From Candidatus Omnitrophota bacterium (GTDB lineage: Bacteria; Omnitrophota; Gorgyraeia; Duberdicusellales; 4484-171): a stretch of DNA of 64,000 bases. The stretch's first letter is position 1, and every line of letters starts with the position of its first letter. The stretch lies in contig JBAZGN010000002.1 of assembly GCA_041652815.1 (NCBI GenBank), positions 366,261 to 430,260 of the forward strand. Reading direction: 5' to 3'. The position numbers and the translations under genes are program-made. This document shows, piece after piece, positions 1 through 64,000 of the stretch. The notes under the pieces were generated by a model, which searched no databases, was not told the origin of the DNA, and worked only from the letters and a program-made list of their open reading frames with translations.

Positions 1-613
1 TTCTTCAGCTACAATAAGAAACGTAATGGAGACTCTGGAGAAAAAAGGGTTTCTTTCTCATATCCACACATCATCAGGGAGAGTCCCCACAACAAAGGGT
101 TTTAAACAGTACGTAGAATGTCTTAAGAAAGAAAAGATGGTAAATAATTACCCGATAGAGCTGGAATTTTATAATACAATTTCCGATAGCAGCCAGGTTA
201 TTAATAGTGCGCTGGATACTTTGGCGCTAAAAAGCGGTTATGCTTCATTTTTGGCAGTCTCTGGCGAAGGGCATAAGTTATTTTTTAGGGGCGCGCGTTT
301 TATTCTTGAGCAGCCGGAATTCGAAAACATCGTGCGGCTTAAGAGCGTTTTTTATGCTCTTGAGGTAAGATTAAATCAAATACAGGAGTTGCTACTTAAC
401 TATTTTGATGAGCAGGTAAAAATTTTGGTGGGCGATGAAATAGGTTTTGACGAAATATCGGATTGTTCGCTGGTTGTGTCTGGTTCCGGAGAAAAAAAGG
501 TTTCCTATTCACTGGCATTGCTTGGCCCGATGAGGATGGATTATGTAAGAGCTGTTTCCTGCTTGCAATCCATTAAATATCAGCTTGAAGCAATTATCGA
601 AGATAAGTTATGA
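1..613 (+). CDS. hrcA: Heat-inducible transcription repressor HrcA, C-terminal part (5' end lies off-window)
   Basis: Frame is open to the window start. VSSATIRN-like motif spans nt 2-28, then LE..G....HTSSGRVPT as in HrcA. Followed by grpE-dnaK-dnaJ. Confidence 0.8.
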
Positions 614-723
614 ACCCCGCCCTTCTAAGGCGCATTATGGTTTTTGAAAAATATAATAAATCTTACGAAAAACAAGGGTTGGGGTAAAAACAATAAATCT
701 AAAATACAAGGAGGAAGGGCGGG

Positions 724-1353
724 GTGAACGACGGTAAAGCAAAAAATAATAAAAACAACAAAGAAGAATTAGCTAAAGAAGAGAAGAAAGAAGAGCTTTG
801 CTTTCCGGTAGGCTCAGGTAAAGAAAAAAAAGAAGACTATGATGCTCTTTGGGGAAAATATACGCGGATCTGTGCGGATTTTGCTAATGCCAGAAAGCGC
901 TGGGACAGGGAAAAAGAAGACTTAATAAAATTCTCTACATCGTCGCTGATTAGAGACCTTTTAATAGTGCTTGATGAGTCAGAGCAGGCATTAAAAATGG
1001 TAAAAGAGCACGGCAATATAGAAGAAATTATAAAAGGCCTTGAAATGGCTTATAATAATTTTGTAAATCTTCTTAAAAAAAGAGGCCTTACACCTATAGA
1101 AAGTATTGGCAGGTTTTTTGACCCGCATTTACATGAAATAGTGGCAACTAAAGAAGTTGACGACTCAACAGATAAACCTATGGTTTTAGAAGAAATTCAA
1201 AAAGGTTATATGCTTGAAGATAAAGTATTACGTCCTTCAAGGGTAATTGTAGGGATTAAAAAACAGAGTACAGAGAACAGAGGGCAGAGTACAGATAACA
1301 GAGAACAGAAAACAGAAGAGGAAGAGCAAAGCCCAGAGGATAAAAAAAACTGA
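724..1353 (+). CDS. grpE: Nucleotide exchange factor GrpE
   Basis: GTG start after an AAGGAGG RBS. K/E-rich N-terminus and GrpE core. Synteny hrcA-grpE-dnaK. C-terminal low-complexity tail QSTENRGQSTDNREQ. Confidence 0.85.
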   Translation: MNDGKAKNNKNNKEELAKEEKKEELCFPVGSGKEKKEDYDALWGKYTRICADFANARKRWDREKEDLIKFSTSSLIRDLLIVLDESEQALKMVKEHGNIEEIIKGLEMAYNNFVNLLKKRGLTPIESIGRFFDPHLHEIVATKEVDDSTDKPMVLEEIQKGYMLEDKVLRPSRVIVGIKKQSTENRGQSTDNREQKTEEEEQSPEDKKN

Positions 1354-1414
1354 TCTCTGTTTTCTGTCATCTGTCGTCTGTAAACTAACCGACGAGTGAA
1401 ACGAGGAGGTTGAT

Positions 1415-3349
1415 ATGGCGAGAGTAATTGGTATAGATTTAGGAACTTCTAATTCAGCGGCAGCAGTAATGGAGGGGGATCGCCCTGTAATTCTTCCGTC
1501 AGCAGAAGGAGCGGGAGTTGCCAGCGGAAAAGCTTTTCCTTCTTTTGTTGCATTTACAAAAGACGGACAGAAACTTGTGGGTGAACCCGCAAGGCGCCAG
1601 GCTGCTATAAATCCTGAAGGAACTATTTTTGCGGCAAAACGCAAAATGGGAACAGATTATAAATTTAAGGTATTCGGCAAAGAATATACGCCTCAGCAGA
1701 TATCTGCGTTTATTTTACAAAAAATTAAACAGGACGCAGAAGCTTATCTTGGCGATAAAGTTGAAGAGGTGGTTATAACTTGCCCGGCATATTTTGACGA
1801 TAACCAAAGAACCGCCACAAAAGACGCAGGCGAAATAGCAGGGCTTAAGGTGCTTAGAATTATCAATGAGCCAACAGCCGCCTGCCTTGCTTACGGGCTT
1901 GAAAAAGCAGGAAAGGAATTAAAAATCCTGGTTTTTGACTTTGGCGGCGGAACTCTTGATGTCACCGTCATGGAGATGTGGAAAGAGGGTGGATTTAAAG
2001 TAATGGCAACAAGCGGAGATACACAGCTTGGCGGAACAGATATGGATAATGTCATAATTGATTATATTGTTAATCAATTCAAACGTGAAACAGGCATTGA
2101 TTTGCGTAATGACAAAATGGCAACGCAAAGAGTGCGCGAAGCTGCCGAAAAAGCAAAGGTAGAGCTTTCAAGCACTCTTACAACGGACATAAACCTTCCC
2201 TTTATAACCGCAGATAGCAGCGGGCCAAAACACCTTACAATGTCAATTAACCGCGCGAAAATCGAGGAATTGGTAGGTTCTATTGTAGAGCGCTGCCGCG
2301 GGCCGCTCGAGCAGGCGCTTCGCGACGCAAAAGCTGCTTTCGAAAAAGAAGGAGTAACTTTTAGCGATAAAACTGCGATAGATAAGATTATTATGGTAGG
2401 CGGCCCCACAAGAATGCCTATAGTTCAGAAATTCGTAGAAGATTATTTCGGTAAAAAAATTGAACGCGGGGTAGACCCCATGGAATGCGTTGCCTTGGGA
2501 GCAGCAGTGCAGGCAGCGATTATCAAGGGCGATGTAAAAGATGTGTTGCTTTTAGACGTAACACCCCTTTCTTTGGGTATTGAAACCTTAGGAGGAGTAA
2601 ATACCAAGCTTATAGAAAGAAATACAACTATACCTACAAGAAAATCCCAGATTTTTTCAACAGCTGCCGATAACCAGACCGCGGTTACCATACGCGTAAT
2701 ACAGGGAGAAAGGACTATGGCTGATGCCGAAGGCAATGTCGAGCTTGGCAGGTTTGATTTGGTTGGTATTCCTGCAGCACCCCGTGGAGTGCCTCAGGTT
2801 GAAGTTGCTTTCGATATAGACGCAAACGGAATCGTACATGTTTCAGCTAAAGATTTAGGCACGGGTAAAGAGCAGTCCATACGTATTACCGCTCCCAAGA
2901 AACTTTCCAAGGAAGAAATAGATAAAATGGTCCATGATGCCGAGAAATTTGCAGCTGAAGATGCGAAAAAGAAAGAAGAAGTAGAAACAGTAAACCAGGC
3001 AGACCAGCTGATTTACGCCACAGAAAAATCATTAAAAGATTATGGTGACAAAATTTCGCAAGCTGAGCGTGCCGACATTGAAGCAAAGATTAATGATTTA
3101 AAAACAGCAGTCAAAGATAAAAACGTAAATATGATTAAGAAAGGTATGGAAGATTTGACCAAAGTAGCACATAAGCTTGCTGAAGAAATCTATAAGAATG
3201 CATCTCAAAAACAGCAAGAACAAGGAAAGGCTAAGAGTGAGGCAGGCCCACAGGCTGGCCCTCAGGCCGGGCCAACCCAGGAAGCTCCAGAGCCGGAGAA
3301 GAAAGAGGATATTATCGACGCGGACTTTAAGGAAGAAGATAAGAAATAG
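1415..3349 (+). CDS. dnaK: Chaperone DnaK (Hsp70)
   Basis: [18 protein letters not shown] and VTIRV motifs; 644 aa. Confidence 0.97.
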
Positions 3350-3443
3350 CTATCAGCCATCAGTCGTCAGCTCTCAGCCCCCCCTAAGGGGCGCCCGTAA
3401 AGGGTGGCTGATAGCTGAAAGCTGACAGCTGATAACTGAAACA

Positions 3444-4565
3444 ATGAGTACACAAAAAAGAGACTACTACGAAATCTTAGGCGTTAAAAAAACTGCTTCT
3501 GTTGAGGATATAAAACGGGCATATCGGCAGCTTGTTATGCAATATCATCCTGATAGAGTTGCTCCCGAAAAAAAGAAGGAAGCTGAAGAAAAGTTTAAAG
3601 AACTTTCCGAGGCTTACGCGGTCTTAAGTGACCCCAGTAAAAAGCAGCTTTATGACCAGTATGGCCACGCCGGTGTTGATTCGCGTTATTCTACTGATGA
3701 TATTTTTAAGGGAGCTGATTTCTCAGATATTTTTAGAGGCCGTCAGGGTGCAGGACAAGGAGATTTTGGCAGTATTTTTGAAGAATTTTTTTCTGACCTT
3801 GGCTTTGATGTTTTTGGGGCATCCAGCCGTCAGGGACAGGGCCGCAGGCGCCATGGCGAAGATGTCCAGTTAGAAATGTCGGTGGCGCTTGAAGAGGCTG
3901 CTTTCGGAGCAGAGAAGGAAATTTCTTTCTATCACTACGAAAATTGTTCGCAGTGTAACGGAAGCGGTGTCCAGCCTGGTTCAAAAAAAGAAACTTGTTC
4001 AACGTGCCGCGGCAGAGGGGTAGTTTCCAGCAGAATGGGGCCTTTAAGTTTTTCGCAAACTTGCCCTGATTGTCAAGGAGAAGGGGCAACGTTTAAAAAT
4101 CGCTGTTCAAAATGTTCAGGCCAGGGCAGAATAAAGGTTAAAAAACAAGTCAAAGTAACAATACCGCAGGGTGTTGATGATGGTTCCGTGCTTCGCTTAA
4201 AAGGTGAAGGAAATTTCGCCGGTGCCGGATACGGTGATTTGTACCTGCATATAGTAGTAAAACCGCATATTCTTTTCCAGAGGCAAGGCGATGATGTAAG
4301 ATGCAAGGTAAAAATAAACGTCTTTAAGGCCATGCTTGGCGCAGAGATTGAGGTGCCGACTTTATCGGGGAATGTTAAGATGAATATTCCCACCGGCACT
4401 CAACCAAACGCAGTTTTCAGGCTCAAGGGGAAAGGAATAGCTAATTTACGTACAAAAAGATTGGGCGATGAGCTGGTTGAGGTTGAAATAGAAATACCAA
4501 AAAGGGTATCCGCAAACGAGAGAAACGTTTTACTTGAAATAGCAAAAGAGCGCGGTGAAATCTGA
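3444..4565 (+). CDS. dnaJ: Chaperone DnaJ
   Basis: J domain (HPD), G/F-rich region, four CxxCxGxG zinc-finger repeats. Confidence 0.95.
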   Translation: MSTQKRDYYEILGVKKTASVEDIKRAYRQLVMQYHPDRVAPEKKKEAEEKFKELSEAYAVLSDPSKKQLYDQYGHAGVDSRYSTDDIFKGADFSDIFRGRQGAGQGDFGSIFEEFFSDLGFDVFGASSRQGQGRRRHGEDVQLEMSVALEEAAFGAEKEISFYHYENCSQCNGSGVQPGSKKETCSTCRGRGVVSSRMGPLSFSQTCPDCQGEGATFKNRCSKCSGQGRIKVKKQVKVTIPQGVDDGSVLRLKGEGNFAGAGYGDLYLHIVVKPHILFQRQGDDVRCKVKINVFKAMLGAEIEVPTLSGNVKMNIPTGTQPNAVFRLKGKGIANLRTKRLGDELVEVEIEIPKRVSANERNVLLEIAKERGEI

Positions 4566-4690
4566 TCGCGAATATTCGCGAATTTAAACCTTGATAGTTT
4601 GATTAAGGTATAAACGCGAATACACGCGAATGGAAAACAAATGTAAACAAAACTATTCGCGACCATTCGCGTTGGATTCGCGAGAATTTG
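4566..4690. repeat. Hairpin element built from ttcgcgaat/attcgcgaa words
   Basis: Includes the perfect palindrome cgcgaatattcgcg. Related elements at 6270-6488 and 10722-10808. Confidence 0.8.
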
Positions 4691-4747
4691 TGTTTAGAAA
4701 CTTGCAACTTATAGCTTTGTGTATATAATATCAGGGAGGTTTTTGTT

Positions 4748-4975
4748 ATGCCTACGTATGATTACGAATGTACAAAATGCGGCCATCATTTTGAGGCTTT
4801 TCATAAAATAAGCGAGCAGAAAAAGATAGAATGCCCGAAATGCAAAGCTATAAGCAAAAAAAAGATAAGCGCAGGCAGCGGCCTGATTTTTAAGGGCAGC
4901 GGTTTCTATGCTACGGATTACAAAAAAAATAAATCCTGTGATTGCCCGAATAGCAAAAACTGCAATAAAAAATAA
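4748..4975 (+). CDS. FmdB-family zinc-ribbon regulatory protein
   Basis: MPTYDYEC..CGH.FE......CP.C N-terminus typical of the FmdB family. Confidence 0.7.
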   Translation: MPTYDYECTKCGHHFEAFHKISEQKKIECPKCKAISKKKISAGSGLIFKGSGFYATDYKKNKSCDCPNSKNCNKK

Positions 4976-5073
4976 TTGAGCCCTTAAGGTTTTTTATTAT
5001 CAGTGACTCATCCTGAGGAGCGAAGCGACGAAGGATCTCAAAACGGGACAATCAGTAAAATCTTTAAAATTTA

Positions 5074-6294
5074 ATGGCAGATATAATAAGGCCCTTCCGG
5101 GCTACACACTACAATCCTTCTTTTTTCAAAAATCTTTCTGCGTTTACTTGCCCGCCGTATGATGTTATAAGCAAAAAACAGCTTTCTTTGTTAAAAAGAA
5201 AATCTCCTTATAATTTTTCAAATATTCTTATTGCAACTAATAACGACTACAAAGAAATAGGCGAGAGGTTACGCAGCTGGATTGATAAACGGATATTGGT
5301 AGACGACCCGGCAGAGAGTATTTTCCTTTATGAACAGAGATTTAGAATCGGAACCGAGAAATATAAACGCTTCGGATTCCTTTCACTTTTGAAAATGAAT
5401 CAAAAAGGAGCAATTTTCCCTCACGAATATACTTTAAGCGCTCCGAAGGAAGACCGCAAAAAAGTAATAGAGGAAGTTGAGGCTAATTTAAGCCCGATAT
5501 TTGTGATAGCGCCGAAAAAGATTAACTATTTTCATGCGCTGCACAATCGGTATTGCACCAAAAAACCGTTCATGAGATTTAAAGATTTAGACGCGAATGA
5601 AAATCTGGTTTGGAAAATAACCGATAAGGATACGATAAAAAAAATATGTTCACAGGCAAACGGTAAAAATCTTGTGATAGCTGATGGGCACCACCGCTTT
5701 GAAGTAGCCTCCGGCTACTACAAGAGAAACAAAAGGCGTTTTAAAAACCTAAATTATATAATGAGTTACATAACAGACGCGCAGCGCGGGCTTGTAATAC
5801 TACCTACCCATAGAGTAATTTCAGTGCCGGATTTTGATGGTGCGCTTGCCACGCTTAAGCAATATTTTGATATAAAAGAAGTAAAAAACGATAATGTTCT
5901 TACAGGCCATCTTGGAAAAGAAAAAAAATTTTCCTTCGGTGTTTATAGACGGAGTAAATTCTATTTTCTGAAGTTGAAGAATGAAACTATCCTTGATAAG
6001 CTTTTCCCGGCGTCTCCCTATAAGAAACTTAATACGTATCTATTGCACCAGTTTGTTCTACCTATGCTTAAAACGGACGGTAGTATCCAATATACGCACG
6101 ACATAAAAGAAGCCGAAAAGCTGGCAGGCCACGATAAAACCGCTTTTATCTTAAAGCCGGTTAGTCTATCGGCAGTATTTGACATAGCCAATCGTGGCTA
6201 CCGCCTGCCTCAGAAATCAACATATTTTTATCCCAAAGTTTACAGCGGAATAGCCATACGAAGGTTTGCTAACGCGAATATACGCGAATTTTAA
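5074..6294 (+). CDS. DUF1015-like protein
   Basis: N-terminal M..I.PFRA.HYNP pattern resembles DUF1015. The last codons (ANANIREF) lie in the cgcgaat repeat. Confidence 0.45.
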   Translation: MADIIRPFRATHYNPSFFKNLSAFTCPPYDVISKKQLSLLKRKSPYNFSNILIATNNDYKEIGERLRSWIDKRILVDDPAESIFLYEQRFRIGTEKYKRFGFLSLLKMNQKGAIFPHEYTLSAPKEDRKKVIEEVEANLSPIFVIAPKKINYFHALHNRYCTKKPFMRFKDLDANENLVWKITDKDTIKKICSQANGKNLVIADGHHRFEVASGYYKRNKRRFKNLNYIMSYITDAQRGLVILPTHRVISVPDFDGALATLKQYFDIKEVKNDNVLTGHLGKEKKFSFGVYRRSKFYFLKLKNETILDKLFPASPYKKLNTYLLHQFVLPMLKTDGSIQYTHDIKEAEKLAGHDKTAFILKPVSLSAVFDIANRGYRLPQKSTYFYPKVYSGIAIRRFANANIREF

Positions 6295-6488
6295 CCTAAA
6301 TAGTTTATTTAGGCATAAACGCGAATATTCGTAATTAATAGGGCGCTCTGAATACTTGTTATATGCGTAAATTTGATTTATAATAAAGGCAAATATGCGC
6401 TAACGAAGTGCGATAAATTTATTCGCGTTCATTAGCGTTTGCACCTCTAATAAACATAAAGGTATAAATTCGCGACAATTAGCGTTTT
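6270..6488. repeat. Hairpin element built from cgcgaata/tattcgcg words
   Basis: Left arm overlaps the last codons of the DUF1015 gene. Confidence 0.75.
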
Positions 6489-7328
6489 ATGAGAATATTT
6501 AAAAAACCATTTCGTTATACTCTGGCAAGAAGAAGAAAGGAAATGCCTGACGGGCTTTGGAGTAAATGCCCCAGCTGTTCCCATCTTATTTTTAATAAAA
6601 TACTGCAGGAAAATTTAAAAGTGTGCCCTAAATGTAATTATCATTTTTCTCTTGTCTGCTGGGAACGCATAGAATTGCTTGTAGATGCTGATACCTTTAA
6701 GGAATTTGATAAGGATATGGAATCATTAGACCCTCTCAATTTTGCAGGGCCTAAATCCTACAAAGATAAATTAAAAGAAGATACGCAAGATACAGGATTA
6801 AAAGATGCGATAATAACCGGTGAAGCAAAAATGGACAAAAAAAATATTGCCCTGGGAGTTACCGATTCCCGTTTTATTATGGGCTCTATGGGTTCAGTAG
6901 TTGGTGAAAAAATTACCCGTCTTATAGAGTATGCTATTAGCAAAAAACTGCCGGTAATTATTGTTTCAGGTTCAGGCGGAGGAGCACGGATGTATGAGGG
7001 GTTACTTAGCCTTATGCAAATGGCAAAAACATGCGGGGCCCTTTCACGTTTAAAAGAAGCACGCTTACCATTTATTTCCGTGCTTACGCACCCGACAATG
7101 GCCGGCGTTATGGCATCGTTTGCGGGAATAGGTGATGTAATTATCGCCGAGCCGGGGGCGCTCATAGGCTTTACCGGGCCGCGGGTTATAAAACAGACGA
7201 TAAAACAGGATTTGCCTAGAGGTTTTCAAACTTCTGAATTTAACTTAGAGCATGGCCTTTTAGATATGGTGATAAGCAGAAAAGATTTAAAAGCGACTTT
7301 ATCCAAGTTATTGTATTATTTAACTTGA
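6489..7328 (+). CDS. accD: Acetyl-CoA carboxylase carboxyltransferase beta subunit
   Basis: N-terminal C4 zinc ribbon (CPSC..CPKC) and CT-beta core with GGARM. Confidence 0.9.
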   Translation: MRIFKKPFRYTLARRRKEMPDGLWSKCPSCSHLIFNKILQENLKVCPKCNYHFSLVCWERIELLVDADTFKEFDKDMESLDPLNFAGPKSYKDKLKEDTQDTGLKDAIITGEAKMDKKNIALGVTDSRFIMGSMGSVVGEKITRLIEYAISKKLPVIIVSGSGGGARMYEGLLSLMQMAKTCGALSRLKEARLPFISVLTHPTMAGVMASFAGIGDVIIAEPGALIGFTGPRVIKQTIKQDLPRGFQTSEFNLEHGLLDMVISRKDLKATLSKLLYYLT

Positions 7329-7420
7329 CATCTCTTTAACTAAAACATAAAATTATGCTTTGTTTGGTGTTTTGATTGGTGATTTTTTCTGTTTCTACTC
7401 TACCTTAATCTATAAAAAAT

Positions 7421-8524
7421 ATGGCACAAGTTAGTCTTAAAAATGTAATGAAACAATATAACGGTGATTCAATTGCCGTTAAGAATGTAAGCCTCGGCGT
7501 AGAGAACAAGGAGTTTCTCGTTCTTCTTGGCCCTTCCGGATGCGGTAAATCAACCACCCTGCGCATGATTGCTGGCCTTGAGTGCCCTACTGAAGGAGAA
7601 ATCTACATTGCAGACCGTCTGGTAAATAACGTCCCGGCTAAAGACAGGAATATTGCGATGGTTTTTCAAAACTACGCTCTTTATCCTCATATGTCGGTTT
7701 ATGAAAATATGGCATTTGCACTTAAACTACGTAACTATGCAAAGACAGACATAGATAAACGCGTAAAAGAAGCAGCTCAGATATTAAGCATAATGCATTT
7801 ATTGAATAGAAAACCCAGAGAGCTTTCAGGCGGAGAGCGGCAGAGAGTTGCGGTAGGAAGGGCAATTGTAAGAAAGCCCCTTGTTTTTCTTTTTGATGAA
7901 CCCCTGAGCAATCTTGATGCAAAACTTCGCGTACAAATGCGCACAGAAATCCATAAACTGCATCTTAAGATTCAGACTACAATGATTTATGTTACACATG
8001 ACCAGACAGAAGCAATGACTCTCGGAGACCGAATTGCCGTAATGAAGGATGGAAATTTGCTTCAGCTGGATACGCCGCTAAATGTTTACAATAATCCTAT
8101 CAATAAATTTGTCGCGGGATTCATCGGTTCTCCCCCGATGAATTTTATGAAAGGTATCATTATAAAGAAAAATGAAAGCCTTTATTTTAATGAAGGAAGT
8201 TTTAAGATAAAGATACTTGAGGGAATGAACGATAAGCTCAAAGCTTATATGGATAAAGAGGTTATACTAGGGCTACGCCCAGAAAATATTTATGATAAAT
8301 TATTTGCATCAAACTCTACCCCCGATAATACGGTTGCCGTAGTCTGTGATGTCGTTGAAACTATGGGTTCGGAAAATTACGTATATCTTTCCAGCGGAAA
8401 ACATATCTTTGTAGCAGTGGTTGAAGCTTCGAATATACCTTCTATCGGAAGTATGATAGAGGTTGTCTTTGATATGAAGCGAGTTCATTTTTTCGACCCA
8501 GCTAGCGAAGAAACCATTGTATAA
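7421..8524 (+). CDS. ABC transporter ATP-binding protein, MalK/UgpC-type with C-terminal TOBE domain
   Basis: Walker A GPSGCGKST, signature LSGGERQR, Walker B LFDEP. Confidence 0.9.
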   Translation: MAQVSLKNVMKQYNGDSIAVKNVSLGVENKEFLVLLGPSGCGKSTTLRMIAGLECPTEGEIYIADRLVNNVPAKDRNIAMVFQNYALYPHMSVYENMAFALKLRNYAKTDIDKRVKEAAQILSIMHLLNRKPRELSGGERQRVAVGRAIVRKPLVFLFDEPLSNLDAKLRVQMRTEIHKLHLKIQTTMIYVTHDQTEAMTLGDRIAVMKDGNLLQLDTPLNVYNNPINKFVAGFIGSPPMNFMKGIIIKKNESLYFNEGSFKIKILEGMNDKLKAYMDKEVILGLRPENIYDKLFASNSTPDNTVAVVCDVVETMGSENYVYLSSGKHIFVAVVEASNIPSIGSMIEVVFDMKRVHFFDPASEETIV

Positions 8525-9773
8525 TCTTATTGCAACCTTAAGTCTGCTATTGTTTTTAGGTTTCGCCTTGATAACTGCTATTGTAGGCAAGCTAAGTTTT
8601 TTATTTTGTGCAATTACCTTCCTGATATTTCTTGTAATTTTTTGGATATTCCGCAAAATCAACCTTAAGATAGCCTCAAATTTCCAAGTCGAATACGAAA
8701 AGCTTGAAGAAAAAATAAATCTTTTATCTCAGGATATTTGCGAAAAAAAGAAAATTTCAATTTTACTTCCGGAGAAATCTAAGAAAATAGAATCCCTTTT
8801 CGAAGTTTCGCATGAACTGGTTGAATTATATAATTTTCAGGAAATATTTGATTTTCTGCTTAAGTCTTTATGCTGGCTGTTTCCCTCTGCGGAAAACATA
8901 ATGCTTTTTGCACTGCACAAAAATTCGCTTTCTCTGGAACTTTCCTTCAAAAAAGAAGAATACGTAATTAAAGAAAAATGTGGAGATATTATCGAAAAAT
9001 GGTTGCTCAAGCATAACCAATCTTTGATAATAGATGATTTGTTCAAAGATTTTCGGTTCGATTGTAATAAAATAGCAGCTTTTCGCGAAAGAAAAATCCG
9101 TTCTCTTATCGCGAGCCCGATTTCTGTAGGCGATACTCTTCTCGGTACTGTACGCGTCGAGCATAAAATGCCTTCTTCTTTTTCTTTTGATGATTCCCGC
9201 CTGTTGCGTGATATGTGTGACCTTACTGCGGTAGTTTTGGAGCGTGCCGCGCTTTTTGCTAAAGCCGAGGAGCTTGCCATAAGGGATTCGCTGACGTTTT
9301 TATTTGTAAAAGGCCATTTCTACAAGCGCGTTGAAGAAGAACTTAAGCGTGCAGAGTATAAGAAGAGTAATTTAGGGATAATTATGATTGATATCGATGA
9401 TTTCAAAAAAATAAATGATACTTACGGCCACATAGTCGGAGATATTGTCTTAAAACGCTTGTCCGCCGTGTTGATTGAGACGGTAGGCCCGACCGGAGAT
9501 ATTATTGCAAGATTCGGAGGAGAAGAGTTTGTTGTAGCGCTTATTGAATGTGATAAAGAAAGGCTTATTAAAGTAGCCCAAAACATACATAGTAATGTTG
9601 AACTCGCCAAAATAGGTTTTCGCCGCAAAACCATAAATTTTACGGTATCTCTTGGAGCTGTTTTGTATCCAGAAGACGGATTAGAATTAAACGGTTTGGT
9701 CAATCGAGCCGACCAGTGTTTATACAAAGCGAAAAAAGAAGGAAAGAATAAGGTATGTTTTACCTGGCAGTAA
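8517..9773 (+). CDS. Membrane-anchored GAF-like/GGDEF diguanylate cyclase
   Basis: TTG start overlapping the upstream stop. RFGGEEF active-site motif. N-terminal TM helices. Confidence 0.8.
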   Translation: MYNLIATLSLLLFLGFALITAIVGKLSFLFCAITFLIFLVIFWIFRKINLKIASNFQVEYEKLEEKINLLSQDICEKKKISILLPEKSKKIESLFEVSHELVELYNFQEIFDFLLKSLCWLFPSAENIMLFALHKNSLSLELSFKKEEYVIKEKCGDIIEKWLLKHNQSLIIDDLFKDFRFDCNKIAAFRERKIRSLIASPISVGDTLLGTVRVEHKMPSSFSFDDSRLLRDMCDLTAVVLERAALFAKAEELAIRDSLTFLFVKGHFYKRVEEELKRAEYKKSNLGIIMIDIDDFKKINDTYGHIVGDIVLKRLSAVLIETVGPTGDIIARFGGEEFVVALIECDKERLIKVAQNIHSNVELAKIGFRRKTINFTVSLGAVLYPEDGLELNGLVNRADQCLYKAKKEGKNKVCFTWQ

Positions 9774-10720
9774 TTTTTCTGTTAATAATCGTATTTATCC
9801 TTGAAGAAATACTTCTCTTAAAAAGATTTCTGAATAAAAATTTTAGAAATAAAGAGCAGCTGTTGGTTAAAATAGATGCGTTGGATAAAGAACTGAGCCC
9901 TATAAAAAAGAATATAGATGCCTTAGAAAAACAAATGTCTGAGCATTTCTTTTTCTATGACCTGATGCGTAAACTTTCACCTTTTCTTAACAAAAAAGGC
10001 CTCTTTAAGGTTTTTTCTGAAGAAATAAAATATCTCGGCGAAGTGGAAGCCGTAGAATTCAGCCGCCCGGAGAACGAAAAAAAATATTTGCAATTTGTGT
10101 TTGATGATGAAGGAAGTAGCTTATATGTAAAAACTACATCGAAAAAAATTATCGAGCATCAGGATGTTTTAAGGAAGCTCCTTGAGCTTTGTACAGAGAG
10201 GATAAACCTTTATGACAGATTCCAACAGCTATCTATATATGATGCTTTAACCGAAACCTATAACCGGCGTTATTTTGTAATACGATTTATCGAAGAGTTC
10301 GAGCGTGCCAAAAAGTTTTCCTTAAAACTATCGTTTCTCATGATTGATATTGATAATTTTAAAAAGATAAACGATACTTACGGCCATTTAGTGGGCGATG
10401 CTGTTTTAAAAGAGATAGCGAAGATTATAAAGCAAAACATAAGAGAAATAGATTCTTTAGCCAGATTCGGGGGCGAGGAGTTTTCGTTAATTTTACCTGA
10501 GACGGATAAGATGTCCGCAATAGTAGTTGGGGAAAGAATACGAAGCAAAATTTCCGAGAGAATAATAAAGGCTTTTGATGAAACGCTAAGTGTTACGATA
10601 AGCACCGGAGTGGGAAGTTTTCCGCAGAATACTTTGTATTCGGATGTTTTGATGGAAATTGCCGATAAGGCGCTTTATCAGGCAAAAATTTCCGGCAGAA
10701 ACCGGGTGTGTTGGTTTTGA
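9755..10720 (+). CDS. GGDEF diguanylate cyclase
   Basis: RFGGEEF motif and coiled-coil N-terminus. Overlaps the upstream paralog. Confidence 0.8.
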   Translation: MFYLAVIFLLIIVFILEEILLLKRFLNKNFRNKEQLLVKIDALDKELSPIKKNIDALEKQMSEHFFFYDLMRKLSPFLNKKGLFKVFSEEIKYLGEVEAVEFSRPENEKKYLQFVFDDEGSSLYVKTTSKKIIEHQDVLRKLLELCTERINLYDRFQQLSIYDALTETYNRRYFVIRFIEEFERAKKFSLKLSFLMIDIDNFKKINDTYGHLVGDAVLKEIAKIIKQNIREIDSLARFGGEEFSLILPETDKMSAIVVGERIRSKISERIIKAFDETLSVTISTGVGSFPQNTLYSDVLMEIADKALYQAKISGRNRVCWF

Positions 10721-10721
10721 T

Positions 10722-10808
10722 AAACGCGAATTTCCACGAATTTGGAACGAATTAACACGAATAAATTCGTGGTAATTCGTCTTGTATCCGTGGTAATTCG
10801 TGTCTAGC
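10722..10808. repeat. Hairpin element built from cacgaatt/aattcgtg words
   Basis: Four cgaat words on the left arm, three attcg words on the right. Confidence 0.75.
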
Positions 10809-10848
10809 ATTGCAATTAAAAATTTTCCTGCTATAATTCTACTTCATT

Positions 10849-12270
10849 ATGATGGACAGATTAGAGCAATATCTTTTAGACGCGCAAGGCAAGGAGAAAG
10901 AGGAAATTTCCTCAAACAATCCTTATGGAAAGATAGGGTTTGATAGCGGTAAAAAACGCCTTGGTTGGGTAAGAGTTACGCCTTTTAATTTAATAAAAGA
11001 TTCCTTATTGAGCATCTCACCGCTTTTAAAAGGAAAAGAGAACTTCATTTTTGTGGGCATGGGAGGCTCAATCAATGGGATTAAAACACTTTTTTTCCTT
11101 TTTAAAAGGCATAAACTTTTCACTCTGGACAGCCTGGATCCCGCTGCAACAGAAGCTATACTTAAGAAAATCAAAAATATAGATAAAACTCTCGTTATTT
11201 CTATTTCAAAATCAGGTACAACCCAGGAAACGCAGCTTTTGTCTTTAGCCTTGCGGGAGAGTTTCGGCAGCAATTGGTCGAAACACTTTTTGTGGCTGGC
11301 TGACCCGTCAGCTTTTGAAAAACTTGAAACTCTTGGCTGGAAAGGAGCCCAAATGCGGCCTATCCAGTTTGACGCGCAAGCTGATGTGGGTGGAAGATTT
11401 TCTTGTCCGCACACGCTTATATTTTTTCTTCCTTTATTTCTGCTTTTGAAACAAGATATAGGTAAACTTAAACAGGTTTACGATATTTATTTATCTTCCC
11501 AGGCGCTGGCGCGGCACCAAGCTTATTTATTTGCCGAAAAATATAAGGATAAGGAACCGGCGTATTTTTTTCCGCAAGTAAAGGGTAACCTTGGCGAAAG
11601 TTTTTCTTCATGGATTGTGCAGCTTTTTCAGGAATCACTGGGCTCTAAGAAAGAAAACTTTAGCGTAAAAACAACAGGATTACTTAAGGTGAAGAATAGT
11701 TTGTTTCTCCCCATTAAGCTTAAAGCTAAAATTAATAATCCCGTAGCGTCCCTTATGAGCCAAATGTATTTTTTTCAGGCATTTGTAGCATTCTATAGCG
11801 CTTTTAAAGATATAAATTTTGTCGATCAGGAATTTGTCGAAAAATATAAAGACGCAATGCGAAAAATCGAAGGAAGTAAAACTGATGACATAAATTTATT
11901 AGATTTAGCGCAAATTATTAAGGAAGTTAAAGGTAAAATCTCTACAAAACAAAAATTCATCGAAGTAGTGCTTTATTTTTATCCTTCCAAGGAAATAATC
12001 GCAAAGGTAAGGCAGGCGATGAGTAGGGCATTTAGCGATAGGATGGTTTTTGTGTTTGTCGGCAGCGACTGGAACCATCATTCTTATCAGGCGGCTTTTG
12101 CGGATAAAAATACATTTTATGTATTTTTGCTTGCTTCAAGCTATCTAAACTTCGTAGAAGGTATCTCGCAGGCTACACTTGTTAAAAATATCGAGAAACT
12201 GAAAATCATAAGCAAAGCTACCCACCTTACGTTAGAGGATAAATCTCTTCTTTTTAGATTTAGCCGATAA
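10849..12270 (+). CDS. Glucose-6-phosphate isomerase-like (SIS/PGI superfamily) protein
   Basis: FVGMGGS.NG motif resembles the PGI IGIGGS motif. Divergent. Confidence 0.4.
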   Translation: MMDRLEQYLLDAQGKEKEEISSNNPYGKIGFDSGKKRLGWVRVTPFNLIKDSLLSISPLLKGKENFIFVGMGGSINGIKTLFFLFKRHKLFTLDSLDPAATEAILKKIKNIDKTLVISISKSGTTQETQLLSLALRESFGSNWSKHFLWLADPSAFEKLETLGWKGAQMRPIQFDAQADVGGRFSCPHTLIFFLPLFLLLKQDIGKLKQVYDIYLSSQALARHQAYLFAEKYKDKEPAYFFPQVKGNLGESFSSWIVQLFQESLGSKKENFSVKTTGLLKVKNSLFLPIKLKAKINNPVASLMSQMYFFQAFVAFYSAFKDINFVDQEFVEKYKDAMRKIEGSKTDDINLLDLAQIIKEVKGKISTKQKFIEVVLYFYPSKEIIAKVRQAMSRAFSDRMVFVFVGSDWNHHSYQAAFADKNTFYVFLLASSYLNFVEGISQATLVKNIEKLKIISKATHLTLEDKSLLFRFSR

Positions 12271-12525
12271 TATTTAGCCATACTTACTCATTTAGGTTAC
12301 TATAGGCTAATCCATCTCTAAACAGCTATTATAAGAATCAAAATACAAATTGAGAGCGTTGAAAAACCTTTTCAACGCTCTCATCCCGAGCGTCCGCGAG
12401 GGATCTCAAAATGAATTCTCTATATAATTTTAAGATCCTTTACTTCGTTCAGGATGAGACCGTTGACTCTTTTAACGGTCTCAAATTAGTTCTACTTTAC
12501 TTGTTGGGATGATGCAGCTTTAGCT

Positions 12526-13602
12526 GTGGTTAATTTTTTTGCTTTTTACGTAATGAATGATATAATTTTTGCTATGAGAAGATTATGTTTTTTGCTTATA
12601 ATTTTATTTTTTACAGCCTGCGCTACAACTTCCAGTCGGCAGGCTGGTATGGGGTATAGGCAGTCAGATTTTATATATATAGGTGATTTTTGTAAGAAAC
12701 ACAACCTGCAATATGATTTTGACACTCTGGATGATGTCATAAAAATTTCCTCAAGCGGAAAAGATATACGGTTAATTTTAAATTCAAATATAGTTTATTT
12801 TAATGGCTCAACTTTTTCACTTTCCGATGCGCCGCAATATTCAAACGGGAAGCTCTTTGTGCCGCAAGGCCTTGAAAAAACAATTTTTTCTAAAGAGCCG
12901 GTATTTTCTGGGTCAATTTTCACCATAAAAACAGTTGTTATTGACCCCGGCCACGGAGGAAAAGACCCGGGAGCCCTGTCTTGCCGGGGCATGCGGGAGA
13001 AGGATTTAAATCTAAAAATAGCAAAATATCTTAAAGAAGAATTGGAAGATCGCGGGATTAAAGTTATACTCACACGAGACAGGGATATTTATATTTCCTT
13101 GCAGGGAAGAGTGAATGTGGCAAAGCGCCACAATGCGGATATTTTTATAAGTATTCATGGCAATTCCAATCGTTCGAAGCGCTTAAAGGGCGCAGAGGTA
13201 TATTATCTTGCGCCAAATCGCTTCAATAGCCAGGAGCGCGCTCTGAAATTGGCTAAGGAAGAAAACTTTCGCTTAAAGAGGGTTAATCCGGACACAGAAG
13301 CAATTCTCTGGGATTTATTGCTTACTCAAAATTATGTATTATCAGTTGAGCTGTCGCGCTCACTTTATTTTTCTTTCAGAGACTTAGGGTTTTCAATGCG
13401 CCCTCCTAAAAAGGCGCCTTTTTATGTTTTACGGCTTGCCTATGTTCCTTCAGTGTTGGTTGAAACCGGTTATTTAAGCAATCGTTATGAAGAAAAATGG
13501 CTCAGGAAGGAGTCTTATCAAAGGCAAATCGCAGAAGCAATTGCCTTGGCAATAGTTTCTATGAATAAACAGTATAATAATTTTGCAAGCAAAAGTAAGT
13601 AA
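12526..13602 (+). CDS. N-acetylmuramoyl-L-alanine amidase (Amidase_3)
   Basis: IDPGHGGKDPGA motif. The likely true start is the internal Met at ~12574, which has a lipoprotein-like signal. Confidence 0.85.
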   Translation: MVNFFAFYVMNDIIFAMRRLCFLLIILFFTACATTSSRQAGMGYRQSDFIYIGDFCKKHNLQYDFDTLDDVIKISSSGKDIRLILNSNIVYFNGSTFSLSDAPQYSNGKLFVPQGLEKTIFSKEPVFSGSIFTIKTVVIDPGHGGKDPGALSCRGMREKDLNLKIAKYLKEELEDRGIKVILTRDRDIYISLQGRVNVAKRHNADIFISIHGNSNRSKRLKGAEVYYLAPNRFNSQERALKLAKEENFRLKRVNPDTEAILWDLLLTQNYVLSVELSRSLYFSFRDLGFSMRPPKKAPFYVLRLAYVPSVLVETGYLSNRYEEKWLRKESYQRQIAEAIALAIVSMNKQYNNFASKSK

Positions 13603-13617
13603 AGATAGGATAAAACT

Positions 13618-14421
13618 ATGGAAAACAAGGCGATAGGTATTTTTGATTCAGGAGTTGGAGGGCTAACTGTTCTTAAGGAAGTAGAAAGATTATTGCCGAA
13701 TGAGGATATAATTTATTTCGGAGATACAGCGAGAGTCCCATATGGCAATAAATCAAAATCTACTATAATAAAATTCAGCACCGAAAATATCCTTTTCCTA
13801 TTAAAGAAGAAAGTGAAAATCATCGTAATTGCCTGCAATACAGCGTCAAGCCTTGCGTTAGATTCTTTGAAAGATATTTTTAGTGTCCCCCTTATTGGCG
13901 TTGTTGAAGCAGGGGCAGCCAAGGCGCTTAAAGTATCTAAAAACAGGAAAATCGCGGTTGTAGGGACACGTTCAACCATAAACAGCAAAAGTTATGAAAA
14001 GGCTATTCTAAAAAATGACAAAACAGCAAAAATTTATTCAAAGGCTTGCCCTTTATTTGTGCCGTTAGTTGAAGAGGGGATTTTGGAAGGGGTAATTGCA
14101 AAAAGCATTATTGAGATGTATTTGAAAAGCTTTAAGAGTGCCCATACAGACGTAATTATCTTAGGCTGCACGCATTACCCGCTTTTAAAAAGGCAAATCG
14201 CGGCCTACTTAAAGGGGGTTTATATTGTTGATTCAGCAACAGAAGTAGCCTTGCATGCTAGGGGAGTGCTTATGCAGCACAATCTACTGCGCAGCAAAAA
14301 TAATAAAACCGGAAAAAGAGAATTTTACGTTACCGACGAGCCAAAAGCTTTTATGAGGCATGCCGGATTATTTTTAAAAAGAAAGATACCATTGCCTAAA
14401 GTTATAAATAATTTGCAATAA
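13618..14421 (+). CDS. murI: Glutamate racemase
   Basis: IGIFDSGVGGLTV and VIACNTAS motifs. Confidence 0.92.
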   Translation: MENKAIGIFDSGVGGLTVLKEVERLLPNEDIIYFGDTARVPYGNKSKSTIIKFSTENILFLLKKKVKIIVIACNTASSLALDSLKDIFSVPLIGVVEAGAAKALKVSKNRKIAVVGTRSTINSKSYEKAILKNDKTAKIYSKACPLFVPLVEEGILEGVIAKSIIEMYLKSFKSAHTDVIILGCTHYPLLKRQIAAYLKGVYIVDSATEVALHARGVLMQHNLLRSKNNKTGKREFYVTDEPKAFMRHAGLFLKRKIPLPKVINNLQ

Positions 14422-14424
14422 GCT

Positions 14425-14793
14425 ATGTATAAAATAAAAATAAATTCAAATTTTAGCGCTGCTCACTTTTTGCGCGGTTACCAGGGTAAATGTGAAAATC
14501 TGCATGGCCACAATTGGAAAGTTGAGGTCGTAGTTGTATCAAAAGTGCTTGGCACATCCGGAATGGTTATGGACTTTAGCGAGTTAAAGAAGGCTACCTC
14601 TGCTATATTAGAGGAACTGGATCATAAACACCTAAATGAATTGCCCTATTTTGCCGATATTAATCCTAGCTCCGAAAATATCGCCTGCCACATATTCAAC
14701 AAACTAAAAGAAGGGCTTAAAGGGAAAGACTGTAAACTGGAAGAAATAAGCGTATGGGAAACCGACGCTTCTTGCGCTTCGTATAAAGAATAA
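14425..14793 (+). CDS. queD: 6-carboxy-5,6,7,8-tetrahydropterin synthase
   Basis: C.NLHGHNWKVEV motif. Confidence 0.88.
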   Translation: MYKIKINSNFSAAHFLRGYQGKCENLHGHNWKVEVVVVSKVLGTSGMVMDFSELKKATSAILEELDHKHLNELPYFADINPSSENIACHIFNKLKEGLKGKDCKLEEISVWETDASCASYKE

Positions 14794-14842
14794 TAGCTTT
14801 GCCAAATAAACAATAAATTCTTATATATCCAAAACATATAAA

Positions 14843-15217
14843 ATGATATGTCCGAAATGCCACAAAAAAATTAACCCATTCTTGATTCTTCCTCGCCATT
14901 GGTACGGCACTATTTACCCTATTTACTTTTTTACTAAATTTCGTTGTTATCATTGTCAAACAGGGTTAAAGCCAGACATTCGTAAACATAAGTGCCTGGC
15001 TATCATATATAACCTTGCATTTTATTTCATATTCGTAACAGCAGGAATGGTAATATGGAAAAAGTATTTTTATGGTAATTCTATCGGATTGTTAGTAGTA
15101 GGATCTTTTTTGATTATATTATTATATTTTTTGGACATAAAGTTATTAGGTAGCAAACTGGCTTTGTTTTATTGTGAGGCATATTTAGATGATAAAGAAT
15201 TCGCTGCCAGGCAATAG
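14843..15217 (+). CDS. Hypothetical zinc-ribbon membrane protein
   Basis: CPKC...CYHC pairs plus TM helices. Sits between queD and queC. Confidence 0.4.
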   Translation: MICPKCHKKINPFLILPRHWYGTIYPIYFFTKFRCYHCQTGLKPDIRKHKCLAIIYNLAFYFIFVTAGMVIWKKYFYGNSIGLLVVGSFLIILLYFLDIKLLGSKLALFYCEAYLDDKEFAARQ

Positions 15218-15221
15218 TTTT

Positions 15222-15872
15222 ATGACTGGAGCAGTTATTTTACTTTCTGGTGGTCTTGATTCGGCAGTTACCTTATATTATGCGAAAAATAGAGGCTATA
15301 AACTAACTGCTCTTATCTTTGATTATAACCAGCGGCATAAGAAAGAAATGGATTCTGCCGTGCGAATTGCGCGGTTGAATAATCTAAAGTTTTATGTTAT
15401 AAAAATAGAGTTGGATTGGGCAAAATCAAGCCTTACTGATAAAAGAATAAAAGTTCCCATAAACCGCAGCATAGAAAGCAAAGGCATCCCGCTTACGTAT
15501 GTTTCTGGAAGAAATATAATTTTTTTAAGCTATGCCGCATCTCTCGCAGAAAGTATCGGTGCAAAATCAATATTTATCGGAGCGCATATCCAGGATTATT
15601 CCGGTTATCCCGATTGCCGGCCGCAATTTCTAAAAGGTTTTGAGAAAACTTTAGGCGAAGGTTTAAAAAATAAAGGCATAAAAATTGTTGCCCCGTTACT
15701 TAATAAGAATAAAAAAGAAATAATTCAGTTGGGGTTAAAATTGAAAGTTCCATTTGAATATACTTGGTCGTGCTATAATGGTAACAAGAAGCCTTGCCTA
15801 AAATGTGATAGTTGTAGGTTTAGGATAGGGGCATTTGAGGAGCTGGGGATGAAAGATCCGTTATTGCGATAA
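15222..15872 (+). CDS. queC: 7-cyano-7-deazaguanine synthase
   Basis: AVILLSGGLDS PP-loop and C-terminal Cys cluster. Internal Met start chosen (the ORF opens at 15189). Confidence 0.85.
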   Translation: MTGAVILLSGGLDSAVTLYYAKNRGYKLTALIFDYNQRHKKEMDSAVRIARLNNLKFYVIKIELDWAKSSLTDKRIKVPINRSIESKGIPLTYVSGRNIIFLSYAASLAESIGAKSIFIGAHIQDYSGYPDCRPQFLKGFEKTLGEGLKNKGIKIVAPLLNKNKKEIIQLGLKLKVPFEYTWSCYNGNKKPCLKCDSCRFRIGAFEELGMKDPLLR

Positions 15873-15875
15873 GCT

Positions 15876-15990
15876 GCCTCACGTAACAGGTAGCCTCGCC
15901 ACCATAGAAAGATATTTAGGCGAGTCCACCTGGAGTGGACGTAACACGTTTATTAAATAAGACTTGTTACCTGAAACGTGCTACGTGATA
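15876..15990. repeat. Hairpin element with acgtaacacg/acgtgctacgtgatac words
   Basis: Paralogous to 33375-33545. Confidence 0.65.
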
Positions 15991-16000
15991 CTTAAAACAA

Positions 16001-16672
16001 ATGGATATGAAGGCTAAAATTTCAGAAATTTTTAAAAGTATACAAGGTGAAGGCCTGCATCAGGGGACCGAGCAGATATTTGTCCGTTTCTTCGGCTGTA
16101 ATATGCATTGTTCATTCTGCGATACACGGTTAAACGATTACAGCGAAAAAACAGTTGAAGAGGCATTGAAAGATATTCTTTCTCTCGGCGTTTGCAGTTT
16201 TGTTTCTTTAACCGGAGGAGAGCCGCTCATGCATGCCGATTTTGTAAAAACTTTAGCTAGCCGGTTAAAGGGCGAAGGCAAAACCGTATATCTTGAAACT
16301 AATGGAATTATGTATGAAAATCTGAAAGAAATAATAGGTTTTACTGATATAATAGCAATGGATTTCAAATTACCTTCTTCGACTAATTTGATTAGTTTTT
16401 GGCATGAGCATGAGAATTTTTTGAAGATTGCCAGCGCAAAAGAAGTATTCGTTAAAGCTGTAATCGGCAAAGATACCCAAGTAGATGATATTTTTGAATC
16501 AATAAGAATAATTAAAAGAGTAAATCCGGATGTGCCATTTGTGCTTCAGCCGCAAAATCCTTTCGAAGAGGCTTTAAGGGAAAAACTTATATTTTTTTCC
16601 GATATTTGTCAAAAGGAGCATATAGATGTAAGAACCATGTGCCAGCTTCACAAAATATTGGGTGTTAAATGA
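16001..16672 (+). CDS. queE: 7-carboxy-7-deazaguanine synthase (radical SAM)
   Basis: SIQGEG and CNMHCSFCDT (CxxxCxxC). Confidence 0.88.
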   Translation: MDMKAKISEIFKSIQGEGLHQGTEQIFVRFFGCNMHCSFCDTRLNDYSEKTVEEALKDILSLGVCSFVSLTGGEPLMHADFVKTLASRLKGEGKTVYLETNGIMYENLKEIIGFTDIIAMDFKLPSSTNLISFWHEHENFLKIASAKEVFVKAVIGKDTQVDDIFESIRIIKRVNPDVPFVLQPQNPFEEALREKLIFFSDICQKEHIDVRTMCQLHKILGVK

Positions 16673-17517
16673 AGAATCCATTAAAGTGCGATATCGAGCT
16701 CTTGGTTAAAGAGGCAAATTTTTCTCTCAGAAGGGACGTTTCGAAGTTATTGAATAGAGCTTATCGTGCTGAAACAAATAAAAAAGCAAAAAAAGCTTTA
16801 AGCTGGATTTTGGGAAACGCGGATATTGCAAAAAAGCAAGATTTGGCAATCTGCCAGGATACCGGCCTGCCAATAATTTTCATTGAGGTAGGTAATAATA
16901 AATCCATATCCTGTGTTTGTGTAAAAAACATAGAACAGGAAGTCTCTTTAGCTTACAGAAAGAACTATTTACGCCCTTTTTCGGTTTCGCCGCTTTGTAG
17001 AATTACCCCTTCTTATAAAGGTGTAATCACTCATGTTGATTTTAATCCGGCTAAAAGAGGTATCAAGGTAACTGTTTTTCCGAAAGGTTTCGGCAGTGAG
17101 AATAAATCACAGCTTAAAATGTTTAACCCTACCGTCGAGGTGACGGAAATTGAAGATTTTATTGTTGAAAGTGTGGCGAAAGCCGGCCCCGAAGCTTGCC
17201 CTCCCTTTATTGTGGGAGTTGGAATAGGCGGAACTTCTGATGAGGCATTGCTTTTGGCTAAAAAAGCGCTTCTTGCGGGGATAGATCTTCCAAATAAAGA
17301 TAGATTACTGAATAACCTTGAGAAAAGGCTGCTTAAAAAGATAAATGCTTTAGGCATAGGGCCAATGGGGTTAGGCGGAACGCATACAGCTTTAGCAGTA
17401 AAAATAAAAACTGTGCCTACGCATATCGCCGGGCTTCCGGTAGCAATAAATATAAGTTGTCATGCTCTTCGCAGTGCAAGTTGCGAACTAAAAAATATTA
17501 CGGCAAATGAAAGATAA
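16669..17517 (+). CDS. Fe-S hydro-lyase (class I fumarate/tartrate dehydratase) alpha subunit
   Basis: CQDTGLPIIF motif. Confidence 0.85.
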   Translation: MKNPLKCDIELLVKEANFSLRRDVSKLLNRAYRAETNKKAKKALSWILGNADIAKKQDLAICQDTGLPIIFIEVGNNKSISCVCVKNIEQEVSLAYRKNYLRPFSVSPLCRITPSYKGVITHVDFNPAKRGIKVTVFPKGFGSENKSQLKMFNPTVEVTEIEDFIVESVAKAGPEACPPFIVGVGIGGTSDEALLLAKKALLAGIDLPNKDRLLNNLEKRLLKKINALGIGPMGLGGTHTALAVKIKTVPTHIAGLPVAINISCHALRSASCELKNITANER

Positions 17518-18004
17518 GTGGTTGCTTACGATAAGAATAGTTACGGCGTTTGTGATTGTGGTTAATCTGCTGCTTTTGTTGCCGATAAGCCGTGGGGCGC
17601 TTTTGCACATGGATGATATTGTGCGTTTTTCGTTACTGAAAAGCTTGATAATTTCTCCTTTAGGTTTTTACCAGGACCTTGCATTTATGCCTTACCAATT
17701 ATTTTTTTCATTTATAGTTTCAACTATAATACTTTGCGTATTCATTTTAATGTCAAAGAATATTGCCAGAATAATGTTTATTCTTTTTCAATGCGCAATT
17801 ATTTTGTTCGGGCTTGTTATTATGGCATTATTTTTTGTTATCAGCAGGCAAAGCAGAATGTATTGGATTTTTGATACTTTTATCCGTATCTGCCTTTTTC
17901 CGGCTATCTATTGCGTGTTTTTTTCATTGCCAAAAGTAAGAGAACAATTTAAGGGAAATAAGCCCTTTGATTCCCTTGCATTGCATCGCGGTCGCTCAGG
18001 ATGA
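17507..18004 (+). CDS. Hypothetical polytopic membrane protein
   Basis: Hydrophobic ORF only. Confidence 0.4.
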   Translation: MKDKWLLTIRIVTAFVIVVNLLLLLPISRGALLHMDDIVRFSLLKSLIISPLGFYQDLAFMPYQLFFSFIVSTIILCVFILMSKNIARIMFILFQCAIILFGLVIMALFFVISRQSRMYWIFDTFIRICLFPAIYCVFFSLPKVREQFKGNKPFDSLALHRGRSG

Positions 18005-18190
18005 AATTACAAAAAATACGGAACACCAAACTGGCAAGTCCATGTTGCCTAAAATATATCTACCTTAGGACTTGCTAATATAGTGACATCCGCCGACTTG
18101 TCCTCCGAAGCTTTAGCGTAGGAGGAAGCCCATCATGGCTATTGCTCTTCTAACAAAGAGCGAAGGCGGATAAACCTACGGAGGCATTTT

Positions 18191-18745
18191 ATGAAAGCAT
18201 CAGGGTTGAGGAAAGGTTCGGTTATTAATGATAAGGGTGAACTTTGTATAGTTGTGGATATGGACCATAGAACCCCGGGCAATTACCGGGCGTGCTATCA
18301 GGTTTATTTAAAGAACCTAAAGGACGGCCGCGTTGTAAAGCAGCGTTACAATCCCGATGATGAAGTTGAAGAGGTAAGGCTTGAGGCTCAAAAGGCGCAA
18401 TACTTGTATCATGATAATAGCGGATTCCATTTTATGGATATGGAAACTTACGATACAATTATATTAAACGAAGAAATTGTAGGTGATGCCAAGAATTACA
18501 TTAAGGAAAACTCAGAAGTAACATTCTTATGCCACAACAAGAAAGCTGTTTCGCTAGATTTACCGCCGAGAGTTGACCTTCGTGTGGTGGAGGCGCCGAT
18601 AGGCTTAAGAGGAGATACAGAAGGCACAGCCAGAAAACAGATTACTCTTGAAACCGGTTTTAAGCTCAATGCCCCGCTTTTTATCAAGGAAGGAGACATT
18701 GTGCGTATAGACACGGCAACTGGCGAATACGTAGGGAGAGCTTGA
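18191..18745 (+). CDS. efp: Elongation factor P
   Basis: EF-P length and KPGKG-region architecture. Confidence 0.88.
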   Translation: MKASGLRKGSVINDKGELCIVVDMDHRTPGNYRACYQVYLKNLKDGRVVKQRYNPDDEVEEVRLEAQKAQYLYHDNSGFHFMDMETYDTIILNEEIVGDAKNYIKENSEVTFLCHNKKAVSLDLPPRVDLRVVEAPIGLRGDTEGTARKQITLETGFKLNAPLFIKEGDIVRIDTATGEYVGRA

Positions 18746-18747
18746 TG

Positions 18748-18848
18748 AAGGTTACGAATGTTACGAAAGTTACGCAGGTTACGAAGGTTACAATAAACCA
18801 CGAGGTTTTAAATGTAACTTTCGTAACTTCCCGTAACCTTCGTAACCT
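18748..18848. repeat. Hairpin element built from gttacgaa/ttcgtaac words
   Basis: Related copy at 41617-41764. Confidence 0.8.
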
Positions 18849-18870
18849 AAAGTTGATATAGCTATAACAA

Positions 18871-19401
18871 ATGAAAGTTCATAAGGAAGCAGAAATGAAT
18901 GCTCTGAGGATGCTTAAGGCGGGAGAAGAAATATTGTTCTCTGGTTATGTCTATACCGCAAGAGACCAGGCGCATAAAAAAATTGTAGATTTGATAAAAA
19001 AAGGTAAAAAGCTCCCGTTAGATTTAAAAGGCCAAATCATATACTATTGCGGCCCGACTGAAACGCCAAAGGGTAAAATCATCGGTTCCTGCGGGCCTAC
19101 CACATCCAGCCGAATGGATGAGTTTGTCGATTTATTTTTAAAGAAAGGGCTTGTGGGAATGATAGGAAAGGGAGCCAGGTCAAATAAAGTACGAGAATTG
19201 ATAAAAAAATATAAATGCGTTTATTTTATTGCGCCAGCAGGTTGTGGCGCGCTTTTAGCCCAAAAAGTTTTGTCTAAAAAATTAGTATGCTTTAAGGCTC
19301 TTGGCCCGGAAGGAGTTTATAAACTTAAGGTAATTGATTTTCCTTTAATTGTTGCTATAGATTCCAGGGGAAATAATATATATCAACGTTTACCCCGTTA
19401 G
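18871..19401 (+). CDS. Fe-S hydro-lyase (class I fumarate/tartrate dehydratase) beta subunit
   Basis: TtdB/FumB C-terminal-domain-like: YYCGPT...GSCGPTTSSRMD. Confidence 0.8.
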   Translation: MKVHKEAEMNALRMLKAGEEILFSGYVYTARDQAHKKIVDLIKKGKKLPLDLKGQIIYYCGPTETPKGKIIGSCGPTTSSRMDEFVDLFLKKGLVGMIGKGARSNKVRELIKKYKCVYFIAPAGCGALLAQKVLSKKLVCFKALGPEGVYKLKVIDFPLIVAIDSRGNNIYQRLPR

Positions 19402-19438
19402 GAAACTAAGTTCTCTAACGGGATTTACAGAAGTAACT

Positions 19439-19996
19439 ATGCTTTCAACTCTTTTCTTTAATGTTATAAAGCCGGTATTAAACTTCGGTTTTTTTGCTAT
19501 ATTCTTTTTGATTCTTAGTTTTGTCTGTATAAATTTTTACTTGTCTTCAAAAAGCAAAAAAAGAAAAATCCCGTTTGCGATCATATTTATATCCGGCCTC
19601 AATGTTTCTGTCGGTATAGCCGGATTGATAGTTATGTTTTTCGTCAAGGAAACTAAATCTTTTGTCTATGATTTTCTTCTAAAAGCGGGCGTATTTTTAT
19701 TCGCGGCTGTAAATATATTTCTTGGGATAATTTTGGTAAAACTTAAACCTTACGCGAAGGTATTGATACTATGGATTTTAGCTATTTTTGCAATTTTCGA
19801 TATAGTTTTTACACTTACTACCGAGCATTCTAAATATATTTTTGGTTTTATAGGCTTTTACGCGGTAGTATTTACCATGTATTATTCCGGGCTGAACGAA
19901 AAATATTTTAAGAGCGGAGATGAAGGTTTCTCTTTGCGTAGCGATGCAGCTATTAAGAAAGAGCGTTCTACGATTACGGATTTTTTTAAAGAATAA
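19439..19996 (+). CDS. Hypothetical membrane protein
   Basis: Hydrophobic ORF only. Confidence 0.4.
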   Translation: MLSTLFFNVIKPVLNFGFFAIFFLILSFVCINFYLSSKSKKRKIPFAIIFISGLNVSVGIAGLIVMFFVKETKSFVYDFLLKAGVFLFAAVNIFLGIILVKLKPYAKVLILWILAIFAIFDIVFTLTTEHSKYIFGFIGFYAVVFTMYYSGLNEKYFKSGDEGFSLRSDAAIKKERSTITDFFKE

Positions 19997-20089
19997 CTTT
20001 GGGGAAAGCTATATTTACCCCTTGCGTCTAGATACCAGGGGCTGCGGGGTTAATTTTCCGCCGTAGGCGGAAAATTAAGGAGGAAATAT

Positions 20090-20812
20090 ATGAAAAGAAT
20101 TGACAACAGGGCTTTTGAGGAACTTAGAAAAATCAATATCGAAAGAGATTATATAAAATACGCGGACGGCTCATGCCTTATTGAAGTGGGCAATACCCGC
20201 GTAATCTGCACGGCTACAGTTGACAGAAATGTCCCTTTATTTTTGCGTAACTCAGGCACAGGCTGGGTAACTTCGGAATACGGTATGCTTCCGCGCTCAA
20301 CGCAGATACGTATACCAAGAGATAAAAATTCAGGAAGAACCATGGAGATACAGCGGCTAATCGGGCGGTCACTGCGAAGCGTAGTTGATTTAAGAAATAT
20401 CGGAGAACGTACAATCTATATTGATTGTGATGTCATACAGGCTGATGGCGGAACCCGTGTCGCATCAATCGTTGGAGGATTCTGCGCCCTTACCGATAGT
20501 TTGCATAAGCTTTTTAAGTCAGGGACTATAGCCAAGATGTGCATAACTGATTTTTTAGGCGCGATAAGTGTTGGTATATGGAAAGGCAAATACATCCTTG
20601 ATTTAAACTTTGCCGAAGACTCAGATGCCGAGGTTGACATGAATATTGTTATGAAGTCGTCTGGTGAATTTATCGAATTGCAAGGCACCGGCGAGCATGG
20701 TTCGTTTTCAAAAGACGATTTGAATGCGCTTATTGACCTTGGGAAATCCGGCATAGAAGAGATAATTGATATGGAGAGAAACCTATTTAAAGATATTTTA
20801 CCGAATGTATAA
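20090..20812 (+). CDS. rph: Ribonuclease PH
   Basis: RNase PH core (R.DGR-like, ..ADGGTR). Confidence 0.9.
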   Translation: MKRIDNRAFEELRKINIERDYIKYADGSCLIEVGNTRVICTATVDRNVPLFLRNSGTGWVTSEYGMLPRSTQIRIPRDKNSGRTMEIQRLIGRSLRSVVDLRNIGERTIYIDCDVIQADGGTRVASIVGGFCALTDSLHKLFKSGTIAKMCITDFLGAISVGIWKGKYILDLNFAEDSDAEVDMNIVMKSSGEFIELQGTGEHGSFSKDDLNALIDLGKSGIEEIIDMERNLFKDILPNV

Positions 20813-20831
20813 TTCAAACAGGGGAGAAAAT

Positions 20832-21377
20832 ATGAAAATTATTAATGTGGTTTCTATGTTTTTGATTTTGTTTTTACTCGGAGGCTGCCTTACTACCAAT
20901 AAAAAGAAAAATGATAAAAATATAGAAATTTATAAGCTTGATTTAGATAAGGATATGATAGAAGAAGTGGTTGAAATCGAAAACCGCTTTGCGGCACATG
21001 GCGATATGCTAATTAAGATAACCAAACCTGCTAAAAATAAAAAAGCAGAGCCAAAAATATTCAATTTTACAATTAACGGGCAGTTCAATAAGGTTGAATT
21101 CGCTGAATTAGGCTGTGACGGATTTAAGCAAATGCTTATTTATTATGATACGGCAAAAAAATTTACCCACCTTGTTATCTACAAGTTTAAGAATGATAAG
21201 GTGTCCCAGATTTTTTTAGCCAGCAGTAATTGTGATATTGAAACTGATTTTGACACGGTTCCAAGAGTGAAAATAGCAAAAAACATCGATAGGGGAAACG
21301 ATTGTTCTGTTATAGCTCGCGGCAATGAATGGGAAAGCTGGGCATGGGATGGGGAAAAATTTGTCAAAGAGCCATAA
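20832..21377 (+). CDS. Hypothetical lipoprotein
   Basis: MKIINVVSMFLILFLLGGC lipobox. Internal start chosen (the ORF opens at 20766). Confidence 0.45.
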   Translation: MKIINVVSMFLILFLLGGCLTTNKKKNDKNIEIYKLDLDKDMIEEVVEIENRFAAHGDMLIKITKPAKNKKAEPKIFNFTINGQFNKVEFAELGCDGFKQMLIYYDTAKKFTHLVIYKFKNDKVSQIFLASSNCDIETDFDTVPRVKIAKNIDRGNDCSVIARGNEWESWAWDGEKFVKEP

Positions 21378-21544
21378 ATTTTTCAACCTTTCGAAAAATT
21401 TATTATCTTGACATTTAAAGGCTTAATTGTAAAATAACCTCGTTTTGAGGACAAAGGCGTCCTTTCTGTTAACAGGGAGGGGACGCTATTTTTTTTGTTT
21501 TGGTTGTTTAGCCTTTAAACATATAATGCACAAAATTTAAGCAT

Positions 21545-22384
21545 ATGAGTATAAAAATATTAGAGAAAAAAATATTGGCGGATGTGCCCGGTTCAAGGAT
21601 AGTTCAGATAAAACTTGCTGCTCAAAATATTGCCGTTCGTGCAAAGGCAGGGCAATTTATAGTGCTTATGGCGGGTGAAGAAGGCGAAAGAATACCCCTG
21701 ACCATAGCCGAAATCGACGCAAATAAAACAGCTATTACTATAATCTTTCAGGAAGCCGGGTTTACTACCAGGCTTTTAGGGAAGTTAAACGTTGGAGATT
21801 CTTTATATGCGCTTGCCGGGCCTCTCGGGCACCCTACAGAAATTCATAAATCTGCTAATGTGATTATAGTCGGCGGCGGCGTGGGCATGGCAGAAATTTA
21901 TCCTGTAACTCGTGCGTTTAAAGCAGCAGGCAACAGGGTAACTACTATTTTAGGCGCACGGACTAAAGAGTTGCTAATTTTAGAGCAGGAGTTAAAGAAA
22001 GCATCAGATAACTTTTATATAACGACAGATGATGGGTCTTACGGGAAAAAGGGCTTTGTTACCGATATTTTGAAAGATTTATTAGCTCGAAAGAGTGAGC
22101 CATACAGCCTTGTATATGCTGTCGGGCCAATACCAATGATGCGTAAAGTTGCTGAAACAACAAAACCATTTAATATAAAAACTCTTGTTTCGCTTAACGC
22201 TCTGATGGTTGATGCAACCGGTATGTGCGGGTGCTGCCGGGTAAGCGTTGGGGGAAAGACCAAGTTTAGCTGTGTTGACGGCCCGGAATTCGATGCCCAC
22301 GAGGTCGATTGGGATGAGCTGACAAAAAGAAACAAGATTTATTACGATAAAGAACAGCATATTTGTCGGTTGAATAATTTGTAA
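21545..22384 (+). CDS. NfnA/SudB-like FAD/NAD(P)-binding electron-transfer subunit with C-terminal [2Fe-2S] cysteines
   Basis: FNR-like fold with MCGCCRV..G....C. Paired with the GltD-like gene downstream. Confidence 0.75.
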   Translation: MSIKILEKKILADVPGSRIVQIKLAAQNIAVRAKAGQFIVLMAGEEGERIPLTIAEIDANKTAITIIFQEAGFTTRLLGKLNVGDSLYALAGPLGHPTEIHKSANVIIVGGGVGMAEIYPVTRAFKAAGNRVTTILGARTKELLILEQELKKASDNFYITTDDGSYGKKGFVTDILKDLLARKSEPYSLVYAVGPIPMMRKVAETTKPFNIKTLVSLNALMVDATGMCGCCRVSVGGKTKFSCVDGPEFDAHEVDWDELTKRNKIYYDKEQHICRLNNL

Positions 22385-22506
22385 GCAGCGATAAACAATA
22401 AATTTCTATTAATTTCTACGAATCTCTATCAATTTTAATCGAAATTGGTTGAAATTGGTTGTTTAGTAAAATTTATCTACTCTTTAAACTTAAGAGGTTT
22501 AACATC

Positions 22507-23922
22507 GTGAAAAAAGAACCCGTAAAAATCAAAGAAGTAGAAGCTAAGGTCAGAGCCGAAAATTTCAATGAAGTTATATTGGGATATGGCGAAGAAGAGG
22601 CTCTTGCCGAGGCGGGTCGGTGCTTGCAATGCAAAAATCCGCTTTGTATCTCAGGGTGTCCGGTTGAGATAGATATAAAAACATTTATTTATAAAATTAC
22701 CCAGAAAGATTATGCTGGCGCTTATAATACTATCCGGGAAAAAAATAATTTCCCTTCTATTTGCGGAAGAGTTTGCCCCGCTGAATACCAATGCCGAAAA
22801 GCATGCGTTTTAAGCAAAAAAGGTGAGCCTTTTGCAACGCCTCAGGCGATAAACATTCATTTTTTAGAGCGTTTTATTGGCGATTACGGAATGAATCATA
22901 ACGATTCTACGCCCCACGCCCCACGCCCCACGCCACACGCCAAGCGAGTGGCTATAGTTGGCTCCGGCCCTGCAGGCATAGCTTGCGCCGGCGAACTTGC
23001 CCGTAGAGGAATAAAAGTAGTTATGTTTGAAGGCTTGCATAAATTAGGGGGGGTGCTGCGTTATGGAATACCGCCTTTTAGGCTGCCAAGAAATATTCTT
23101 GATTATGAGATAGATTCACTTAAAAAAATGGGCGTTGAATTTATACCTAATTTTATTGTGGGTAGAAACAAAGATGTGGACGAATTATTAAAAGAAGGGT
23201 TTTCCTCGGTGTTTTTAGGCTTGGGCGCGGGAATACCGTCTTTCTTAGGCATTAAAGGGGAAAACCTTTGCAATATTTATTCGGCTAATGAATTTTTGAC
23301 CAGAGTAAATTTGATGTCTGCTTATAAGTTCCCTAAAGCTCACACCCCGGTAAACATAGGCAAAAGTATGGTTGTTATCGGCGGCGGCAATACTGCTATG
23401 GATGCAGCGCGATGCGCTTTGCGATTACAGAAAATGAATGGCATTAACCCAAATACCACTATTCTTTATCGCCGTAGCGAGGTAGAAATGCCGGCAAGGC
23501 GCCTTGAGATTGAACATGCCAAGGAAGAAGGCATACAATTTAAACTTTTAGTTAAGCCGCAGGAGTTTTTCGGGGATGAGAAAGGTTTTGTTACGAAACT
23601 GCGTTGTTTACAATGCGAGTTGGGAAAGCCAGATAGCTCAGGCCGGCGAAAGCCCATAGAAATTCCGGGAAGTGATTTTGAGGTAGATTGCGATATCGCG
23701 ATAGTTGCTATAGGTTTAAATGCTAATCAAATATTAACTAAAGTTACTCCAGCGTTAAAAACAGATAAATATGGCGATATTATTGTGGAGCAAGAGGCCA
23801 TGGAAACATCCATAAAAAATGTTTTTGCCGGAGGAGATATTGTCGGAGGTGAAGGAACAGTAATTGAAGCAATGGGTATGGCTAAAAAGGCAGCCAAGGC
23901 TATTATTGATAGGCTTAAATAA
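22507..23922 (+). CDS. GltD-like NAD(P)H oxidoreductase (NfnB/SudA-type, glutamate synthase small-subunit family)
   Basis: Two Fe-S Cys clusters and a GSGPAG FAD motif. Likely GTG start at 22507 after AAGAGG (the ORF opens at 22459). Carries an internal cgcccca repeat linker. Confidence 0.8.
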   Translation: MKKEPVKIKEVEAKVRAENFNEVILGYGEEEALAEAGRCLQCKNPLCISGCPVEIDIKTFIYKITQKDYAGAYNTIREKNNFPSICGRVCPAEYQCRKACVLSKKGEPFATPQAINIHFLERFIGDYGMNHNDSTPHAPRPTPHAKRVAIVGSGPAGIACAGELARRGIKVVMFEGLHKLGGVLRYGIPPFRLPRNILDYEIDSLKKMGVEFIPNFIVGRNKDVDELLKEGFSSVFLGLGAGIPSFLGIKGENLCNIYSANEFLTRVNLMSAYKFPKAHTPVNIGKSMVVIGGGNTAMDAARCALRLQKMNGINPNTTILYRRSEVEMPARRLEIEHAKEEGIQFKLLVKPQEFFGDEKGFVTKLRCLQCELGKPDSSGRRKPIEIPGSDFEVDCDIAIVAIGLNANQILTKVTPALKTDKYGDIIVEQEAMETSIKNVFAGGDIVGGEGTVIEAMGMAKKAAKAIIDRLK

Positions 23923-23997
23923 TAGCGGTGCCGGCTTTGCTCAAAGTTAGAGTAAAGCCCTTAAAGCAAGGCAGCAAAGTTAGTAAAAGGAGGATAT

Positions 23998-25335
23998 ATG
24001 ATAAAAAAAGTTGACGAATTCATGAAGAAGGTAATTAAAAGAGATCCCGGGCAACCGGAGTTTCATCAGGCAGTGCGTGAAGTAGTTGAATCAGTTATGT
24101 CGTTCATTGAGGCAAATCCAAAATATGAAAAAGCAAAAATATTAGAAAGAATGGTTGAGCCGGAAAGGGTAATTATGTTTCGCGTTCCCTGGATTGATGA
24201 TAAGGGGGAAATCCAGGTAAACAGGGGTTTTCGTATCCAGATGAATAGCGCTATAGGCCCCTATAAGGGTGGTATACGCTTGCATCCAAGTGTTAATTTG
24301 GGCATATTAAAGTTTTTGGCATTTGAACAGGTATTTAAAAATAGTTTAACCACATTACCTATGGGTGGCGCTAAGGGCGGCTCTGATTTTGACCCTAAAG
24401 GAAAATCTGATAATGAAGTAATGCGTTTTTGCCAGAGCTTTATGACTGAGCTTTTCAGGCATATTGGCCCGGATACAGATGTTCCTGCCGGAGATATCGG
24501 AACAGGTGGCCGTGAAATAGGTTTTATGTACGGGCAGTATAAACGCCTGCGCAATGAATTTACGGGAGTTTTAACCGGCAAAGGCTTACAGTGGGGCGGA
24601 AGCTTAATCAGGCCGGAAGCTACCGGTTATGGTTGTGTTTACTTTGTGCAGGAAATGCTTAAAACAAAAGGTGAATCTTTGAAAGGAAAAGTTTGTGCGG
24701 TTTCCGGTTCCGGTAATGTCGCGCAATACACCGTTGAGAAGTTGCATCAATTAGGTGCTAAAGTTGTTACGCTTTCTGATTCTAACGGGTTTATTTATGA
24801 CAAAGATGGAATTGACGACAAAGAATTAAAGTGCGTAATGACCCTTAAGAATGAGCGCCGCGGCCGCATCAGAGATTGCGCTAAAGAATTTAGCTGTAAA
24901 TATTTTGAAAACGAAAAGCCATGGAACATTAAATGCGATATTGCTTTTCCGTCTGCTACGCAGAATGAAATAGACGAAGCTGATGCAAAAGTTTTGGTTA
25001 AGAATGGCTGTATGGCAATAGGTGAAGGTGCAAATATGCCATCTACCCCTGAAGCGATTAAAGTGTTTCAGAAGGCAAAAATTTTATACGCGCCTGGAAA
25101 AGCTTCTAACGCCGGCGGTGTTGCAACTTCTGGTTTAGAGATGTCGCAAAATAGTATGAGGCTTTCTTGGAGCCGCGAAGAAGTAGACAATAAATTGCAC
25201 GACATTATGATTGCTATCCATGAACAATGCGTAAAATACGGCAAAGACGGAAAATATATAGATTATGTGAAAGGAGCAAATGTCGCAGGATTTGTTAAGG
25301 TCGCTGAGGCAATGCTCGCGCAAGGAGTAGTATAA
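23998..25335 (+). CDS. gdhA: NADP-specific glutamate dehydrogenase
   Basis: GGAKGG and GDH family motifs; 445 aa. Confidence 0.92.
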   Translation: MIKKVDEFMKKVIKRDPGQPEFHQAVREVVESVMSFIEANPKYEKAKILERMVEPERVIMFRVPWIDDKGEIQVNRGFRIQMNSAIGPYKGGIRLHPSVNLGILKFLAFEQVFKNSLTTLPMGGAKGGSDFDPKGKSDNEVMRFCQSFMTELFRHIGPDTDVPAGDIGTGGREIGFMYGQYKRLRNEFTGVLTGKGLQWGGSLIRPEATGYGCVYFVQEMLKTKGESLKGKVCAVSGSGNVAQYTVEKLHQLGAKVVTLSDSNGFIYDKDGIDDKELKCVMTLKNERRGRIRDCAKEFSCKYFENEKPWNIKCDIAFPSATQNEIDEADAKVLVKNGCMAIGEGANMPSTPEAIKVFQKAKILYAPGKASNAGGVATSGLEMSQNSMRLSWSREEVDNKLHDIMIAIHEQCVKYGKDGKYIDYVKGANVAGFVKVAEAMLAQGVV

Positions 25336-25357
25336 GTTTAGAATAAGTAGATTTTTC

Positions 25358-25394
25358 TAAATAGGCGCCTCATTTTGAGGCGCCTATTTTATTT
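25358..25394. terminator. Bidirectional rho-independent terminator between convergent gdhA and glnA
   Basis: aaataggcgcctcattttgaggcgcctatttt: perfect hairpin with T runs on both sides. Confidence 0.8.
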
Positions 25395-25400
25395 TAGCGG

Positions 25401-26936
25401 TTATAGCAGAGGAAGATACTTTTTTATTTCGTGCTGGGTAATTTGAATCCGGTATTCTTCCCATTCTTTTTTCTTGTTGAATAGAAACCGCGTGAATACA
25501 TGCTCGCCTAAAGTTTCTTTTATGAATTTACTTTTTTCTGTTTCTAATATTGCTTCAAACAGGTTACCGGGTAGCGACTCTACACCCCGTTTCTCGCGTT
25601 CCTCCATAGCCATGTGATAGAGGTTAGGTTCAACCGGCGGCATAAGCGTATATTTTTTTTCAATACCTTCTAATCCGGCAGCAAGCATTACCGCAAAAGC
25701 AAGATAAGGATTACAGGCCGGGTCCGGGCACCTTAATTCTACCCGCGTTGCTTTTTCGTTTCCCGGCCGATATAACGGAACCCGCAGGAGTGCGGTGCGG
25801 TTTTTTTGCGCCCAGGAAATATAGACCGGTGCCTCATAGCCGGGAACCAGCCTCTTGTAAGAGTTAACCCATTGCGCGGTAAGAGAGCAGATTTCGCGCG
25901 CATGGATTAATTGCCCGGCGATAAATTCCTTGGCAATTAAGGAAAGGTGATGTTTGTCTTTTTTCTCAAAAAATGCATTACGGTCTTCCTTGAATAATGA
26001 TTGATGCACATGCATACCTGAACCATTCACGCCGAAAAGCGGTTTAGGCATAAAGGTAGCATAGACTCCATTTTGCTGGGCAATTTCTTTGATTACATAT
26101 TTGCTGGTTATGGCGTTGTCAGCCATAGAAAGAGCGTCATTATATTTAGGGTCTATTTCATGCTGGCTGGGGGCAACTTCATGATGGGTTGCTTCCATAG
26201 TAATCCCCATCTCTTCCAGGACCCTCACAGTTTTATTGCGCATATTGTCAGCGAGGTCATTAGGTATCAGCTCAAAATAAGAGCCCTCATCTATAACTTC
26301 AGGGTTTTTGTCTGATCTAAAATAAAAATATTCAATTTCAGGGCCGACGTAGAAAGTAAAGCCTAATTTTTTTGCCCGAGCAAGAGCTTTTTTCAAAACA
26401 TAACGCGGGTCTCCTGCGTAAGGAGTTTGGTCCGGATTTAATATGTCACAAAAAAGCCTGGCAGTAAGGTGAGTTTCTTTTGTCCAGGGGAGTATCTTAA
26501 AAGTTGCCGCATCCGGCATGGCAACAATATCTGATTCCTGAGCTTCCGCAAAGCCGGTGACGGAGGAGCCGTCAAAGCCTTTTCCGTGCTCTAAAACATC
26601 TTTTAACTCTCCCGGAGTTATGGATATGCATTTTAGTATTCCTAAAATATCAACGAACCAGAGCTGTATGGTTCTGATTTCAGATTTACGTACTTTTTCC
26701 AAAATGCTTACGGTAAGTTCATTCTTATTCATTTTTCTTTTGACTCTGTCGCTTGCATCAGGTTCTTCCTTAATGGAGGAATGGCCGGCTGCGCTAAGCG
26801 TGTTTTTAGGAATAATATAACGGTTTCCAACTCTCTCCGCATAAAGATTACCATGTTTAATCCGTTCAATAACTGCCTGCCGGCTTATGCCTAAAACCTT
26901 AGCCGCTTCTGTTGGGCTTAGATATTCTTGTTCCAT
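25401..26936 (-). CDS. glnA: Glutamine synthetase (type I-like) with N-terminal helix-turn-helix domain
   Basis: GS catalytic region plus an N-terminal ~50-aa HTH (LSPTEAAKVLGISRQAV). Confidence 0.85.
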   Translation of the reverse strand: MEQEYLSPTEAAKVLGISRQAVIERIKHGNLYAERVGNRYIIPKNTLSAAGHSSIKEEPDASDRVKRKMNKNELTVSILEKVRKSEIRTIQLWFVDILGILKCISITPGELKDVLEHGKGFDGSSVTGFAEAQESDIVAMPDAATFKILPWTKETHLTARLFCDILNPDQTPYAGDPRYVLKKALARAKKLGFTFYVGPEIEYFYFRSDKNPEVIDEGSYFELIPNDLADNMRNKTVRVLEEMGITMEATHHEVAPSQHEIDPKYNDALSMADNAITSKYVIKEIAQQNGVYATFMPKPLFGVNGSGMHVHQSLFKEDRNAFFEKKDKHHLSLIAKEFIAGQLIHAREICSLTAQWVNSYKRLVPGYEAPVYISWAQKNRTALLRVPLYRPGNEKATRVELRCPDPACNPYLAFAVMLAAGLEGIEKKYTLMPPVEPNLYHMAMEEREKRGVESLPGNLFEAILETEKSKFIKETLGEHVFTRFLFNKKKEWEEYRIQITQHEIKKYLPLL

Positions 26937-27435
26937 AGAGACCCTCCTTTCGCTTTGTAAACCAATATTTCGTTATTACGATACAATTGTAAAACATTAC
27001 TTTACAATTGTCAAGTATTTTTTATCTTTTTTTATAATAGGGCAAAAACTGTTGAAAAATATAGCATTTTTTGCTTAAGAACTAAGCACAATCTACAATT
27101 TTTGTAAAAGATGCTGCAAATAGTATTATCCTGATTGAACCAGCCTTAAGATGCTTAAGAGTTGATACGTTTGGCGGCGCACAAACCGCGCCCTTTAGGG
27201 CGCGGAATATACAGGCGCCGCTCAGTATCAACCCTGAGCAAACCACGGGCTATAAAGCCCGTGGTACGTCGAATGGGTTGATTTTATGCTAAAAGTTGCT
27301 ACAATATAAGACACGAAAGAGGATTTATCCTTCTTTGCCCTTCGCTAATTGGAATTCCTGGTAGGGCTTCGAAGGAATGAACCTCTGGTAAATTTTTCAA
27401 ATAAACCCTGTTATCTACGGCGAGAAGGTTCGTTT

Positions 27436-28137
27436 ATGAAAAAAAGCCCCCATAAAGAATATCTGGAAACACTGCGTGAAATTGGTAAGGCTATAACCAG
27501 CGATCGTTACCTGGAAGATATTTTAAAGCTTATTGTCACACTTACCGCTAACGTAATGAATGCTAAGATATGTTCGCTTTGGTTGCTGGATGAAAAGGAT
27601 AAGGCATTGAAGATCCGGGCAACGCAGGCAATGAGTGAAGAGTATCTTAAGGAAAGAAAATTAATGGTGGGAGAAGGTATCGTAGGCTTGGTAGCTAAAG
27701 AGAAAAAGCCTATCGTGATACCGGATGTTTTAAAGGACCCTCGTTATAAGGAAAAGACTTTAGCCAAGAAAGAAAAATTAACTTCCATGTTGAGTGTTCC
27801 GATGATGGTAAAAAACCGGGTTATCGGAGTTATTAATTGTTATACTACGACATTATATGAATTCAGCGAGAGCGATATTGACCTTTTAACTACAGTCGCC
27901 AATCAGGCTGCAGTCGCTATAGAAAATACTGAGTTGCTGGTTAAAACTAAAATTGTTCAGGAAGAGCTTGAGGCGCGTAAAAAGATAGAAAGAGCAAAAG
28001 GAATATTAATGAAACAAAAAGGCCTTAGCGAAGAGCAGGCTTATGAGCTCCTAAGAAAAGTGAGCATGAATAAACGCCTTACCATGAAGGATGTTGCTGA
28101 GGCGATAATCCTTTCGTACGAAATCAAAGGGGCTTGA
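27436..28137 (+). CDS. GAF-ANTAR RNA-binding antitermination regulator
   Basis: GAF domain followed by an ANTAR helix bundle (ERAKGILM...LLRKVSMNKRLTMKDVAEAI). Internal Met start chosen (the ORF opens at 27349). Confidence 0.8.
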   Translation: MKKSPHKEYLETLREIGKAITSDRYLEDILKLIVTLTANVMNAKICSLWLLDEKDKALKIRATQAMSEEYLKERKLMVGEGIVGLVAKEKKPIVIPDVLKDPRYKEKTLAKKEKLTSMLSVPMMVKNRVIGVINCYTTTLYEFSESDIDLLTTVANQAAVAIENTELLVKTKIVQEELEARKKIERAKGILMKQKGLSEEQAYELLRKVSMNKRLTMKDVAEAIILSYEIKGA

Positions 28138-28189
28138 TAAGCTGGCCTTTTAATATGGTATAAATATATAATAAAATAATTTAAGGCAA

Positions 28190-28225
28190 ACAAACCCCAA
28201 TCCAAAAGATTGGGGTTTTTCATTT
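28190..28225 (+). terminator. Rho-independent terminator after the GAF-ANTAR gene
   Basis: aaaccccaatccaaaagattggggttttt. Confidence 0.75.
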
Positions 28226-28296
28226 TAGAAAACAGCGATGCCATAAAAAAGCGCCTCTTTTTCTTATACCTAGAGCTTATTATTACGCAAAAAATA

Positions 28297-28324
28297 TTGA
28301 CAAATTCATCAATAAGAGTAAAAT
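28297..28324 (+). promoter_or_regulatory. Sigma70-like promoter of the hydrogenase operon (TTGACA, 16-nt spacer, TAAAAT), followed by a ~340-nt structured leader
   Basis: Consensus hexamers read directly from the sequence. Confidence 0.5.
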
Positions 28325-28663
28325 TTTTCTTTAATTGATACGTATGATTTAGAATATTTCCCGAAAAGCGCCTAATTCCAAAAAATTGGAGGACCAAATT
28401 AACCCATTTTTGGCGCAAAAAGCTTGAAATGGGTTATTTTTATTCTTCTTAGCCTATATGGCGAAGAAGAATAATCCTTCGAAGCCCTACCGGCGACTAA
28501 AAAAGTGGAGGGCGAAGAAGGATATATTTAGGTGTTTGGCACTTCGACTTCGCTCAGTGTCGATGGTGAGCGTAATCGAACCATTGGCTTCGAAAAATGA
28601 ACTGAATGCCCGCGCTCCGCCTTTGGCGTTTGGCCGCGGGGAATAATAAGGTATTCCATAAAC

Positions 28664-30094
28664 ATGCCCGAAACTATTCTAATTCTAACCATTCTTATTC
28701 CTATGGCCGGGTCGGCTGTCCTGCCCTTTGCAGGATTATTGAGCCGGCGCTTGAGGAATATTCTTGCCTTTTGCTTTGTTTTTTCTTCATTTCTACTTTC
28801 CCTGGTTATGCTGACACGCATTCTCTCCGGTGAACAGATTGTTTTTTTCAAACAATTCCCTTTAGGCCTTAATTTTTCTTTTACCGCGGATGCTCTTGCT
28901 GTTTTTATGGCGATAGTTTCATCCTTAATCAGCTCAATCATAGTATTTTATTCTTTCGGATATATAAGCCACTATGAACACCAAACTGAATATTATTCGA
29001 TGGTTACTTTGTTTTTGGGTTCAATGATGGGGCTTGTATTTTCTTCAAATTTGATTCTTATTTATGTATTCTGGGAGATGACGGCAATCTGCAGTTGGCG
29101 GTTAATTGGTTTTTTCAGGGAAAAGAATTATGTCCTGCGCGCTGACAAAGCATTTTTAATGACGGTATCCGGCGCGTTACTTATGCTTGCGGGTTTTCTA
29201 CTGGTTTACCAACAAACCGGATCTTTTGACCTTAGCGTTATCAAAGGCAATCCTATTGGTAACCTGGCGATTTTCTTTATCCTGGCAGGTATACTTTCCA
29301 AATCAGCCGTATTACCTTTTCAGGCCTGGCTTCCGGATGCCGGCGTTGCGCCTTCGCCGGTTACCGCACTTTTACATGCTGCGGTTTTAGTTAAAATCGG
29401 CGTATATGTTTTTGCCCGCCTTTTTGTATTTACTTTTAACATCGACCAAATATGGCATACGATTGTTCCAATTATTGCAGCAGCAAGTGCGATTGTTTCA
29501 GCGGGTTGCGCGTTGGTTGAAACAGATATCAAAAGAATAATTGCCTATTCAACCATAAGCCAGATAGGTTTTATTTTTTTAGGCCTAAGCACAAATTCTA
29601 ATATCGGAATAGTGGGCGGGCTTTTGTATATTCTTATGCATGGCCTTTCCAAAGCCGGGCTTTTTCTTTGCGCCGGCATTGTTGAGCAGAATACAAAAAT
29701 AAAAGACATAACCAGGCTTGGCGGGCTTATCAAGGCCATGCCGATTACTGCGATTTCTTTTTTGCTTTGCGCTTTTTCCGTAATGGGCATTCCGCCTTTT
29801 GGCGGTTTTTTCAGCAAATATATGGTGTTTGCTTCAGCTGTTGAGTCCGGGCATCTGGTAATTAATTTTGTTTTTCTTATCGGCGCGTTTATGACAGTGC
29901 TTTATCTTGTCAGATTATTTAACCTGGTGTTTATGGGCGAGCCCCATACAACCCTGGTTAAAGAGGGCTCACGCACTATGGTTACGGCAGTTTTGATTTT
30001 AGGCATACTTTCATTAGCAAGCGGAATATTTGTTTATTATCCTTTTAAAGTAGCGCAGTTTAGCGTTTTAAACGTAGCAGGGTTGATTAAATGA
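28664..30094 (+). CDS. Group 4 hydrogenase membrane subunit, NuoL/MrpA/HyfB-like antiporter-type
   Basis: Proton-conducting NuoLMN-family TM protein, 476 aa. Confidence 0.8.
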   Translation: MPETILILTILIPMAGSAVLPFAGLLSRRLRNILAFCFVFSSFLLSLVMLTRILSGEQIVFFKQFPLGLNFSFTADALAVFMAIVSSLISSIIVFYSFGYISHYEHQTEYYSMVTLFLGSMMGLVFSSNLILIYVFWEMTAICSWRLIGFFREKNYVLRADKAFLMTVSGALLMLAGFLLVYQQTGSFDLSVIKGNPIGNLAIFFILAGILSKSAVLPFQAWLPDAGVAPSPVTALLHAAVLVKIGVYVFARLFVFTFNIDQIWHTIVPIIAAASAIVSAGCALVETDIKRIIAYSTISQIGFIFLGLSTNSNIGIVGGLLYILMHGLSKAGLFLCAGIVEQNTKIKDITRLGGLIKAMPITAISFLLCAFSVMGIPPFGGFFSKYMVFASAVESGHLVINFVFLIGAFMTVLYLVRLFNLVFMGEPHTTLVKEGSRTMVTAVLILGILSLASGIFVYYPFKVAQFSVLNVAGLIK

Positions 30095-31947
30095 CAAATT
30101 TTTCTATGTACTTACCTTTATATATAAGTTTATTGGTTATCCTTCCGATTGGGGGAGCGCTTATTTTATTTCTCCTGCCGCAGAGCTTAAGGAAGCTTAA
30201 CGCAATCTTTACGTTTTTTGTTGCCTTTATCAATTTAATACTAGCCGCGTTACTATTCGGTAAAAATTTTTCCTATGTCACCCCCTGGCTTAATTTCGGC
30301 TTTGAAATTGCGATAAGATTATATAACTTTAGTTCCTTTATGCTTATCGCTGCCGCGGGCTTCTGTTTTTTAATCACTCTTTACTCGATAGTTTTCATGA
30401 AAAACAGGGAGCATCAGACGCAATTCTATTCTTATCTTCTGATAACCCTTGGTTTAACAAACGGCGTATTAATTTGCGATAATTTATTTTTGCTTTTATT
30501 TTTCTGGGAAGGTTTGCTTTTGGTGTTGTTCGGTATGATAGCAGTCGGTTCAAAAACTGCTTTTAAGGCAGCAAGTAAGGCTTTAATCATTACAGGTATC
30601 TGTGATCTCTGTATGATGATAGGTATTATTCTTGCCGGACATCTTGCGGGCACTCTGACTATTTCTAAAATTCATCTTGCTTCCGGCGGGCTGGGAAGCT
30701 TAGCCTTTTTGCTTTTGATGATAGGTGCAATTTCCAAAGCCGGTTCCATGCCGTTTCACAGCTGGATACCTGACGCTGCAATTTCTGCGCCGCTTCCCTT
30801 TATGGCGCTTGTTCCCGCAGCTTTAGAAAAACTTATTGGGATTTATTTTCTCGCAAGAATTTCTCTTGATATGTTTAAACTTAGCACGAATTCCGCTCTT
30901 AGCACTATCCTTATGTGGATAGGTATCTTAACCATAATCCTTGCGGTTATGATGGCGCTAATACAAAAAAACTATAAACGGCTTCTTTCCTATCACGCCA
31001 TAAGCCAGGTAGGATACATGATTTTAGGTATAGGAACTGCTGTCCCGGCAGGCATAGTCGGCGGCCTGTTTCATATGATTAATCACGCAATTTACAAAAG
31101 CGGTTTGTTTTTAACCGGTGGTGCAGTTGAGAAGCAAACAAATACAACTAACCTTGAAGAGCTGGGTGGGCTTGGCAAAAAAATGCCGGTTACCTTTTTA
31201 TGTTTTATTATAACTGCGGCTTCAATATCGGGAGTACCTCCGTTTAACGGATTTTTTTCCAAAGAGCTCGTTTACGATGGCGCCCTCGAAAGGGGATTGA
31301 TATTCTATCTAGCCGCGATAGCAGGTTCTTTTTTAACTGCAGTGTCATTTCTTAAACTCGGGCACACGGTATTTCTTGGAAAATCTTCACAGAGCCATGA
31401 AAATGTCCGGGAAGTTAAATGGCAAATGTTTTTGCCTATGCTTATTCTAAGTTTCTTTTGCGTGTTATTCGGCCTTATGAACAGTTTGCCGTTAAATAAG
31501 ATTATACCGATAGTTCAAGCTTCTTTACAAGATAGCCGGCATAGTTATGTTTTCCATATCAATATAAAACTTATCATCGCTACGGTAGTTGTGCTTATCT
31601 TGGCATTATTAAACCATATTTTTGGAGTACGTTTAAATAAAGGCGCTTTGCACGCTTCAGACCACATAAGGTACGCGCCAATACTGTCCGGGATTTATGA
31701 TAAAGCCGAAAGAAGATTTTTTGATCCCTTTGAAATAGGTTTAAAGGTAACCAGGCTTTTATCAAAAATTACTTTTAAGTTCGACAGGTTAATAAATTGG
31801 GTTTACGACGTTTTAACCGTTAAAATATTTTACGCTACCGGTTCTTTTATTCGCAGGCTTCATATGGTGAATTATCCGGTTTATCTGATGTGGTCGTTGC
31901 TTGGGTTTGCGGCGGTTGCTTTATATTTACTGTATTCACTTAAGTAA
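30091..31947 (+). CDS. Group 4 hydrogenase membrane subunit, NuoL/MrpA-like
   Basis: NuoLMN family, 618 aa, overlapping starts. Confidence 0.8.
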   Translation: MTNFSMYLPLYISLLVILPIGGALILFLLPQSLRKLNAIFTFFVAFINLILAALLFGKNFSYVTPWLNFGFEIAIRLYNFSSFMLIAAAGFCFLITLYSIVFMKNREHQTQFYSYLLITLGLTNGVLICDNLFLLLFFWEGLLLVLFGMIAVGSKTAFKAASKALIITGICDLCMMIGIILAGHLAGTLTISKIHLASGGLGSLAFLLLMIGAISKAGSMPFHSWIPDAAISAPLPFMALVPAALEKLIGIYFLARISLDMFKLSTNSALSTILMWIGILTIILAVMMALIQKNYKRLLSYHAISQVGYMILGIGTAVPAGIVGGLFHMINHAIYKSGLFLTGGAVEKQTNTTNLEELGGLGKKMPVTFLCFIITAASISGVPPFNGFFSKELVYDGALERGLIFYLAAIAGSFLTAVSFLKLGHTVFLGKSSQSHENVREVKWQMFLPMLILSFFCVLFGLMNSLPLNKIIPIVQASLQDSRHSYVFHINIKLIIATVVVLILALLNHIFGVRLNKGALHASDHIRYAPILSGIYDKAERRFFDPFEIGLKVTRLLSKITFKFDRLINWVYDVLTVKIFYATGSFIRRLHMVNYPVYLMWSLLGFAAVALYLLYSLK

Positions 31948-31951
31948 AATT

Positions 31952-33370
31952 ATGTTGGCACTTCTGATTACAGTTCCTTTTTTCAGTATATTATTCTTTA
32001 ATCTGCCGTTTCTTGGCTCTTTAAGGCGGGCAATTACTACCTGGGCTTATGTTTTGTTTTGTGCTCAGATAGCGTTAGCGCTTCGGTTCTTTTCTCCCGA
32101 ATTCTTAAATAGTTTCACCTCGCAAGCGCATCTTTTTAATTTCAATATCGCTTTGGATAATTTAAGCCTGATTATACTTTTGTCATCTGCGATTGTGCTT
32201 TTTATAACTTTGATAATCGCAACTTATACGATTGATTCGCAAAGGCAAAGGTTTAATTTCGTAAACTTGCTCCTTTTTGCTCAAGCCGGGTTAAACGGCC
32301 TGTGTTTGGCACGAGATATGTTTTCGCTTTATATTTTTATTGAAATAGTTGCCGTAACTTCCTATATTCTGATAGTTTTTGATAAAGATATCAAGGCGCT
32401 GTCAGCGGCTTTTAAATATGTCATATTATCTACCGTAGCAAGTGTTTTTATGGTTGCATCAATTGCTCTGATGCTTTTAATTTCAGGAGATACTAAATTT
32501 TCCGTAATTCAAAAAACTATCAGCGGCCAATCGCCTAATTTCTTAATTATGTTTTCAGTTGTGCTTTTCGTATGCGCGGCCTTTGTTAAAGCCGGAGTTG
32601 TTCCTTTCCACGGCTGGCTTCCTGAAGTATATTCCCGTTCGCCTGCGGCAGTTTCGGTCCTGTTTTCCGGTATAATTTCAAAAGCGCTTGGAATTTATAC
32701 GCTTATGCGCGTAGCCAAGGATGTATTCGGAGTTAACGTTGCCTTAAATAATGTTCTTCTTTTTATCGGAACCGTTTCTATCATTGTAGGCGCATTAGCG
32801 GCCTTGGTTCAGAAGGATTTTAAAAAGATGCTCGGGTTTTCAAGCATAAGCCAGATAGGATATATTATTTTGGGTGTAGGCTCCGGTACAATTCTGGGTT
32901 TCGCCGGCGCTGCATTTCATATTTTTAACCACGCAATTTTTAAATCGCTTTTATTCGTAAATTCTGCGGCAATTGAGAGTAGAACCCGCACTACGCACAT
33001 GCATGAATTAGGCGGACTTTCCAAAGTTATGCCAATTACAGGTTTTACTTCTATTTTGGGTTTTATTTCTGCGGCGGGGCTGCCGCCTTTAGCAGGATTT
33101 TGGAGCAAGCTTTTAATCGTAATGGCTCTTATATTATCCGGGCACTTTATCTATGCAATTCTGGCAATTGTTTTAAGCGCGTTAACTCTTGCCTATCTGC
33201 TTTCCATGCAGAGGCTGGTTTTCTTTGGTAAATTAAATGAAAGGTTTATAAAAATAAAAGAAGCTGAATTCGGATTTAGTTTAGCGGCAATTATACTTGC
33301 TGCGATAATAATTATTACGGGCTTATTTTACCCGTTTGTGTTAGGGAAATTCATATTGCCTCTGGTGTAG
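31952..33370 (+). CDS. Group 4 hydrogenase membrane subunit, NuoM/N/MrpD-like
   Basis: NuoLMN family. Internal Met start chosen (the ORF opens at 31901). Confidence 0.75.
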   Translation: MLALLITVPFFSILFFNLPFLGSLRRAITTWAYVLFCAQIALALRFFSPEFLNSFTSQAHLFNFNIALDNLSLIILLSSAIVLFITLIIATYTIDSQRQRFNFVNLLLFAQAGLNGLCLARDMFSLYIFIEIVAVTSYILIVFDKDIKALSAAFKYVILSTVASVFMVASIALMLLISGDTKFSVIQKTISGQSPNFLIMFSVVLFVCAAFVKAGVVPFHGWLPEVYSRSPAAVSVLFSGIISKALGIYTLMRVAKDVFGVNVALNNVLLFIGTVSIIVGALAALVQKDFKKMLGFSSISQIGYIILGVGSGTILGFAGAAFHIFNHAIFKSLLFVNSAAIESRTRTTHMHELGGLSKVMPITGFTSILGFISAAGLPPLAGFWSKLLIVMALILSGHFIYAILAIVLSALTLAYLLSMQRLVFFGKLNERFIKIKEAEFGFSLAAIILAAIIIITGLFYPFVLGKFILPLV

Positions 33371-33374
33371 TTCT

Positions 33375-33545
33375 TTAGTATTTTGGTAAGGAAGTCACAT
33401 CGGTTGCGGCAATTGTTGCGGTTGCACAACCAGCATCGTAACACGTAGCATGTAGCAGGTAACACGTCAAGGAAACAAGAATCAAAAGAAGACGTGCTAC
33501 TTGATACGTGTGACGTGATACATAATCCATACGAGCCGCGCAACC
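33375..33545. repeat. Hairpin element with gtaacacgt/acgtgctacttgatac words plus ggttgcacaacc palindrome
   Basis: Paralogous to 15876-15990. Confidence 0.65.
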
Positions 33546-33570
33546 GGTAGGCGTAATTTGGAGTATTTAA

Positions 33571-34065
33571 ATGAACTTAAACATACTAATACTAATAATC
33601 TTGATAACCGCCGCGCTCTGGGCAGCAATGACCAGAAGCCTGCTTCGTGCGGCAATAGGCTTGGCTCTGATGAGTATTGTGCTTGCCATACTTATGTTTC
33701 GTCTTAATTCCGGGCTTGCGGCAGTGTTTGAACTTTCTGTTTGCGCAGGGCTTATTCCCGTACTTTTTGTAAGCACCATAAGCCTTACGCATCCTTTAAC
33801 AAAAGAAGAAGTTTTACAGCATATGAAAGACAGAATCCGCAGGTTCTGGTATCTTCCTTTTATAACTGTTGTGTTAGGTATTGCTTTAAGCTTGATAACG
33901 GTAAAGCTTAATATTAAATTGCCGCCCCCTGAGACAGAGAAAGATGTACGCGCGGTTTTATGGAACCAGCGGCCGCTTTATCTTACCGGGCAAATCATAA
34001 TTTTACTTGTTGGTGCATTTAGTGTAGTTATCCTTTTTAAGGAGGCAGGGAAAGATGAGCGTTGA
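33571..34065 (+). CDS. MnhB/MrpB-like small membrane subunit
   Basis: Hydrophobic; its position in the Mrp module. Confidence 0.5.
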   Translation: MNLNILILIILITAALWAAMTRSLLRAAIGLALMSIVLAILMFRLNSGLAAVFELSVCAGLIPVLFVSTISLTHPLTKEEVLQHMKDRIRRFWYLPFITVVLGIALSLITVKLNIKLPPPETEKDVRAVLWNQRPLYLTGQIIILLVGAFSVVILFKEAGKDER

Positions 34066-34375
34066 GGCGTTACAAATGTTCTGGCCGTTTTTGCTTTTTG
34101 TGATAATGCTTTTTATAATAGGCATATATTGTATTCTAATCACTTTTAACCTTATCCGGGCATTGCTTGGTGTTGAAATACTTATCAAGGCAGTCACGCT
34201 TTTAATCGTAATTGCCGGTTTCGTAAGCGGGCATACTGCTCTTGCGCAGACAATAGTTATTACTTTAATAGTCGTAGAAGCTGTTTCTATAGCTGTTGCA
34301 GTAGGCATTGTCCTTGGTATCCACAGCCATAATAATTCGCTTGATGTAAGAAGGCTTTTAGATACAGATAAGTAA
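34055..34375 (+). CDS. NuoK/MnhC/HyfE-like subunit
   Basis: ~100-aa 3-TM protein with the NuoK-like LIRALLGVEIL motif. Confidence 0.7.
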   Translation: MSVEALQMFWPFLLFVIMLFIIGIYCILITFNLIRALLGVEILIKAVTLLIVIAGFVSGHTALAQTIVITLIVVEAVSIAVAVGIVLGIHSHNNSLDVRRLLDTDK

Positions 34376-34376
34376 A

Positions 34377-34667
34377 ATGAACCCAGCCCTTCCACATACA
34401 TATTATGTTTATCTATTGTTGTCAGATAAGGGCGGCCATATATACATTGGTTGTACGGCTAATTTGGAAAGAAGAATTAACGAGCATGAAGCAGGAAAAG
34501 TGTTTTCTGCAAAAAGATATCTTCCGATGAGCTTAGTTTATTACGAAACATATATTTCAAGAGTGGATGCGTTTAATCGTGAAAAATCACTTAAACAATA
34601 TGGTAGTGCTTTAGCAAAGTTGAAATTACGTTTGAAAGATACCTTGCAAGGAGGAAGGGCTGGGTGA
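34377..34667 (+). CDS. GIY-YIG nuclease-domain protein (YhbQ/UPF0213-like)
   Basis: YYVYLL...G.IYIGCT.NL.RR..EH motif; 96 aa. The ORF is bounded by 13-bp perfect inverted repeats. Confidence 0.8.
   Translation: MNPALPHTYYVYLLLSDKGGHIYIGCTANLERRINEHEAGKVFSAKRYLPMSLVYYETYISRVDAFNREKSLKQYGSALAKLKLRLKDTLQGGRAG
34381..34665 (+). mobile_element. 285-bp mini-element carrying the GIY-YIG ORF, bounded by perfect 13-bp terminal inverted repeats acccagcccttcc / ggaagggctgggt
   Basis: The two repeats are exact reverse complements at 34381-34393 and 34653-34665. The right end supplies AAGGAGG plus GTG for the downstream gene. Confidence 0.6.
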
Positions 34668-34996
34668 ATAGTTTATTATTAACTCCACCAATTGCATTTT
34701 TAATAATTCTATCTGTTTCTATCGCGGTTAGTTTTTCCTTTTCAAAGCTTAGCTTTAAGGGAAAGAAGAAAAGCGAGGAAAGCGGGGATTCCTACGCCTG
34801 CGGCGAAGATTTGTATGACCACATGGCCCAGCCTGACTACAGCAATTTTTTCCCTTTTGCTTTTTTCTTTACGCTTGCCCACGTAGGAACATTGATAATA
34901 GCAACTGTCCCGATAGAAACTATTAAATCATTTGATATGGCGGTTGTTTACATTATAGGTATTATCGTCGGGCTTTCGATTTTATTTAGAAAATAA
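34664..34996 (+). CDS. NuoA-like small membrane subunit (tentative)
   Basis: 3-TM protein with a YACGED motif reminiscent of NuoA/ND3 YECG. GTG start inside the element's right repeat. Confidence 0.45.
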   Translation: MNSLLLTPPIAFLIILSVSIAVSFSFSKLSFKGKKKSEESGDSYACGEDLYDHMAQPDYSNFFPFAFFFTLAHVGTLIIATVPIETIKSFDMAVVYIIGIIVGLSILFRK

Positions 34997-35001
34997 TTAT
35001 T

Positions 35002-35153
35002 AATAACCAAGTTCCAAGATACAATAACCAAATAATGACCAATAATCAAATTCCAATAACCAAACAAAAAAGGACAAAACTGTTTGGTCATTGGTTATTG
35101 GATATTGGAATTTATTTGGAGCTTGTATCTTGGTTATTGGTTATTTCGTAAGC
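35002..35153. repeat. ~150-bp hairpin element built from aataaccaa/ttggttatt words, copy 1 of 3
   Basis: Near-identical to 39451-39603 and 40335-40468. Confidence 0.85.
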
Positions 35154-35173
35154 AGGTAGTTAAATAAAAAACA

Positions 35174-35638
35174 ATGGGAGTGCTTAAAAAAGTTGTAACT
35201 TGGGCGCGCATAAAATCACCTTGGATTTTACATTTTAATACCGGTGCTTGTAACGCCTGCGACATAGAAATTATCGCAACGCTTACCCCGCGTTACGACC
35301 TTGAACGATTTGGCGTGCAACTTAAAGGCACCCCGCGCCACGCAGATGTTCTTATTTGTTCAGGCCCGGTAACAAAACAGGTGCACGATAGGTTACGCAG
35401 AATTTACGAACAGATGTGCGAACCTAAATTCGTAATTGCAGTAGGCACTTGCGCTTGTTCGGGCGGCGTGTTTAAAGGCTGTTATAATGTTGATTCCGGA
35501 ATCGATATGGTTTTGCCTGTAGCAGCATATGTTCCGGGGTGCCCTGCAAGCCCCAAAGCTATAATTGATGGAGTGGTTAAGCTGTTGCAGAGCCTTGAAG
35601 AAAAAGAAACCAGAAACCAGAGCACAGAAACCAGATGA
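35174..35638 (+). CDS. [NiFe] hydrogenase small subunit (NuoB/HycG/EchC-like)
   Basis: CNACDIE, GTCACSGG and GCPASP cysteine motifs. The C-terminal tail KETRNQSTETR is encoded by repeat words. Confidence 0.88.
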   Translation: MGVLKKVVTWARIKSPWILHFNTGACNACDIEIIATLTPRYDLERFGVQLKGTPRHADVLICSGPVTKQVHDRLRRIYEQMCEPKFVIAVGTCACSGGVFKGCYNVDSGIDMVLPVAAYVPGCPASPKAIIDGVVKLLQSLEEKETRNQSTETR

Positions 35639-35746
35639 TAGAAAATAAAAATAAAATGGTAAAGTTTATTCCGTCATATCCTTATACTCTGTACTCTAGT
35701 TTCCGGTTTCTGGTTTCTCTGATAAACCGAGCGAAGCGAGGTTAAC

Positions 35747-36202
35747 ATGAATAGCGAAGAAAAAATACAACAAGAACTAATTGCTAAATTCAGCTACCTT
35801 GACGGTAAAGTCAAAGTGCAACGCGCTCGGCGCATTTTTGCGGAAGTAGAACAGGAAAAGTTTTTTGAAGTTTTTGACTATATTGTAAGAGACGCCGGTT
35901 TTTCTCATCTTTGCGCAATTACTGGCTTGGATGAAGGCCCCGGCACTCTGGGTGTTATTTACCATCTTTCAGGCAATGCCGGTGTTATCATTAACCTGAA
36001 AACATCGATTCAGAAAGAAAATCCCATACTCCAAACGGTAACACCTTATTTTCCGGGAGCGGAAATTTATGAAAGAGAGTTAACAGATTTATTAGGCGTT
36101 GAAATAGATACTTTATCTCCGGGGCCAAGATATCCCTTGCCGGATGATTGGCCGCATGACGAATTTCCTTTGCGTAAAGACTGGAAACCGCGGGATAAAT
36201 AA
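35747..36202 (+). CDS. NuoC/HycE-N/EchD-like subunit
   Basis: 30-kDa-subunit-like; position before the large subunit. Confidence 0.7.
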   Translation: MNSEEKIQQELIAKFSYLDGKVKVQRARRIFAEVEQEKFFEVFDYIVRDAGFSHLCAITGLDEGPGTLGVIYHLSGNAGVIINLKTSIQKENPILQTVTPYFPGAEIYERELTDLLGVEIDTLSPGPRYPLPDDWPHDEFPLRKDWKPRDK

Positions 36203-36204
36203 TA

Positions 36205-36298
36205 GAAGCGGATATCCGCGGATCTAAACGCGGATATCCGCCAGCGAATTACCGTGCGTCTATCCGCGTAGATATCCGCGGTAATCCGCTTCTATAAT
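36205..36298. repeat. Hairpin element built from gcggatatccgc words
   Basis: Outer stem tagaagcggat/atccgcttcta. Confidence 0.7.
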
Positions 36299-36311
36299 AT
36301 AGGAGTATAAA

Positions 36312-37538
36312 ATGCGTAAACAAAATAAATTTAGAATTCCCATAGGACCGCAGCACCCTGCGCTTAAAGAGCCAGCTGGTTTTAGCGTGGCTTTAAAGGG
36401 AGAAAAAATAAAGGGCGTTAGTGTCCGGCTTGGTTATAATCATCGCGGCATAGAGAAAGCCTGTGAACAGCGGACTTATGTCCAGGATGTATATCTTATC
36501 GAGCGTATCTGCGGCATATGCTCGCATACACATTCAACCTGTTTTGTGCAGGGAGTTGAGGAAATTGCTGGTTTGGCAGTTCCTAAAAGGGCGCTTTATA
36601 TCCGCACGATAATCGGAGAGCTTGAGCGTATCCACAGCCATTATTTATGGCTAGGGGTAGCCGGCCACGAGATAGGTTTTGATACTCTGCTTATGTATTC
36701 CTGGCGTGACAGGGAAGTAGTTATGGATGTGTTAGCTATGCTTACCGGAAATCGTGTAAATTACGGCATAAATTGTATCGGCGGAGTCCGGCGCGATATA
36801 GACGAAGCGCAGGTAGGCCAAGTCCTTAAAGCTATAGATATTCTTGAAGAAAGGACTAAGTATTATATTGAAGTGGCTACCGAAGAAACCACAATGATAA
36901 AAAGGCTTTCCGGTGTTGGAGTATTAAGCCGCGAAGATGCTTTACGTCTCGGTGCAGTCGGCCCGACTGCCCGAGCTTCAGGCTTGGATTATGATATAAG
37001 GCGCATTGACCCTTATGCAGCATACGCGGAGCTTGATTTTGATGTAATAACAGATACTCACTGTGATGTCTACGGCCGGACAGTCGTGCGGATGAAAGAG
37101 CTAATGCAATCCTGCCGGATAATTCGCCAGGCGCTTAAGAATATGCCGCAAGGCCCGATTTCAATAAAGGCTCCGCGTAAAATCGCCGCCGGCGAAGTTA
37201 TCAGCAGATACGAAGCCCCGCGCGGAGAAGATGTGCATTATATTAAATCAAACGGCACAGAACAGCCGGAAAGAGTAAAAGTTCGAGCGCCCACGCTTGC
37301 CAATATGAAAGCGGTTAAGCATATGCTTCGTGACAGGTATTTGGCTGATATGCCTATTGTTATCGCTGCGATAGACCCTTGTTTTTCCTGCACTGACAGA
37401 ACTATTGCACTTGATAACCGCGATACCAAAAAGAAAGAAATCATCGAGTGGAAAACTTTGCGCAATTACGGTATAGAGTGGTACAAGGGGCGGGGAATAG
37501 ACTTTACAGATTTAAATAGAAGGTTAGCTTCTATTTAA
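36312..37538 (+). CDS. Group 4 [NiFe] hydrogenase large (catalytic) subunit
   Basis: Both Ni-Fe ligation motifs present: RICGICSHTH (L1) and DPCFSCTDR (L2). Complex I NuoD lacks these. Confidence 0.9.
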   Translation: MRKQNKFRIPIGPQHPALKEPAGFSVALKGEKIKGVSVRLGYNHRGIEKACEQRTYVQDVYLIERICGICSHTHSTCFVQGVEEIAGLAVPKRALYIRTIIGELERIHSHYLWLGVAGHEIGFDTLLMYSWRDREVVMDVLAMLTGNRVNYGINCIGGVRRDIDEAQVGQVLKAIDILEERTKYYIEVATEETTMIKRLSGVGVLSREDALRLGAVGPTARASGLDYDIRRIDPYAAYAELDFDVITDTHCDVYGRTVVRMKELMQSCRIIRQALKNMPQGPISIKAPRKIAAGEVISRYEAPRGEDVHYIKSNGTEQPERVKVRAPTLANMKAVKHMLRDRYLADMPIVIAAIDPCFSCTDRTIALDNRDTKKKEIIEWKTLRNYGIEWYKGRGIDFTDLNRRLASI

Positions 37539-37655
37539 ATAACTATCAGTTATTGGCTTTGGCTAAAAGGAAAAGCCAAACCACGGCCTTCTGGCCAGCA
37601 GTTTTCTGCTTTCAGCTGAAGACTGACGACTGAAAGCTGATAGCTATATTTAATT

Positions 37656-38597
37656 ATGTTTTACCAACTTTTTTCTTTATTAATATTTCCCGGGCTTTTA
37701 TTTGTGAGCGTATCTTCGCTTTTTGCCGAATTTCTGGACAGAAGAATTTACGCCAGGCTGCAAAATAGAATTGGTCCGCCCTGGTTTCAGCCTTTTGCTG
37801 ATTTTATCAAGCTGCTTGCCAAAGAAGAAATTATTCCCAGAGACGCAAACCCGAGAATGTTTAAAATGATGCCGATATTTGCCTTTGCCTCGGCAGTTTG
37901 CGCTTTTCTTTACATACCGCTTTATAAAACGCATTCGCTTTTCTATTTTGATGCGGATTTAATTGTTGTGCTTTATTTTTTAACTATTCCCACTCTCGCT
38001 TTTTTTATCGGCGGGTGGTATTCCACTTCTCTTTATGCAAGAATCGGCTCGGTGCGTTCCCTTACCCAGTTATTTGCCTATGAAGTTCCTTTATTTATCG
38101 GCATACTTTCCGCGGCAGTGCTTGCGAATACCTGGTCAATTTCCGAGTTGAGTATTTTTTATGGCCGGCACCCGTTTTACTGGCTTTTTAACCTGATTGG
38201 TTTTGGTGTTTCACTGATTGCTCTTTTGGCAAAGCTTGAGAAGGGGCCGTTTGATATTCCCGAAGCAGAAACCGAAATTGTTGCAGGCAGTTTTACCGAA
38301 TACAGCGGCCGCCACCTGGCATTTCTGCGCCTTACTTTAAACGTGGAAATGGTTGTCGGAAGCGCACTGCTCGCTGCGGTATTTTTACCTTTCGGCTATG
38401 AATTCGGCCCGGTTATCGGTTTTCTGATTTTTCTCTGTAAAATAATCTTCATAATTGCGTTACTTTCCTTGTCCAGGACTGTTTTTGCCAGAATGCGTAT
38501 TGACCAGATGATAAATTTTTGCTGGAAGTATCTGGTTCCTTTTGCATTCTTTCAGCTTCTACTAAACCTTATTTTAAAAGGAGTGATACTACGATGA
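37656..38597 (+). CDS. NuoH/HycD/EchB-like membrane subunit
   Basis: 8-TM NuoH family. Confidence 0.8.
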   Translation: MFYQLFSLLIFPGLLFVSVSSLFAEFLDRRIYARLQNRIGPPWFQPFADFIKLLAKEEIIPRDANPRMFKMMPIFAFASAVCAFLYIPLYKTHSLFYFDADLIVVLYFLTIPTLAFFIGGWYSTSLYARIGSVRSLTQLFAYEVPLFIGILSAAVLANTWSISELSIFYGRHPFYWLFNLIGFGVSLIALLAKLEKGPFDIPEAETEIVAGSFTEYSGRHLAFLRLTLNVEMVVGSALLAAVFLPFGYEFGPVIGFLIFLCKIIFIIALLSLSRTVFARMRIDQMINFCWKYLVPFAFFQLLLNLILKGVILR

Positions 38598-38968
38598 GGC
38601 CGGGGAAAATGATAAGGCAGGTCCTTAAATCGATATTTAAAAAGCCTGTCACCGTAATGTATCCCTATGAAAAGCTGGAAATGCCTGATAAGTTTAGAGG
38701 CAAGCTGAAATATTATCCCGAAAGATGCATCGGCTGCCGGCTTTGCATAAAAGATTGCCCAACCGGAGCAATCGATATAAAAAAAGTCGGCGAAAACCAA
38801 TTCGAAGCGTTGATTGATTTAGGAAGGTGTATTTATTGCGCCCAGTGCGTTGATAGCTGCCCAAAAAAAGCTTTGGAAGCTACAAAAGATGTAGAGCTTG
38901 CCCAATTGGATGAGAGCAAGCTAAAAATAATATTTCATGCAAAGCCTTATAAACCAGCTGACAAATAA
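38594..38968 (+). CDS. NuoI/HycF-like 2x[4Fe-4S] ferredoxin subunit
   Basis: CIGCRLCIKDCP and CIYCAQCVDSCP. Internal ATG chosen (the ORF opens at 38519). Confidence 0.8.
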   Translation: MRPGKMIRQVLKSIFKKPVTVMYPYEKLEMPDKFRGKLKYYPERCIGCRLCIKDCPTGAIDIKKVGENQFEALIDLGRCIYCAQCVDSCPKKALEATKDVELAQLDESKLKIIFHAKPYKPADK

Positions 38969-39437
38969 ATTAGCCAATGCCAAGCGTATTGTTGTCCTTG
39001 GAGTTGGCTCGGAGCTTCGCAGTGACGATGCCGCAGGCCTTATCGCTGCAAGAACTATCCAAAAAAAAGTTTCCAAATCTAAAAAACCACAAGTTGCTGT
39101 GCTTTTAGGGGAAACCGCCCCGGAAAATTTTACCGGAGAAATCAAGAAGTTAAAGCCAACGCATCTTATAATCATTGATGCGGCAGATATTTCTAAAAAA
39201 AGTGGAGATGTTGTGTTGTTTAACCCGGAGGATATAAAAGGAATTTCTTTTTGCACTCACCAGCTGCCGATGAGCATTATGATTGATTACCTGAAAAATT
39301 ATATTAACTGCGACGTTTCAATCATTGGCATCCAGCCTAAGAGCTTGAGAGTGGGAAATAACCTTTCCAAAGAAGTTAAGATTGCGGTAAAATGTGTGAG
39401 CGATGCAGTTTTGGGCGCTATATATACAAGTAAGTAG
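38937..39437 (+). CDS. Hydrogenase maturation endopeptidase (HycI/HybD family)
   Basis: VLGVGSELRSDDAAG motif; ~160 aa. Confidence 0.8.
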   Translation: MQSLINQLTNKLANAKRIVVLGVGSELRSDDAAGLIAARTIQKKVSKSKKPQVAVLLGETAPENFTGEIKKLKPTHLIIIDAADISKKSGDVVLFNPEDIKGISFCTHQLPMSIMIDYLKNYINCDVSIIGIQPKSLRVGNNLSKEVKIAVKCVSDAVLGAIYTSK

Positions 39438-39450
39438 AAAGATAGTGGAG

Positions 39451-39603
39451 GAATAACCAAGCTCCAAGATACAATAACCAAACAATGACCAATAATCAAA
39501 TTCCAATAACCAAACAAAAAAGGACAAAACTGTTTGGTCATTGGTTATTGGATATTGGAATTTGTTTGTATCTTGTACCTTGGTTATTGGTTATTTCGTA
39601 AGC
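39451..39603. repeat. aataaccaa/ttggttatt hairpin element, copy 2
   Basis: See copy 1. Confidence 0.85.
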
Positions 39604-39638
39604 ATCTTTGTTAATCTGTGTAACAAAAGGAGGAAACA

Positions 39639-40253
39639 ATGTTCAATTTCATCATAAAAGGCGGGCCGATTATGATTCCTATTCTTCTTGGCTCGCTTTT
39701 TGGCTTTGCCATAGCCATTGAAAGATTTTTTGTTTTTAGAAAAACCCGTCTTGATACTTTTCAGTTTGTTGAAGAAGTCTTTAAAGCTTTAAAGATTAAA
39801 GATACAAGAAAAGCTTTAGAGCTTTGTGAGCGCAGCCGCCATCCGCTGGCAAGTATTTTCAAAATCGGCATCGAGCGCCGCGGGCTACCTTTAGACCGGC
39901 TTGAGAAAATTCTGGAGCAGGCAGGAAACAACCACGTTTATAAACTTGAAAAAAGGCTGGGTGCGCTTTTATCCATAGTCAGCATTGAGCCATTGCTTGG
40001 ATTTCTTGGAACAATTACCGGATTAATCCACGCTTTTATGACCTGGGAAAAAGCCGGCGCAAGTGTTACTGTGAGTTCGCTTGCCTCTGGTATCTACGAA
40101 GCAATGATTACAACCGCAGCCGGCTTAACTATCGCCATACCGCTTTATCTTTGCTATAATTATTTTATAAGCCGCATAAAAATTATCTCTAACGACCTTA
40201 CAAACCATAGTATCCAACTGCTCGAGGTAATCGCGGAAACTAAAGATAAATGA
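39639..40253 (+). CDS. MotA/TolQ/ExbB proton-channel family protein
   Basis: 3-TM protein with the conserved ExbB/TolQ C-terminal region. Confidence 0.8.
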   Translation: MFNFIIKGGPIMIPILLGSLFGFAIAIERFFVFRKTRLDTFQFVEEVFKALKIKDTRKALELCERSRHPLASIFKIGIERRGLPLDRLEKILEQAGNNHVYKLEKRLGALLSIVSIEPLLGFLGTITGLIHAFMTWEKAGASVTVSSLASGIYEAMITTAAGLTIAIPLYLCYNYFISRIKIISNDLTNHSIQLLEVIAETKDK

Positions 40254-40334
40254 AGTTATGTTGCGAAATTTCGGTTATGGTAACAGTAACGAAACTCCTA
40301 TCAGTTATGTCTAACGGCAACGCCTATGAAAATA

Positions 40335-40468
40335 AATAACCAAGCTCCAAGAAACAATAACCAAATAATATCCAATAACCAAATATCAATAACCAAACAT
40401 TTCTGTTTGGTTATTGGTCATTGGAACTTGGAATTTGTTTGGAACTTGTATCTTGGTTATTGGTTATT
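40335..40468. repeat. aataaccaa/ttggttatt hairpin element, copy 3
   Basis: See copy 1. Confidence 0.8.
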
Positions 40469-40597
40469 TTTATCTTAACGTAAACGTAACCCTAAGACGA
40501 AATTGGCATCGTAACCATAGCCATAACCGAATTCTTAATAGGCTTGTAGATAAAATTAGGAGAAATTTAAGTGAAAATCTCTGGAAGGCGTGAATAT

Positions 40598-40993
40598 ATG
40601 GGTGCGCTGGAATCGGTTGCAATGACCGATATCATCCTTAATATGTTTATTTTCTTTTTCATTTCTTTCAGCCTTCTTTACACATTTAACACAAGCCGCC
40701 TGCATAAACTTGGTGTTACCATACCAAAAGCAAAAACTGCCACACCCGTTGACGACGCAAGTGTTATAAATATTTCCGTAGCCAAAAACGGTGTAGTTTA
40801 TTTTGAAAAAGAAGCCGTAACTCTGGATGAGCTTATTGACGGCATAGAGGTTACTAAATCAAAAAATCCTAGCCTACGCGTTCTCGTGCGTGCAGACCAA
40901 ACCGCGCCCTTTAAAGATGTTGCCAAAGTTTTGGATGTTTTAAACGGCCTTCAGGTTCAAAATATCGGTATAGCAGTCGAAGCGGAGAGGTAA
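40598..40993 (+). CDS. ExbD/TolR biopolymer transport protein
   Basis: Single N-terminal TM plus ExbD periplasmic domain. ATG at 40598 preferred over GTG at 40571. Confidence 0.8.
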   Translation: MGALESVAMTDIILNMFIFFFISFSLLYTFNTSRLHKLGVTIPKAKTATPVDDASVINISVAKNGVVYFEKEAVTLDELIDGIEVTKSKNPSLRVLVRADQTAPFKDVAKVLDVLNGLQVQNIGIAVEAER

Positions 40994-41100
40994 TGAATAG
41001 ATGGCAGATGACAGTTTGGCAGATGGCAGATAAAATCTATCTGCATAACTGCTATCTGCCATCTGCTATCCGCTTGAGTTTTTAACCATATGAGGTGATG

Positions 41101-41616
41101 TGTATGATAAGAAAAATTTCCCTTATTTTAACATTTTCGTTTTTACTCTTAGGCCTTTTGAAAGTTAATGGAGAAGGAGGAATATCTATGAAGCTAACCA
41201 GCCCGGATTTTAAAAATAATGAATATCTGCCGAAAAAATTTACCTGTGACGGTAAGGCTATAAACCCCAGCCTTAATATCGAAAGTATTCCTGATAACGC
41301 AAAGAGCCTTGCGTTGATTGTTGACGATCCTGACGCACCAGCCGGAACATTCATCCATTGGATAGTTTTTGATATTCCGGTTACAAATAAAATAGCAGAA
41401 AACACTGCCCCCGGTAAGCAAGGCATTACTAGTTCGCGCACTAAAGAGTATGTCAGCCCCTGCCCGCCTTCCGGCACCCACCGTTATTTCTTCAAAATAT
41501 ATGCTTTGGATACTATGCTGAATTTAAAAGAAGGCATTACCAAGCAAGAGCTTGAGGCGGCGATGAAGGGGCATATCGTGGCGCAAGCGGAGATGATAGG
41601 GTTGTATAAAAGATAG
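41101..41616 (+). CDS. YbhB/YbcL-family PEBP (Raf-kinase-inhibitor-like) protein
   Basis: DDPDAP.GTF.HW motif and signal peptide. Confidence 0.8.
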   Translation, partial: CMIRKISLILTFSFLLLGLLKVNGEGGISMKLTSPDFKNNEYLPKKFTCDGKAINPSLNIESIPDNAKSLALIVDDPDAPAGTFIHWIVFDIPVTNKIAENTAPGKQGITSSRTKEYVSPCPPSGTHRYFFKIYALDTMLNLKEGITKQELEAAMKGHIVAQAEMIGLYKR

Positions 41617-41764
41617 GTTACGAAGGTTACGGATGTTACGAGGGTTACGAAAGTTACCCTTAAACCGCGTGTTTTATTGTAACCTCCGTAACTTAATTCT
41701 TCCGCCTCCGGCGGAAGAATTAACGTAACCAGACTGCCGTAGGCAGGCGCGTAACCTTCGTAAC
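41617..41764. repeat. Hairpin element built from gttacgaa/ttcgtaac words
   Basis: Related to 18748-18848. Confidence 0.8.
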
Positions 41765-41766
41765 AA

Positions 41767-41800
41767 AAAAAAGAGGAGCCAAAAAAGCTCCTCTTTTTTA
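41767..41800. terminator. Bidirectional terminator hairpin
   Basis: aaaaaagaggagccaaaaaagctcctctttttt. Confidence 0.7.
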
Positions 41801-41907
41801 TTAAACAACAGGGAGGCGAATCCCTTCACTTTTATTTTTGCGCAGAATAGAATTAATGCAAGAGAAAAAGCGTATTTTTTGGAAAGCGTTTACAGTATTT
41901 TTCTATC

Positions 41908-42096
41908 TTGAATAGATTATCCAGAGACAATATCAAAACAGACGAGGATTTTATGACTAACGCTAAAGGCGTATTCGCCGCCGGAGATATGCATAAAGGC
42001 CAATCGCTAATTGTTTGGGCGATTGCAGAGGGAAGACAAGCGGCGTATAATGTTGATAGCTACTTAATGGGAAAGAGTAGTTTGCCTGCGATTTAG
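41908..42096 (+). pseudogene. 3' fragment of a gltD-type (glutamate synthase small subunit/FAD oxidoreductase) gene, last ~55 codons only
   Basis: VFAAGDMHKGQSLIVWAIAEGRQAA..D.YLMG is the conserved GltD C-terminus with no upstream body. Confidence 0.7.
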
Positions 42097-42156
42097 TCGA
42101 TAGTCTAACCTAAAGCCTGTTAACTTAATAACCAAAAAACCCACTATCGTTTTTCA

Positions 42157-42185
42157 TTGACAACTATTTCATATCGTAATATAGT
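42157..42185 (+). promoter_or_regulatory. Sigma70-like promoter for the retron (TTGACA, 17 nt, TATAGT)
   Basis: Consensus hexamers read directly from the sequence. Confidence 0.5.
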
Positions 42186-42247
42186 TAGGCAATAAACGAT
42201 TTGGAGTGGTGAACAAATCTATTAGATAATTTTAGATTAAAAATATA

Positions 42248-42398
42248 GGCATCTGCAGAAAGGTATTTAATGTGTCGTTGATCCAGCGACAGTTAACGCA
42301 AAGTTTCGCTTTAGGCCATGTTTACTGCAATGATTTTGAGTTAATGATAAACTGATGATCTGAGTTTTCGGCAAAAGGTAGAATACTCTGCAGATGCC
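42248..42398 (+). ncRNA. Candidate retron msr-msd ncRNA flanked by inverted repeats a1 (ggcatctgcag) and a2 (ctgcagatgcc); a2 overlaps the RT start
   Basis: 11-bp perfect a1/a2 inverted repeat at 42248-42258 and 42388-42398. Internal stem-loops; immediately 5' of a retron-type RT. Confidence 0.6.
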
Positions 42399-43905
42399 AA
42401 TTAATATCGACCTATCATTAAATAGAACGGAAGAAGAGCTAAGGGAATCATTTTTTTTACTGAAAACTTGCGATGATCTAGCATTACTTTTAGAAATACC
42501 TGCCTCAAAATTAACATATTATCTTTACGGCTTGCCTGAAGACAAAAAATACTATAATTTTACAATTCCGAAAAAATCTGGAGAGCAAAGAGTTATTTGT
42601 GCTCCGATAAATGGATTAAAAATTATTCAGCAGAAAATAAGCCAAGTTCTGTTTTGTATTTATAGACCAAAATCATCTGTGAATGGTTTCGTTTCAAGCA
42701 GGAATATTGTTACCAATGCAAAAGTACATTGCAATAAAAAGTTTGTTCTAAATATTGATTTAGAAAACTTTTTTCCATCGATACATTTTGGCCGGATACA
42801 AGGAATGTTTATGGCTTGGCCTTACAACTGCAATCATGAAGTAGCTAAAACATTAGCGCAAATCTGTTGTTGTAACAAAAAACTACCTCAGGGGGCACCG
42901 ACCTCGCCCATTATTTCTAATATGATTTGTAGTAAGATGGATTCAGAACTTCAGGGGTTGGCTAATAATTTCCGGTGTAGGTATACACGATACTCAGATG
43001 ACCTTACTTTTTCCACTTCTTCAGCTAAATTCCCAATAGAATTAGCAAAATATACGTTATTGTCGGGCAACAAAACACTAGTTGTGGGGGGCCATTTAAA
43101 AGAAATTATCGAAAAAAATAATGGGTTTCGAATTAATTACCGTAAAATAAGATTGCAAGAATTCAATCACAGGCAATCTGTAACAGGCATTATTACGAAT
43201 AAATTCCCCAATGTAAAAAGAAAATATGTCAGGCAAATAAGAGCAATGTTGCATGCTTGGGAAAAATTTGGACTAAAAGATGCAGAGCGTGAGTTTCGTC
43301 AAAAATTTGCTAAATGCCGCTGTCCCGCAAAGCAGTTACCATCTTTTCTTGAAGTGCTAAAAGGTAAAATAGGATTTTTAGGCATGGTAAGAGGTAAAGA
43401 TGATCCAATTTATTATTTTTTCAATTATAAATATAAAAATCTTTTGCGCCCCACATATTTAGATAAAAAAGGAGAAATAATGCAAAATAGATACGACGCT
43501 TTCATTAGTTATGCTAGTGAAGACAAAAAAAATTTTGTAATAAATTTAGCTAAAGAACTCATTAGAGAAGGTTTTGACATTTGGTTTGATGAAACTGCGA
43601 TAAAAGTTGGGGATAGTATCAGACGAAAGATAGATGAAGGTCTGACAAGATCAAGGTTCGCTATTGTTATATTTTCGGAAGCTTTTTTCAAAAAGAATTG
43701 GCCACAACATGAATTGTCTGGCTTAGTATCTCTAGAAATGAATGATGGCAGAAAACGTATACTGCCTATTTGGTACAAGATCGATAAGGAATATATAATA
43801 TCAATAAGCCCTCCATTGGCCGATATCCATGCATTAACCTTTCCACAGCAGACAATCGGGCAGATGGTGGATGAATTATCTAAAAAATTAAAAGACAAAA
43901 GCTAA
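42394..43905 (+). CDS. Retron-type reverse transcriptase fused to a C-terminal TIR domain
   Basis: Retron RT hallmarks: Y.F.IPKKSGEQRVI.AP, NAKVH (NAxxH), FFPSI, LPQGAPTSP, YTRYSDDLTFS (YxDD), SVTGIITN (VTG). C-terminus (aa ~370-503) is TIR-like: YDAFISYASEDK...IWFDE...GDSI...SRFAIVIFSE.F..K.W...EL. Confidence 0.85.
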   Translation: MPINIDLSLNRTEEELRESFFLLKTCDDLALLLEIPASKLTYYLYGLPEDKKYYNFTIPKKSGEQRVICAPINGLKIIQQKISQVLFCIYRPKSSVNGFVSSRNIVTNAKVHCNKKFVLNIDLENFFPSIHFGRIQGMFMAWPYNCNHEVAKTLAQICCCNKKLPQGAPTSPIISNMICSKMDSELQGLANNFRCRYTRYSDDLTFSTSSAKFPIELAKYTLLSGNKTLVVGGHLKEIIEKNNGFRINYRKIRLQEFNHRQSVTGIITNKFPNVKRKYVRQIRAMLHAWEKFGLKDAEREFRQKFAKCRCPAKQLPSFLEVLKGKIGFLGMVRGKDDPIYYFFNYKYKNLLRPTYLDKKGEIMQNRYDAFISYASEDKKNFVINLAKELIREGFDIWFDETAIKVGDSIRRKIDEGLTRSRFAIVIFSEAFFKKNWPQHELSGLVSLEMNDGRKRILPIWYKIDKEYIISISPPLADIHALTFPQQTIGQMVDELSKKLKDKS

Positions 43906-44978
43906 TGAATAGTACATTATTAGATTTTAGTGAAGCATTAAAGCAAGCTGTAAATATTGGTGGAAAGAAACAGCTGTTTTTGGGCAACGGATTTAGCATA
44001 GCTTGTTATCCAGGCTTTGAATACGGCACATTATATGAACAAGCTAAAAATAGCGGGCTCTCTAAACATTTAGATGAGCTTTTAAAAAGATATGGTAACA
44101 ATTTTGAAGATGTATTGAAATACCTTGATGAAGGAATGTTTTTGGCGGAGCATTACTATTTAAAAAAAAGTAAAAAAACTAATAGAGACATGGCTCAAGA
44201 TTACAAGGAACTTAAAGAGGCGTTAATAACGACAATAAGTGATAATCACCCTGATTATCCTAGCAGGATATCTAAAAATAAGTTTGAAAGTTGTATAAAA
44301 TTTTTAAGAAATTTTGATGCGGCTTTTACTGTGAATTATGATTTGCTTTTATATTGGGCTTCTTTGCATATTGACGAAAGTAAGGGCGAAGAGTTTCCAT
44401 TCTCTGATGGCTTCGGAAGAGAAGATGATGCTGCGAATCCCGATTGTTCTTTTTCCTATTCGAGCATGAGCTCGAAGCCATATTTATTTTTTCTACACGG
44501 CGCCTTGCATCTTTATACAAAAGACGGACATGTTTGGAAGCGTGTTTGGAATACTACAGGCATCCCAATCATTAAATGCGTTAGAGAAGCTTTTAGCAAA
44601 AAGAGTTACCCATTAGTGGTGACTGAAGGCAAATCTCTTGATAAACTTAAGAAGATTGAAAGTAGTAGCTATTTATCTCAAGCATATAGAAAATTCAAAA
44701 ATATCCAGGGGCATCTTTTTATTTTTGGACATTCGCTTAGTGAACAAGATAATCATATACTTAATGCAATAATTTGCTCAGAAAAATTTAAACTTACGCA
44801 TCTTTGGATAGGAATACATGGAGATTCAAATTCTGCTCATAACAAAAATATAATTGCGAAAGCATCTTTCTTAAGAATGAAAAGAGAAGAGCTCATTCCA
44901 AAAAAACTTAAATCTAAAGGCGAAGGTGAATTAAATATTGGATTTTTCGATAGTGCCTCAGCGCATATTTGGGATTAA
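43905..44978 (+). CDS. SIR2-family (SIR2_2/DHS-like NAD-binding) protein, probable effector
   Basis: LFLGNGFS (GAGxS-like), TVNYDLLL (TTNYDxLLE-like), LHGALH (KLHG-like) and IFGHSLSEQD (GYSl.D) motifs. 1-nt start/stop overlap with the RT-TIR gene. Confidence 0.7.
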   Translation: MNSTLLDFSEALKQAVNIGGKKQLFLGNGFSIACYPGFEYGTLYEQAKNSGLSKHLDELLKRYGNNFEDVLKYLDEGMFLAEHYYLKKSKKTNRDMAQDYKELKEALITTISDNHPDYPSRISKNKFESCIKFLRNFDAAFTVNYDLLLYWASLHIDESKGEEFPFSDGFGREDDAANPDCSFSYSSMSSKPYLFFLHGALHLYTKDGHVWKRVWNTTGIPIIKCVREAFSKKSYPLVVTEGKSLDKLKKIESSSYLSQAYRKFKNIQGHLFIFGHSLSEQDNHILNAIICSEKFKLTHLWIGIHGDSNSAHNKNIIAKASFLRMKREELIPKKLKSKGEGELNIGFFDSASAHIWD

Positions 44979-45199
44979 TCTAAAAAGGTAATTTCAGGGA
45001 CACAATACTTAATTATTTGACCGCACCATTTTTCCACAGTAAAATACCCGCAAGTTCCGGGGCGTAGGGAAACATACAATTTGGAGTTAACATCAAAGCG
45101 TCGGGAAACCGACGCTTTTTAATTAAACCAAAATTAATTATTGTATTCCTGTAATACCGAAATGGGTACAATAGAAGTAATTTTATAAAGAATAAATCA

Positions 45200-46531
45200 A
45201 TGGAACATCAAAGCGCATTAAGAAAGTTTTTAAAAACAATCCTTATCCCACAGCAAAAGGACAGCAAAAAGTCTTTCCTGTCTGGTGGTTTTATGCAAAG
45301 GCGGATTGATGAAAAATTACTGACGCCAGAGCTAAAAAAGTCAGGAAAGATTTTTTTTACTCTTGAAGGTGATGAGTTCAAGGGTTTTGAGAAAATTCAA
45401 CGTAATTTAAGACAAGATATTTCTACCGAATATTTGAAAGATAGAGAATTAGGCGATGCGTTATGGTATCTACTTTGCGATGTTTATTTAAACAAAGAAG
45501 TATATAGAAATTCAGAAAGCCTGAAGAGGCGAATAGAAAAATTTATTCAGCAAATTTGTAAACCGCTAAAAGACTACGAAGTTATATTCGGAGTATCGAA
45601 CCTTTCGATTAAAAAATATCCACTGCAAATATGGGATGTGGCTCTAAACAAGTTGACTAAAGAAGATTTGGAAAGAATGGAACTTAAAATCGGAGGAAAG
45701 TTAAAGGAGTTACTTTTTAAAAAGTTTATTAAGAACGCAGTAGTTATTATTGCTATGCAGGGCAATAATAGTGGTTTTGTTGTTGAAAGAGCTAGAGAAA
45801 AGGCTGAGTTTGCATTAAAGGTATTACAAGTGTATTTTAATGAATTAATTGAAATTCATGACGAAAATCTGCTTTTTGATGTTTCTGACTTCGCTCTTAT
45901 TAGGGGTAAAGAAATAAATAAATGGGCTTGGAGTTGGAAAAGAAAACGATCACCATTTGGTATTAGCATCGGAGATTCTTTATTGGCTTCTATCACGAAA
46001 GCTAATGATCATTTTAAGGTAATTAGTTATCTTAATCCTAATTTTCAATCTAGGGTGCAAAGGGCAATCTATTGGTTGGGTTCTGCCATCGAAGAAGAAG
46101 CTTTTGACCATAAAATGATTCATTTATGTACAGCGCTAGAAAGTTTATTAACCAGTCGGAGTGACAAGAGGAAGGGGGAGGTAATTGCCTATCGTATGGT
46201 AATTCTGAATCATCTGACAGAAGGTAATTTTCCTGATCCTTTTCGTTTGATGTGGTTTTATGAGTTACGTTCCAGAATTGTACATGGATCTGCCATTGGA
46301 CAAACCACTAAATCAGACTATCTTAATTTACAAGATATTACCACAAGGACCTTATTTAGTCTTATTACCCAAATAAAACAGCTTAATGCTAAAGACTATT
46401 TTGACCTTATATCTCAATTAGAAAATGAAGTAAATTTAAAACTAGTTAAATCTTATTTCGAAGGATTTAAGGGAGAGTGGCCACAGTCGATACTACAAAT
46501 TTTAAATGAAAAATTAGAAAAGTTTAAATAA
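45200..46531 (+). CDS. Hypothetical protein with C-terminal HEPN-like R-x4-H motif
   Basis: ELRSRIVHGS in a helical C-terminal region. No confident family. Confidence 0.35.
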   Translation: MEHQSALRKFLKTILIPQQKDSKKSFLSGGFMQRRIDEKLLTPELKKSGKIFFTLEGDEFKGFEKIQRNLRQDISTEYLKDRELGDALWYLLCDVYLNKEVYRNSESLKRRIEKFIQQICKPLKDYEVIFGVSNLSIKKYPLQIWDVALNKLTKEDLERMELKIGGKLKELLFKKFIKNAVVIIAMQGNNSGFVVERAREKAEFALKVLQVYFNELIEIHDENLLFDVSDFALIRGKEINKWAWSWKRKRSPFGISIGDSLLASITKANDHFKVISYLNPNFQSRVQRAIYWLGSAIEEEAFDHKMIHLCTALESLLTSRSDKRKGEVIAYRMVILNHLTEGNFPDPFRLMWFYELRSRIVHGSAIGQTTKSDYLNLQDITTRTLFSLITQIKQLNAKDYFDLISQLENEVNLKLVKSYFEGFKGEWPQSILQILNEKLEKFK

Positions 46532-46607
46532 CCAGTGATAATGGGGTCAGACCTCAAGATTAGAAACTAATCGGGTCAGGCCTCACCCTTAGCAGGGAGA
46601 GACCCTT

Positions 46608-46760
46608 CGACTCGCTTCGCTCGCTCAGGGTTAATTCGCACTATCATTTTTCCTGCGCCACTATTGGCTTGGAAAAATGATGTGCTCATTAGATTTCACA
46701 ACCGCCGGTTTTTAGTTAACCTAAATCCTACCGCGTAGGTGGGCTTTAGGTTGATATTAC
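46608..46760. repeat. ~150-bp cassette-junction module (cgctcagggttaattcg...ccattattggcttggaaaaatg...ttaacctaaatccNaccgcgtaggtgg hairpin)
   Basis: Near-identical copy at 48972-49140; partial copies at 47200-47230 and 53045-53085. Confidence 0.8.
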
Positions 46761-46766
46761 TGATTA

Positions 46767-47222
46767 TTGAAGATGAGCAAAGATATGATTGAACAAAGAA
46801 GAATAGTGTTTCCCGTCAAAGGCAACGACGCCAAATGTTTGGTTCCTTTTGTCCAATCTCTTGTCCAAAAAATTTATACACTCATTTCGCAGGAATATTT
46901 AAACAAATATAAAATTCAGTTAAAAGGGGATAATGATCCTAAAATTGTGGCATCAGATATTTTTATACAATTCGATAAGAAAATTTCTATTAGAATTAAT
47001 TTTTTCGCGCGGGAAAAAGACATTAACACGTTTATAGCCGGCGTTGTTATTGAGAAAAGTTTATTGGGATTTTTTTCACGAGTTGCAACTGATGACGCGC
47101 AAAGATTTTCGGAAATTATTTACAATAAAATTGTCAATATAATAGAAGCCGAAACCGGTTTACGTGGCTGGACGCATGAAGAGGCAGGGCAAAGATTAAA
47201 AAACCTAAATCCCACCGCGTAG
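46767..47222 (+). CDS. Hypothetical protein
   Basis: ORF between junction modules. Its last codons lie in the cctaaatcccaccgcgtagg hairpin. Confidence 0.4.
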   Translation: MKMSKDMIEQRRIVFPVKGNDAKCLVPFVQSLVQKIYTLISQEYLNKYKIQLKGDNDPKIVASDIFIQFDKKISIRINFFAREKDINTFIAGVVIEKSLLGFFSRVATDDAQRFSEIIYNKIVNIIEAETGLRGWTHEEAGQRLKNLNPTA

Positions 47223-47272
47223 GTAGGGAAAAATGTTTTTCTTGTCATTATATACAGTATTGGTAAAATAAA

Positions 47273-48130
47273 TTGATGCGATTTTATTTTTTCGCAATAC
47301 TTTTATTTTCCGGTTGCGCAGCTACAACGCCTCAAGCTACTTCGAATGATAGCGCAAATACTAATGTTGATGTGTTGCGTTTCGAACAAGCCAAAGCTTT
47401 ATCTGCTTCTGATATTCCTGATATCAATATTTCCCGCCTTTCTAAAGGAAGCAATGTAAAAATAAAACACATACAGGATGGTTTAGGCAGAACTTATTTT
47501 ACGGTAAAAACAGTGAAGGATGTAAAAGCCGCAGATAATGGCAAGATTTATGTTATTGATTCTGTAACGGAAGGAAGAACTTATACATTTTCAGAGGATT
47601 CAGCATCGTTACGCAAGGTAGTTTCGCCGTATGAAAATATACAACCGCTGGCAGATTTTAAAGACCCGTCAATGTCAGGCATGCCAGCAACTTTTATAAA
47701 TGCTCTTGGAGCCGGCGGCATCGGAATTGCCTTAATCCCGGTTACCCGCTCACAGGAGAGAGAAAGGAATAAAGAAGCAGGAGACCATGCAAGAGGAATG
47801 CGGGTAGAAAGAAAAATCACAGATTTTAAATTTGTATCAGATGAGGTTTTAAAGATTGCGGATAAGGATATTTTATGTAAGGTCTATCAAATTCATAGCC
47901 TTACCCGGCAGACAATGCCTGCTACTAAAACAATACCTTCCACGTTGCTCATAATTAATACTTCTGAGCGGATATGGATTTCCGAAGACGTTCCTTTTGG
48001 CATAGCCAAAAGAGAAAGCACCCAAACATTACATATGTCTCTGGCAGGCGGCGGCCGTTCGCGCAGGGATATTATACCTTCAGCGCAAACAACCCGCGAA
48101 ACTAACGAAGTTGTGGAATTCAGTTATTAA
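47273..48130 (+). CDS. Hypothetical lipoprotein
   Basis: Signal peptide with LFSGC lipobox. Confidence 0.45.
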   Translation: MMRFYFFAILLFSGCAATTPQATSNDSANTNVDVLRFEQAKALSASDIPDINISRLSKGSNVKIKHIQDGLGRTYFTVKTVKDVKAADNGKIYVIDSVTEGRTYTFSEDSASLRKVVSPYENIQPLADFKDPSMSGMPATFINALGAGGIGIALIPVTRSQERERNKEAGDHARGMRVERKITDFKFVSDEVLKIADKDILCKVYQIHSLTRQTMPATKTIPSTLLIINTSERIWISEDVPFGIAKRESTQTLHMSLAGGGRSRRDIIPSAQTTRETNEVVEFSY

Positions 48131-48416
48131 AAGTTCAATAACTCCGATGGCACAATGGAATTCCGGGGGCACAATACTTAATCATTTGACCACACTTTTT
48201 TCCGGCAGTGAAGCTTTCAAGCGAAACCCTGCCTCGAACCAGAATGAATTCGGTTCAGGGCAGCCCTAAATCGACCTTCGGTCTGGTTTGGCGGCTGAAC
48301 CGTACAGAACCTATACTGGTTCTGGACTGGTTCAGGGGTAAAATACCAGCAAGTTCACGGGTGTTAGTTTTTTATTCAATAATCAAAAGTTAACATTAGC
48401 CATATAATAAAAAAAT

Positions 48417-48878
48417 ATGAATACAAAAGTTTTCAAAATAATAGTCCTGAATCTAGTTGGTGTTATTATCGTTTATCTTCTTTTAATGGCCGGTTGTAGG
48501 GCTTTAATTATGAGAAGCTTCCAGCCCGATGCAAAAGCTATGTATAGGCATTATTTTTCAACCCCGATAGAAAAAGTAAAAGGGCTGCGTAGCGGCGGAA
48601 TGGCTTGGCTGGATAATCCGGTTTGCATAAAGTTTCGGAGCAAAGAAACAATAATTTTAAAAGACCAGAATTTATATTCTCCTGCTGATTCATCAGTGCC
48701 TCGCAGGTTTTTTTTGAGGGAATACCCTAATGATAAAATCATCTTAAATGATGTGGAAAACCTGGTATGTATTCGCTATGACAAGAAAGTAAAGGCCAGC
48801 GATAACAGGCAATACTCTTTATTGCATTGGCTGTTATATAATAAAAAGACAGGAAGCTATTATTTTCTTATTGAATAA
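48417..48878 (+). CDS. Hypothetical membrane-anchored protein
   Basis: N-terminal TM helix; ORF only. Confidence 0.4.
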   Translation: MNTKVFKIIVLNLVGVIIVYLLLMAGCRALIMRSFQPDAKAMYRHYFSTPIEKVKGLRSGGMAWLDNPVCIKFRSKETIILKDQNLYSPADSSVPRRFFLREYPNDKIILNDVENLVCIRYDKKVKASDNRQYSLLHWLLYNKKTGSYYFLIE

Positions 48879-48971
48879 CACTATCAATAAAGATTTGATA
48901 AATTTGGTTCCATCTTGGCCACTCCATCCCGTTCGGCTTCCTTCGGCTTGATTCGGTAAGGCTCACCACAA

Positions 48972-49140
48972 GTCGCTCAGGGTTAATTCGTGCTAACATT
49001 TTTCTTGCCCGCTTCGCCAAGCGAAGCGAGGCGAGCGCCATTATTGGCTTGAAAAATGTTGCACTCATTAATTTCCCGCAGTAAAATACCCACAACTTTC
49101 AAATTAACCTAAATCCCACCGCGTAGGTGGAATTTAAGGG
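48972..49140. repeat. Cassette-junction module, second copy
   Basis: See 46608-46760. Confidence 0.8.
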
Positions 49141-49208
49141 AAGATGACAGATAAAATATGATTTTTGCATTTGGCATGAAAAATAGCTTCTAAAAATAGG
49201 AGCCAAAA

Positions 49209-50126
49209 ATGGACTATTTCGAAGTGCCTCGCCCGCCAAAAGAAGGATTTTGTTCTGATAAAAACTGCCCCTGCCATGATACAGTAATTCTTCCCGGAGA
49301 AGGCTATTTGTATATCAGCCAGAAGCTGATTGATTTTCGCCGAGATTGTTTTACTTATGCCCAGCTGCAACTTAAATTAAAACAGATGGCCGAGTCAGAC
49401 CCGCTTAATAAGCTCGGCGCCGGCGGATTTGTGCGATTCTTGCCCCAGGGGACAACCAGCCCGATAATGATGTGTAAGCAAGCGGCAATGTTAAGGAGTC
49501 TTGACTTGGAAGTAGCCAGTGCCGATGCCAAATATTGGTGGAAAACCGGATTGGTGCCGTTCAGGGTAACGCCCTTGGTAGGAGGCGAGTTGAAAAATTC
49601 CATCTATGTTGAGCCTTCTGGTGCCGTGAGAGAAGAAACTAAAGTAAATCCATCGGCCATTAAAGGAAAGATATATCGCAATAGAAAATATGCATTTTCT
49701 TTGAATCTATCCGATGGCTGGATGGCAGAAAGAAAACTCCTGGATTTCGTATGCAATCCCAAAGAGGCAACCTTTAAATACAAAAAAGAAAATTTATCAT
49801 TATCTTTACATGTTTGCGTCACGCCTGTAGATAAAAAGACAATTTTTAACAAAGAGCATGAAGAGCACTCATTATTAAAAACTTTAGAAAAAACGGTTTC
49901 GCAGATGGAGCGAAAATCTAATCCTTTTTTATTGATAGATAAGACAATTGATGGTGAAAAAAATACTGTATGGGGAGAGTTCCACTCCATCTCCATTGAT
50001 AATAGTATTGAATTATTCGGAATCATCCATGCCCTGCATAATGGTTTATATTACATTATAAAATATTTTGGTGACTTGGCATTAGAGAATGAAGTCAAAA
50101 AAATATTATCTACTTTTCATTTTTGA
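49209..50126 (+). CDS. Hypothetical protein
   Basis: ORF only, 305 aa. Confidence 0.4.
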   Translation: MDYFEVPRPPKEGFCSDKNCPCHDTVILPGEGYLYISQKLIDFRRDCFTYAQLQLKLKQMAESDPLNKLGAGGFVRFLPQGTTSPIMMCKQAAMLRSLDLEVASADAKYWWKTGLVPFRVTPLVGGELKNSIYVEPSGAVREETKVNPSAIKGKIYRNRKYAFSLNLSDGWMAERKLLDFVCNPKEATFKYKKENLSLSLHVCVTPVDKKTIFNKEHEEHSLLKTLEKTVSQMERKSNPFLLIDKTIDGEKNTVWGEFHSISIDNSIELFGIIHALHNGLYYIIKYFGDLALENEVKKILSTFHF

Positions 50127-50450
50127 GATATCGCGGAAGGATAACGGGGCCAAGACCCAACATTAGAGTTTAGGATGCTTATGTCCGGCTGCCTATATAC
50201 TGATAAATTTTCTACGAAAATTTATCAGAGCAGCACGGACACGGCTGCTTCGCAGCCGGGGTTAGGCCTCGCCCGCCATTTATTATTTAACCCACTCCAC
50301 TCCGTAAGTGATATAGATTAAAGAGGGGAGGCGGCGATAAGGAGGTAAGGTTTAGTTAAAATATATCATATGATTATTATAACAAAGTTAGAAATTCTAA
50401 CTTGACATACTTTCCTACTATATGGTATACTTCTAATGGAGGTGAAAACA

Positions 50451-50708
50451 ATGACAGTAACGCGTCTTAAAACGAAAAATCAGATTACTATTCCGCAAAG
50501 CCTTGTGAAGCGCTTACATTTGAAAAAAGGGGAGCTTTTTGCCATAGATATAGAGGATAACTATCTAAGGCTTATGCCTGTTGAAATTGCCCCAAAATAT
50601 AGCGCAAAAGATTTAAAAAAGATAGACCGTATAGTTAAGAAAGAAAAAGGCAAAGCGAAATCTTTAAAATCAGGAAAAGAATTTGGAGAATACATTACAA
50701 AGATATAG
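50451..50708 (+). CDS. AbrB/MazE/SpoVT-family antitoxin
   Basis: TKNQITIPQSLVKRLHLKKGELF swapped-hairpin motif. Internal Met start chosen (the ORF opens at 50436). Confidence 0.65.
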   Translation: MTVTRLKTKNQITIPQSLVKRLHLKKGELFAIDIEDNYLRLMPVEIAPKYSAKDLKKIDRIVKKEKGKAKSLKSGKEFGEYITKI

Positions 50709-50710
50709 TA

Positions 50711-50992
50711 ATGAGAATAGTAAAAATTCTTCCTTCCTTTGAACGCTCACTTAAAAAGCTTTCTTCTCGCGATAAAGATAAATTAAAGGAAACCCTTGTG
50801 CAATTTAATGATTTTCTTGTCTCTGGTGTTTTTCCCGTTGGCCTGGGTTTTAAAAAGATAAACCATGACAAATATGAATTTAGGGTGGATATCCGCATAA
50901 GAGTGATTGTAAAAATTGAAAAAGAATATGTTTATCTTGTGCTTGCTGGCAGTCATGATAGGGTAAAACGTTATCTTCGCGAATATCGTTAG
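50711..50992 (+). CDS. RelE/ParE-family type II toxin
   Basis: C-terminal ...RIRVIVKIEKEYVYLVLAGSHD.V pattern; 93 aa; 3 nt after the antitoxin. Confidence 0.55.
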   Translation: MRIVKILPSFERSLKKLSSRDKDKLKETLVQFNDFLVSGVFPVGLGFKKINHDKYEFRVDIRIRVIVKIEKEYVYLVLAGSHDRVKRYLREYR

Positions 50993-51100
50993 AGAGGATA
51001 ACGGGATCAGGCCTTCAGATGTCAGATGAAACCCCGTCCACCCCGGAGGTGGACGCTGATTGTTGTTGATGGTGCTTGAAATTGAGGAGGTAGTTTAGCA

Positions 51101-51670
51101 ATGGAGAAAAATATTCGACAAATAAACCTTTCTGAAAGAGACCGGGCAATTCGCATGAAACTTGCCGTTGGGTTAGTTATTGTTTTTGTTTCTCTAGCCG
51201 TTTGGATGGGCAGTGGTATTTATCGACAAGCAGAAAATGGCGTTAGTTCTTCTCAATGGCCATCTACCGAAGGCTATATTGTTTCATCCGAAATTACTCG
51301 GCACGCAAATGGTAGTAGCCGGCGATTGCGTGCAACGCGATACTCGCCTAATATATACTATACTTATAAAATCAATGGAATCGAATATGAAGGCCGCCGT
51401 CTTACTTTTATGAATAGCTCAGGAGGGAAGAGCTGGGCTGAGCAAAAAGTCAATAATTATCCTGCTGGTAAGCGGGTAGATGTATATTATAAACCGCAAG
51501 ATTTAACAATTTCCGTATTGGAACCCGGGGCTACTATGAAATGGCTTATCCTGTCAAGCGGTGCAATATTAATTTTCTGTGTTGTTTTTTTGCTGATAGC
51601 ATATGTTTGTTACAGGGATTATCAAAAAGTCAAGAAAGCTCGTTTCGAAGGAGGAAGGTATTATTTCTAA
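51101..51670 (+). CDS. DUF3592-like membrane protein
   Basis: N-terminal TM, conserved YYTYKINGIEYEG..L and NYPAGKRVDVYY core, C-terminal TM. Confidence 0.55.
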   Translation: MEKNIRQINLSERDRAIRMKLAVGLVIVFVSLAVWMGSGIYRQAENGVSSSQWPSTEGYIVSSEITRHANGSSRRLRATRYSPNIYYTYKINGIEYEGRRLTFMNSSGGKSWAEQKVNNYPAGKRVDVYYKPQDLTISVLEPGATMKWLILSSGAILIFCVVFLLIAYVCYRDYQKVKKARFEGGRYYF

Positions 51671-51796
51671 AAATAGAGGAATTCCGGGGCACAATATTTA
51701 ATATTTTTTTTACGCTTATTAACCTAAAAACCTACAATCTAATAACCAAAATCATTGACCGCTGTATTTTCCCGCAGTAGAATAATTTCAATTCTG

Positions 51797-52741
51797 ATGA
51801 CGCAGCCACAAATATTAAGCCGGGATAAGATAGAAGAGCTGAATAGCGCGGTTTGTTTTTTTACTTTAAAAAGCAGGCGCAAAATAGCTTATTACGAATA
51901 CGGCGATCCAGCCGGAAAGCCCATATTTTTTTGCCACGGAACCGGTTCGCACATTCACGTCATGCTTCTGCACGATTCTGCCAGGCAGCACGGATATAGA
52001 ATAATTGTGCCTGATAGGCCAGGGGTCGGGTTATCCGATTTTGCTCCGCGGAGAAAACTCCTTGACGGGGCAGACGACATCGGACTTCTCGCCGACAAAT
52101 TAGGCATAGACAGATTTGGGGTGATGGGCATTTCAGGGGGCGGGCCGACCATACTTGCCTGCGCATACCGTTTACAAGAGAGGCTTAATTTCGTGGTGGA
52201 CCTTGCCGGCGCAGTCCCGCTTTATAATGATCCCGAAGCGCTAAAAAAGCTCGGCACGGTGGATAGATTTTACGCAAAGTTAGGCAGCCGCCTGCCATTA
52301 TTTTTATTTCAGATACCCTTCGCTTTGCTTGGGCTTCAGCAGAAGATGCTTAAAAGCCCGCAAGCTTTCGTCAACATGATGCGCTCAAGTATGTGCAAGG
52401 CAGATATGGAATTATTTATGATTCCAGAAATGCAATATGTTTTTATGCGCGATTTTCAGGAGCTTTTCCGCCAGGGTTCCCGCGGGCCGGCTCTTGATGC
52501 CCAGTTAATATATCATCCGTGGGATTTTGATATCAGTAAGATTAACACGCACGTAGAAATACGCCAGGGCAGCGAAGACCGCTGGATACCGCCATATTTT
52601 AGCCAGTATTTGGCAAAGACACTGCCGGACGCGACGCTTAACACGATAGAAGGGCAGGGCCATTTCTATCATATGGCTTACGCTGATGCTACGTTGTCTT
52701 TTGTAGGCCAGATAGCTAAGGATAATGGGAGCAAATCTTGA
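51797..52741 (+). CDS. Alpha/beta hydrolase fold protein
   Basis: HGTGSH and GISGGG (GxSxG) motifs. Internal Met start chosen (the ORF opens at 51755). Confidence 0.7.
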   Translation: MTQPQILSRDKIEELNSAVCFFTLKSRRKIAYYEYGDPAGKPIFFCHGTGSHIHVMLLHDSARQHGYRIIVPDRPGVGLSDFAPRRKLLDGADDIGLLADKLGIDRFGVMGISGGGPTILACAYRLQERLNFVVDLAGAVPLYNDPEALKKLGTVDRFYAKLGSRLPLFLFQIPFALLGLQQKMLKSPQAFVNMMRSSMCKADMELFMIPEMQYVFMRDFQELFRQGSRGPALDAQLIYHPWDFDISKINTHVEIRQGSEDRWIPPYFSQYLAKTLPDATLNTIEGQGHFYHMAYADATLSFVGQIAKDNGSKS

Positions 52742-52858
52742 AACTTAAATTTAGGATAATTGTGTCCGGCTGCGGACATACTACGAAAATCCCATGCTTT
52801 TCAAGTAGAATATTTTCATAGTTTTTATAATTTTAACCTTTTAATAGAGGAGGTCAGC

Positions 52859-52984
52859 ATGGCAGTAAAGAAAGTGGGAGAAAAGTATCGGTGTAATGTT
52901 TGCGGTAATGAAGTTACTGTAACCAAAGTTGGCGGTGGGGAGCTGGTTTGTTGCAAAAAACCGATGGAAAAAATTGACGGATAG
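52859..52984 (+). CDS. Desulforedoxin (rubredoxin-like Fe(Cys)4 protein)
   Basis: KYRCNVCGNEVTVTKVGGGELVCC..PME matches desulforedoxin. Internal Met start with AGGAGG RBS; the ORF opens at 52760. Confidence 0.75.
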   Translation: MAVKKVGEKYRCNVCGNEVTVTKVGGGELVCCKKPMEKIDG

Positions 52985-53135
52985 GAGTAAAATGTATAAT
53001 AGGGTTAAGCCTTCAGATGCCAGATAAATAAAAGGCCACGTTTTGCTGGCGCCTAACGGGTTAATTCACGCTATCATTTTTCTACGTGCAGGGAGCACTT
53101 GGAAAATTGCAAGTTTCATTAAATGGAGGGTCAAA

Positions 53136-53342
53136 ATGCATACAGGCAAGATTAAGAAATTGGTTCTCGAAAAAGGGTTTGGTTTCATAACTGATAGTGA
53201 CGGCACGGATGTATTTTTCCATAAGAATAATCTTGTGGGTATTACATTTGAAAGTTTAACCGGCGGGGAAGAAGTTACTTTTGAAATTGAACAAAATCCC
53301 AAAGGTAAACGTGCAATTAACGTGAGCCTTGCGAGTAAATAG
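53136..53342 (+). CDS. Cold-shock domain protein
   Basis: GKIKKLVLEKGFGFIT...DVFFH...G...VTFEIE..PKGKRAINV. Internal Met start; the ORF opens at 53043. Confidence 0.8.
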   Translation: MHTGKIKKLVLEKGFGFITDSDGTDVFFHKNNLVGITFESLTGGEEVTFEIEQNPKGKRAINVSLASK

Positions 53343-53460
53343 CAGGAAAGAAATCGAAGAAAAATTGAAATTCAGGATAATTATTCCTGGCTGCTTTGCA
53401 GCCAGGAATAATTATTTCATGCCCCGATGTTACTTATAAAGAGGGCATAGGTTAAATTTT

Positions 53461-53907
53461 ATGTTTTATTTTATTCTTGTTTTCGGCCTTGTTTGGGTTT
53501 TTGGAATGCTGTATGTCATAATAATGGGCCTGCGTAGTAAGAGCTGGCCTCTAACAACAGGGAAAATCGTTTCTTCCGAAGTCCGTAAACAAGTCAGTCG
53601 TGCTCGCGGCAACCGTCCCAATCCAGCTTCATATCAACCATATGTGCTTTATGAATACTCTGTTGGCGGCAATCGAATGCAGTCAGAGCAATTAGCTTTT
53701 GGCGGAAGAATGCAGGTTTCTGAAAAAAGAGCGCAAAAAATAATTGAAAACTACCCGGCAGGCAAAAACATACCAGTTTACTATAACCCTCAAAAACATA
53801 CCCAGTCAGTGCTGATAGCCGGTAATGTTATCGGGGTCTATATAATGCTTGCGTTTGGATTTGTATTTATTGCTCTTGGCGTAGCAGGCATTGCGCTTAA
53901 GTGGTAA
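53461..53907 (+). CDS. DUF3592-like membrane protein, paralog
   Basis: Same architecture and NYPAGKNIPVYYNP core as 51101-51670. Confidence 0.55.
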   Translation: MFYFILVFGLVWVFGMLYVIIMGLRSKSWPLTTGKIVSSEVRKQVSRARGNRPNPASYQPYVLYEYSVGGNRMQSEQLAFGGRMQVSEKRAQKIIENYPAGKNIPVYYNPQKHTQSVLIAGNVIGVYIMLAFGFVFIALGVAGIALKW

Positions 53908-53985
53908 TAACGAGATAACAGGATTAGTTTTCGCTCACCTCAGGCTAATTGCATAGAATATCTTAAATTGAGGAGGTAATCAATA

Positions 53986-54798
53986 ATGGCTACAGCTATC
54001 TATTATTTTTCCGCAACCGGTAATTCTCTCACCGTAGCTAAAGACCTTGCAGCAAGATTCGATAATGTGCAAATTATTCCTATAGCTAAAGCGCTTAAAA
54101 ATAATTTTGAGCAGCCTTTTGATGTTGTCGGCATTGTTTATCCTGTATATATGTTTGGCCTTCCGCTCATTGTCGCAGATTTCCTGAAACAAATAAAAAT
54201 AAAACCGCAGGCTTATATTTTTGCAGTTGCCACTTTAGGCGGCCTGCCGGGTTTGGCACATACACAAACCAAAGAAATACTTGAGAGTCGGGGGTTTTTG
54301 CTTTCTGCCGCTTTTTCCGTACTTATGCCGGGAAATTACACTCCGCTCTATGGAGCAATTGATAAAGAAAAACAGGAAGAAATGTTTAAAAAAGAGAAAT
54401 TACGCATAAACACAATTGTCGCAGCGGTTAAAGAGCAAAAGCGCGGCATAATGGAAGAAAAGCCGTTCCTTCTTAACTTTCTTTTTAATAAATTATTGTA
54501 TAAAGGCGGCACAAAACAAATTCCTTTAAGCGGAAGAAATTTTTGGGTGACAGAAGCTTGCACCAAATGCGGGCTTTGTGCTAAAGTCTGCCCGGTAGAA
54601 AATATTGAGCTGGTTGATAGCAAGCCCCAATGGCTTACTCATTGCCAGCATTGTATGGCGTGCCTTCAGTGGTGCCCGGTTGAGGCAATCCAGTATAAGA
54701 AATCAACTCTGGGCAGGAAGCGTTACCGGCATCCAGCTATAACCGTGCAGGAAATTGAAAATCAAAGGGTTAGCTCGGTAGAAGGAGACAGTAAATGA
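53986..54798 (+). CDS. EFR1-family ferredoxin (flavodoxin-like domain + 2x[4Fe-4S])
   Basis: IYYFSATGNS N-terminus and CTKCGLCAKVCP...C..C..C..CP. Confidence 0.7.
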   Translation: MATAIYYFSATGNSLTVAKDLAARFDNVQIIPIAKALKNNFEQPFDVVGIVYPVYMFGLPLIVADFLKQIKIKPQAYIFAVATLGGLPGLAHTQTKEILESRGFLLSAAFSVLMPGNYTPLYGAIDKEKQEEMFKKEKLRINTIVAAVKEQKRGIMEEKPFLLNFLFNKLLYKGGTKQIPLSGRNFWVTEACTKCGLCAKVCPVENIELVDSKPQWLTHCQHCMACLQWCPVEAIQYKKSTLGRKRYRHPAITVQEIENQRVSSVEGDSK

Positions 54799-56048
54799 AG
54801 AAAATTTTTAAAAGCAAAATTCAAATAGGCATAGGGATTATGGTTTTTGCGTTTATCTTCAGTCTTTTTTATTCTACCCAAATTTTTTCCGAGGAAATTC
54901 CCTTTAAGCGTTTGGATAAATTTTCCAAACGCATGCACCAGCTGCGCGGGGAGGCAGTAGGGTATCCGGTTAATCAAAATACAGACCTTAAGGAATTTTA
55001 TCAGTGGTATATTGATTCAAGGCTCTATGATGTTTCGATGAACAATGTCGGCGACCCCCAGAAAGCAAGCATCTATAGTATGAACACCCATGAGTTTGAA
55101 AATGAGTTGATTGATTTCTTTGCGCCGTTGTATGGATTTTCCAAAGATGAAGCCTGGGGAATAGTCACGATGAGCGGTACTGACGGCAATATGCACGGGA
55201 TGTATTTCGGGGTAAAGCAGCTTTTGAGCCAGACAAAAATGCTTCCGATTTGCTATGTTTCTGAAGAAGCGCACTATTCCATAAAGAAACTGGCAGATCT
55301 CCAAAACCTGGAGCTACGTTTAATCAAGGCTGACGAATCCGGGAAGATGATTGTAAGTGAATTTGAAAAAGCGCTTGACCCAACAAAACCGGCACTGGTG
55401 GTTATTGCCATGGGTACTACTTTTAAGGGCGCAATCGATGACCAGGCGGCGATTGACGCGGTGATTCGTAAAAAGAAGCCGATTGCCGTCTACAGGCATG
55501 TTGATGCGGCTTTATTCGGCGGGTATTTACCATTTACAGAAAACAAAGATTTGGTAAACCGTAAGGTGTTTTATTTTGATTCAATTGCCGTAAGCGGCCA
55601 CAAATTCTTCGGGTTTGATGAGCCGATGGGTGTTTTTATCACTACGAAAAAGACACTTAGCCAGATTAACCCTTTTAACGTGCCCTATCTTAATCAGGCC
55701 GTACCTACAATCACCTGTTCCCGCAATGCGCTTTCTGCCTTAAAATTCTGGTGGAAGGTTAAGAAAACCGGGATGCAGGGGTTTATAACGCAGGCAAAGG
55801 AAATTCTGGCGAATGCCAAATATTTAGAAGCTGAACTGCAAAAAATCAACTGTCCGGCTTGGCGGGGAGAATATTCCAATACTGTCTATTTTAAACGGCC
55901 AATTCAAACCGTGATGAGGAAATACGACCTTGCCCCTGAATTTGATTCTCGTTTGGGTGGCAATTTGGCACATATAGTGGTTATGCAGAATGTAAGCCGT
56001 AAAGTTATAGATGAAATTGTTAGTGATGTAAAAACTAAAATGCAATAA
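54795..56048 (+). CDS. PLP-dependent group II amino-acid decarboxylase (histidine-decarboxylase-like) with N-terminal TM/signal
   Basis: SGHKFFG lysine motif in a fold-type I context. Confidence 0.6.
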   Translation: MKKIFKSKIQIGIGIMVFAFIFSLFYSTQIFSEEIPFKRLDKFSKRMHQLRGEAVGYPVNQNTDLKEFYQWYIDSRLYDVSMNNVGDPQKASIYSMNTHEFENELIDFFAPLYGFSKDEAWGIVTMSGTDGNMHGMYFGVKQLLSQTKMLPICYVSEEAHYSIKKLADLQNLELRLIKADESGKMIVSEFEKALDPTKPALVVIAMGTTFKGAIDDQAAIDAVIRKKKPIAVYRHVDAALFGGYLPFTENKDLVNRKVFYFDSIAVSGHKFFGFDEPMGVFITTKKTLSQINPFNVPYLNQAVPTITCSRNALSALKFWWKVKKTGMQGFITQAKEILANAKYLEAELQKINCPAWRGEYSNTVYFKRPIQTVMRKYDLAPEFDSRLGGNLAHIVVMQNVSRKVIDEIVSDVKTKMQ

Positions 56049-56187
56049 AAGATCCCAAAATCATCGACCATCAAATTTTTGCGCAGTAAAATATTTCTAA
56101 TTGCGAGGCGTTACAGGCATTCATACAATCAGGAGTTGACATCAATGTTTAATGCTAGGTGATTTTGTTTATAAACAACCAGGAGGC

Positions 56188-56733
56188 ATGATGAGAAAGA
56201 AACCTTATCTATATATATTATTATTGATTGGACATTTTCTGTGGTGTGTTGCTATAACAAATAATTATGCTAGCGCTGAAGAAAAAACTTTCCTTGCGGA
56301 AGAATCTCTGGATCCCGAAGGAACCAGTTGTATGAAATTTCATGGATTTTATAACCCATCAAAGGAGGTTTCACCGGATGCCTGCAGGCAGAAAAACGAA
56401 GTGTATACATCCAATCCAAACAAAACAATTACTTTCAAATGGGATTGTCCAATAAAAGATGGGATTCCTTCCTTTTACTGGTTTTGTTGTTCATGTAAGG
56501 ACAATACAAGTTATACCGTTCCCGTTCCTTTTCCAATACCAGGCGTTCCTTGTCCTGTTTTGCCGGTATCCTGTAAGTTAGAAGATAATCCAAATAATGA
56601 TTACATTTCAGCATCTTGCACATTAACGGTTGATCCAAACCATGAATATGCTTATTCGGTAGCTTGCCCATTAAAAGCAGGCGTCATGAGTGGGTGTGGC
56701 GATAAATTGCGAGTTATAAAATACAAAAAGTAA
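56188..56733 (+). CDS. Cysteine-rich secreted protein
   Basis: Signal peptide and many Cys. An alternative start at 56146 lies inside the junction module. Confidence 0.4.
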   Translation: MMRKKPYLYILLLIGHFLWCVAITNNYASAEEKTFLAEESLDPEGTSCMKFHGFYNPSKEVSPDACRQKNEVYTSNPNKTITFKWDCPIKDGIPSFYWFCCSCKDNTSYTVPVPFPIPGVPCPVLPVSCKLEDNPNNDYISASCTLTVDPNHEYAYSVACPLKAGVMSGCGDKLRVIKYKK

Positions 56734-56955
56734 ATAGAAAAAAGGATAGTGGGGTTAGGTTTTCAGGTGTCAGACATATTCCAAAATTCCACCTTGACCA
56801 CCCAATTTCTGTGGAGTAAAATATTTCCAATTGTGAAGCGTTAAGTGCATTCATACAATTAGGAGTTAGCATCAAAGCGTTGGGCAACCAGCGCTTTTTG
56901 ATTATAAGTAGATAATAAGATTAAGCTGCTCCGCAGCCAAAATAACGAGGGAAGA

Positions 56956-57486
56956 ATGCGTTTGAAACAGAAAATATTGGATAAATTTAAAACGTATTGG
57001 GTAAATGTTTTTTACATAACTTTATTTTTTAGTATTTTCACTGATTACAGAAGATTGATATTGGCTCATTATCAAATTTATTATGGAGCGTATGGTATCA
57101 GCTTTATTAAGGGGTTAGTGTTAGCTAAGGTTATTCTGGTGGCAGAGCATTTTCACCTTGGGCGGGGATTCGAAGATATGTCCCTTATCGTCCCAACTCT
57201 ATATAAGTCGTTTATGTTTACTATCTGTGTTGCCATTTTAAGCATAATTGAATTTATGGTTCGCGGTTTTCTAAAAGCAGAAGGCTTAATTAAAGTATCC
57301 GATGTATTTATAAAATGCTTCTCATATGAATGGTTTTCCGGCATGTTGATAGTATTCGCGGCTTTTATTCCTTTTTTTGGAATCAGGGAATTAGGAAGGG
57401 TGTTGGGAAGCGGAAAAATAAGCGAGCTTTTTTTCCATAGGAAGATAGCTGCCGGGTCAAATCTTTCCAAGGATGAATCGCAATAG
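56956..57486 (+). CDS. Hypothetical membrane protein
   Basis: ORF only. Confidence 0.4.
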   Translation: MRLKQKILDKFKTYWVNVFYITLFFSIFTDYRRLILAHYQIYYGAYGISFIKGLVLAKVILVAEHFHLGRGFEDMSLIVPTLYKSFMFTICVAILSIIEFMVRGFLKAEGLIKVSDVFIKCFSYEWFSGMLIVFAAFIPFFGIRELGRVLGSGKISELFFHRKIAAGSNLSKDESQ

Positions 57487-57549
57487 TTTGCTATAATAAT
57501 TTATCCCAATGGCAATTAACATATTGATGGGATTAAATAATAGAAGGAG

Positions 57550-58056
57550 ATGAATATGAGAAGAATAGGAGCAATTACTTTTTTGTTAGTTTTTGTAACC
57601 ACTGTAATATGTTTTGCGGATGAGATTAAAGGTAAAGTCAGCGTTGTAGATAAAACGAAAAAGACATTACAAATTTCCGGCGTGCTGATACAGGCAGCTG
57701 ATGCATGGATAGAAAACGAACAGGATTATCCGCTGGTTCTTGGCAGTGTCGCAGCAGGAGACTATGTTGAAGTAGATGGCAAATTTATAGGTTCATCCGA
57801 GATAAAAGCAAGAAAGATTGACCGAAAGAAACCAGAATGCGGGGTTGTCAAAGGTAAGATTGCATCAATAGATACTAAAAAAAGAGAAATTATTATTAGC
57901 GGTATTATAATAAAAGTTCCAGCTGATGCCTGGTTGGAAGGGCCGAGCCGGGTTAGAATACCGCTTGAGTTATTTGCTCTCGGCTATTCTGTAGAATGCA
58001 GGGGGGATTGGACAGGAATTTCCGAATTGACAGCTTTTAAGGTAACTGTTGATTAA
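57550..58056 (+). CDS. Hypothetical secreted protein
   Basis: Signal peptide. Confidence 0.4.
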   Translation: MNMRRIGAITFLLVFVTTVICFADEIKGKVSVVDKTKKTLQISGVLIQAADAWIENEQDYPLVLGSVAAGDYVEVDGKFIGSSEIKARKIDRKKPECGVVKGKIASIDTKKREIIISGIIIKVPADAWLEGPSRVRIPLELFALGYSVECRGDWTGISELTAFKVTVD

Positions 58057-58229
58057 TCCCTTTGCCAGAAATCCACGGGCACGCCTGCCTTCGGCAGTCA
58101 GGCCCGTGCGGGCTCCAGATTAAAAAATTCTCTTCCATAATTTTTTGACGCTTAACGGGGATAATTCGAATAAAATAATTTTTCTGGCAGGAAGCCTGAA
58201 AGATAGCAAGTCTCATTAGGAGGTGGGGA

Positions 58230-59042
58230 ATGAAAAAATTGGTGAAGATACTTATAATTGCAGTAGTTATAATTTTTGTACTCTCGCTGGCTAAAGACAT
58301 AATTATTAAAATCTCAGTTGAAAAAGGAGTTGAATTTGTCACAGGCCTTAAACTAAATATAGGAAGCTTTAATGTCGGCATACTTAGGCCGATAACCGCT
58401 ATAAAAAATCTGAGATTATTTAATCCTGCTGGTTTTCCAGACAAAACTATGATTGATATGCCTGAAATTTACGTGCGCTACGACCTTCCGGCTATAATCG
58501 GCGGAAAAATTCATCTTCCAGAGGTTCGTCTTGTGCTTCGTGAATTTGTTGTCGTAAAGAATTCCAAGGGAGAACTGAATCTGAATGCTTTAAAGAGCGC
58601 GCAGGCGCAGAAAAAAGGTAAAACTCCAGAACAGAAAACAACCGGCAAAGCCCCTAAGATAAAGATAGATAAACTTGCGCTTAGCATAGGTAAAGTTATT
58701 TACAAGGATTATTCCAAAGGTGGTACTCCGGATGTGAAAGAATTCAATATCAACCTTAATGAAGTTTATACTAATGTGGACAATCCGTATACGCTGGCAA
58801 ACCTGATTGTAGTAAAAGCGCTTATAGGTACGCCTATAGCCGCCCTTGCCAATTTTGACCTTAAAGGTTTACAGGGGTCAGTCGGTGATGCTATGGCAGG
58901 CGCGCAAAAGACAGCCTCTACGGCAGCGGATAAGGCAGGCAAAACTGCAACGCAGGCAGCGGATAAGGCAGGCAAAACTGCAACGCAGGCAACGGACAAG
59001 GTGAAAGGCTTGCTTAAAAATCTTTTTGGCTCTGGTAAATAA
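58230..59042 (+). CDS. AsmA-like/DUF748-like membrane-anchored protein with C-terminal ADKAGKTATQA tandem repeat
   Basis: N-terminal TM. Resembles the partial ORF at 63067. 33-nt tandem repeat at 58926-59000. Confidence 0.45.
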   Translation: MKKLVKILIIAVVIIFVLSLAKDIIIKISVEKGVEFVTGLKLNIGSFNVGILRPITAIKNLRLFNPAGFPDKTMIDMPEIYVRYDLPAIIGGKIHLPEVRLVLREFVVVKNSKGELNLNALKSAQAQKKGKTPEQKTTGKAPKIKIDKLALSIGKVIYKDYSKGGTPDVKEFNINLNEVYTNVDNPYTLANLIVVKALIGTPIAALANFDLKGLQGSVGDAMAGAQKTASTAADKAGKTATQAADKAGKTATQATDKVKGLLKNLFGSGK

Positions 59043-59081
59043 AAATCGCAATTCGAAGCAAATCGGCCACGAAGCTTTTCG

Positions 59082-59513
59082 ATGACTACCCGCCTATCGG
59101 CGGTTAAAGCCCAAAAATTTCTGTTTTATTGTCCGGACAGCGCAAATATCATGATTGTAAAGCGGCTTAAGAAATGCAAAAAGTTTATTTCCGGAGATAA
59201 CGCGGTTTTGCGTGAGCTCCTGCATTCTGCTAAGGGTAATTTTAAATTCCGTTATAGCCTGGCGCATGCAATAATTAAACCGGCAAAAGCCACAAAGCCT
59301 CACAGGCTTAGAACTTGCGAGGTGTATTATATCTTAGAGGGTTTTGGCCTGATGCATGTTGATGGTGAGACTGCAAAAGTAAACAGCGGCTGTGCTATCT
59401 ATGTTCCGCCGCGCGCAGTGCAATATTTAAAAAATACCGGCAATTCTGATTTGGCGTTTTTGTGCATTGTTGACCCTGCCTGGCGCAAAGAAGATGAAGA
59501 AATCCGTGGTTAG
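59082..59513 (+). CDS. Cupin-domain protein
   Basis: YYILEG.G...VDGE...V..G.AIYVPP motif. True start may be the internal Met. Confidence 0.6.
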   Translation: MTTRLSAVKAQKFLFYCPDSANIMIVKRLKKCKKFISGDNAVLRELLHSAKGNFKFRYSLAHAIIKPAKATKPHRLRTCEVYYILEGFGLMHVDGETAKVNSGCAIYVPPRAVQYLKNTGNSDLAFLCIVDPAWRKEDEEIRG

Positions 59514-59549
59514 GACAGCGAAGTTAAATTTTTTCGATAGCTTATTCTA

Positions 59550-60128
59550 ATGATGCAAATAGAATCTTTCTTCCCATTTATTGTATTTTTGGCTTTCTTT
59601 GTTATTATTTATATTAGCAGTAGAAAGGGAAATGAAACCCTGAAAAAACTTTCCACTCATTTTAATGGCTCTGTTGTTAAGTTTGCTTTTTACCCCACAT
59701 TTTACGGCGAGCATCATGGTTTAAAATTTTCCATTAAGCTTATTCCAGCCAGCAAATCAACGCCGCCGCGCCTAAAGATTTCTTTAATTAAAAGTTCTTT
59801 TTTAAAATTAAGCATATATCGGGAAGGTTTTTTAAGTAATGTAGGGAAAAGATTACGTATAATCCGTGAAGTGAAAATTAATGATGAGTTGTTTAATAAA
59901 GAGTTTTTAATTTTTTCCAATAATTCTAAACAGGCAATAAGCCATCTTAGCGATGAGGCTGTAAAAACTGCGGCCAGAGAGTTATTCAACGAAGGATTTG
60001 AATATATAATTGCAAATTGTAAAACATTTACGATTCAAAAACCAAATTATGTTTTAGAAAGAGACCTTGATGCTAAATATATAACAAGTATCTTGCAGAA
60101 ATTGATTTTGTTTTCAAAGGGTTTGTAA
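59550..60128 (+). CDS. Hypothetical protein with N-terminal TM
   Basis: ORF only. Confidence 0.4.
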   Translation: MMQIESFFPFIVFLAFFVIIYISSRKGNETLKKLSTHFNGSVVKFAFYPTFYGEHHGLKFSIKLIPASKSTPPRLKISLIKSSFLKLSIYREGFLSNVGKRLRIIREVKINDELFNKEFLIFSNNSKQAISHLSDEAVKTAARELFNEGFEYIIANCKTFTIQKPNYVLERDLDAKYITSILQKLILFSKGL

Positions 60129-60137
60129 GATAAAGCG

Positions 60138-61220
60138 ATGAGAATAGCAGAATCAATGGTGCGCACTATGCCAAAAGTTAAAAGAAACTATAAAGCTTTA
60201 GCCGTACTCTTGGCATTTCCTTTAATAATGGGGGTGAGTATGAAAGAACCTGCGAAAGGCACAAAAATAAAAATATTCAATTCTTCAATAGGTAAAGTTG
60301 AAGAAGTAGAAAAAATCTACAAAACTAATGACGAATGGAAAAAAATTCTTACTCCCGAACAATACCGCGTTACCCGGCTTAAGGAAACAGAGAGGCCTTT
60401 TTCAGGGCAGTGCCCGCTACCACCTAAAGGCGGAGCAGGAATTTATCAATGTGTTTGTTGCGGTACTGATTTGTTTCGTTATGAAAGTAAATTTGAATCA
60501 GGCACTGGCTGGCCTAGTTTCTTTGAGCCGGTATCAGAACTTAATATTAGGCTGGTTACGGATAAGAGTTTTGGTATGCAAAGGCTTGAAGTACTTTGTG
60601 CAAGATGTGACGCCCATTTAGGCCATATTTTTGATGATGGGCCGGCTCCAACAGGAAAACGCTATTGTATTAATACAATAGCGTTAAAGCTTGCGGCAGC
60701 TATGCCTAAAAATATTACCAAGCAGATTGATACAGCTACTTTTGGCGCAGGTTGTTTTTGGGGTGTAGAGGCAGTATTTCGTAAGTCTAAAGGTGTTTTA
60801 ACTACAACTGTAGGCTTTATGGGCGGCAATCTCAAAAACCCAAGCTATAAAGATGTTTGTACTGATAAAACCGGACATGCTGAGGTTGTGCAGATAGAAT
60901 ATGACCCAAAGGTTATTTCTTACGAAGAACTTTTAGGTATTTTTTGGGATATTCATGACCCAACCACAGTAAACAGGCAAGGCCCGGACATAGGCAGCCA
61001 ATACCGGTCAGTAATTTTTTATCATAATGCCGAGCAGGAAAAAATTGCCCGCGCCGCCAAGGAAAAGCTGGAAAAGTCCAGAAGGTTTAAGGGCTTGATA
61101 GCCACAGAGATTGTCCCCGCTAAAGAATTTTACAAAGCAGAAGAATATCACCAGCGTTATTACGAAAAACAAGGTATTGAGCCGGTATGCCATTTGCCGG
61201 GAAAGCTTAAAAAGAAATAA
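60138..61220 (+). CDS. Bifunctional peptide-methionine sulfoxide reductase MsrB-MsrA with N-terminal signal/TM
   Basis: MsrB CxxC...GWPSF...CARCDAHLGHIFDDGP followed by MsrA GAGCFWGVEAVF. Confidence 0.88.
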   Translation: MRIAESMVRTMPKVKRNYKALAVLLAFPLIMGVSMKEPAKGTKIKIFNSSIGKVEEVEKIYKTNDEWKKILTPEQYRVTRLKETERPFSGQCPLPPKGGAGIYQCVCCGTDLFRYESKFESGTGWPSFFEPVSELNIRLVTDKSFGMQRLEVLCARCDAHLGHIFDDGPAPTGKRYCINTIALKLAAAMPKNITKQIDTATFGAGCFWGVEAVFRKSKGVLTTTVGFMGGNLKNPSYKDVCTDKTGHAEVVQIEYDPKVISYEELLGIFWDIHDPTTVNRQGPDIGSQYRSVIFYHNAEQEKIARAAKEKLEKSRRFKGLIATEIVPAKEFYKAEEYHQRYYEKQGIEPVCHLPGKLKKK

Positions 61221-61244
61221 TAGATTAATTAATACGGAGGTTTT

Positions 61245-62483
61245 ATGGCGAAAAGGTTCTTTGTTAAGCAATTTACTGCAGGAAGTTGTTATTCCTATAT
61301 AATTTCTTCAATCGGCGAAGCGCTGGTTATTGATCCCCACATAAGTTTATTAAAAAATTACGAAAGTTATTTAGTTAAAAACAATTTGAAATTGAAAATT
61401 ATTGTGGATACGCATACTCACGCCGACCATTTTTCTTTGGCAGCGGTTTTAAAGAAAAAATATGGAGCTAAAGTTTTAATGGGAGAAAAAGCAATATCAA
61501 GCGTTCGAGATATAAGCCTTAAGAACAATGATGAAGCAAAAATCAGCGAGGTAAGTTTGCGTGTTTTATACACTCCGGGGCATACCGATGATGCGATAAG
61601 CCTTTTTGGAGAAAAAACTTTATTTACAGGTGATGTTCTTTTAATTGGAAGCGTTGGTAGGGCTGATTTTCAAAATGGTTCGCCTGAATCTATGTTTGAT
61701 ACTTTACAGAGATTAAAGGAACTGCCTGATGATACAGTTGTATTTCCCGGGCACGATTATCATGAAAAACTTTCCTCAACTATTTCCAGGGAAAAGAACA
61801 AAAACCCATATTTGCAGGAAGAAAACAAAGAGGCATTTGTCCGGAATATGCGCGCAAAACAAATCCCAAAGCCTTTTAACATTGATAATATTATTCGAGT
61901 AAACCGGAAAGGGGAAGCTGTTACTTTGGAAATGATTTCTCCCCGCGACGCGCAAAGTTTGGCGCAAAACGATTCTAACGCAAAGTTTCTCGATGTACGG
62001 AGTGCCTTTGAGTTTGTTCAAATGCATATTAAAGATTCGATTAACATTCCGATAGATATGCTTGGCGCAAAAATTGATGATTTAAGCAAGGCCGACAATA
62101 AGTATATTGTTTTTTGCCGTACCGGAAACCGTTCGCCCATGGCCGCGGATATGCTTATTCAGGCAGGTTTGCATAATGTTAAGGTTATGGATGGAGGAAT
62201 CACCAGCTGGCAGAAAGAAAGATTGCCGGTTATAAAAGGAGAAGGCGGAATATCGCTTGAGCGCCAGGTAAGGCTTCTCGCCGGCTCATTTGTTCTGGTG
62301 GGCCTACTTTTGTATTGGTTTCTACACCCTGCTTTTGTGATTATCCCTATTTTTGTTTCCTGCGGATTAATCTACTCGGGCTTAAGCGATAATTGTCTTA
62401 TGGGTATGCTGCTTATGAAGCTTCCTTATAATAAAAAGCTTTATAAAACCAAATTAGGCGGCGGTACTTGTTCTGTAAGCTAA
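61245..62483 (+). CDS. MBL-fold hydrolase-rhodanese fusion with C-terminal DUF2892-like TM domain (persulfide-dioxygenase-like)
   Basis: HTHADH metal motif, rhodanese CRTGNRS active-site loop, C-terminal hydrophobic domain. Confidence 0.75.
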   Translation: MAKRFFVKQFTAGSCYSYIISSIGEALVIDPHISLLKNYESYLVKNNLKLKIIVDTHTHADHFSLAAVLKKKYGAKVLMGEKAISSVRDISLKNNDEAKISEVSLRVLYTPGHTDDAISLFGEKTLFTGDVLLIGSVGRADFQNGSPESMFDTLQRLKELPDDTVVFPGHDYHEKLSSTISREKNKNPYLQEENKEAFVRNMRAKQIPKPFNIDNIIRVNRKGEAVTLEMISPRDAQSLAQNDSNAKFLDVRSAFEFVQMHIKDSINIPIDMLGAKIDDLSKADNKYIVFCRTGNRSPMAADMLIQAGLHNVKVMDGGITSWQKERLPVIKGEGGISLERQVRLLAGSFVLVGLLLYWFLHPAFVIIPIFVSCGLIYSGLSDNCLMGMLLMKLPYNKKLYKTKLGGGTCSVS

Positions 62484-62509
62484 TATGCCCTTCTATTTTT
62501 TTATTTTGA

Positions 62510-63070
62510 TTGTATAATAACGCTATGTTTTCCTTCATAAAAATTCCGGCAAGATTTTTGAGTTTTCTTCTGGGTTTACGCATTACCAGTGGAGATGTGG
62601 CGCTTGGCGTTTGCCTGGGAATGTTTCTGGGCTTTGTTCCTTTGAACAAGGCAATGGCGCTATTTTTACTTTTGCTTTTCATAATAATACGCTTAAACCG
62701 TTTGACCGCCTTGATTGTTCTTCCTTTTTTTAAATTACTTTATATTATCGGTATAAGTAATTTAACCGACAAAATAGGCGAATACTTACTGGTTGATGCC
62801 AAATATCTTACAAATTTCTGGAGCTGGTTTACGTCGCAACCGATAATTGCGCTGCTTGATTTTAATAACACGCTTGTTTGCGGAGGCATAGCGTTTTCGC
62901 TCATTTTGTCCCCGTTTGTTTACTTTATTTCAAGAACGCTATATACGATTTATGTTGAAAAATACGTAAGAAACTTTCGGCAATCGAAATTTATAAAAAC
63001 AATTACAAAGAATAATTTTATAAATAGGATAGTTCTGGCTATGGAAGGTATCAGGGATAAGGCTGAATGA
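62510..63070 (+). CDS. DUF2062-like membrane protein
   Basis: Hydrophobic; family assignment tentative. Confidence 0.4.
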   Translation: MYNNAMFSFIKIPARFLSFLLGLRITSGDVALGVCLGMFLGFVPLNKAMALFLLLLFIIIRLNRLTALIVLPFFKLLYIIGISNLTDKIGEYLLVDAKYLTNFWSWFTSQPIIALLDFNNTLVCGGIAFSLILSPFVYFISRTLYTIYVEKYVRNFRQSKFIKTITKNNFINRIVLAMEGIRDKAE

Positions 63071-64000
63071 TTAAATATTTAAACCTTATAAAAATTTCGA
63101 TAATTCTGGTTATGCTTGTTGTATTTAATTTTGCAATAGGCTTGTTCATCTCTCCCGCCGTAACGCAATTTATAATAGCCCAACTGAATAAGAATACTGC
63201 CGCAAAAATATCTATTGATAAGGCGCAAGTCTGGCCTTTAACGTTAAGCGTTAAGCTGATTAACCTTAAAATATTTGACACGGATGATGTTAAAAAACGT
63301 ATTCTTAGTGTACCTGAAGCTTCCTGCCGATTGAGCCTTTTAGGAATTCTTTCAAAGCGGGCAGTTATATCGCATGCTGTATTAAATGATGCGGAAATTT
63401 CTCTTGAGAGAAGAGAAGATGGGTCTTTTAATATCCAGAATATCATTAAGCACAAACTGCCGTCAAAGGCGACGGAAAAACCCGTAGATATGGAAACGCC
63501 CAAGAAAGAAAATACATTAAGCGGTGCGTATAATGTAATCAAGGATATTTTTTCCAAAAAACACGCAGAGGAAGCCGCGCAAAAAAGGAAAGAAGATAAA
63601 CGGGTAACTGAAACAATAGAAAACCTTCCTCAGGGAAAGCTCGTTCATTTTAAAACCGTAAAGTATCTTTTGGAAATAGTCGATTTGGATTTTAATAACG
63701 CGGCAGTTTCTTTCAAAACAGCCGAAGGTAATACCATAGAGATAACTAAAGCAAAAATACAGCTGCGAGATTTTGCCTTTGACCCGAAACTTGGGATGCA
63801 GCTTGGCGGTTTCATAATCAATGCAACGCTGTCAAAAGATAAAATAACTCTTGGCGGCATATCGGCCAAAGGAACAATCCGCTATGTTCATGATGAGCCT
63901 AATGTGAATTTAGATATACAGCTTACGGAAGTTAACCCAAAACCCTTAGAATTCATTTACCGGGATTCTTTGCCGGTTACAATTGAAAAAGGAAGAATTA
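63067..64000 (+). CDS. AsmA-like membrane-anchored protein, N-terminal part (runs off window)
   Basis: ATG at 63067 with an open frame to the window end. N-terminal TM. Resembles 58230-59042. Absent from the ORF track only because no stop lies in the window. Confidence 0.5.
   Translation, partial: MIKYLNLIKISIILVMLVVFNFAIGLFISPAVTQFIIAQLNKNTAAKISIDKAQVWPLTLSVKLINLKIFDTDDVKKRILSVPEASCRLSLLGILSKRAVISHAVLNDAEISLERREDGSFNIQNIIKHKLPSKATEKPVDMETPKKENTLSGAYNVIKDIFSKKHAEEAAQKRKEDKRVTETIENLPQGKLVHFKTVKYLLEIVDLDFNNAAVSFKTAEGNTIEITKAKIQLRDFAFDPKLGMQLGGFIINATLSKDKITLGGISAKGTIRYVHDEPNVNLDIQLTEVNPKPLEFIYRDSLPVTIEKGRI

What the first reader, a model, noticed from the sequence alone, without database searches (positions are those of the whole stretch)
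611..728. Solo copy of the same inverted-repeat pair between hrcA and grpE, a likely footprint of the same element family
accccgcccttc (614-625, starting right after the hrcA stop) and gaagggcggggt (714-725) are exact reverse complements enclosing 88 bp of AT-rich spacer. The right end is nearly identical to the GIY-YIG element's right end (caaggaggaagggcGgggtgaa versus caaggaggaagggcTgggtgaa) and likewise provides the RBS and GTG start, here for grpE. This suggests a family of elements that insert immediately upstream of genes and donate a start signal. This copy has lost or never had the nuclease ORF.
Basis: seen in the sequence. Interest (0 to 1): 0.6.

Follow-up and report, generated by a model that had tools for sequence, protein, structure and literature searches.

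The report
Mini mobile element rebuilt grpE start
The 110-bp stretch between hrcA and grpE is a miniature, nuclease-less copy of a very small mobile element that inserts exactly at gene start codons and rebuilds the start signal, so it sits inside operons without breaking them.

Summary
614-625 and 714-725 are exact reverse complements, and both ends match the ends of the GIY-YIG gene at 34377-34667.

It is an insertion. Four contigs from close relatives have hrcA and grpE overlapping as TTATGAACGACG with no spacer. The window has 114 extra bases: a 110-bp element (615-724) plus a second copy of TGAA.

The full-length 283-bp copy (34382-34664) is likewise absent from the nuoK/nuoA junction of relatives.

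I examined 27 insertion sites in Omnitrophota genomes and metagenomes.
- 25 are flanked by the same 4 bases on both sides (TGAA, or TGAG twice).
- At those 25 the target is R-TG-A-R, a start codon.
- A downstream ORF opens at the rebuilt GTG/ATG at 23 of the 24 sites tested.

The nuclease ORF takes both its start and its stop codon from the duplicated host target.

The window's solo belongs to a ~112-bp family also found, in tandem, at another gene junction. Other solos are in-frame internal deletions of the nuclease gene.

The closest known system is the Ssn family (single-domain GIY-YIG ssDNA nucleases flanked by hairpin repeats). The canonical Ssn hairpin motif is absent here, so I call this a new variant of a known kind. 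How the element moves is inferred, not shown.

The parts
26..613 (+). 3' part of hrcA (the window starts inside the gene); stop TGA at 611-613
   Evidence: ORF list; Pfam HrcA C-terminal domain 1e-18
611..614 (+). Left copy of the duplicated 4-bp target TGAA. It contains the hrcA stop codon. With A610 it forms the old grpE start ATG, which now opens a 25-codon ORF.
   Evidence: The empty sites in L140-L143 have a single TGAA (TTATGAACGACG)
615..724 (+). The solo element itself, 110 bp: a non-autonomous, MITE-like member of the GIY-YIG element family
   Evidence: Exactly this stretch plus 4 bp is absent from four relatives' contigs (A3). It is 77% identical over its full length to a unit in L038, which sits at a different gene junction.
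615..626 (+). Left terminal inverted repeat, CCCCGCCCTTCT
   Evidence: Covariation with the right arm across 28 distinct copies.
610..687 (+). Short ORF (25 codons, [25 protein letters not shown]) that starts at the old grpE ATG and overlaps the hrcA stop. Its first 5 codons equal the conserved MNPAL N-terminus of the nuclease family.
   Evidence: Read from the sequence; family N-terminus in A2
674..685 (+). Internal degenerate second right-end-like motif, AAGGGTTGGGGT. A similar internal motif is present in the 75-bp solo family from metagenomes.
   Evidence: Read from the sequence; compared with L024, L036, L048, L130 and L132
708..714 (+). Shine-Dalgarno-like AAGGAGG supplied by the element, 9 nt upstream of the grpE GTG
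   Evidence: The same purine-rich tract precedes the right end in all family members.
713..724 (+). Right terminal inverted repeat, GGAAGGGCGGGG. Its last G is the first base of the new grpE start codon.
725..728 (+). Right copy of the duplicated target TGAA. Its TG completes the grpE start GTG (724-726).
724..1353 (+). grpE, now starting with GTG instead of the ATG used by relatives
   Evidence: Pfam GrpE 1.5e-40; N-terminus MNDGKAKNNK versus MNDEKAKNNK in relatives
34382..34664 (+). Full-length 283-bp element with terminal repeats CCCAGCCCTTCC / GGAAGGGCTGGG, flanked by TGAA at 34378-34381 and 34665-34668
   Evidence: It is absent from the nuoK/nuoA junction of relatives L147-L149 (A7).
34377..34667 (+). 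96-aa single-domain GIY-YIG nuclease ORF. Its ATG (host A plus TG of the target) and its stop TGA (the duplicated target) both lie outside the element proper.
   Evidence: Pfam GIY-YIG 4.9e-14. Homologues keep MNPAL...GRAG termini and the motif residues Y12, Y23, G25, R33, H37 and E57.
34664..34996 (+). NuoA-like gene whose GTG start is rebuilt by the full-length element
   Evidence: Relatives start ATGAAA or ATGAGA at the same codon.

Best explanation
Positions 615-724 are a 110-bp non-autonomous (MITE-like) copy of a family of very small mobile elements bounded by inverted repeats. The autonomous form is 283 bp, and one copy lies at 34382-34664 in the same window. That form encodes only a 96-aa single-domain GIY-YIG nuclease related to the Ssn ssDNA nucleases.

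Shown: the element entered the 4-bp hrcA-stop/grpE-start overlap ATGA(A) and duplicated TGAA. The left TGAA keeps the hrcA stop. The right TGAA, together with the element's last base G, makes a new GTG start for grpE. The element also brings an AAGGAGG ribosome-binding site. The grpE protein sequence is therefore unchanged and the operon stays intact.

Shown for the full-length form: the host's old ATG and the duplicated TGA serve as the start and stop codons of the nuclease ORF. The nuclease is therefore positioned to be translationally coupled between two host genes.

Inferred: the nuclease recognises the two terminal repeats, probably paired as a hairpin in single-stranded DNA as Ssn enzymes recognise their hairpin repeats. 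It then cuts next to them and at R-TGA-R targets, and so mobilises both full-length and miniature copies in trans. Host enzymes would do the joining.
For: Insertion polymorphism:
- Four contigs from relatives (GrpE 83-93% identical) have ...TTATGAACGACG... with no spacer. The window has exactly 114 extra bp, i.e. a 110-bp element plus TGAA.
- The same holds for the full-length copy: it is absent in L147-L149, and the window has 287 extra bp.

Family behaviour:
- Full-length homologues (54-85% aa identity) sit between feoA and feoB, and between hisF and hisI, on the same strand and with 4-bp overlaps on both sides.
- Of 27 independent sites, 25 have identical 4-bp flanks. TGAG occurs on both sides in L012 and L048.
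- The left flank, which my scan did not constrain, is ATGAA (20 sites), ATGAG (2) or GTGAA (3). Nothing else within -19 to +18 is conserved.
- At 23 of 24 sites a long or contig-truncated ORF starts at the junction.
- Solos lie between operon partners: rnfE and rnfA, pta and ackA, cheB and cheC, two cobalamin methylases, and a complex-I 49-kDa subunit with an Fe-S subunit.

Non-autonomous derivatives:
- L058, L099 and L085 are in-frame internal deletions of the nuclease ORF.
- The window solo is 77% identical over its full length to a unit in L038, at a different junction.

Terminal repeats are maintained by compensatory change: 98.5% of cells are paired, 8 of 12 pairs carry double changes, and 36 cells are doubly changed against 6.3 +/- 2.1 in shuffles.

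Link to Ssn: profile-profile probability is 98.9% (E 2e-17) against GIY-YIG proteins flanked by canonical Ssn hairpins. Ssn enzymes cut ssDNA next to such hairpins, including hairpins split over two oligonucleotides (PMC11893778).
Against: - No experiment or sequence evidence shows that the nuclease moves the element. GIY-YIG enzymes are hydrolytic nucleases with no known strand-transfer activity.
- Only one full-length and one solo copy could be seen in this genome, because only the 64-kb window was available.
- The solo's interior has no significant similarity to the nuclease gene (z about 0), so descent from a full-length copy is not demonstrated for this copy.
- The canonical Ssn hairpin motif (SRM) is absent: 0 matches in the window.
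- Compensatory changes in the ends fit a protein that reads both ends equally well as they fit a hairpin.
- That every site is a start codon could be survivorship and not targeting.
- Two of the 27 sites (L010, L054) lack matching flanks.
Confidence: 0.8

Rival explanations
1. The pair is an ordinary host regulatory stem-loop in the hrcA-grpE-dnaK mRNA. It could be, for example, an RNA thermometer or attenuator that hides the grpE ribosome-binding site and start codon, with no mobile origin.
For: Folded as RNA, 601-740 forms a 13-bp terminal stem that covers part of the SD and the G of the GTG (-32.1 kcal/mol, z -2.7). The locus is a heat-shock operon.
Against: - The stem-loop is absent from the closest relatives, which have no spacer at all.
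- The same ends occur at nuo, feo, his, rnf, pta-ack, che and cobalamin loci that have nothing to do with heat shock.
- There is no Rfam family match in the window.
- There is no CIRCE operator and no terminator consensus.
- A side effect on grpE translation remains possible, but it would be secondary.
Confidence: 0.04
2. The solo is the remnant of a full-length GIY-YIG element that inserted here and then lost its interior in place. On this view it was never mobile as a mini-element.
For: Some solos elsewhere are plainly in-frame internal deletions of the nuclease ORF (L058, L099, L085). The solo keeps the first 5 codons (MNPAL) and the last 6 codons (QGGRAG*) of the nuclease ORF. In-place decay would also explain why solos lie only at start codons.
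Against: - L038 carries two tandem units of the same ~112-bp type at a different gene junction, one of them 77% identical end to end with the same length. Independent deletions would not give the same product.
- A second family, of about 75 bp, occurs at six different junctions.
- The interior shows no residual similarity to the nuclease gene.
Confidence: 0.13
3. The relatives lost the 114 bp by precise deletion between the two TGAA repeats. On this view the spacer is ancestral and the window shows the old state.
For: Deletion between 4-bp direct repeats is mechanistically possible and would leave exactly the sequence seen in the relatives.
Against: - All four relatives' contigs, from three distinct sequence types including the closest (93% GrpE identity), lack the block. 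This reading therefore needs repeated identical losses.
- The 4-bp ATGA overlap of adjacent genes is a common native arrangement.
- The same pattern of presence and absence is seen at the nuoK/nuoA site.
Confidence: 0.02
4. The inverted repeat and its likeness to the GIY-YIG gene ends are coincidence.
For: None beyond the small size of the repeat (12 bp).
Against: The 22-mer at the right end occurs twice against an expectation of 0.00. None of 100 shuffles reach the observed 12-mer count.
Confidence: 0.01

Closest known systems
Ssn nucleases with their NTS/SRM hairpin repeats (Chenal et al. 2025, Nat Commun, PMC11893778)
   Same: - Both have a ~94-96-aa single-domain GIY-YIG protein with a repeat on each side of its gene.
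- In both, many solo copies of the repeat lie elsewhere, close to genes.
- Profile-profile homology to SRM-flanked Ssn proteins is 98.9% probability, E 2e-17.
- The repeats have G+C-rich stems beginning A-Y-CCC and preceded by TC. SRM reads GTC|ATCCCCGC; the bottom strand here reads TTC|AYCCCGCC.
- The Azospirillum Ssn-type gene also sits inside an operon, between sufB and sufC.
- The Ssn authors noted the IS-like layout and showed that a hairpin split over two oligonucleotides still directs cutting.
   Different: - Here each flank carries only one arm, so the gene or an 88-nt spacer lies in the 'loop'. In Ssn a complete 20-30-nt hairpin lies on each side.
- The published SRM search motif has 0 matches in the window, against 9 in 2.2 kb around the gonococcal gene.
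- The arms lie inside the coding sequence as conserved N- and C-terminal codons.
- There is a 4-bp target duplication, there are empty sites, and insertion is at start codons. The held text of the Ssn paper reports none of these. It gives a role in natural transformation, not proven mobility.
Bacterial MITEs, such as Neisseria Correia elements and Rickettsia palindromic elements (from my own knowledge of the field)
   Same: Short (about 50-150 bp) non-autonomous elements with terminal inverted repeats and a short target duplication. They occur in many copies, sit next to or inside genes, can be co-transcribed, and alter expression signals. Rickettsia palindromic elements are tolerated inside coding regions.
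   Different: Known MITEs derive from IS elements that carry DDE or other transposases. The presumed driver here is a GIY-YIG nuclease of 96 aa. Insertion is confined to R-TGA-R at start codons, and the start codon is rebuilt.
IS200/IS605 elements and REP/RAYT systems (single-strand 'peel and paste' transposition; cited in PMC11893778)
   Same: Small elements whose enzyme recognises DNA hairpins at the ends in single-stranded DNA. They insert next to a specific 4-5-nt target, and they have solo hairpin repeats (REPs) dispersed through the genome.
   Different: The enzyme there is an HUH/Y1 transposase that forms a covalent intermediate. IS200/IS605 makes no target duplication and has separate subterminal hairpins at each end. 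Here there is one long-range pairing of the two ends and a 4-bp duplication.
Free-standing GIY-YIG homing endonuclease genes of phages (Seg proteins, I-TevI relatives; from my own knowledge)
   Same: A small selfish gene encoding a GIY-YIG nuclease is lodged between conserved genes and is present in some genomes and absent from close relatives.
   Different: Homing endonucleases carry an added DNA-binding domain and have no terminal inverted repeats and no target duplication. They spread only to the allelic site by recombination. This family occupies many unrelated sites and leaves miniature derivatives.

Membership tests
GIY-YIG nuclease superfamily (the protein of the parent element) | GIY-YIG catalytic domain with its motif residues | tested here: met
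   Pfam PF01541 at 4.9e-14, 52.8 bits against a cut-off of 22.6. Y12, Y23, G25, R33, H37 and E57 are invariant in 10 homologues. The nearest PDB relatives are the UPF0213 GIY-YIG proteins 1zg2 and 1ywl.
Ssn family (cd10448; PMC11893778) | Single-domain protein of about 94 aa with no extra DNA-binding domain | tested here: met
   The protein is 96 aa, and the GIY-YIG domain covers residues 9-75. The remainder consists of the repeat-encoded termini.
Ssn family (cd10448; PMC11893778) | Assignment to CDD cd10448, i.e. the Ssn clade and not another GIY-YIG clade | tested here: inconclusive
   No CDD models were available. As a proxy, hhalign against four SRM-flanked proteins (N. gonorrhoeae, Shinella, Azospirillum, Sinorhizobium) gave 98.9% probability, E 2e-17, score 92. 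Against UPF0213 fragments it gave 96.8%, E 3e-10, score 54. The family is therefore closer to Ssn, but at only 36-47% identity, and no tree was built.
Ssn family (cd10448; PMC11893778) | Gene flanked by SRM hairpin repeats (HGTCWY..YYVSBRH..WNVSBRG..RNCYNB) | tested here: not met
   A regex of the published motif gave 0 matches in the 64-kb window and 0 in 8 Omnitrophota and CPR loci. The positive controls gave 9, 4, 4 and 1 matches around the Neisseria, Shinella, Azospirillum and Sinorhizobium genes. Instead, one arm lies on each side of the gene.
Ssn family (cd10448; PMC11893778) | Site-specific cleavage of single-stranded DNA next to the hairpin, with no activity on dsDNA or RNA | not testable with these tools
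   This needs purified protein and oligonucleotide substrates.
MITE (miniature inverted-repeat transposable element) | Short, non-coding for a transposase, with terminal inverted repeats | tested here: met
   The element is 110 bp with 12-bp terminal repeats and no nuclease ORF.
MITE (miniature inverted-repeat transposable element) | Target-site duplication and presence/absence polymorphism | tested here: met
   TGAA lies on both sides, and the empty sites in L140-L143 have a single TGAA. Flanks match at 25 of 27 family sites.
MITE (miniature inverted-repeat transposable element) | Ends shared with an autonomous element in the same genome | tested here: met
   The full-length copy at 34382-34664 has the same ends apart from one compensatory pair.
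MITE (miniature inverted-repeat transposable element) | Multiple related copies at different sites (amplification) | tested here: met
   Two tandem ~112-bp units of the same type lie at another junction in L038, and a ~75-bp family occupies 6 junctions. These come from metagenome contigs. The copy number within this one genome could not be measured.
IS200/IS605-type single-strand transposon | HUH/Y1 transposase and no target duplication | tested here: not met
   The only ORF is a GIY-YIG nuclease, and a 4-bp flanking duplication is present.

The most novel reading that the evidence does not exclude
This would be the smallest autonomous mobile element yet seen in bacteria. It is 283 bp and encodes a 96-aa Ssn-like GIY-YIG nuclease and nothing else. 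It would target start codons (R-TGA-R) and use the host's ATG and the duplicated TGA as its own start and stop codons. It would hand the host gene a rebuilt GTG/ATG and a ribosome-binding site. On this reading, miniature copies such as 615-724, and ultimately the 20-30-nt Ssn/NTS hairpin repeats, are collapsed versions of the same element. That would give the Ssn family a mobile-element origin and a defined transposition target.
Probability: 0.4. Interest if true: 0.85.

Novelty: new variant of a known kind. Interest (0 to 1): 0.65.

Why it matters
The Ssn nucleases were described in 2025 as ssDNA-cutting enzymes with an 'IS-like' layout. The held text of that paper reports no evidence of movement.

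This locus and its relatives supply such evidence: filled and empty sites, a 4-bp target duplication, a defined target, and internally deleted and miniature derivatives.

They also show an unusual way for selfish DNA to live inside essential operons. The element inserts at a start codon, borrows start and stop codons from the duplicated target, and restores the host gene's start.

There is a practical point for annotation. GTG starts preceded by GGAAGGGCGGG, and short 'hypothetical' ORFs beginning MNPAL, mark these insertions in Omnitrophota genomes.

For biotechnology, each element names the DNA sequence that its small nuclease probably recognises.

Tried and rejected
- Rfam at gathering thresholds over the whole window gave no family.
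- A scan for the CIRCE operator (up to 3 mismatches) and for terminator and promoter consensus around the solo found nothing inside the element.
- I tested whether the solo's interior derives from the nuclease ORF. Local alignments of three ~112-bp units against eight full-length genes scored no better than shuffles (z -1.6 to +0.6). The apparent peptide likeness (KSYEKQGLG versus EKSLKQYGS) is therefore not supported.
- The published SRM regex gave 0 matches here.
- NCBIfam gave only sub-threshold hits.
- The PDB holds no Ssn structure. The best sequence matches were the UPF0213 proteins at about 3e-4.
- The protein-based scan of genome contigs returned only 12 loci, because its back-translated patterns were narrow.
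- Most of the 120 metagenome pattern hits were unrelated G+C-rich sequences and were filtered out by requiring the complementary CCCN on the left.
- The Ssn paper's supplements are not held, so I recovered a reference SsnA from a gonococcal chromosome mislabelled as a plasmid.
- Five literature searches found no prior description of GIY-YIG elements that target start codons.
- I did not run structure prediction, because the fold is not in doubt and would not separate Ssn from other GIY-YIG clades.
Full report
**1. The observation.**
The window starts inside hrcA (ORF 26-613, Pfam HrcA 1e-18). It is followed by grpE (724-1353, Pfam GrpE 1.5e-40), dnaK and dnaJ.

The hrcA stop TGA is 611-613. 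accccgcccttc is 614-625 and gaagggcggggt is 714-725. They are exact reverse complements with 88 AT-rich bases between them.

With at most one mismatch, the 12-mer occurs only here and at the two ends of a 96-aa ORF at 34377-34667. None of 100 shuffles reach the observed count.

The 22-mer CAAGGAGGAAGGGCKGGGTGAA occurs exactly twice, at 707-728 and 34647-34668, against an expectation of 0.00.

The ORF is a GIY-YIG nuclease (Pfam 4.9e-14). It lies between a NuoK-like and a NuoA-like gene.

The left ends also match (ATGAACCC[C/A]GCCCTTC).

**2. It is an insertion.**
Close relatives of this organism, an Omnitrophota MAG, were found through GrpE. Four contigs were read, with GrpE 83-93% identical.

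In all four, hrcA and grpE overlap by 4 bp as ...TTATGAACGACG... and there is no spacer.

The alignment shows exactly 114 extra bases in the window (A3). These are a 110-bp element (615-724, CCCCGCCCTTCT...GGAAGGGCGGGG) plus a second copy of TGAA (611-614 and 725-728).

The grpE reading frame and N-terminus are unchanged (MNDGK... against MNDEK...). The start codon is now GTG, made of the element's last G plus the TG of the duplicated target. AAGGAGG at 708-714 comes from the element.

The full-length copy behaves the same way. Relatives L147-L149 (NuoA-like 81-85% identical) have nuoK-TAA-A-ATGAAA with no nuclease gene. The window has 287 extra bases, which is 283 plus TGAA.

**3. The family.**
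Ten homologues of the nuclease (54-100% identity, Omnitrophota) all begin MNPAL (or a close variant) and all end GRAG.

Those codons are the inverted repeat. AAC CCN GCC CTT C is the reverse complement of G AAG GGC NGG GT. The variable repeat base is the wobble position of a Pro codon on the left and of an Ala codon on the right.

Contigs carrying homologues show the gene between feoA and feoB, and between hisF and hisI. It is on the same strand as both neighbours and overlaps each by 4 bp.

A protein-guided scan of species genomes gave 12 loci. The Omnitrophota loci have the same ends. The CPR/Patescibacteria loci have quite different but still complementary ends (TCCCACACATAA..., TCCCTCACCACTTTTAC...), which lie outside the ORF.

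After filtering it yielded 18 further solo sites of 47-135 bp with the same ends.

**4. Anatomy across 27 independent sites.**
- At 25 sites the same four bases lie on both sides. This is TGAA at most sites and TGAG on both sides in L012 and L048, which argues for a true target duplication and not an extended repeat.
- The left flank, which my pattern did not constrain, is ATGAA (20), ATGAG (2) or GTGAA (3). Nothing else from -19 to +18 carries information.
- At 23 of the 24 sites tested, a long or contig-truncated ORF begins at the last element base plus TG. Its N-terminus is MK or MN (after TGAA) or MR or MS (after TGAG).
- Elements that end in ...GGGA rebuild an ATG (L007, L008, L012). Those that end in ...GGGG rebuild a GTG.
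- The nuclease ORF's own ATG is host A plus the TG of the target. Its stop TGA is the duplicated target. The element proper carries neither codon.
- Solos lie between operon partners: two cobalamin methylases, rnfE and rnfA, pta and ackA, cheB and cheC, and a complex-I 49-kDa subunit with an Fe-S subunit.

**5. The terminal repeat is under selection.**
Over 28 distinct copies, 98.5% of cells in the 12 terminal pairs are complementary. Eight of the 12 pairs show changes on both sides. There are 36 doubly changed cells against 6.3 +/- 2.1 in shuffles (0 of 500), and sliding the register destroys the signal.

This fits pairing of the two ends. It equally fits one protein reading both ends. It does not decide between them.

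Folded as ssDNA or RNA, the centroid structure of 601-740 is just this terminal stem.

**6. What kind of solo this is.**
Some solos are plain in-frame internal deletions of the nuclease gene. An example is L058, MNPALPKNWYYVYLLKSNTRSWIYIGCTNDLEKKGRAG*.

The window's solo is different. Its interior has no significant similarity to the nuclease gene. It is 77% identical end to end to a unit in L038. That locus carries two tandem units of the same ~112-bp type at an unrelated gene junction.

A separate ~75-bp family occupies six junctions.

So this solo is best read as a member of a non-autonomous family that moves as a unit, like a MITE. It is less likely to be a copy that decayed in place.

**7. 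Comparison with what is known.**
The only close match in the literature is the Ssn family (PMC11893778). These are 94-aa single-domain GIY-YIG enzymes. They cut ssDNA next to a hairpin repeat (NTS/SRM), their genes are flanked by that repeat, and hundreds of solo repeats occur in the genome. The authors call the layout IS-like, but the text held here reports no movement.

I recovered reference proteins from a gonococcal chromosome filed as a plasmid and from Shinella, Azospirillum and Sinorhizobium replicons. All four are flanked by canonical SRMs.

The Omnitrophota family is homologous to these proteins (hhalign 98.9%, E 2e-17). It is closer to them than to the UPF0213 proteins (E 3e-10).

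The SRM motif itself is absent here, with 0 matches against 9 in the 2.2-kb gonococcal control. Instead, one arm lies on each side of the gene.

The arms resemble an SRM stem. The SRM reads GTC|ATCCCCGC, and the bottom strand here reads TTC|AYCCCGCC. The picture is therefore an SRM-like hairpin with the gene, or a short spacer, in its loop.

I file the element as working like an Ssn/SRM system and like a MITE. I do not file it as a demonstrated member of the Ssn family.

**8. Mechanism.**
Shown:
- the insertion
- the 4-bp duplication
- the R-TGA-R target at start codons
- the rebuilt start and ribosome-binding site
- the borrowed start and stop codons of the nuclease
- the existence of the non-autonomous derivatives

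Inferred:
- That the nuclease drives movement.
- That it reads the paired ends in ssDNA as Ssn enzymes do.
- That joining is done by host enzymes. A staggered 4-nt cut at TGAA in donor and target, followed by ligation, would explain both the duplication and the fixed orientation, but nothing here tests it.

Whether the restriction to start codons reflects targeting or survival of harmless insertions is open. The pentamer alone cannot explain it.

**9. Rivals.**
- A host regulatory stem-loop or RNA thermometer is excluded as the origin by the empty sites and by the same ends at unrelated operons. An effect on grpE translation may still exist.
- Decay in place is possible but less likely (section 6).
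- Precise loss in all relatives is unparsimonious.
- Chance is excluded.

**10. Verdict.**
The element is a new variant of a known kind, namely an Ssn-like GIY-YIG element with MITE-like derivatives.

In five literature searches I found no earlier description of its start-codon insertion or of its codon borrowing.

Noticed in passing
L038 (- strand, 2048-2272) and L071 (- strand, 877-997): Two tandem solo units share one TGAA. Within each unit the variable end base is mismatched (L(A)..R(G) TGAA L..R(T)), yet the outermost ends match each other. This is the order expected if a circle with an R-TGAA-L junction had recombined into a resident copy. It remains unexplained.
   Followed up: partly
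Proteins P0091, P0092, P0096, P0104, P0105, P0121 and P0129: In CPR-type relatives the GIY-YIG domain is fused in frame to the N-terminus of type IV pilin-like proteins (...G|FTLIEVL...). It occupies the position of the leader peptide that the prepilin peptidase removes. This looks like another way of inserting at a gene start without harm.
   Followed up: no
L024, L032, L036, L048, L130 and L132; window 674-685: A ~75-bp solo family carries an internal, degenerate second right end (GGAAGrGCGGGG) followed by TATAWAT, about 20 nt before the real right end. The window solo has a weaker version (AAGGGTTGGGGT). It could act as a decoy pairing partner that frees the ribosome-binding site, or as a -10-like box.
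   Followed up: no
L145 (Azospirillum lipoferum plasmid AZO_p3, 1489-1782): A canonical SRM-flanked Ssn-type GIY-YIG gene sits between sufB and sufC on the same strand. Operon-internal residence is therefore not confined to the Omnitrophota variant.
   Followed up: partly
window 35002-35154, 39452-39604 and 40332-40469: Three copies (88-96% identical) of a ~150-nt intergenic palindrome are built from AATAACCAA / TTGGTTATT-like arms. The first lies directly after the NuoA-like gene. This is a different repeat family from the one studied.
   Followed up: no
window 1263-1325 and 1352-1380: The 3' end of grpE encodes a run of ACAGAGN heptamer-like repeats (QSTENRGQSTDNREQKTEE). The intergenic DNA just after the stop codon is their imperfect reverse complement, which gives a long hairpin that spans the stop codon.
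   Followed up: no
window 18742-18791 and 41617-41657 (inverse copies at 18832-18851, 41678-41697 and 41750-41769): Arrays of a 9-nt unit GTTACGAAN occur at two distant places. Each has CGTAACCTT-type inverse copies about 60-100 nt downstream. This is a second kind of hairpin built from short tandem repeats.
   Followed up: no
window 58922-58987: A perfect tandem duplication of a 33-nt unit (GGCAGCGGATAAGGCAGGCAAAACTGCAACGCA).
   Followed up: no
L016-L018 (Moranbacteria/Parcubacteria loci): CPR copies at one shared locus have ends TCCCTCACCACTTTTACTT / AAGTAAAAGTGGTGAGGGA but no matching 4-bp flanks. The left flank reads GCGTATCA|TCCC, which is close to the 5' part of the Ssn hairpin motif (CGTCATCCC).
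   Followed up: partly
metagenome loci L035, L047, L049, L063, L098, L106, L115, L133 and others: An unrelated G+C-rich repeat, CCCTCATCCGGCCCTTCGGGCC...GGCCCGAAGGGCCGGGTGAGGG, turned up many times in soil metagenome contigs as a by-catch of the pattern scan.
   Followed up: no

Follow-up and report, generated by a model that had tools for sequence, protein, structure and literature searches.

Long imperfect hairpins, whose arms are built from short tandem words, occupy 17 intergenic spacers of the 64-kb stretch of Candidatus Omnitrophota DNA analysed here (the window). We hold, with modest confidence, that these word hairpins are dispersed foldback palindromes of a MITE- or REPIN-like kind, which have been reshaped by slippage and are co-transcribed as intercistronic stem-loops. 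The left arm consists of 3-8 tandem copies of a 7-11-nt word, the commonest period being 7, and the right arm of the reverse-complement word. Elements measure about 70-160 nt, or up to about 260 nt where nested (Table 1). Here, as in many relatives, they fill spacers between co-directional genes that are otherwise of near-zero length, and at two loci the 3' end of the preceding ORF contains the left arm (1262-1353 in grpE and 35605-35638 in the NuoB-like gene).

Word hairpins in the window

Every hairpin listed in a first-pass annotation of the window was found in place by direct reading and TRF, and its expectation that these regions would be more self-complementary than shuffled sequence was borne out. 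A word detector, which requires two or more tandem occurrences of a 6-mer (spacing 5-16) and, at most 200 nt further on, at least two tandem reverse-complement copies, returned 11 loci against 0.06 +/- 0.24 expected from 100 block-wise dinucleotide shuffles; with 5-mers, 17 loci were found against 3.0 +/- 1.7 in such shuffles. MFE z-scores against dinucleotide shuffles range from -4.0 to -11.8 in 15 of the 17 regions, the two weak folders being 22385-22462 (z -1.6) and the composite 6268-6490 (z -2.9). The tracts in the window have TRF periods of 7, 9, 10 and 11, and at least 10 of the 14 tandem tracts with a period of 6-12 and at least 80% identity are matched by a reverse-complement partner no more than 250 nt away. 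GTTACGNNNGTTAC alone occurs 12 times, with 0 expected.

Imperfect and diverse hairpins that follow same-orientation ORFs superficially resemble a cassette array, and could be taken for integron attC sites, CRISPR arrays or assembly artefacts. We regard these readings as scarcely credible and effectively refuted: the hairpins are flanked by core genes whose order is conserved, the hairpin termini on direct reading lack RYYYAAC / GTTRRRY cores, and TRF reveals no repeat-spacer-repeat layout, in agreement with the earlier statement that this is not a CRISPR. Nor are the hairpins assembly artefacts, because identical copies are present in the independent contigs L001, L344 and L345, which stem from independent assemblies and samples.

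Table 1 Word hairpins of the window, with fold z-scores, other detection, and state in relatives (L numbers)
Coordinates	Element	z and detection	Context and relatives
1262-1381	ACAGAG(N) hairpin, period 7; left arm and loop within 3' end of grpE (724-1353)	-6.2; TRF	Element absent in L002; GAAGGAC-word hairpin in L005; family also in L344 nuoB-nuoC spacer (nuoB 3' end)
3347-3439	TCAGC(T)N / GCTGAnA hairpin, period 7, fills dnaK-dnaJ spacer	-5.9	Apex (3378-3407) is two GC mini-hairpins; orthologous copies in L058, in L063 (apical insert missing) and in L002 (with two different nested inserts)
4567-4692	CGCGAAT hairpin, period about 10, 3' of dnaJ; nested mini-hairpin 4586-4609	-6.8	87.5% identity to 6273-6327 over 56 nt; L002 and L063 orthologues of ACGAAT type; L005 lacks a spacer
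6271-6487	CGCGAAT family, second, composite; mini-hairpin 6293-6314	-2.9	Overlaps last codons of DUF1015 gene; absent from L063 and L005; L033 spacer has GTTTACC-word hairpin
10724-10803	ACGAATT word hairpin, period 10	-6.1; TRF, word detector	
15873-15990	ACGTAAC hairpin with nested 48-nt double mini-hairpin (15894-15940)	-4.0	Paralogue with same insert after clpB in L001; insert also alone inside L002 dnaK-dnaJ hairpin
18749-18848	GTTACGAAN element, period 9, 5 left words / 4 right words	-8.1; TRF, word detector	After EF-P gene; identity 96% to L150, 90% to L005 (non-orthologous, upstream of clpB), 90% to L346
22395-22462	AATTTCT / GAAATTGG weak word hairpin	-1.6; TRF, word detector	Marginal because of its low fold z
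33401-33547	Outer stem 33401-33431 / 33535-33547 around ACGTAAC / GTAGCAT period-7 hairpin (about 33437-33520)	-4.1; TRF	Replaces last codons of MnhD-like gene; genes abut in L346
35002-35154	AATAACC / TTGGTTA element, copy 1, period 7	-10.0	96% to copy 2; genes overlap in L346
35605-35720	GAAACCA hairpin, period 7; left arm within 3' end of NuoB-like gene	-4.0; TRF, word detector	ACAGAG-family hairpin in L344; ACGTAA-type hairpin in L346
36203-36294	GCGGATATCC(GC) hairpin, period 10, word self-palindromic	-8.5; TRF, word detector	Identical in L344 and L345; genes overlap in L346
37539-37647	TCAGCT hairpin with nested insert 37555-37596	-5.0	Insert reverse-complemented in L058 dnaK-dnaJ hairpin; AGATGCT-word hairpin in L346
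39452-39604	AATAACC element, copy 2	-8.6	Absent from L346; TAAACGC-word hairpin in L344
40272-40529	Outer hairpin GGTTATGGTAACAGTAACG ... CGTAACCATAGCCATAACCG; AATAACC copy 3 (40335-40469) in its loop	-11.8 (inner); -3.5 (outer stem alone, inner element deleted)	Spacer of 3 nt in L346
40998-41066	GGCAGAT word hairpin, period 7	-6.1; TRF, word detector	
41617-41764	GTTACGAAN element, copy 2, orientation opposite to 18749	-7.3	Two GC mini-hairpins (41693-41723, 41734-41746) nested in one arm; same family at orthologous position in L346

Families and dispersal

The words had been described as locus-specific, a view that does not hold, as the 64 kb contain five families that recur, several of which are also present in other genomes. 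The word families are GTTACGAAN, AATAACC, TCAGCTN, CGCGAAT, ACGTAAC and ACAGAGN, and family copies at non-orthologous loci in this and other Omnitrophota genomes are 90-96% identical, while the flanking genes are only 70-85% identical. Dispersal of this kind was found in the window and in about 1.1 Mb of relatives, which is the only sequence against which the earlier claim of a genome-wide distribution has been tested. The three AATAACC copies of the window have sharp borders and unrelated flanks (96% and 82% identity), and a further copy lies in L044. The outer word hairpin that surrounds the third of these copies was missing from the first-pass list.

The GTTACG family is represented by five copies in four genomes, located after EF-P, after a PBP gene and before clpB, with 90-96% identity against 70-83% for coding DNA. 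Its left arm is identical at 44/44 positions between the window and L005, where coding DNA is about 74% identical; arms are more conserved within a family than the neighbouring genes, contrary to the 'rapidly evolving word content' first supposed. Both orientations occur in this family, and the right arm of 18749-18848 has 4 words where the other copies have 5. In several hairpins of the window and its relatives one element is nested within another, and the composite of an ACGTAAC hairpin with its 48-nt insert is found at two loci.

A purely local origin would have seed slippage and template switching between arms generate the hairpins, with selection retaining them as intercistronic RNA structure and no mobility involved. 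Whole-word indels between copies would follow from it, as would the presence of different words in the same spacer in different lineages, and both the prevalence of period 7, which recalls the heptamer simple-sequence repeats of many prokaryotes (PMC4679880, PMC4692102), and the enrichment of hairpins between dnaK and dnaJ would be in its favour. We nevertheless consider it unlikely, given that the near-identity of non-orthologous copies takes in the 'variable' linker bases as well as some of the loop, that the AATAACC copies are so sharply bordered, that a hairpin and its insert recur together as a composite, and that intermediates between families at one spacer are absent. Slippage, which had been offered as an origin, is kept in our reading as a secondary process only, manifest in the whole-word indels.

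Orthologous spacers in relatives

At orthologous positions the spacers of relatives are empty, with genes abutting or overlapping, or hold a hairpin of the same or of a different family, so that words are conserved in some and replaced in others. L346, which has the same operon order, has overlapping or abutting genes at five hairpin junctions, other families at two and the same family at one. L344, in which the flanks are about 91% identical, carries different families at two spacers; it may be a chimeric metagenome contig. The spacers of the dnaK operon likewise differ among the window, L002, L063 and L005. These differences stem from wholesale swaps for another family, and not from word drift. 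Some filled and empty sites differ over the whole spacer and not as a clean insertion, which counts against an insertion reading.

The replacement or absence of elements at junctions of one and the same operon also bears on whether the word arrays are binding sites for specific proteins, either DNA sites of the iteron or operator type or targets of RNA-binding oligomers, with identical arrays forming a regulon. Divergent loops are set between invariant arms, and phage contigs show the same direct-then-inverted architecture in iteron-like GTTACGnnn arrays, as such sites might. We find the proposal improbable: the 15 or more words that occur over some 80 kb of related sequence would call for equally many proteins, the arrays occur in either orientation, TAACTGA shows no enrichment in the window, where 9 matches compare with 7 expected, and a spacing of 7-9 bp would, from B-DNA geometry, place successive sites off one helix face.

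Transcription and the dnaK-dnaJ spacer

The first-pass annotation had set the hairpins apart from ordinary terminators, correctly in our view, and had still suggested a terminator role for them, which we do not support. It is very improbable that they are unusual intrinsic (factor-independent) terminators or attenuators that dispense with a U-tract, even though they start at, or a few bases from, stop codons and the hairpin after dnaJ is followed by a conserved promoter-like site (TTGCAA-17-TATAAT) and by a T-rich stretch downstream. No T-tract follows the stems, and most hairpins lie within conserved operons (dnaK-dnaJ and the Mrp/Mbh-like hydrogenase operon). The genome's own terminators consist of a GC stem and a T-run, e.g., at 25355-25390 and 41765-41799, and the latter directly adjoins a word hairpin, as it does in L346. 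In the 30-50 kb stretch that was scanned, not one +-strand terminator-like match fell on a word hairpin.

Since they lie inside operons and have no U-tract, the elements would be transcribed as long imperfect intercistronic stem-loops. Both strands fold equally well, with 51 G-U pairs on the sense and 55 on the antisense strand and energy differences that go both ways, a symmetry from which no selection on the sense transcript can be read. Covariation is not available because the arms are nearly invariant, and an RNA role is therefore unsupported by the evolution of the structure. The one observation that points to a role at the RNA level, in protection or processing of the mRNA 3' end, is a bias towards the dnaK-dnaJ spacer. 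The length of this spacer is bimodal: 34 genomes have less than 45 nt and 28 have 52-151 nt. Among these 28 long spacers, 25 have a fold z < -3, and at least ten different words are used in them. Folding at this threshold is found between dnaK and dnaJ in about 40% of genomes, compared with 71/808 (9%) of co-directional spacers overall, a roughly five-fold enrichment.

A model for the spread of word hairpins

We tentatively propose the following model. The elements would spread as DNA through a trans-acting activity, which probably recognises hairpins or structure, in a manner resembling that of MITEs, REPINs and ERICs but without target-site duplications. Replication slippage could then alter the number of words, while template switching in the palindrome, or recombination between arms, may maintain the match between the arms and can invert the element. 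The likeliest effect on the host would be REP- or ERIC-like, namely protection of the 3' end of the upstream cistron and/or provision of an RNase III-type processing site. If so, neighbouring cistrons would be uncoupled in their expression, e.g., dnaK above dnaJ.

The hairpin-MITE family suggested at first, shorn of its evolving words, gives the best fit to the near-identical non-orthologous copies, sharp borders, nesting, both orientations and empty sites. Classical MITEs descend from few IS types, and it is unusual, and counts against a classical MITE, that at least 15 word families share one architecture. Neither a target-site duplication nor a shared terminal motif is visible in the AATAACC and GTTACG copies. 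The window yielded no transposase or other gene for mobilisation, and no locus was found at which matching word arms flank a gene.

Comparison with known systems

The word hairpins are akin to known heptamer- and palindromic-repeat elements of cyanobacteria, Xanthomonas and E. coli, of which this variation is new. The STRR sequences that Mazel reportedly described in 1990 are said to be heptamer tandem repeats of cyanobacteria. The small dispersed repeats (SDR) of Nostoc, reportedly the subject of Elhai and colleagues in 2008, are said to be very small hairpin-forming elements nested in other repeats; the 13-48 nt GC mini-hairpins in our word arms look analogous.

Three tandem heptanucleotides are recorded for Calothrix (PMC4692102), and TAACTGA repeats for Beggiatoaceae (MacGregor 2015, PMC4679880). 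The word hairpins share with STRR and TAACTGA repeats an intergenic location, a period of 7, head-to-tail arrangement in 2-6 or more units, a position often directly upstream of start codons or overlapping the end of the upstream ORF, strain differences in 7-nt steps and a patchy occurrence across phyla (PMC4679880). In the window, L063 and L078, the dnaK-dnaJ hairpin has a right arm of TAACTGA/CAACTGA-type repeats, which abut the dnaJ start. Whereas BOGUAY has 169 direct sets and one inverted set (PMC4679880), nearly every tract here has an inverted partner. The window, as noted, has no excess of TAACTGA.

Convergent (inverted) pairs are also formed by the GGGAATC heptamers of Xanthomonas (Rehm et al. 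2015, PMC4692102), where an intergenic tandem heptamer with a nearby complementary array could likewise form a stem-loop or cruciform. Unit number varies there between related genomes while the repeat type (single or inverted pair) is usually preserved (PMC4692102). Xanthomonas, however, has one G-rich word per genome, investigated for quadruplex formation, against at least 11 different, mostly non-G-rich words in the 64 kb here, with periods of 7-11, nesting, and the copying of whole elements, loop included, from locus to locus and from genome to genome.

REP/REPIN-RAYT, ERIC, Correia and other MITE-like palindromic repeats (PMC3116915, PMC2817692, PMC3733652, PMC10969869) are small, non-coding, intergenic imperfect palindromes that are dispersed in many copies, often inside transcription units, can adopt a long hairpin fold, receive further insertions and are present or absent between relatives, all of which applies to the word hairpins. 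For REPs, a part in mRNA stabilisation and termination has been hypothesised in this literature. Judged against them, the word hairpins differ in their tandem-repetitive arms, their many coexisting families and their lack of a GTAG/CGTC head and of TA or other target duplications; the search for mobilising genes, which covered the window, identified no RAYT or IS partner. The eukaryotic transposons of the Foldback/Galileo type reach kilobase size, and their full-length copies carry a known P-superfamily transposase (PMC3573991), to which no equivalent was found here. They are also described there as having long terminal inverted repeats built of short tandem subrepeats, and in this shared construction they are structurally the closest to the word hairpins.

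Abundance and folding of the word hairpins

Reading of the intergenic spacers confirmed every hairpin that the first-pass annotation had listed, each with one arm built from tandem copies of a short word and the other from its reverse complement. These word hairpins measure 70-260 nt, need no ORF and consist entirely of their complementary arms; the periods assigned by TRF in the spacers are 7 (the commonest), 9, 10 and 11. Our strict detector, which calls a 6-mer present at least twice in tandem and then, within 200 nt, at least two tandem copies of its reverse complement, finds 11 loci in the window, where block-wise shuffling of dinucleotides gives 0.06 ± 0.24. A 5-mer version finds 17 loci against 3.0 ± 1.7. 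Such word and tract detectors replaced a blastn-based inverted-repeat finder, which missed most hairpins, and a noisy seed-chaining palindrome finder. For at least 10 of the 14 tandem tracts of period 6-12 in the window, an inverted partner lies close by.

Scored for fold energy against dinucleotide shuffles, 15 of the 17 regions folded have z between -4 and -12, the weak folds being the marginal AATTTCT locus (22395-22462, z -1.6) and the composite at 6268-6490 (z -2.9). Half of the mid-length spacers in the window (16/32) are strong hairpins with z < -3. Strong local periodicity, in which period 7 prevails, marks 13 of the 71 spacers with a hairpin compared with 2 of the 157 without one. We reject the reading of the hairpins as assembly artefacts because three independent contigs (L001, from the window's own genome, L344 and L345) carry identical hairpins, base for base.

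Positions of the features discussed (window coordinates unless a contig is named; single numbers are start positions)
Feature	Position	Remarks
hrcA-grpE-dnaK-dnaJ and housekeeping genes		in window
Mrp/Mbh-like hydrogenase operon	28.6-39.4 kb	
Variable region	42 kb onward	
Reverse transcriptase-TIR domain fusion, then DUF4917/AbiH-like protein	42394-44978	fusion of 503 aa
AATAACC hairpins	35002, 39452, 40335	
GTTACG hairpins	18749, 41617	
CGCGAAT hairpins	4567, 6271	
ACGTAAC hairpins	15873, 33401	
48-nt double mini-hairpin	15894-15940; L001 ~2895-2945; L002 dnaK-dnaJ spacer	cctcgccacc..aggcgag + tccac..gtgga
GIY-YIG nuclease gene	34377-34667	96 aa
11-nt inverted repeats of the GIY-YIG unit	34383-34393 / 34653-34663	CCAGCCCTTCC / GGAAGGGCTGG
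Gene-less 110-nt derivative	614-723	ends CCCGCCCTTC / GAAGGGCGGG; flanks ATGAAC / GTGAAC
Candidate 5'-UTR RNA motif	46628-46702, 48980-49078, 53058-53130, 58158-58225; L010 11984-12052; L046 3612-3705	
Modular block before small ORFs	44985-45125, 48154-48372, 51686-51793, 56055-56174, 56796-56904	
Short GC-rich motifs	4976-5073, 12380-12420, 35722-35740, 46600-46625	GAGCGAAGCGA / TCGCTTCGCTC and CTCATCC..GGATCTCA

Recurrence of word families at unrelated sites

The proposal that each word is specific to its locus does not hold, as families recur at non-orthologous sites. The three AATAACC copies in the window (identities 96% and 82%) have unrelated flanks and sharp borders, and another copy is found in contig L044. 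The GTTACGAAN element of the GTTACG family has two copies in the window; others precede clpB in L005, follow the PBP gene in L346 and lie in the metagenome contig L150, giving five copies in four genomes with pairwise identities of 90-96%. Several copies agree base for base over the 44-nt left arm, the 'variable' linker bases included. The coding DNA of these genomes matches the window at no more than 70-83% identity, and the sites in L005 and at 18749 are non-orthologous. The CGCGAAT family recurs within the window, and ACGTAAC recurs both there and after clpB in L001. Two ACGTAAC copies have the same 48-nt insert nested in them, which indicates that hairpin and insert were copied as a unit. 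The ACAGAG hairpin is found at the 3' end of grpE in the window and at the 3' end of nuoB in L344. At least 11 words occur in the 64 kb.

A metagenome scan for GTTACGnnn x3 returned mainly coding repeats or high-GC iteron-like arrays, L150 being the sole true family member. Among the viral contigs L202-L317 (e.g., L226 733-900 and L219 4945-5100) and L319-L343, many phage contigs have GTTACGnnn x3 and, 60-120 nt further on, CGTAACnnn x3, with an AT-rich or CACGCGCG core enclosed between them, and these arrays look like replication-origin or operator iterons. One group of high-GC phages has TTGGTTA heptamer runs beside GCATTGCGTTCGC repeats. Both types of phage array have the same architecture, yet are unrelated elements and were rejected as family members.

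Other features of the window

The window belongs to a metagenome-assembled Candidatus Omnitrophota genome: its DnaK protein also occurs on ENA contigs of sample ERZ27247363, and in a species-level genome collection the nearest relatives of this protein are almost exclusively from Omnitrophota MAGs. The window has a G+C content of about 39%, and its + strand holds nearly all genes. At the start of the variable region, the reverse transcriptase-TIR and DUF4917/AbiH-like genes form a defence-type pair. The GIY-YIG nuclease gene lies precisely at the start codon of the gene that follows, where there is an ATGAAC ... GTGAAT duplication. It therefore takes over the ATG of the host gene and provides a GTG in its place; in L346 this junction lacks the nuclease gene. 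The 110-nt derivative, whose ends are similar, separates hrcA and grpE in the window though not in L002 or L005, and the two together look like a small mobile gene with a miniature derivative.

In the candidate 5'-UTR motif, the single-stranded flanks GGGTTAATTC and CTCATTA are conserved and the hairpin that they enclose varies in sequence, with both-side changes in 6 of 10 stem pairs. It precedes small ORFs and a cold-shock-like gene, and dnaJ in relatives, and has no Rfam match. The modular blocks at 45-58 kb combine a promoter-like TTGACC-17-TAAAAT site with a leader, CATACAATTnGGAGTT..CATCAA, and further repeated blocks (ATAACGGGnTCAGGCCTTCAGATG) lie at gene 3' ends. The GC-rich spacer motifs are not word hairpins. 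A scan of the window found no tRNA or tmRNA, Rfam hits ranked by E-value over 44.9-58.3 kb contained nothing meaningful, and exact-protein look-ups of the EF-P and NuoC-like genes were empty.

Turnover in orthologous spacers

The first-pass annotation had left it to relatives to show whether words are conserved or replaced, and both outcomes are found: the same family is kept at some orthologous junctions, while at others there is a different family or no spacer. In L346 (NuoD 86% identical, gene order as in the window), genes abut or overlap at five junctions that bear hairpins in the window, at two more the word family is a different one (ACGTAA-type and AGATGCT), and at one the GTTACG element is present as in the window, together with the canonical terminator that follows it. 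Compared with the window over 35735-39914, L344 is 100% identical across 35935-38335 (2.4 kb), with identity falling to about 91% in both flanks. It may be a chimeric metagenome contig or else a recombinant, in which co-existing strains recently exchanged a tract. Both hairpins within the identical segment are unaltered; an ACAGAG hairpin occupies the GAAACCA site of the window, and a TAAACGC-word hairpin its AATAACC site. The dnaK-region spacers of the window, L002, L063 and L005 differ likewise in hairpin content.

Across 62 Omnitrophota genomes, the length of the dnaK-dnaJ spacer is bimodal (<45 nt in 34 and 52-151 nt in 28), and 25 of the 28 long spacers fold with z < -3. About half of these strongly folding spacers are word hairpins, with at least 10 different words among them. 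Hairpin occupancy at this junction is about 40%, compared with 9% (71/808) for co-directional spacers overall, and this bias is the sole evidence here for a host benefit or for junction hot spots.

Internal anatomy

The elements occur in both orientations. The 41617 copy best matches the other GTTACG copies as its reverse complement, and 18749 and 41617 both follow + strand genes despite their opposite orientation. The third AATAACC copy forms part of the loop of a second word hairpin, and the outer stem of the latter re-forms (z -3.5) once the insert is removed. Small GC hairpins break the arms in 41617, L150, L002, L058, 15873 and 37539; in two cases the insert turns up again in other hairpins and genomes. 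The 48-nt double mini-hairpin is seen within word hairpins only, those of L002 and of the window's genome, to which L001 belongs, and other GC mini-hairpins with tetraloop-like loops, e.g., cttccgcctccggcggaag and ctgccgtaggcag, also break word arms.

GTTACG copies differ by whole words, with four words in the right arm of one and five in that of another; otherwise the arms are near-invariant across the five copies, which makes covariation uninformative. A comparison of G-U pairs gave no asymmetry (51 sense versus 55 antisense), with energy differences of both signs. Both strands fold equally well and thus give no sign that the sense transcript by itself has been under selection. The aligned flanks of three AATAACC and five GTTACG copies contain no direct repeat that would represent a target-site duplication, and no common terminal motif is visible among these copies. 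There is no transposase in the window, and a search of the window and the other loci compared, a small fraction of any genome, found no cognate autonomous IS with shared termini. Among the loci searched, none proved to have word arms on the two sides of a gene at a distance of 0.3-5 kb; the single match in the search for an autonomous element proved to be two separate hairpins flanking accD in L033.

A model for dispersal

Taken together, dispersed non-autonomous palindromic elements are a better fit than independent growth at each locus, the slippage origin that had been offered alongside a MITE-like one. Slippage is nevertheless a plausible secondary process, as is intra-palindrome template switching or recombination, and the two in combination would explain the whole-word indels, the matching of the arms and the flips. 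As the elements lie within operons and are co-transcribed with them, they most likely give rise to a stem-loop between cistrons, which would shield the 3' end upstream of it or undergo processing.

It is an unlikely but conceivable extension of the dispersal model that the mover recognises the periodic hairpin itself, and not a specific sequence, and so represents a new class of prokaryotic mobile DNA. Such a mover would account for the single architecture of many unrelated word families, for the insertion of hairpins into hairpins, and for the lack of both target duplication and terminal consensus. One candidate is an enzyme, of HUH/Y1 type or otherwise specific for single-strand hairpins, that could act on any foldback; the other is retro-copying of exonuclease-resistant mRNA 3' stem-loops. 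If true, either candidate would be previously undescribed prokaryotic mobile DNA and a general route for RNA structures into operon spacers.

Omnitrophota are an abundant, uncultivated phylum, and if our reading of dispersed elements is right, palindromic elements of recent insertion, and not regulatory sequence, make up much of their intergenic DNA. Operon-internal stem-loops that set cistron ratios would then be gained by insertion and swapped fast between close strains. Heptamer tandem repeats in cyanobacteria, Xanthomonas and Beggiatoaceae could likewise be parts of dispersed foldback elements, and their origin would thereby become testable. The elements are likely to break metagenome assemblies and should be useful as strain markers.

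Comparison with known repeats and structures

Intrinsic terminators consist of a GC-rich stem-loop with a T/U tract directly after it. The terminator role suggested by the first-pass annotation is rejected, since the stems have no T-run and the hairpins lie within operons; no + strand terminator-like match fell on a word hairpin in the scanned 30-50 kb stretch. Canonical GC-stem/T-run terminators are present elsewhere, including a separate one directly after the 41617 hairpin. Integron attC sites, a reading likewise rejected, carry R''/R' cores of the form RYYYAAC ... GTTRRRY in cassette arrays next to intI; on direct reading the termini misfit these cores, and the flanks are conserved core operons. 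CRISPRs alternate identical direct repeats with unique spacers of similar length, whereas the words here are contiguous and without spacers, bearing out the earlier exclusion of a CRISPR. An Rfam RNA family is also rejected, with no match at gathering score in the whole window.

MITEs are non-coding elements of about 50-500 bp with terminal inverted repeats, dispersed copies, a target-site duplication and a cognate IS. The elements described here are likewise small, non-coding and inverted-repeat ended, with multiple dispersed copies of high identity, but the copies of the AATAACC and GTTACG families lack flanking target-site duplications. Small dispersed repeats are described in Nostoc, and the GC mini-hairpins inside the word arms may be comparable to these. 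REP/REPIN units are 20-40 nt palindromes with a GTAG or CGTC head (PMC3733652). Termini such as AGGTTACG, AATAACCAAG, CTATCAGC and GAAGCGGAT lack these tags, and there is no RAYT (Y1 transposase) gene within the 64-kb window. The word hairpins nonetheless have their lifestyle in common with REP, REPIN, ERIC and MITE elements, which they resemble except that their arms are internally repetitive.

The arms are also like long simple-sequence or STRR-type repeats in their head-to-tail units of 5-11 nt, which form runs longer than expected by chance and are mainly intergenic (TRF, tract scan and shuffles). Such repeats use one or few words per genome (TAACTGA; GGGAATC; three STRRs), unlike the diversity of words in this stretch. 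Some right arms are TAACTGA-type repeats adjoining a start codon, as in Beggiatoaceae, but TAACTGA has no overall enrichment in the window and the link is limited to a few arms. Our literature search returned no report of such elements or of repeat content in Omnitrophota. Heptamer tandem repeats are known from cyanobacteria, Beggiatoaceae, Bacteroidetes and Xanthomonas, where they lack an explanation (PMC4679880, PMC4692102). The nearest precedent for a tandem word with its inverted word is found in Xanthomonas, in which 70-75 convergent inverted pairs of GGGAATC arrays use a single word (PMC4692102) where many are used here. The closest structural analogue is provided by the eukaryotic Foldback/Galileo elements.

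Follow-up and report, generated by a model that had tools for sequence, protein, structure and literature searches.

The DNA analyzed here, a window of 64,000 nucleotides from a Candidatus Omnitrophota bacterium, contains hairpins whose arms are tandem repeats of short words and which lie at the 3' ends of genes, and it raises the question whether such repeats can write the C-termini of the proteins encoded upstream of them. A first-pass annotation had claimed that hairpin words write the C-termini of GrpE, DnaK, the hydrogenase small subunit (HydS), and a DUF1015 protein. This was confirmed in part: several proteins are predicted to gain C-terminal tails where the first arm of a hairpin covers the stop codon and would be translated, and three of the four cited cases (GrpE, HydS, and DUF1015) hold. 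A word hairpin or palindromic element supplies, through its 5' arm, the codons for the last ~20-30 residues of GrpE, nine of HydS, and eight of DUF1015, and in all three cases the complementary arm is located just downstream. The features are listed in Table 1.

Table 1. Genes, hairpins, and repeat elements of the window, and words occupying the grpE/dnaK slot in the window and in loci of other Omnitrophota (L numbers).
Feature	Position	Strand	Description
grpE ORF	724-1353	+	209 aa; GrpE fold ends near residue 180; word-encoded tail residues ~179-209
grpE/dnaK hairpin, 5' arm	1262-1317	+	8 tandem heptamers NNCAGAN in grpE frame; translation QSTENRG QSTDNRE QKTEE
grpE/dnaK hairpin, 3' arm	1354-1382	+	4 complementary heptamers TCTGTNN, directly past TGA stop (1351-1353)
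dnaK 12-nt in-frame tandem repeat (AGPQ units)	3240-3267	+	in no hairpin; one unit more than three relatives
dnaK/dnaJ word hairpin	3347-3438	+	TCAGCNN / NNGCTGA; from dnaK TAG to 5 nt before dnaJ ATG; untranslated; z = -6.4
CGCGAAT palindromic element after dnaJ	4563-4692	+	directly past and overlapping dnaJ stop; z = -7.2
DUF1015 ORF	5074-6294		
CGCGAAT element, DUF1015/accD	6268-6488	+	first 27 nt (6268-6294) encode ANANIREF and stop, replacing ancestral GV and stop
CGAAT-family period-10 word hairpin	10718-10809	+	starts at stop codon of gene ending at 10720
GAAGGTTAC word hairpin, period 9	18747-18846	+	2 nt past stop at 18745
MbhA-like antiporter subunit junction	33368-33525	+	word hairpin 33438-33520; spacer 200 nt vs. 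-4/0 nt in relatives
AATAACC element, copy 1	34997-35155	+	clean insertion between stop of 110-aa subunit gene and hydS ATG; protein unchanged
hydS ORF	35174-35638		hydrogenase small subunit
hydS hairpin, 5' arm	35605-35638	+	AGAAACC words encode TRNQSTETR and stop
hydS hairpin, 3' arm	35695-35718	+	GGTTTCT words; fold z = -5.1
GCGGATATCC hairpin, period 10	36190-36301	+	overlaps end of 30-kDa subunit gene
hydL terminal hairpin	37510-37540	+	perfect 13-bp stem from hydL last codons and stop; z = -5.8
AATAACC element, copy 2	39452-39605	+	hycI/exbB junction; HycI end unlike relatives
AATAACC element, copy 3	40335-40471	+	exbB/exbD junction
AGATGGC word hairpin	40980-41075	+	outermost stem is the last exbD codons (AAGCGGA pairs with TCCGCTT)
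grpE/dnaK slot, window			word ACAGAGN, peptide TENRGQS
grpE/dnaK slot, L164			word AGACCRA, peptide TEDQRPK
grpE/dnaK slot, L004			word GAAGGAC, peptide GRETKDDKK
grpE/dnaK slot, L009			word GTCACAC, peptide ESHDTGHT
grpE/dnaK slot, L012			word of L009; stop comes earlier, inside arm
grpE/dnaK slot, L087			word GAGCACC, peptide APEHPSTRAPE
grpE/dnaK slot, L090			word NNNCCAG, peptide GSPEHQAPSAQ

The window holds 27 tandem arrays with periods of 7-10 nt versus 6.3 ± 2.5 in dinucleotide shuffles, which is a four-fold excess. Period 7 accounts for most of these arrays, and 15 of the 27 are located in intergenic DNA, yet such DNA makes up 14% of the window. Per 10 kb, many Omnitrophota loci hold 3-10 word arrays, and those of other phyla 1.7. 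The hairpins have fold z-scores from -5 to -7 (0 of 200 shuffles as good), and their stems show periodic mismatches at the variable word positions, not compensatory changes. Stems overlapping stop codons were found by an ungapped scan at 4 of 66 gene ends versus 1 of 141 controls, a comparison that is underpowered owing to the periodic mismatches.

It is barely credible that the C-termini are variable in the ordinary way, that they adjoin ordinary intrinsic terminators, CIRCE operators, or assembly artefacts, and that their likeness to the words is due to chance. The C-termini of HydS and HydL do vary across all orthologues and the DnaK tail is indeed ordinary; the fold scores and the four-fold array excess nevertheless argue against chance. 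The whole window was searched for the CIRCE operator (inverted repeat TTAGCACTC-N9-GAGTGCTAA, up to three mismatches) with no match. A terminator scan of positions 1-7500 returned 8 hits versus 7.1 expected from shuffles, which is no excess, and the only hit overlapping a word element (4666-4684) is a short internal stem within the CGCGAAT element after dnaJ, not a word hairpin. The word hairpins do not have the G+C-rich short stem and T/U tract of an intrinsic (Rho-independent) terminator: the sequences that follow them (e.g., AAACTAACC or AAACAATG) lack such a tract, though the window does have canonical T-tract terminators at other places (e.g., 25363-25395 and 41770-41800). As to artefacts, the GrpE tail and its hairpin are identical in an independent ENA assembly (L001), and analogous structures are present in many independent metagenomes.

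The loci of close relatives were obtained by exact protein look-up, and syntenic relatives without the elements were found for the DUF1015 and hydrogenase sites of the window. For DUF1015, HydS, and several proteins that the first-pass annotation had not listed, direct comparison with them upheld the view that C-termini are created or replaced by the repeat process; for DnaK the view is wrong. The DUF1015 protein ends in ANANIREF, as had been attributed to cgcgaata words: its last codons (GCT AAC GCG AAT ATA CGC GAA TTT TAA at 6268-6294) are words of a CGCGAAT element. The end reads RRFANANIREF in the window versus RRFGV in three relatives (L162, L164, and L165), and the spacer to accD measures 195 nt in the window versus 35 nt in the same relatives. 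The CGCGAAT family comprises three copies with a common inner hairpin; the element after DUF1015 and the one right after the dnaJ stop are of the same type. The latter stands where relatives have a simple hairpin, and DnaJ ends in GEI here versus GEF in relatives.

In the relatives L169 (89-91% amino acid identity) and L167 the genes of the hydrogenase operon are tightly packed, overlapping or separated by 0-3 nt. In the window hairpin elements are located at eight junctions of this operon, and the C-terminus is altered at six of the seven junctions compared with relatives. The HydS tail is encoded by AGAAACC words (35605-35635) with complementary words downstream, as the first-pass annotation had read it, and the TGA stop (35636-35638) lies inside the decaying array; the protein ends in EEKETRNQSTETR in the window versus EEKEDKGQKK or EEKEENQKQEAK in relatives. 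A HydS protein with a similar PRNQ tail (P0100) was also encountered. The MbhA-like subunit ends in LPLV in the window versus LPLAGVFK or LPLGSGGI in relatives. The 30-kDa subunit, which in relatives is eight residues longer and overlaps hydL, has word sequence as its final codons (CGG GAT AAA TAA, RDK), so that the relatives' end KPKE..KKNA is KPRDK in the window. The ends of DnaJ, HycI, ExbB, and ExbD likewise differ from those of relatives, and shortening of tails by elements is as frequent as lengthening.

At the end of hydL the peptide LNRRLASI resembles LNKKLSSI of L169, and several nucleotide changes make the arms complementary. Replacement of the hydL tail by an inverted duplication, suggested by comparison with L167, was rejected since the closer L169 shows that the peptide was kept and only its codons were reshaped. 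The changes in the hydL hairpin relative to L169 all raise arm complementarity, which resembles quasi-palindrome correction by intra-strand template switching; the outer stem of the exbD hairpin, which copies native coding sequence, would fit the same model, which is a mutational model only.

Some elements belong to dispersed families. Alignment of the three AATAACC copies extends over ~150 nt at a mean column identity of 83%, and the element is an inverted repeat over its full length. Neither this family nor the CGCGAAT family was found in 1 Mb of other loci, close relatives included. The GAAGGTTAC word appears again in a hairpin at 41614-41765. Alignment of filled sites with empty sites in L167 and L169 gave ambiguous short A-rich matches and a possible ~15-nt duplicated junction at mbhA/mbhD. 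A hallmark of transposition was not found, the target-site duplications being ambiguous and no transposase or IS being identified among the ORFs screened in these 64 kb of a contig of at least 448 kb, and insertion of the elements is therefore inferred from presence and absence only.

For DnaK the first-pass claim fails. The low-complexity peptide and the cagctga hairpin both exist, and the TAG stop is where the hairpin begins. Some 50 nt upstream of the hairpin is the AGPQ stretch (3239-3298), whose 12-nt period contains no hairpin words; the stretch is kept in three relatives whatever the hairpin word, one of these relatives having a hairpin of wholly different words. The protein itself terminates in a conserved end.

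The C-terminus of GrpE, in turn, is made of acagaga-type words with complementary words past the stop, as had been noted from the letters. The array was resolved by TRF into period 7 (7.9 copies) and period 21 (2.6 copies), and the CAGA core is unvarying in all eight words, 10 third-codon positions included. The hairpin has a predicted RNA fold of -38 kcal/mol (z = -5.8), which none of 200 shuffles equaled. Residues 10-176 of 209 match the Pfam GrpE domain; AlphaFold modeled residues ~31-180 with confidence and gave pLDDT values below 50 at residues 184-209. By these models the tail falls beyond the GrpE fold, in a region predicted as disordered.

At least six different words fill the hairpin slot between grpE and dnaK, and the peptide follows the word. 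Word-encoded tails with a 7-residue period occur across Omnitrophota down to ~50% identity (periodicity at p ≤ 0.02 in 13 of 49 GrpE tails), and the GrpE tail is therefore not a lineage-specific novelty of this genome. The idea that the tails are lineage-specific extensions, to be seen in ortholog alignments, thus held for DUF1015 and HydS and not for GrpE and DnaK. Orthologs from distant taxa with the same tails had been named as the observation that would speak against it; for GrpE such tails are present inside Omnitrophota and not outside the phylum, where GrpE of Bacillota and other phyla ends at ..VKVS. Among the relatives, L171 (88% identity) has three words versus eight in the window, and its ORF continues into the 3' arm and ends in ..KKLFCTP.

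Omnitrophota GrpE proteins all carry a charged tail of ~20-35 residues, L162 and L165 included, which have no hairpin; a similar tail length (total protein 205-210 aa) is seen in nearly all close ones, and in L172 the ACAGA array is kept with the 3' arm lost, so the tail may be maintained for its own sake. The tails could accordingly be selected as charged, disordered protein extensions, with words arising by slippage and the downstream arm being secondary or incidental. Partnerless arrays point the same way, namely GGTCCAG in the HydS tail of L168 (5-nt spacer only) and ACGCCCC, which forms the inter-domain linker of a gltD-like gene. We nevertheless regard this explanation as quite improbable. 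The tail peptides share nothing across lineages beyond what the words encode; the word cores are the invariant positions in all codon phases, at synonymous sites too, and variation in GrpE tails sits at word boundaries whatever the codon phase; and at DUF1015, DnaJ, the 30-kDa subunit, and HydS a new tail comes together with a palindromic insertion of more than 100 nt that is absent in relatives.

A different selective explanation is that the hairpins are regulatory RNA structures (processing or stabilizing stem-loops, partial terminators, or devices for stop-start coupling) and that the GrpE tail is constrained by RNA and no selfish by-product. What favors it is that the same slots hold hairpins of unrelated sequence in many lineages: six word types were seen at grpE/dnaK, and the dnaK/dnaJ slot, also filled in relatives and sometimes by other words, has a hairpin in ~14 of 20 Omnitrophota loci with at least six word types, far above ordinary junctions (0 of 12 in L169). 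The stem base at dnaK/dnaJ sets the dnaK stop beside the dnaJ ATG, which has no Shine-Dalgarno sequence, and at hydL/nuoH the word hairpin of the window is not that of L167. On the other hand, the close relative L162 has a 10-nt grpE/dnaK spacer without a hairpin, and the dnaK/dnaJ junctions of L006, L017, and L083 are compact and hairpin-free. The stems show periodic mismatches instead of compensatory pairs and no U-tract, and no curated RNA family was matched by Rfam 15 at the gathering score on either strand of the whole window. Strand asymmetry of G-U pairs as a sign of an RNA-level role was absent (45 vs. 40 pairs), so nothing here proves such a role. We consider this explanation rather unlikely. 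A bolder version, in which the word hairpins at junctions inside operons evolve fast and serve throughout Omnitrophota as functional fold-out modules (for stop/start adjacency and/or chaperone stoichiometry), built de novo by a mutational process typical of the lineage (word slippage and intra-strand templating of the opposite arm), so that nucleic-acid structure and not protein function dictates the GrpE C-terminal peptide phylum-wide, is in our opinion doubtful.

We favor as fairly probable that REP/MITE-like palindromic repeats colonize gene junctions and that ORFs losing their stop read through the T-poor 5' arm. The arms are tandem arrays of an imperfect 7-, 9-, or 10-nt word; part of the elements represent dispersed families (e.g., AATAACC and CGCGAAT, three copies each), and others seem to have arisen or changed shape in place, through slippage and through one arm being made complementary to the other. 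The anatomy of the elements, their gain relative to syntenic relatives, and the dependence of the peptide on the word are seen directly in the sequences. Because operon junctions in the clade span few nucleotides, an element would land on or beside a stop codon, and the ORF would enter the 5' arm wherever the stop or the final codons are covered. TAA, TAG, and TGA cannot occur in a nearly T-free arm, whichever of the three frames the 7-nt period has reached, so translation would go on as far as a stop in the loop or in the T-rich 3' arm. The product would be a hydrophilic, disordered tail with a sequence set by the word and not by protein function, repeating every seven residues where the word is a heptamer (three words, 21 nt, 7 aa), and the same events could also trim a C-terminus. 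The translated 5' arms contain 0-10% T and their 3' arms 17-54%, a correlation that is partly automatic because only stop-free arms are readable; selection against hydrophobic tails as the reason for T-poor translated arms was set aside as unproven on the same ground. The elements probably fold as stem-loops in the mRNA and appear to be tolerated, and those at some slots, such as dnaK/dnaJ and grpE/dnaK, are probably favored. Possible benefits would be that a folded-out hairpin holds the upstream stop close to the downstream start, or that it acts as a 3'-end stabilizer or attenuator within the operon.

Tails derived from hairpin repeats are already known from other bacterial repeat elements, and those described here are an unusually clear, phylum-wide case. 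Rickettsia palindromic elements (RPE) are ~100-150 bp palindromic repeats within ORFs and are translated as peptide segments that the host protein tolerates (PMC10969869). The likeness lies in a palindromic arm in frame within the host ORF (grpE, hydS, DUF1015, and the 30-kDa subunit), as predicted here from the ORFs. RPE are internal in-frame insertions with a conserved peptide per family, whereas the elements of the window are 3'-end fusions replacing stops and terminal residues, and their arms, unlike RPE, are tandem word arrays giving a short-period peptide; they would be a functional analogue in a different phylum, for which no sequence relationship is expected. Small repeats fused in frame to genomic ORFs are described, some of which lengthen the 3' ends of protein genes (PMC3184786).

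As hairpin-forming intergenic repeats at gene ends inside operons, the elements also resemble REP/BIME, REPIN, Neisseria REP2/Correia, pneumococcal BOX/RUP/SPRITE, ERIC, and BRE. REPs near stop codons reportedly lower translation of the upstream gene, a result ascribed to Liang, Rudd and Deutscher in 2015. REPs measure 20-40 bp, carry a GTAG or CGTC head that is conserved, and are associated with RAYT transposases (PMC3733652). The window hairpins differ from such 20-40 bp REP/REPIN palindromes with a GTAG/CGTC end: they are 60-170 nt long, with many unrelated words per genome, and their 5' ends read TAGCTATCAG, AATAACCAAG, GAAGGTTACG, AGAAGCGGAT, and similar, with no common head. Dispersed near-identical copies with terminal inverted repeats, as in MITEs, are seen in the three AATAACC copies, and the CGCGAAT copies share their inner hairpin. 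Cyanobacterial short tandemly repeated repetitive (STRR) heptamers, said to have been described by Mazel et al. in 1990, are reported to form tandem arrays enriched in intergenic DNA. The window arrays are likewise tandem, mostly of 7-nt units, and mostly intergenic, but they belong to another phylum and use other words, and unlike the STRR they come as inverted pairs, form hairpins abutting stops, and are predicted to be read as protein. Heptameric repeats have been described as overrepresented in bacteria (PMC4692102).

The locus offers a clean natural example of non-coding structural repeats making new C-terminal protein sequence, with the ancestral states visible in syntenic relatives, and a simple rule for which arm can be read, namely one without T, where none of the frames contains a stop. 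Tandem-word hairpins are a pervasive repeat architecture in Omnitrophota, of which no description was found in the literature searched. Should the hairpins at grpE/dnaK and dnaK/dnaJ turn out to be functional, the heat-shock operon would contain a new internal control element. Annotators of these genomes should note that a low-complexity tail may represent a translated repeat arm and not a functional domain. The tails would be recognizable by peptides predicted from the ORFs, namely the tryptic peptides GQSTDNR and EQKTEEEEQSPEDK of GrpE and NQSTETR of HydS, and the junction peptide FANANIR of DUF1015.

Three of the four C-terminal tails that the first-pass annotation had ascribed to the arms of word hairpins (built from short imperfect tandem words of 7, 9 or 10 nt) proved to be real, namely those of GrpE, the hydrogenase small subunit (HydS) and DUF1015, and that of DnaK was wrong. 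Its wider claim, that the repeat process makes or replaces C-termini, was right in kind, as the ends found in relatives differ, but tails are also truncated and the GrpE tail is phylum-wide. The loci treated were, by Pfam assignment, the hrcA-grpE-dnaK-dnaJ operon, a group-4 (Mbh/Ech-like) hydrogenase operon and the DUF1015 gene. The heat-shock genes were compared with three syntenic loci (L162, L164 and L165; GrpE 83-86% identical, with the genes hrcA to accD arranged alike) and the hydrogenase with the loci L169 (HydS 91%, HydL 89% identical) and L167.

The grpE ORF continues for 33 codons past the Pfam GrpE domain (aa 10-176 of 209), and an AlphaFold model built on 28 orthologues has good confidence over residues ~31-180, with pLDDT <50 at residues 184-209. 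The codons of this extension come from eight tandem heptamers (TRF: period 7, 7.9 copies; period-21 superstructure), four complementary heptamers follow directly 3' of the TGA, and the predicted RNA fold of the grpE-dnaK junction is -38 kcal/mol (z = -5.8). The whole GrpE protein is 100% identical to one annotated in a Candidatus Omnitrophica MAG. Tail and hairpin are identical in an independent assembly from another sample. The CAGA core is unchanged in 8/8 words, ten third-codon positions included, and the variable sites are the word boundaries, irrespective of codon phase.

GrpE proteins from outside the Omnitrophota stop directly after the beta-domain (..VKVS), whereas those of Omnitrophota carry tails of 20-35 aa. 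Among the GrpE tails of at least 14 aa (n = 49), 13 showed a 7-aa periodicity (p <= 0.02), at identities from 100% to about 50%. The expectation that orthologs would lack the tail was thus borne out only outside the phylum; other Omnitrophota carry word tails down to about 50% identity, so the tail is no lineage-specific novelty but is old and widespread in the phylum. At loci with DNA available the junction holds a hairpin with its 5' arm inside the tail and a word that differs by lineage (see table), and the tails TENRGQS, TEDQRPK, GRETKDDKK, ESHDTGHT, APEHPSTRAPE and GSPEHQAPSAQ are exact three-frame translations of those words. In L012 the stop comes earlier, inside the 5' arm, and L087 and L090 have it in the loop. 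The window's stop adjoins the start of the 3' arm, and that of L171 falls inside the 3' arm; L171 has three words, versus eight in the window, and its protein ends ..KKLFCTP. L162, with a 10-nt spacer, and L172, which keeps the ACAGA array without its partner arm, are relatives that lost this hairpin. That the peptide follows the word, that the stop floats and that the core is invariant argues for a tail sequence fixed by a DNA-level repeat process and not by amino-acid selection.

Features of the window and of comparison loci (window positions unless a locus is named; C-termini are given up to the stop)
Feature	Positions	Remarks
grpE ORF	724-1353	
Tandem heptamers in grpE	1262-1317	
Complementary heptamers	1354-1382	
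grpE-dnaK word pair, window and L171		ACAGAGN / TCTGT
grpE-dnaK word pair, L164		AGACCRA / GTCTT
grpE-dnaK word pair, L004		GAAGGAC / GTCCTTC
grpE-dnaK word pair, L009 and L012		GTCACAC / GTGTGAC
grpE-dnaK word pair, L087		GAGCACC / GGTGCTC
grpE-dnaK word pair, L090		NNNCCAG / CTGGNNN
Insertion at the window's grpE-dnaK hairpin site	L165 7625-7872	248 nt, with called 68-aa ORF
dnaK hairpin	3347-3438	z = -6.4
dnaK-dnaJ word hairpin	3347-3443	also L004, L009, L012, L035, L079, L090, L112, L162, L164, L165
CGCGAAT words ending DUF1015	6268-6294	two words
Ancestral DUF1015-accD spacer	L162 12365-12399	contains GTATAAACGCTGAATTT; same in L164, L165
ACGCCCC heptamers in gltD-like gene	22905-22946	five in tandem; encode STPHAPRPTPHAKR
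Canonical terminators at operon ends	25363-25395, 41770-41800, 53375-53420	G+C-rich stem plus T-tract
GIY-YIG nuclease-domain ORF, between two hydrogenase subunit genes	34377-34667	96 aa; PF01541, E = 4.9e-14
AATAACC/CCAA-word palindromic element, three in one operon	34997-35155, 39452-39605, 40335-40471	~150 nt; none in relatives
HydS gene	35174-35638	
Hairpin at hydL end	37510-37540	perfect, 13 bp
GGTCCAG words in HydS of L168	L168 1934-1966	four words
RVT_1 reverse transcriptase with C-terminal TIR domain	42394-43905	503 aa
C-terminus, MbhA-like		relatives LPLAGVFK / LPLGSGGI; window LPLV
C-terminus, HydS		relatives EEKEDKGQKK / EEKEENQKQEAK; window EEKETRNQSTETR
C-terminus, 30-kDa subunit		relatives KPKE(L/P)..EEKKNA; window KPRDK

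In the mechanism that we propose, an element landing in the tiny gene junctions of this clade would touch the stop codon. A 7-nt period would rotate through all three frames, and only nearly T-free arms would lack stops in every one; T content is 0-10% in translated arms versus 17-54% in partner arms. Because the translated arms are nearly T-free, hence stop-free, an ORF in the T-poor 5' arm would run on to the loop or 3' arm. Such arms would encode polar, charged, disordered peptides and the opposite orientation hydrophobic ones, and the 21-nt superperiod would result from in-frame maintenance.

The DUF1015 protein ends in ..IAIRRFANANIREF, versus ..IAIRRFGV in 3/3 relatives, and the spacer to accD measures 195 nt, versus 35 nt in all three, which lack the element; its tail was thus correctly traced to the element. 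The insert is homologous to the element directly 3' of the dnaJ stop, with common CGCGAAT words and inner hairpin AACCTnnATAGTTTnATTnAGG. At dnaJ the element stands in place of a small simple hairpin of the relatives, the protein ends in I where theirs ends in F, and a promoter-like TTGCAA..TATAAT downstream is conserved. The GTATAAACGCTGAATTT of the ancestral DUF1015-accD spacer is similar to GTATAAACGCGAAT, the core of the CGCGAAT element at the same window site, and could be a seed, remnant or preferred target of the element.

The DnaK hairpin begins at the stop codon; the AGPQ stretch ends 50 nt ahead of it and has a 12-nt period unlike the hairpin words. A tail beginning GP(E/Q) is kept in 3/3 relatives, from which the window differs solely by one extra in-frame 12-nt unit. 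These include L165, with wholly different hairpin words (TTGAGTT/AACTCAA). On all these counts the claim that the hairpin wrote the DnaK tail is refuted. The dnaK-dnaJ slot holds a hairpin in most Omnitrophota loci, of at least six unrelated word types; GTCACAC occurs here in L009, L012 and L035 and also at grpE-dnaK in L009 and L012. These hairpins start at the dnaK stop and leave a few A-rich bases before a dnaJ ATG without Shine-Dalgarno, and the stem base juxtaposes stop and ATG. Such occupancy fits fold-out hairpins that may be tolerated or selected, keeping stop and start adjacent or serving as internal 3' stabilisers; compact junctions without a hairpin also occur.

The hydrogenase operons of L169 and L167 are compact, with most junctions overlapping or spanning few nt; that of the window has hairpin elements at eight junctions and a GIY-YIG gene, whose site is empty in the relatives (junction of 1 nt in L167, 58 nt in L169). 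HydS ends in four AGAAACC words, with its stop within the decaying array and complementary GGTTTCT words 57 nt downstream (z = -5.1); its origin from a hairpin arm was confirmed, and the tails of L169 and L167 differ. The usual HydS end is SLEEKE plus 2-8 residues, mostly K/E (120 homologues), and word-like tails occur in only a few of these, e.g. the homologue P0100 (GPRNQIPGTREK). In L168, from another Omnitrophota lineage, the HydS tail (..KEGSRIQGPGSGKK) is encoded by a word array with a 5-nt spacer to the next gene and no partner arm. The RDK end of the 30-kDa subunit is encoded by a CGCGGAT word, and the C-termini of HycI, ExbB and ExbD are also changed. That of the 110-aa subunit is unchanged, a 165-nt AATAACC element sitting cleanly from stop to next ATG, and junctions without elements keep their C-termini. 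The elements shorten tails as well as lengthen them. The hydL hairpin comprises the last codons and stop, and relative to L169 the peptide was kept (LNKKLSSI there, LNRRLASI here) through several nucleotide changes, all raising arm complementarity, which resembles quasi-palindrome correction. The hairpin at exbD has an outer stem that base-pairs with native coding sequence. Both cases suggest complementarity built locally.

The window (G+C 39%; 66/69 long ORFs on the + strand) contains 27 arrays of period 7-10, versus 6.3 +/- 2.5 in dinucleotide shuffles, and intergenic DNA, though 14% of the window, holds 15 of them. Array density is 3-10 per 10 kb in Omnitrophota loci versus 1.7 in other phyla. 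Some word elements form dispersed families: an alignment of the three AATAACC copies spans ~150 nt (mean column identity 83%), two of them having the right flank TTTCGTAAGCA, and the words CGCGAAT, GGTTACGAA and CAGCTGA each recur at several loci. These families were not found in 1 Mb of other loci, close relatives included. Stems carry 1-3-nt mismatches at regular spacing, at variable word positions. G-U pairs number 45 and 40 on the two strands, which fold equally well, and this does not prove an RNA-level over a DNA-level role.

Canonical terminators were rejected as an identity for the word hairpins, since no T-tract follows them; a terminator scan of 1-7500 gave 8 hits versus 7.1 expected, one being a short internal stem of the CGCGAAT element after dnaJ. 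Ordinary terminators coexist with word hairpins in this genome. The elements matched neither CIRCE operators nor any Rfam family.

The heptamer arrays recall the STRR of cyanobacteria, which are heptamer arrays. They also recall the excess of heptameric repeats reported in bacteria (PMC4692102). Several families of small repeats are fused in frame to genomic ORFs, some extending gene 3' ends (PMC3184786), and the classic translated palindromes are Rickettsia palindromic elements (PMC10969869). REPs differ in size, conserved head and RAYT link (PMC3733652). Our literature search found no paper on tandem-word hairpins in Omnitrophota; the phenomenon is known from other repeats, and this form of it in the phylum appears to be new.

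The ACGCCCC array of the gltD-like gene falls exactly between Fer4_20 (aa 32-147) and Pyr_redox_2 (aa 163-474), with no complementary arm nearby, and is a word array read as an inter-domain linker. The RVT_1-TIR fusion gene looks like a candidate anti-phage defence gene.
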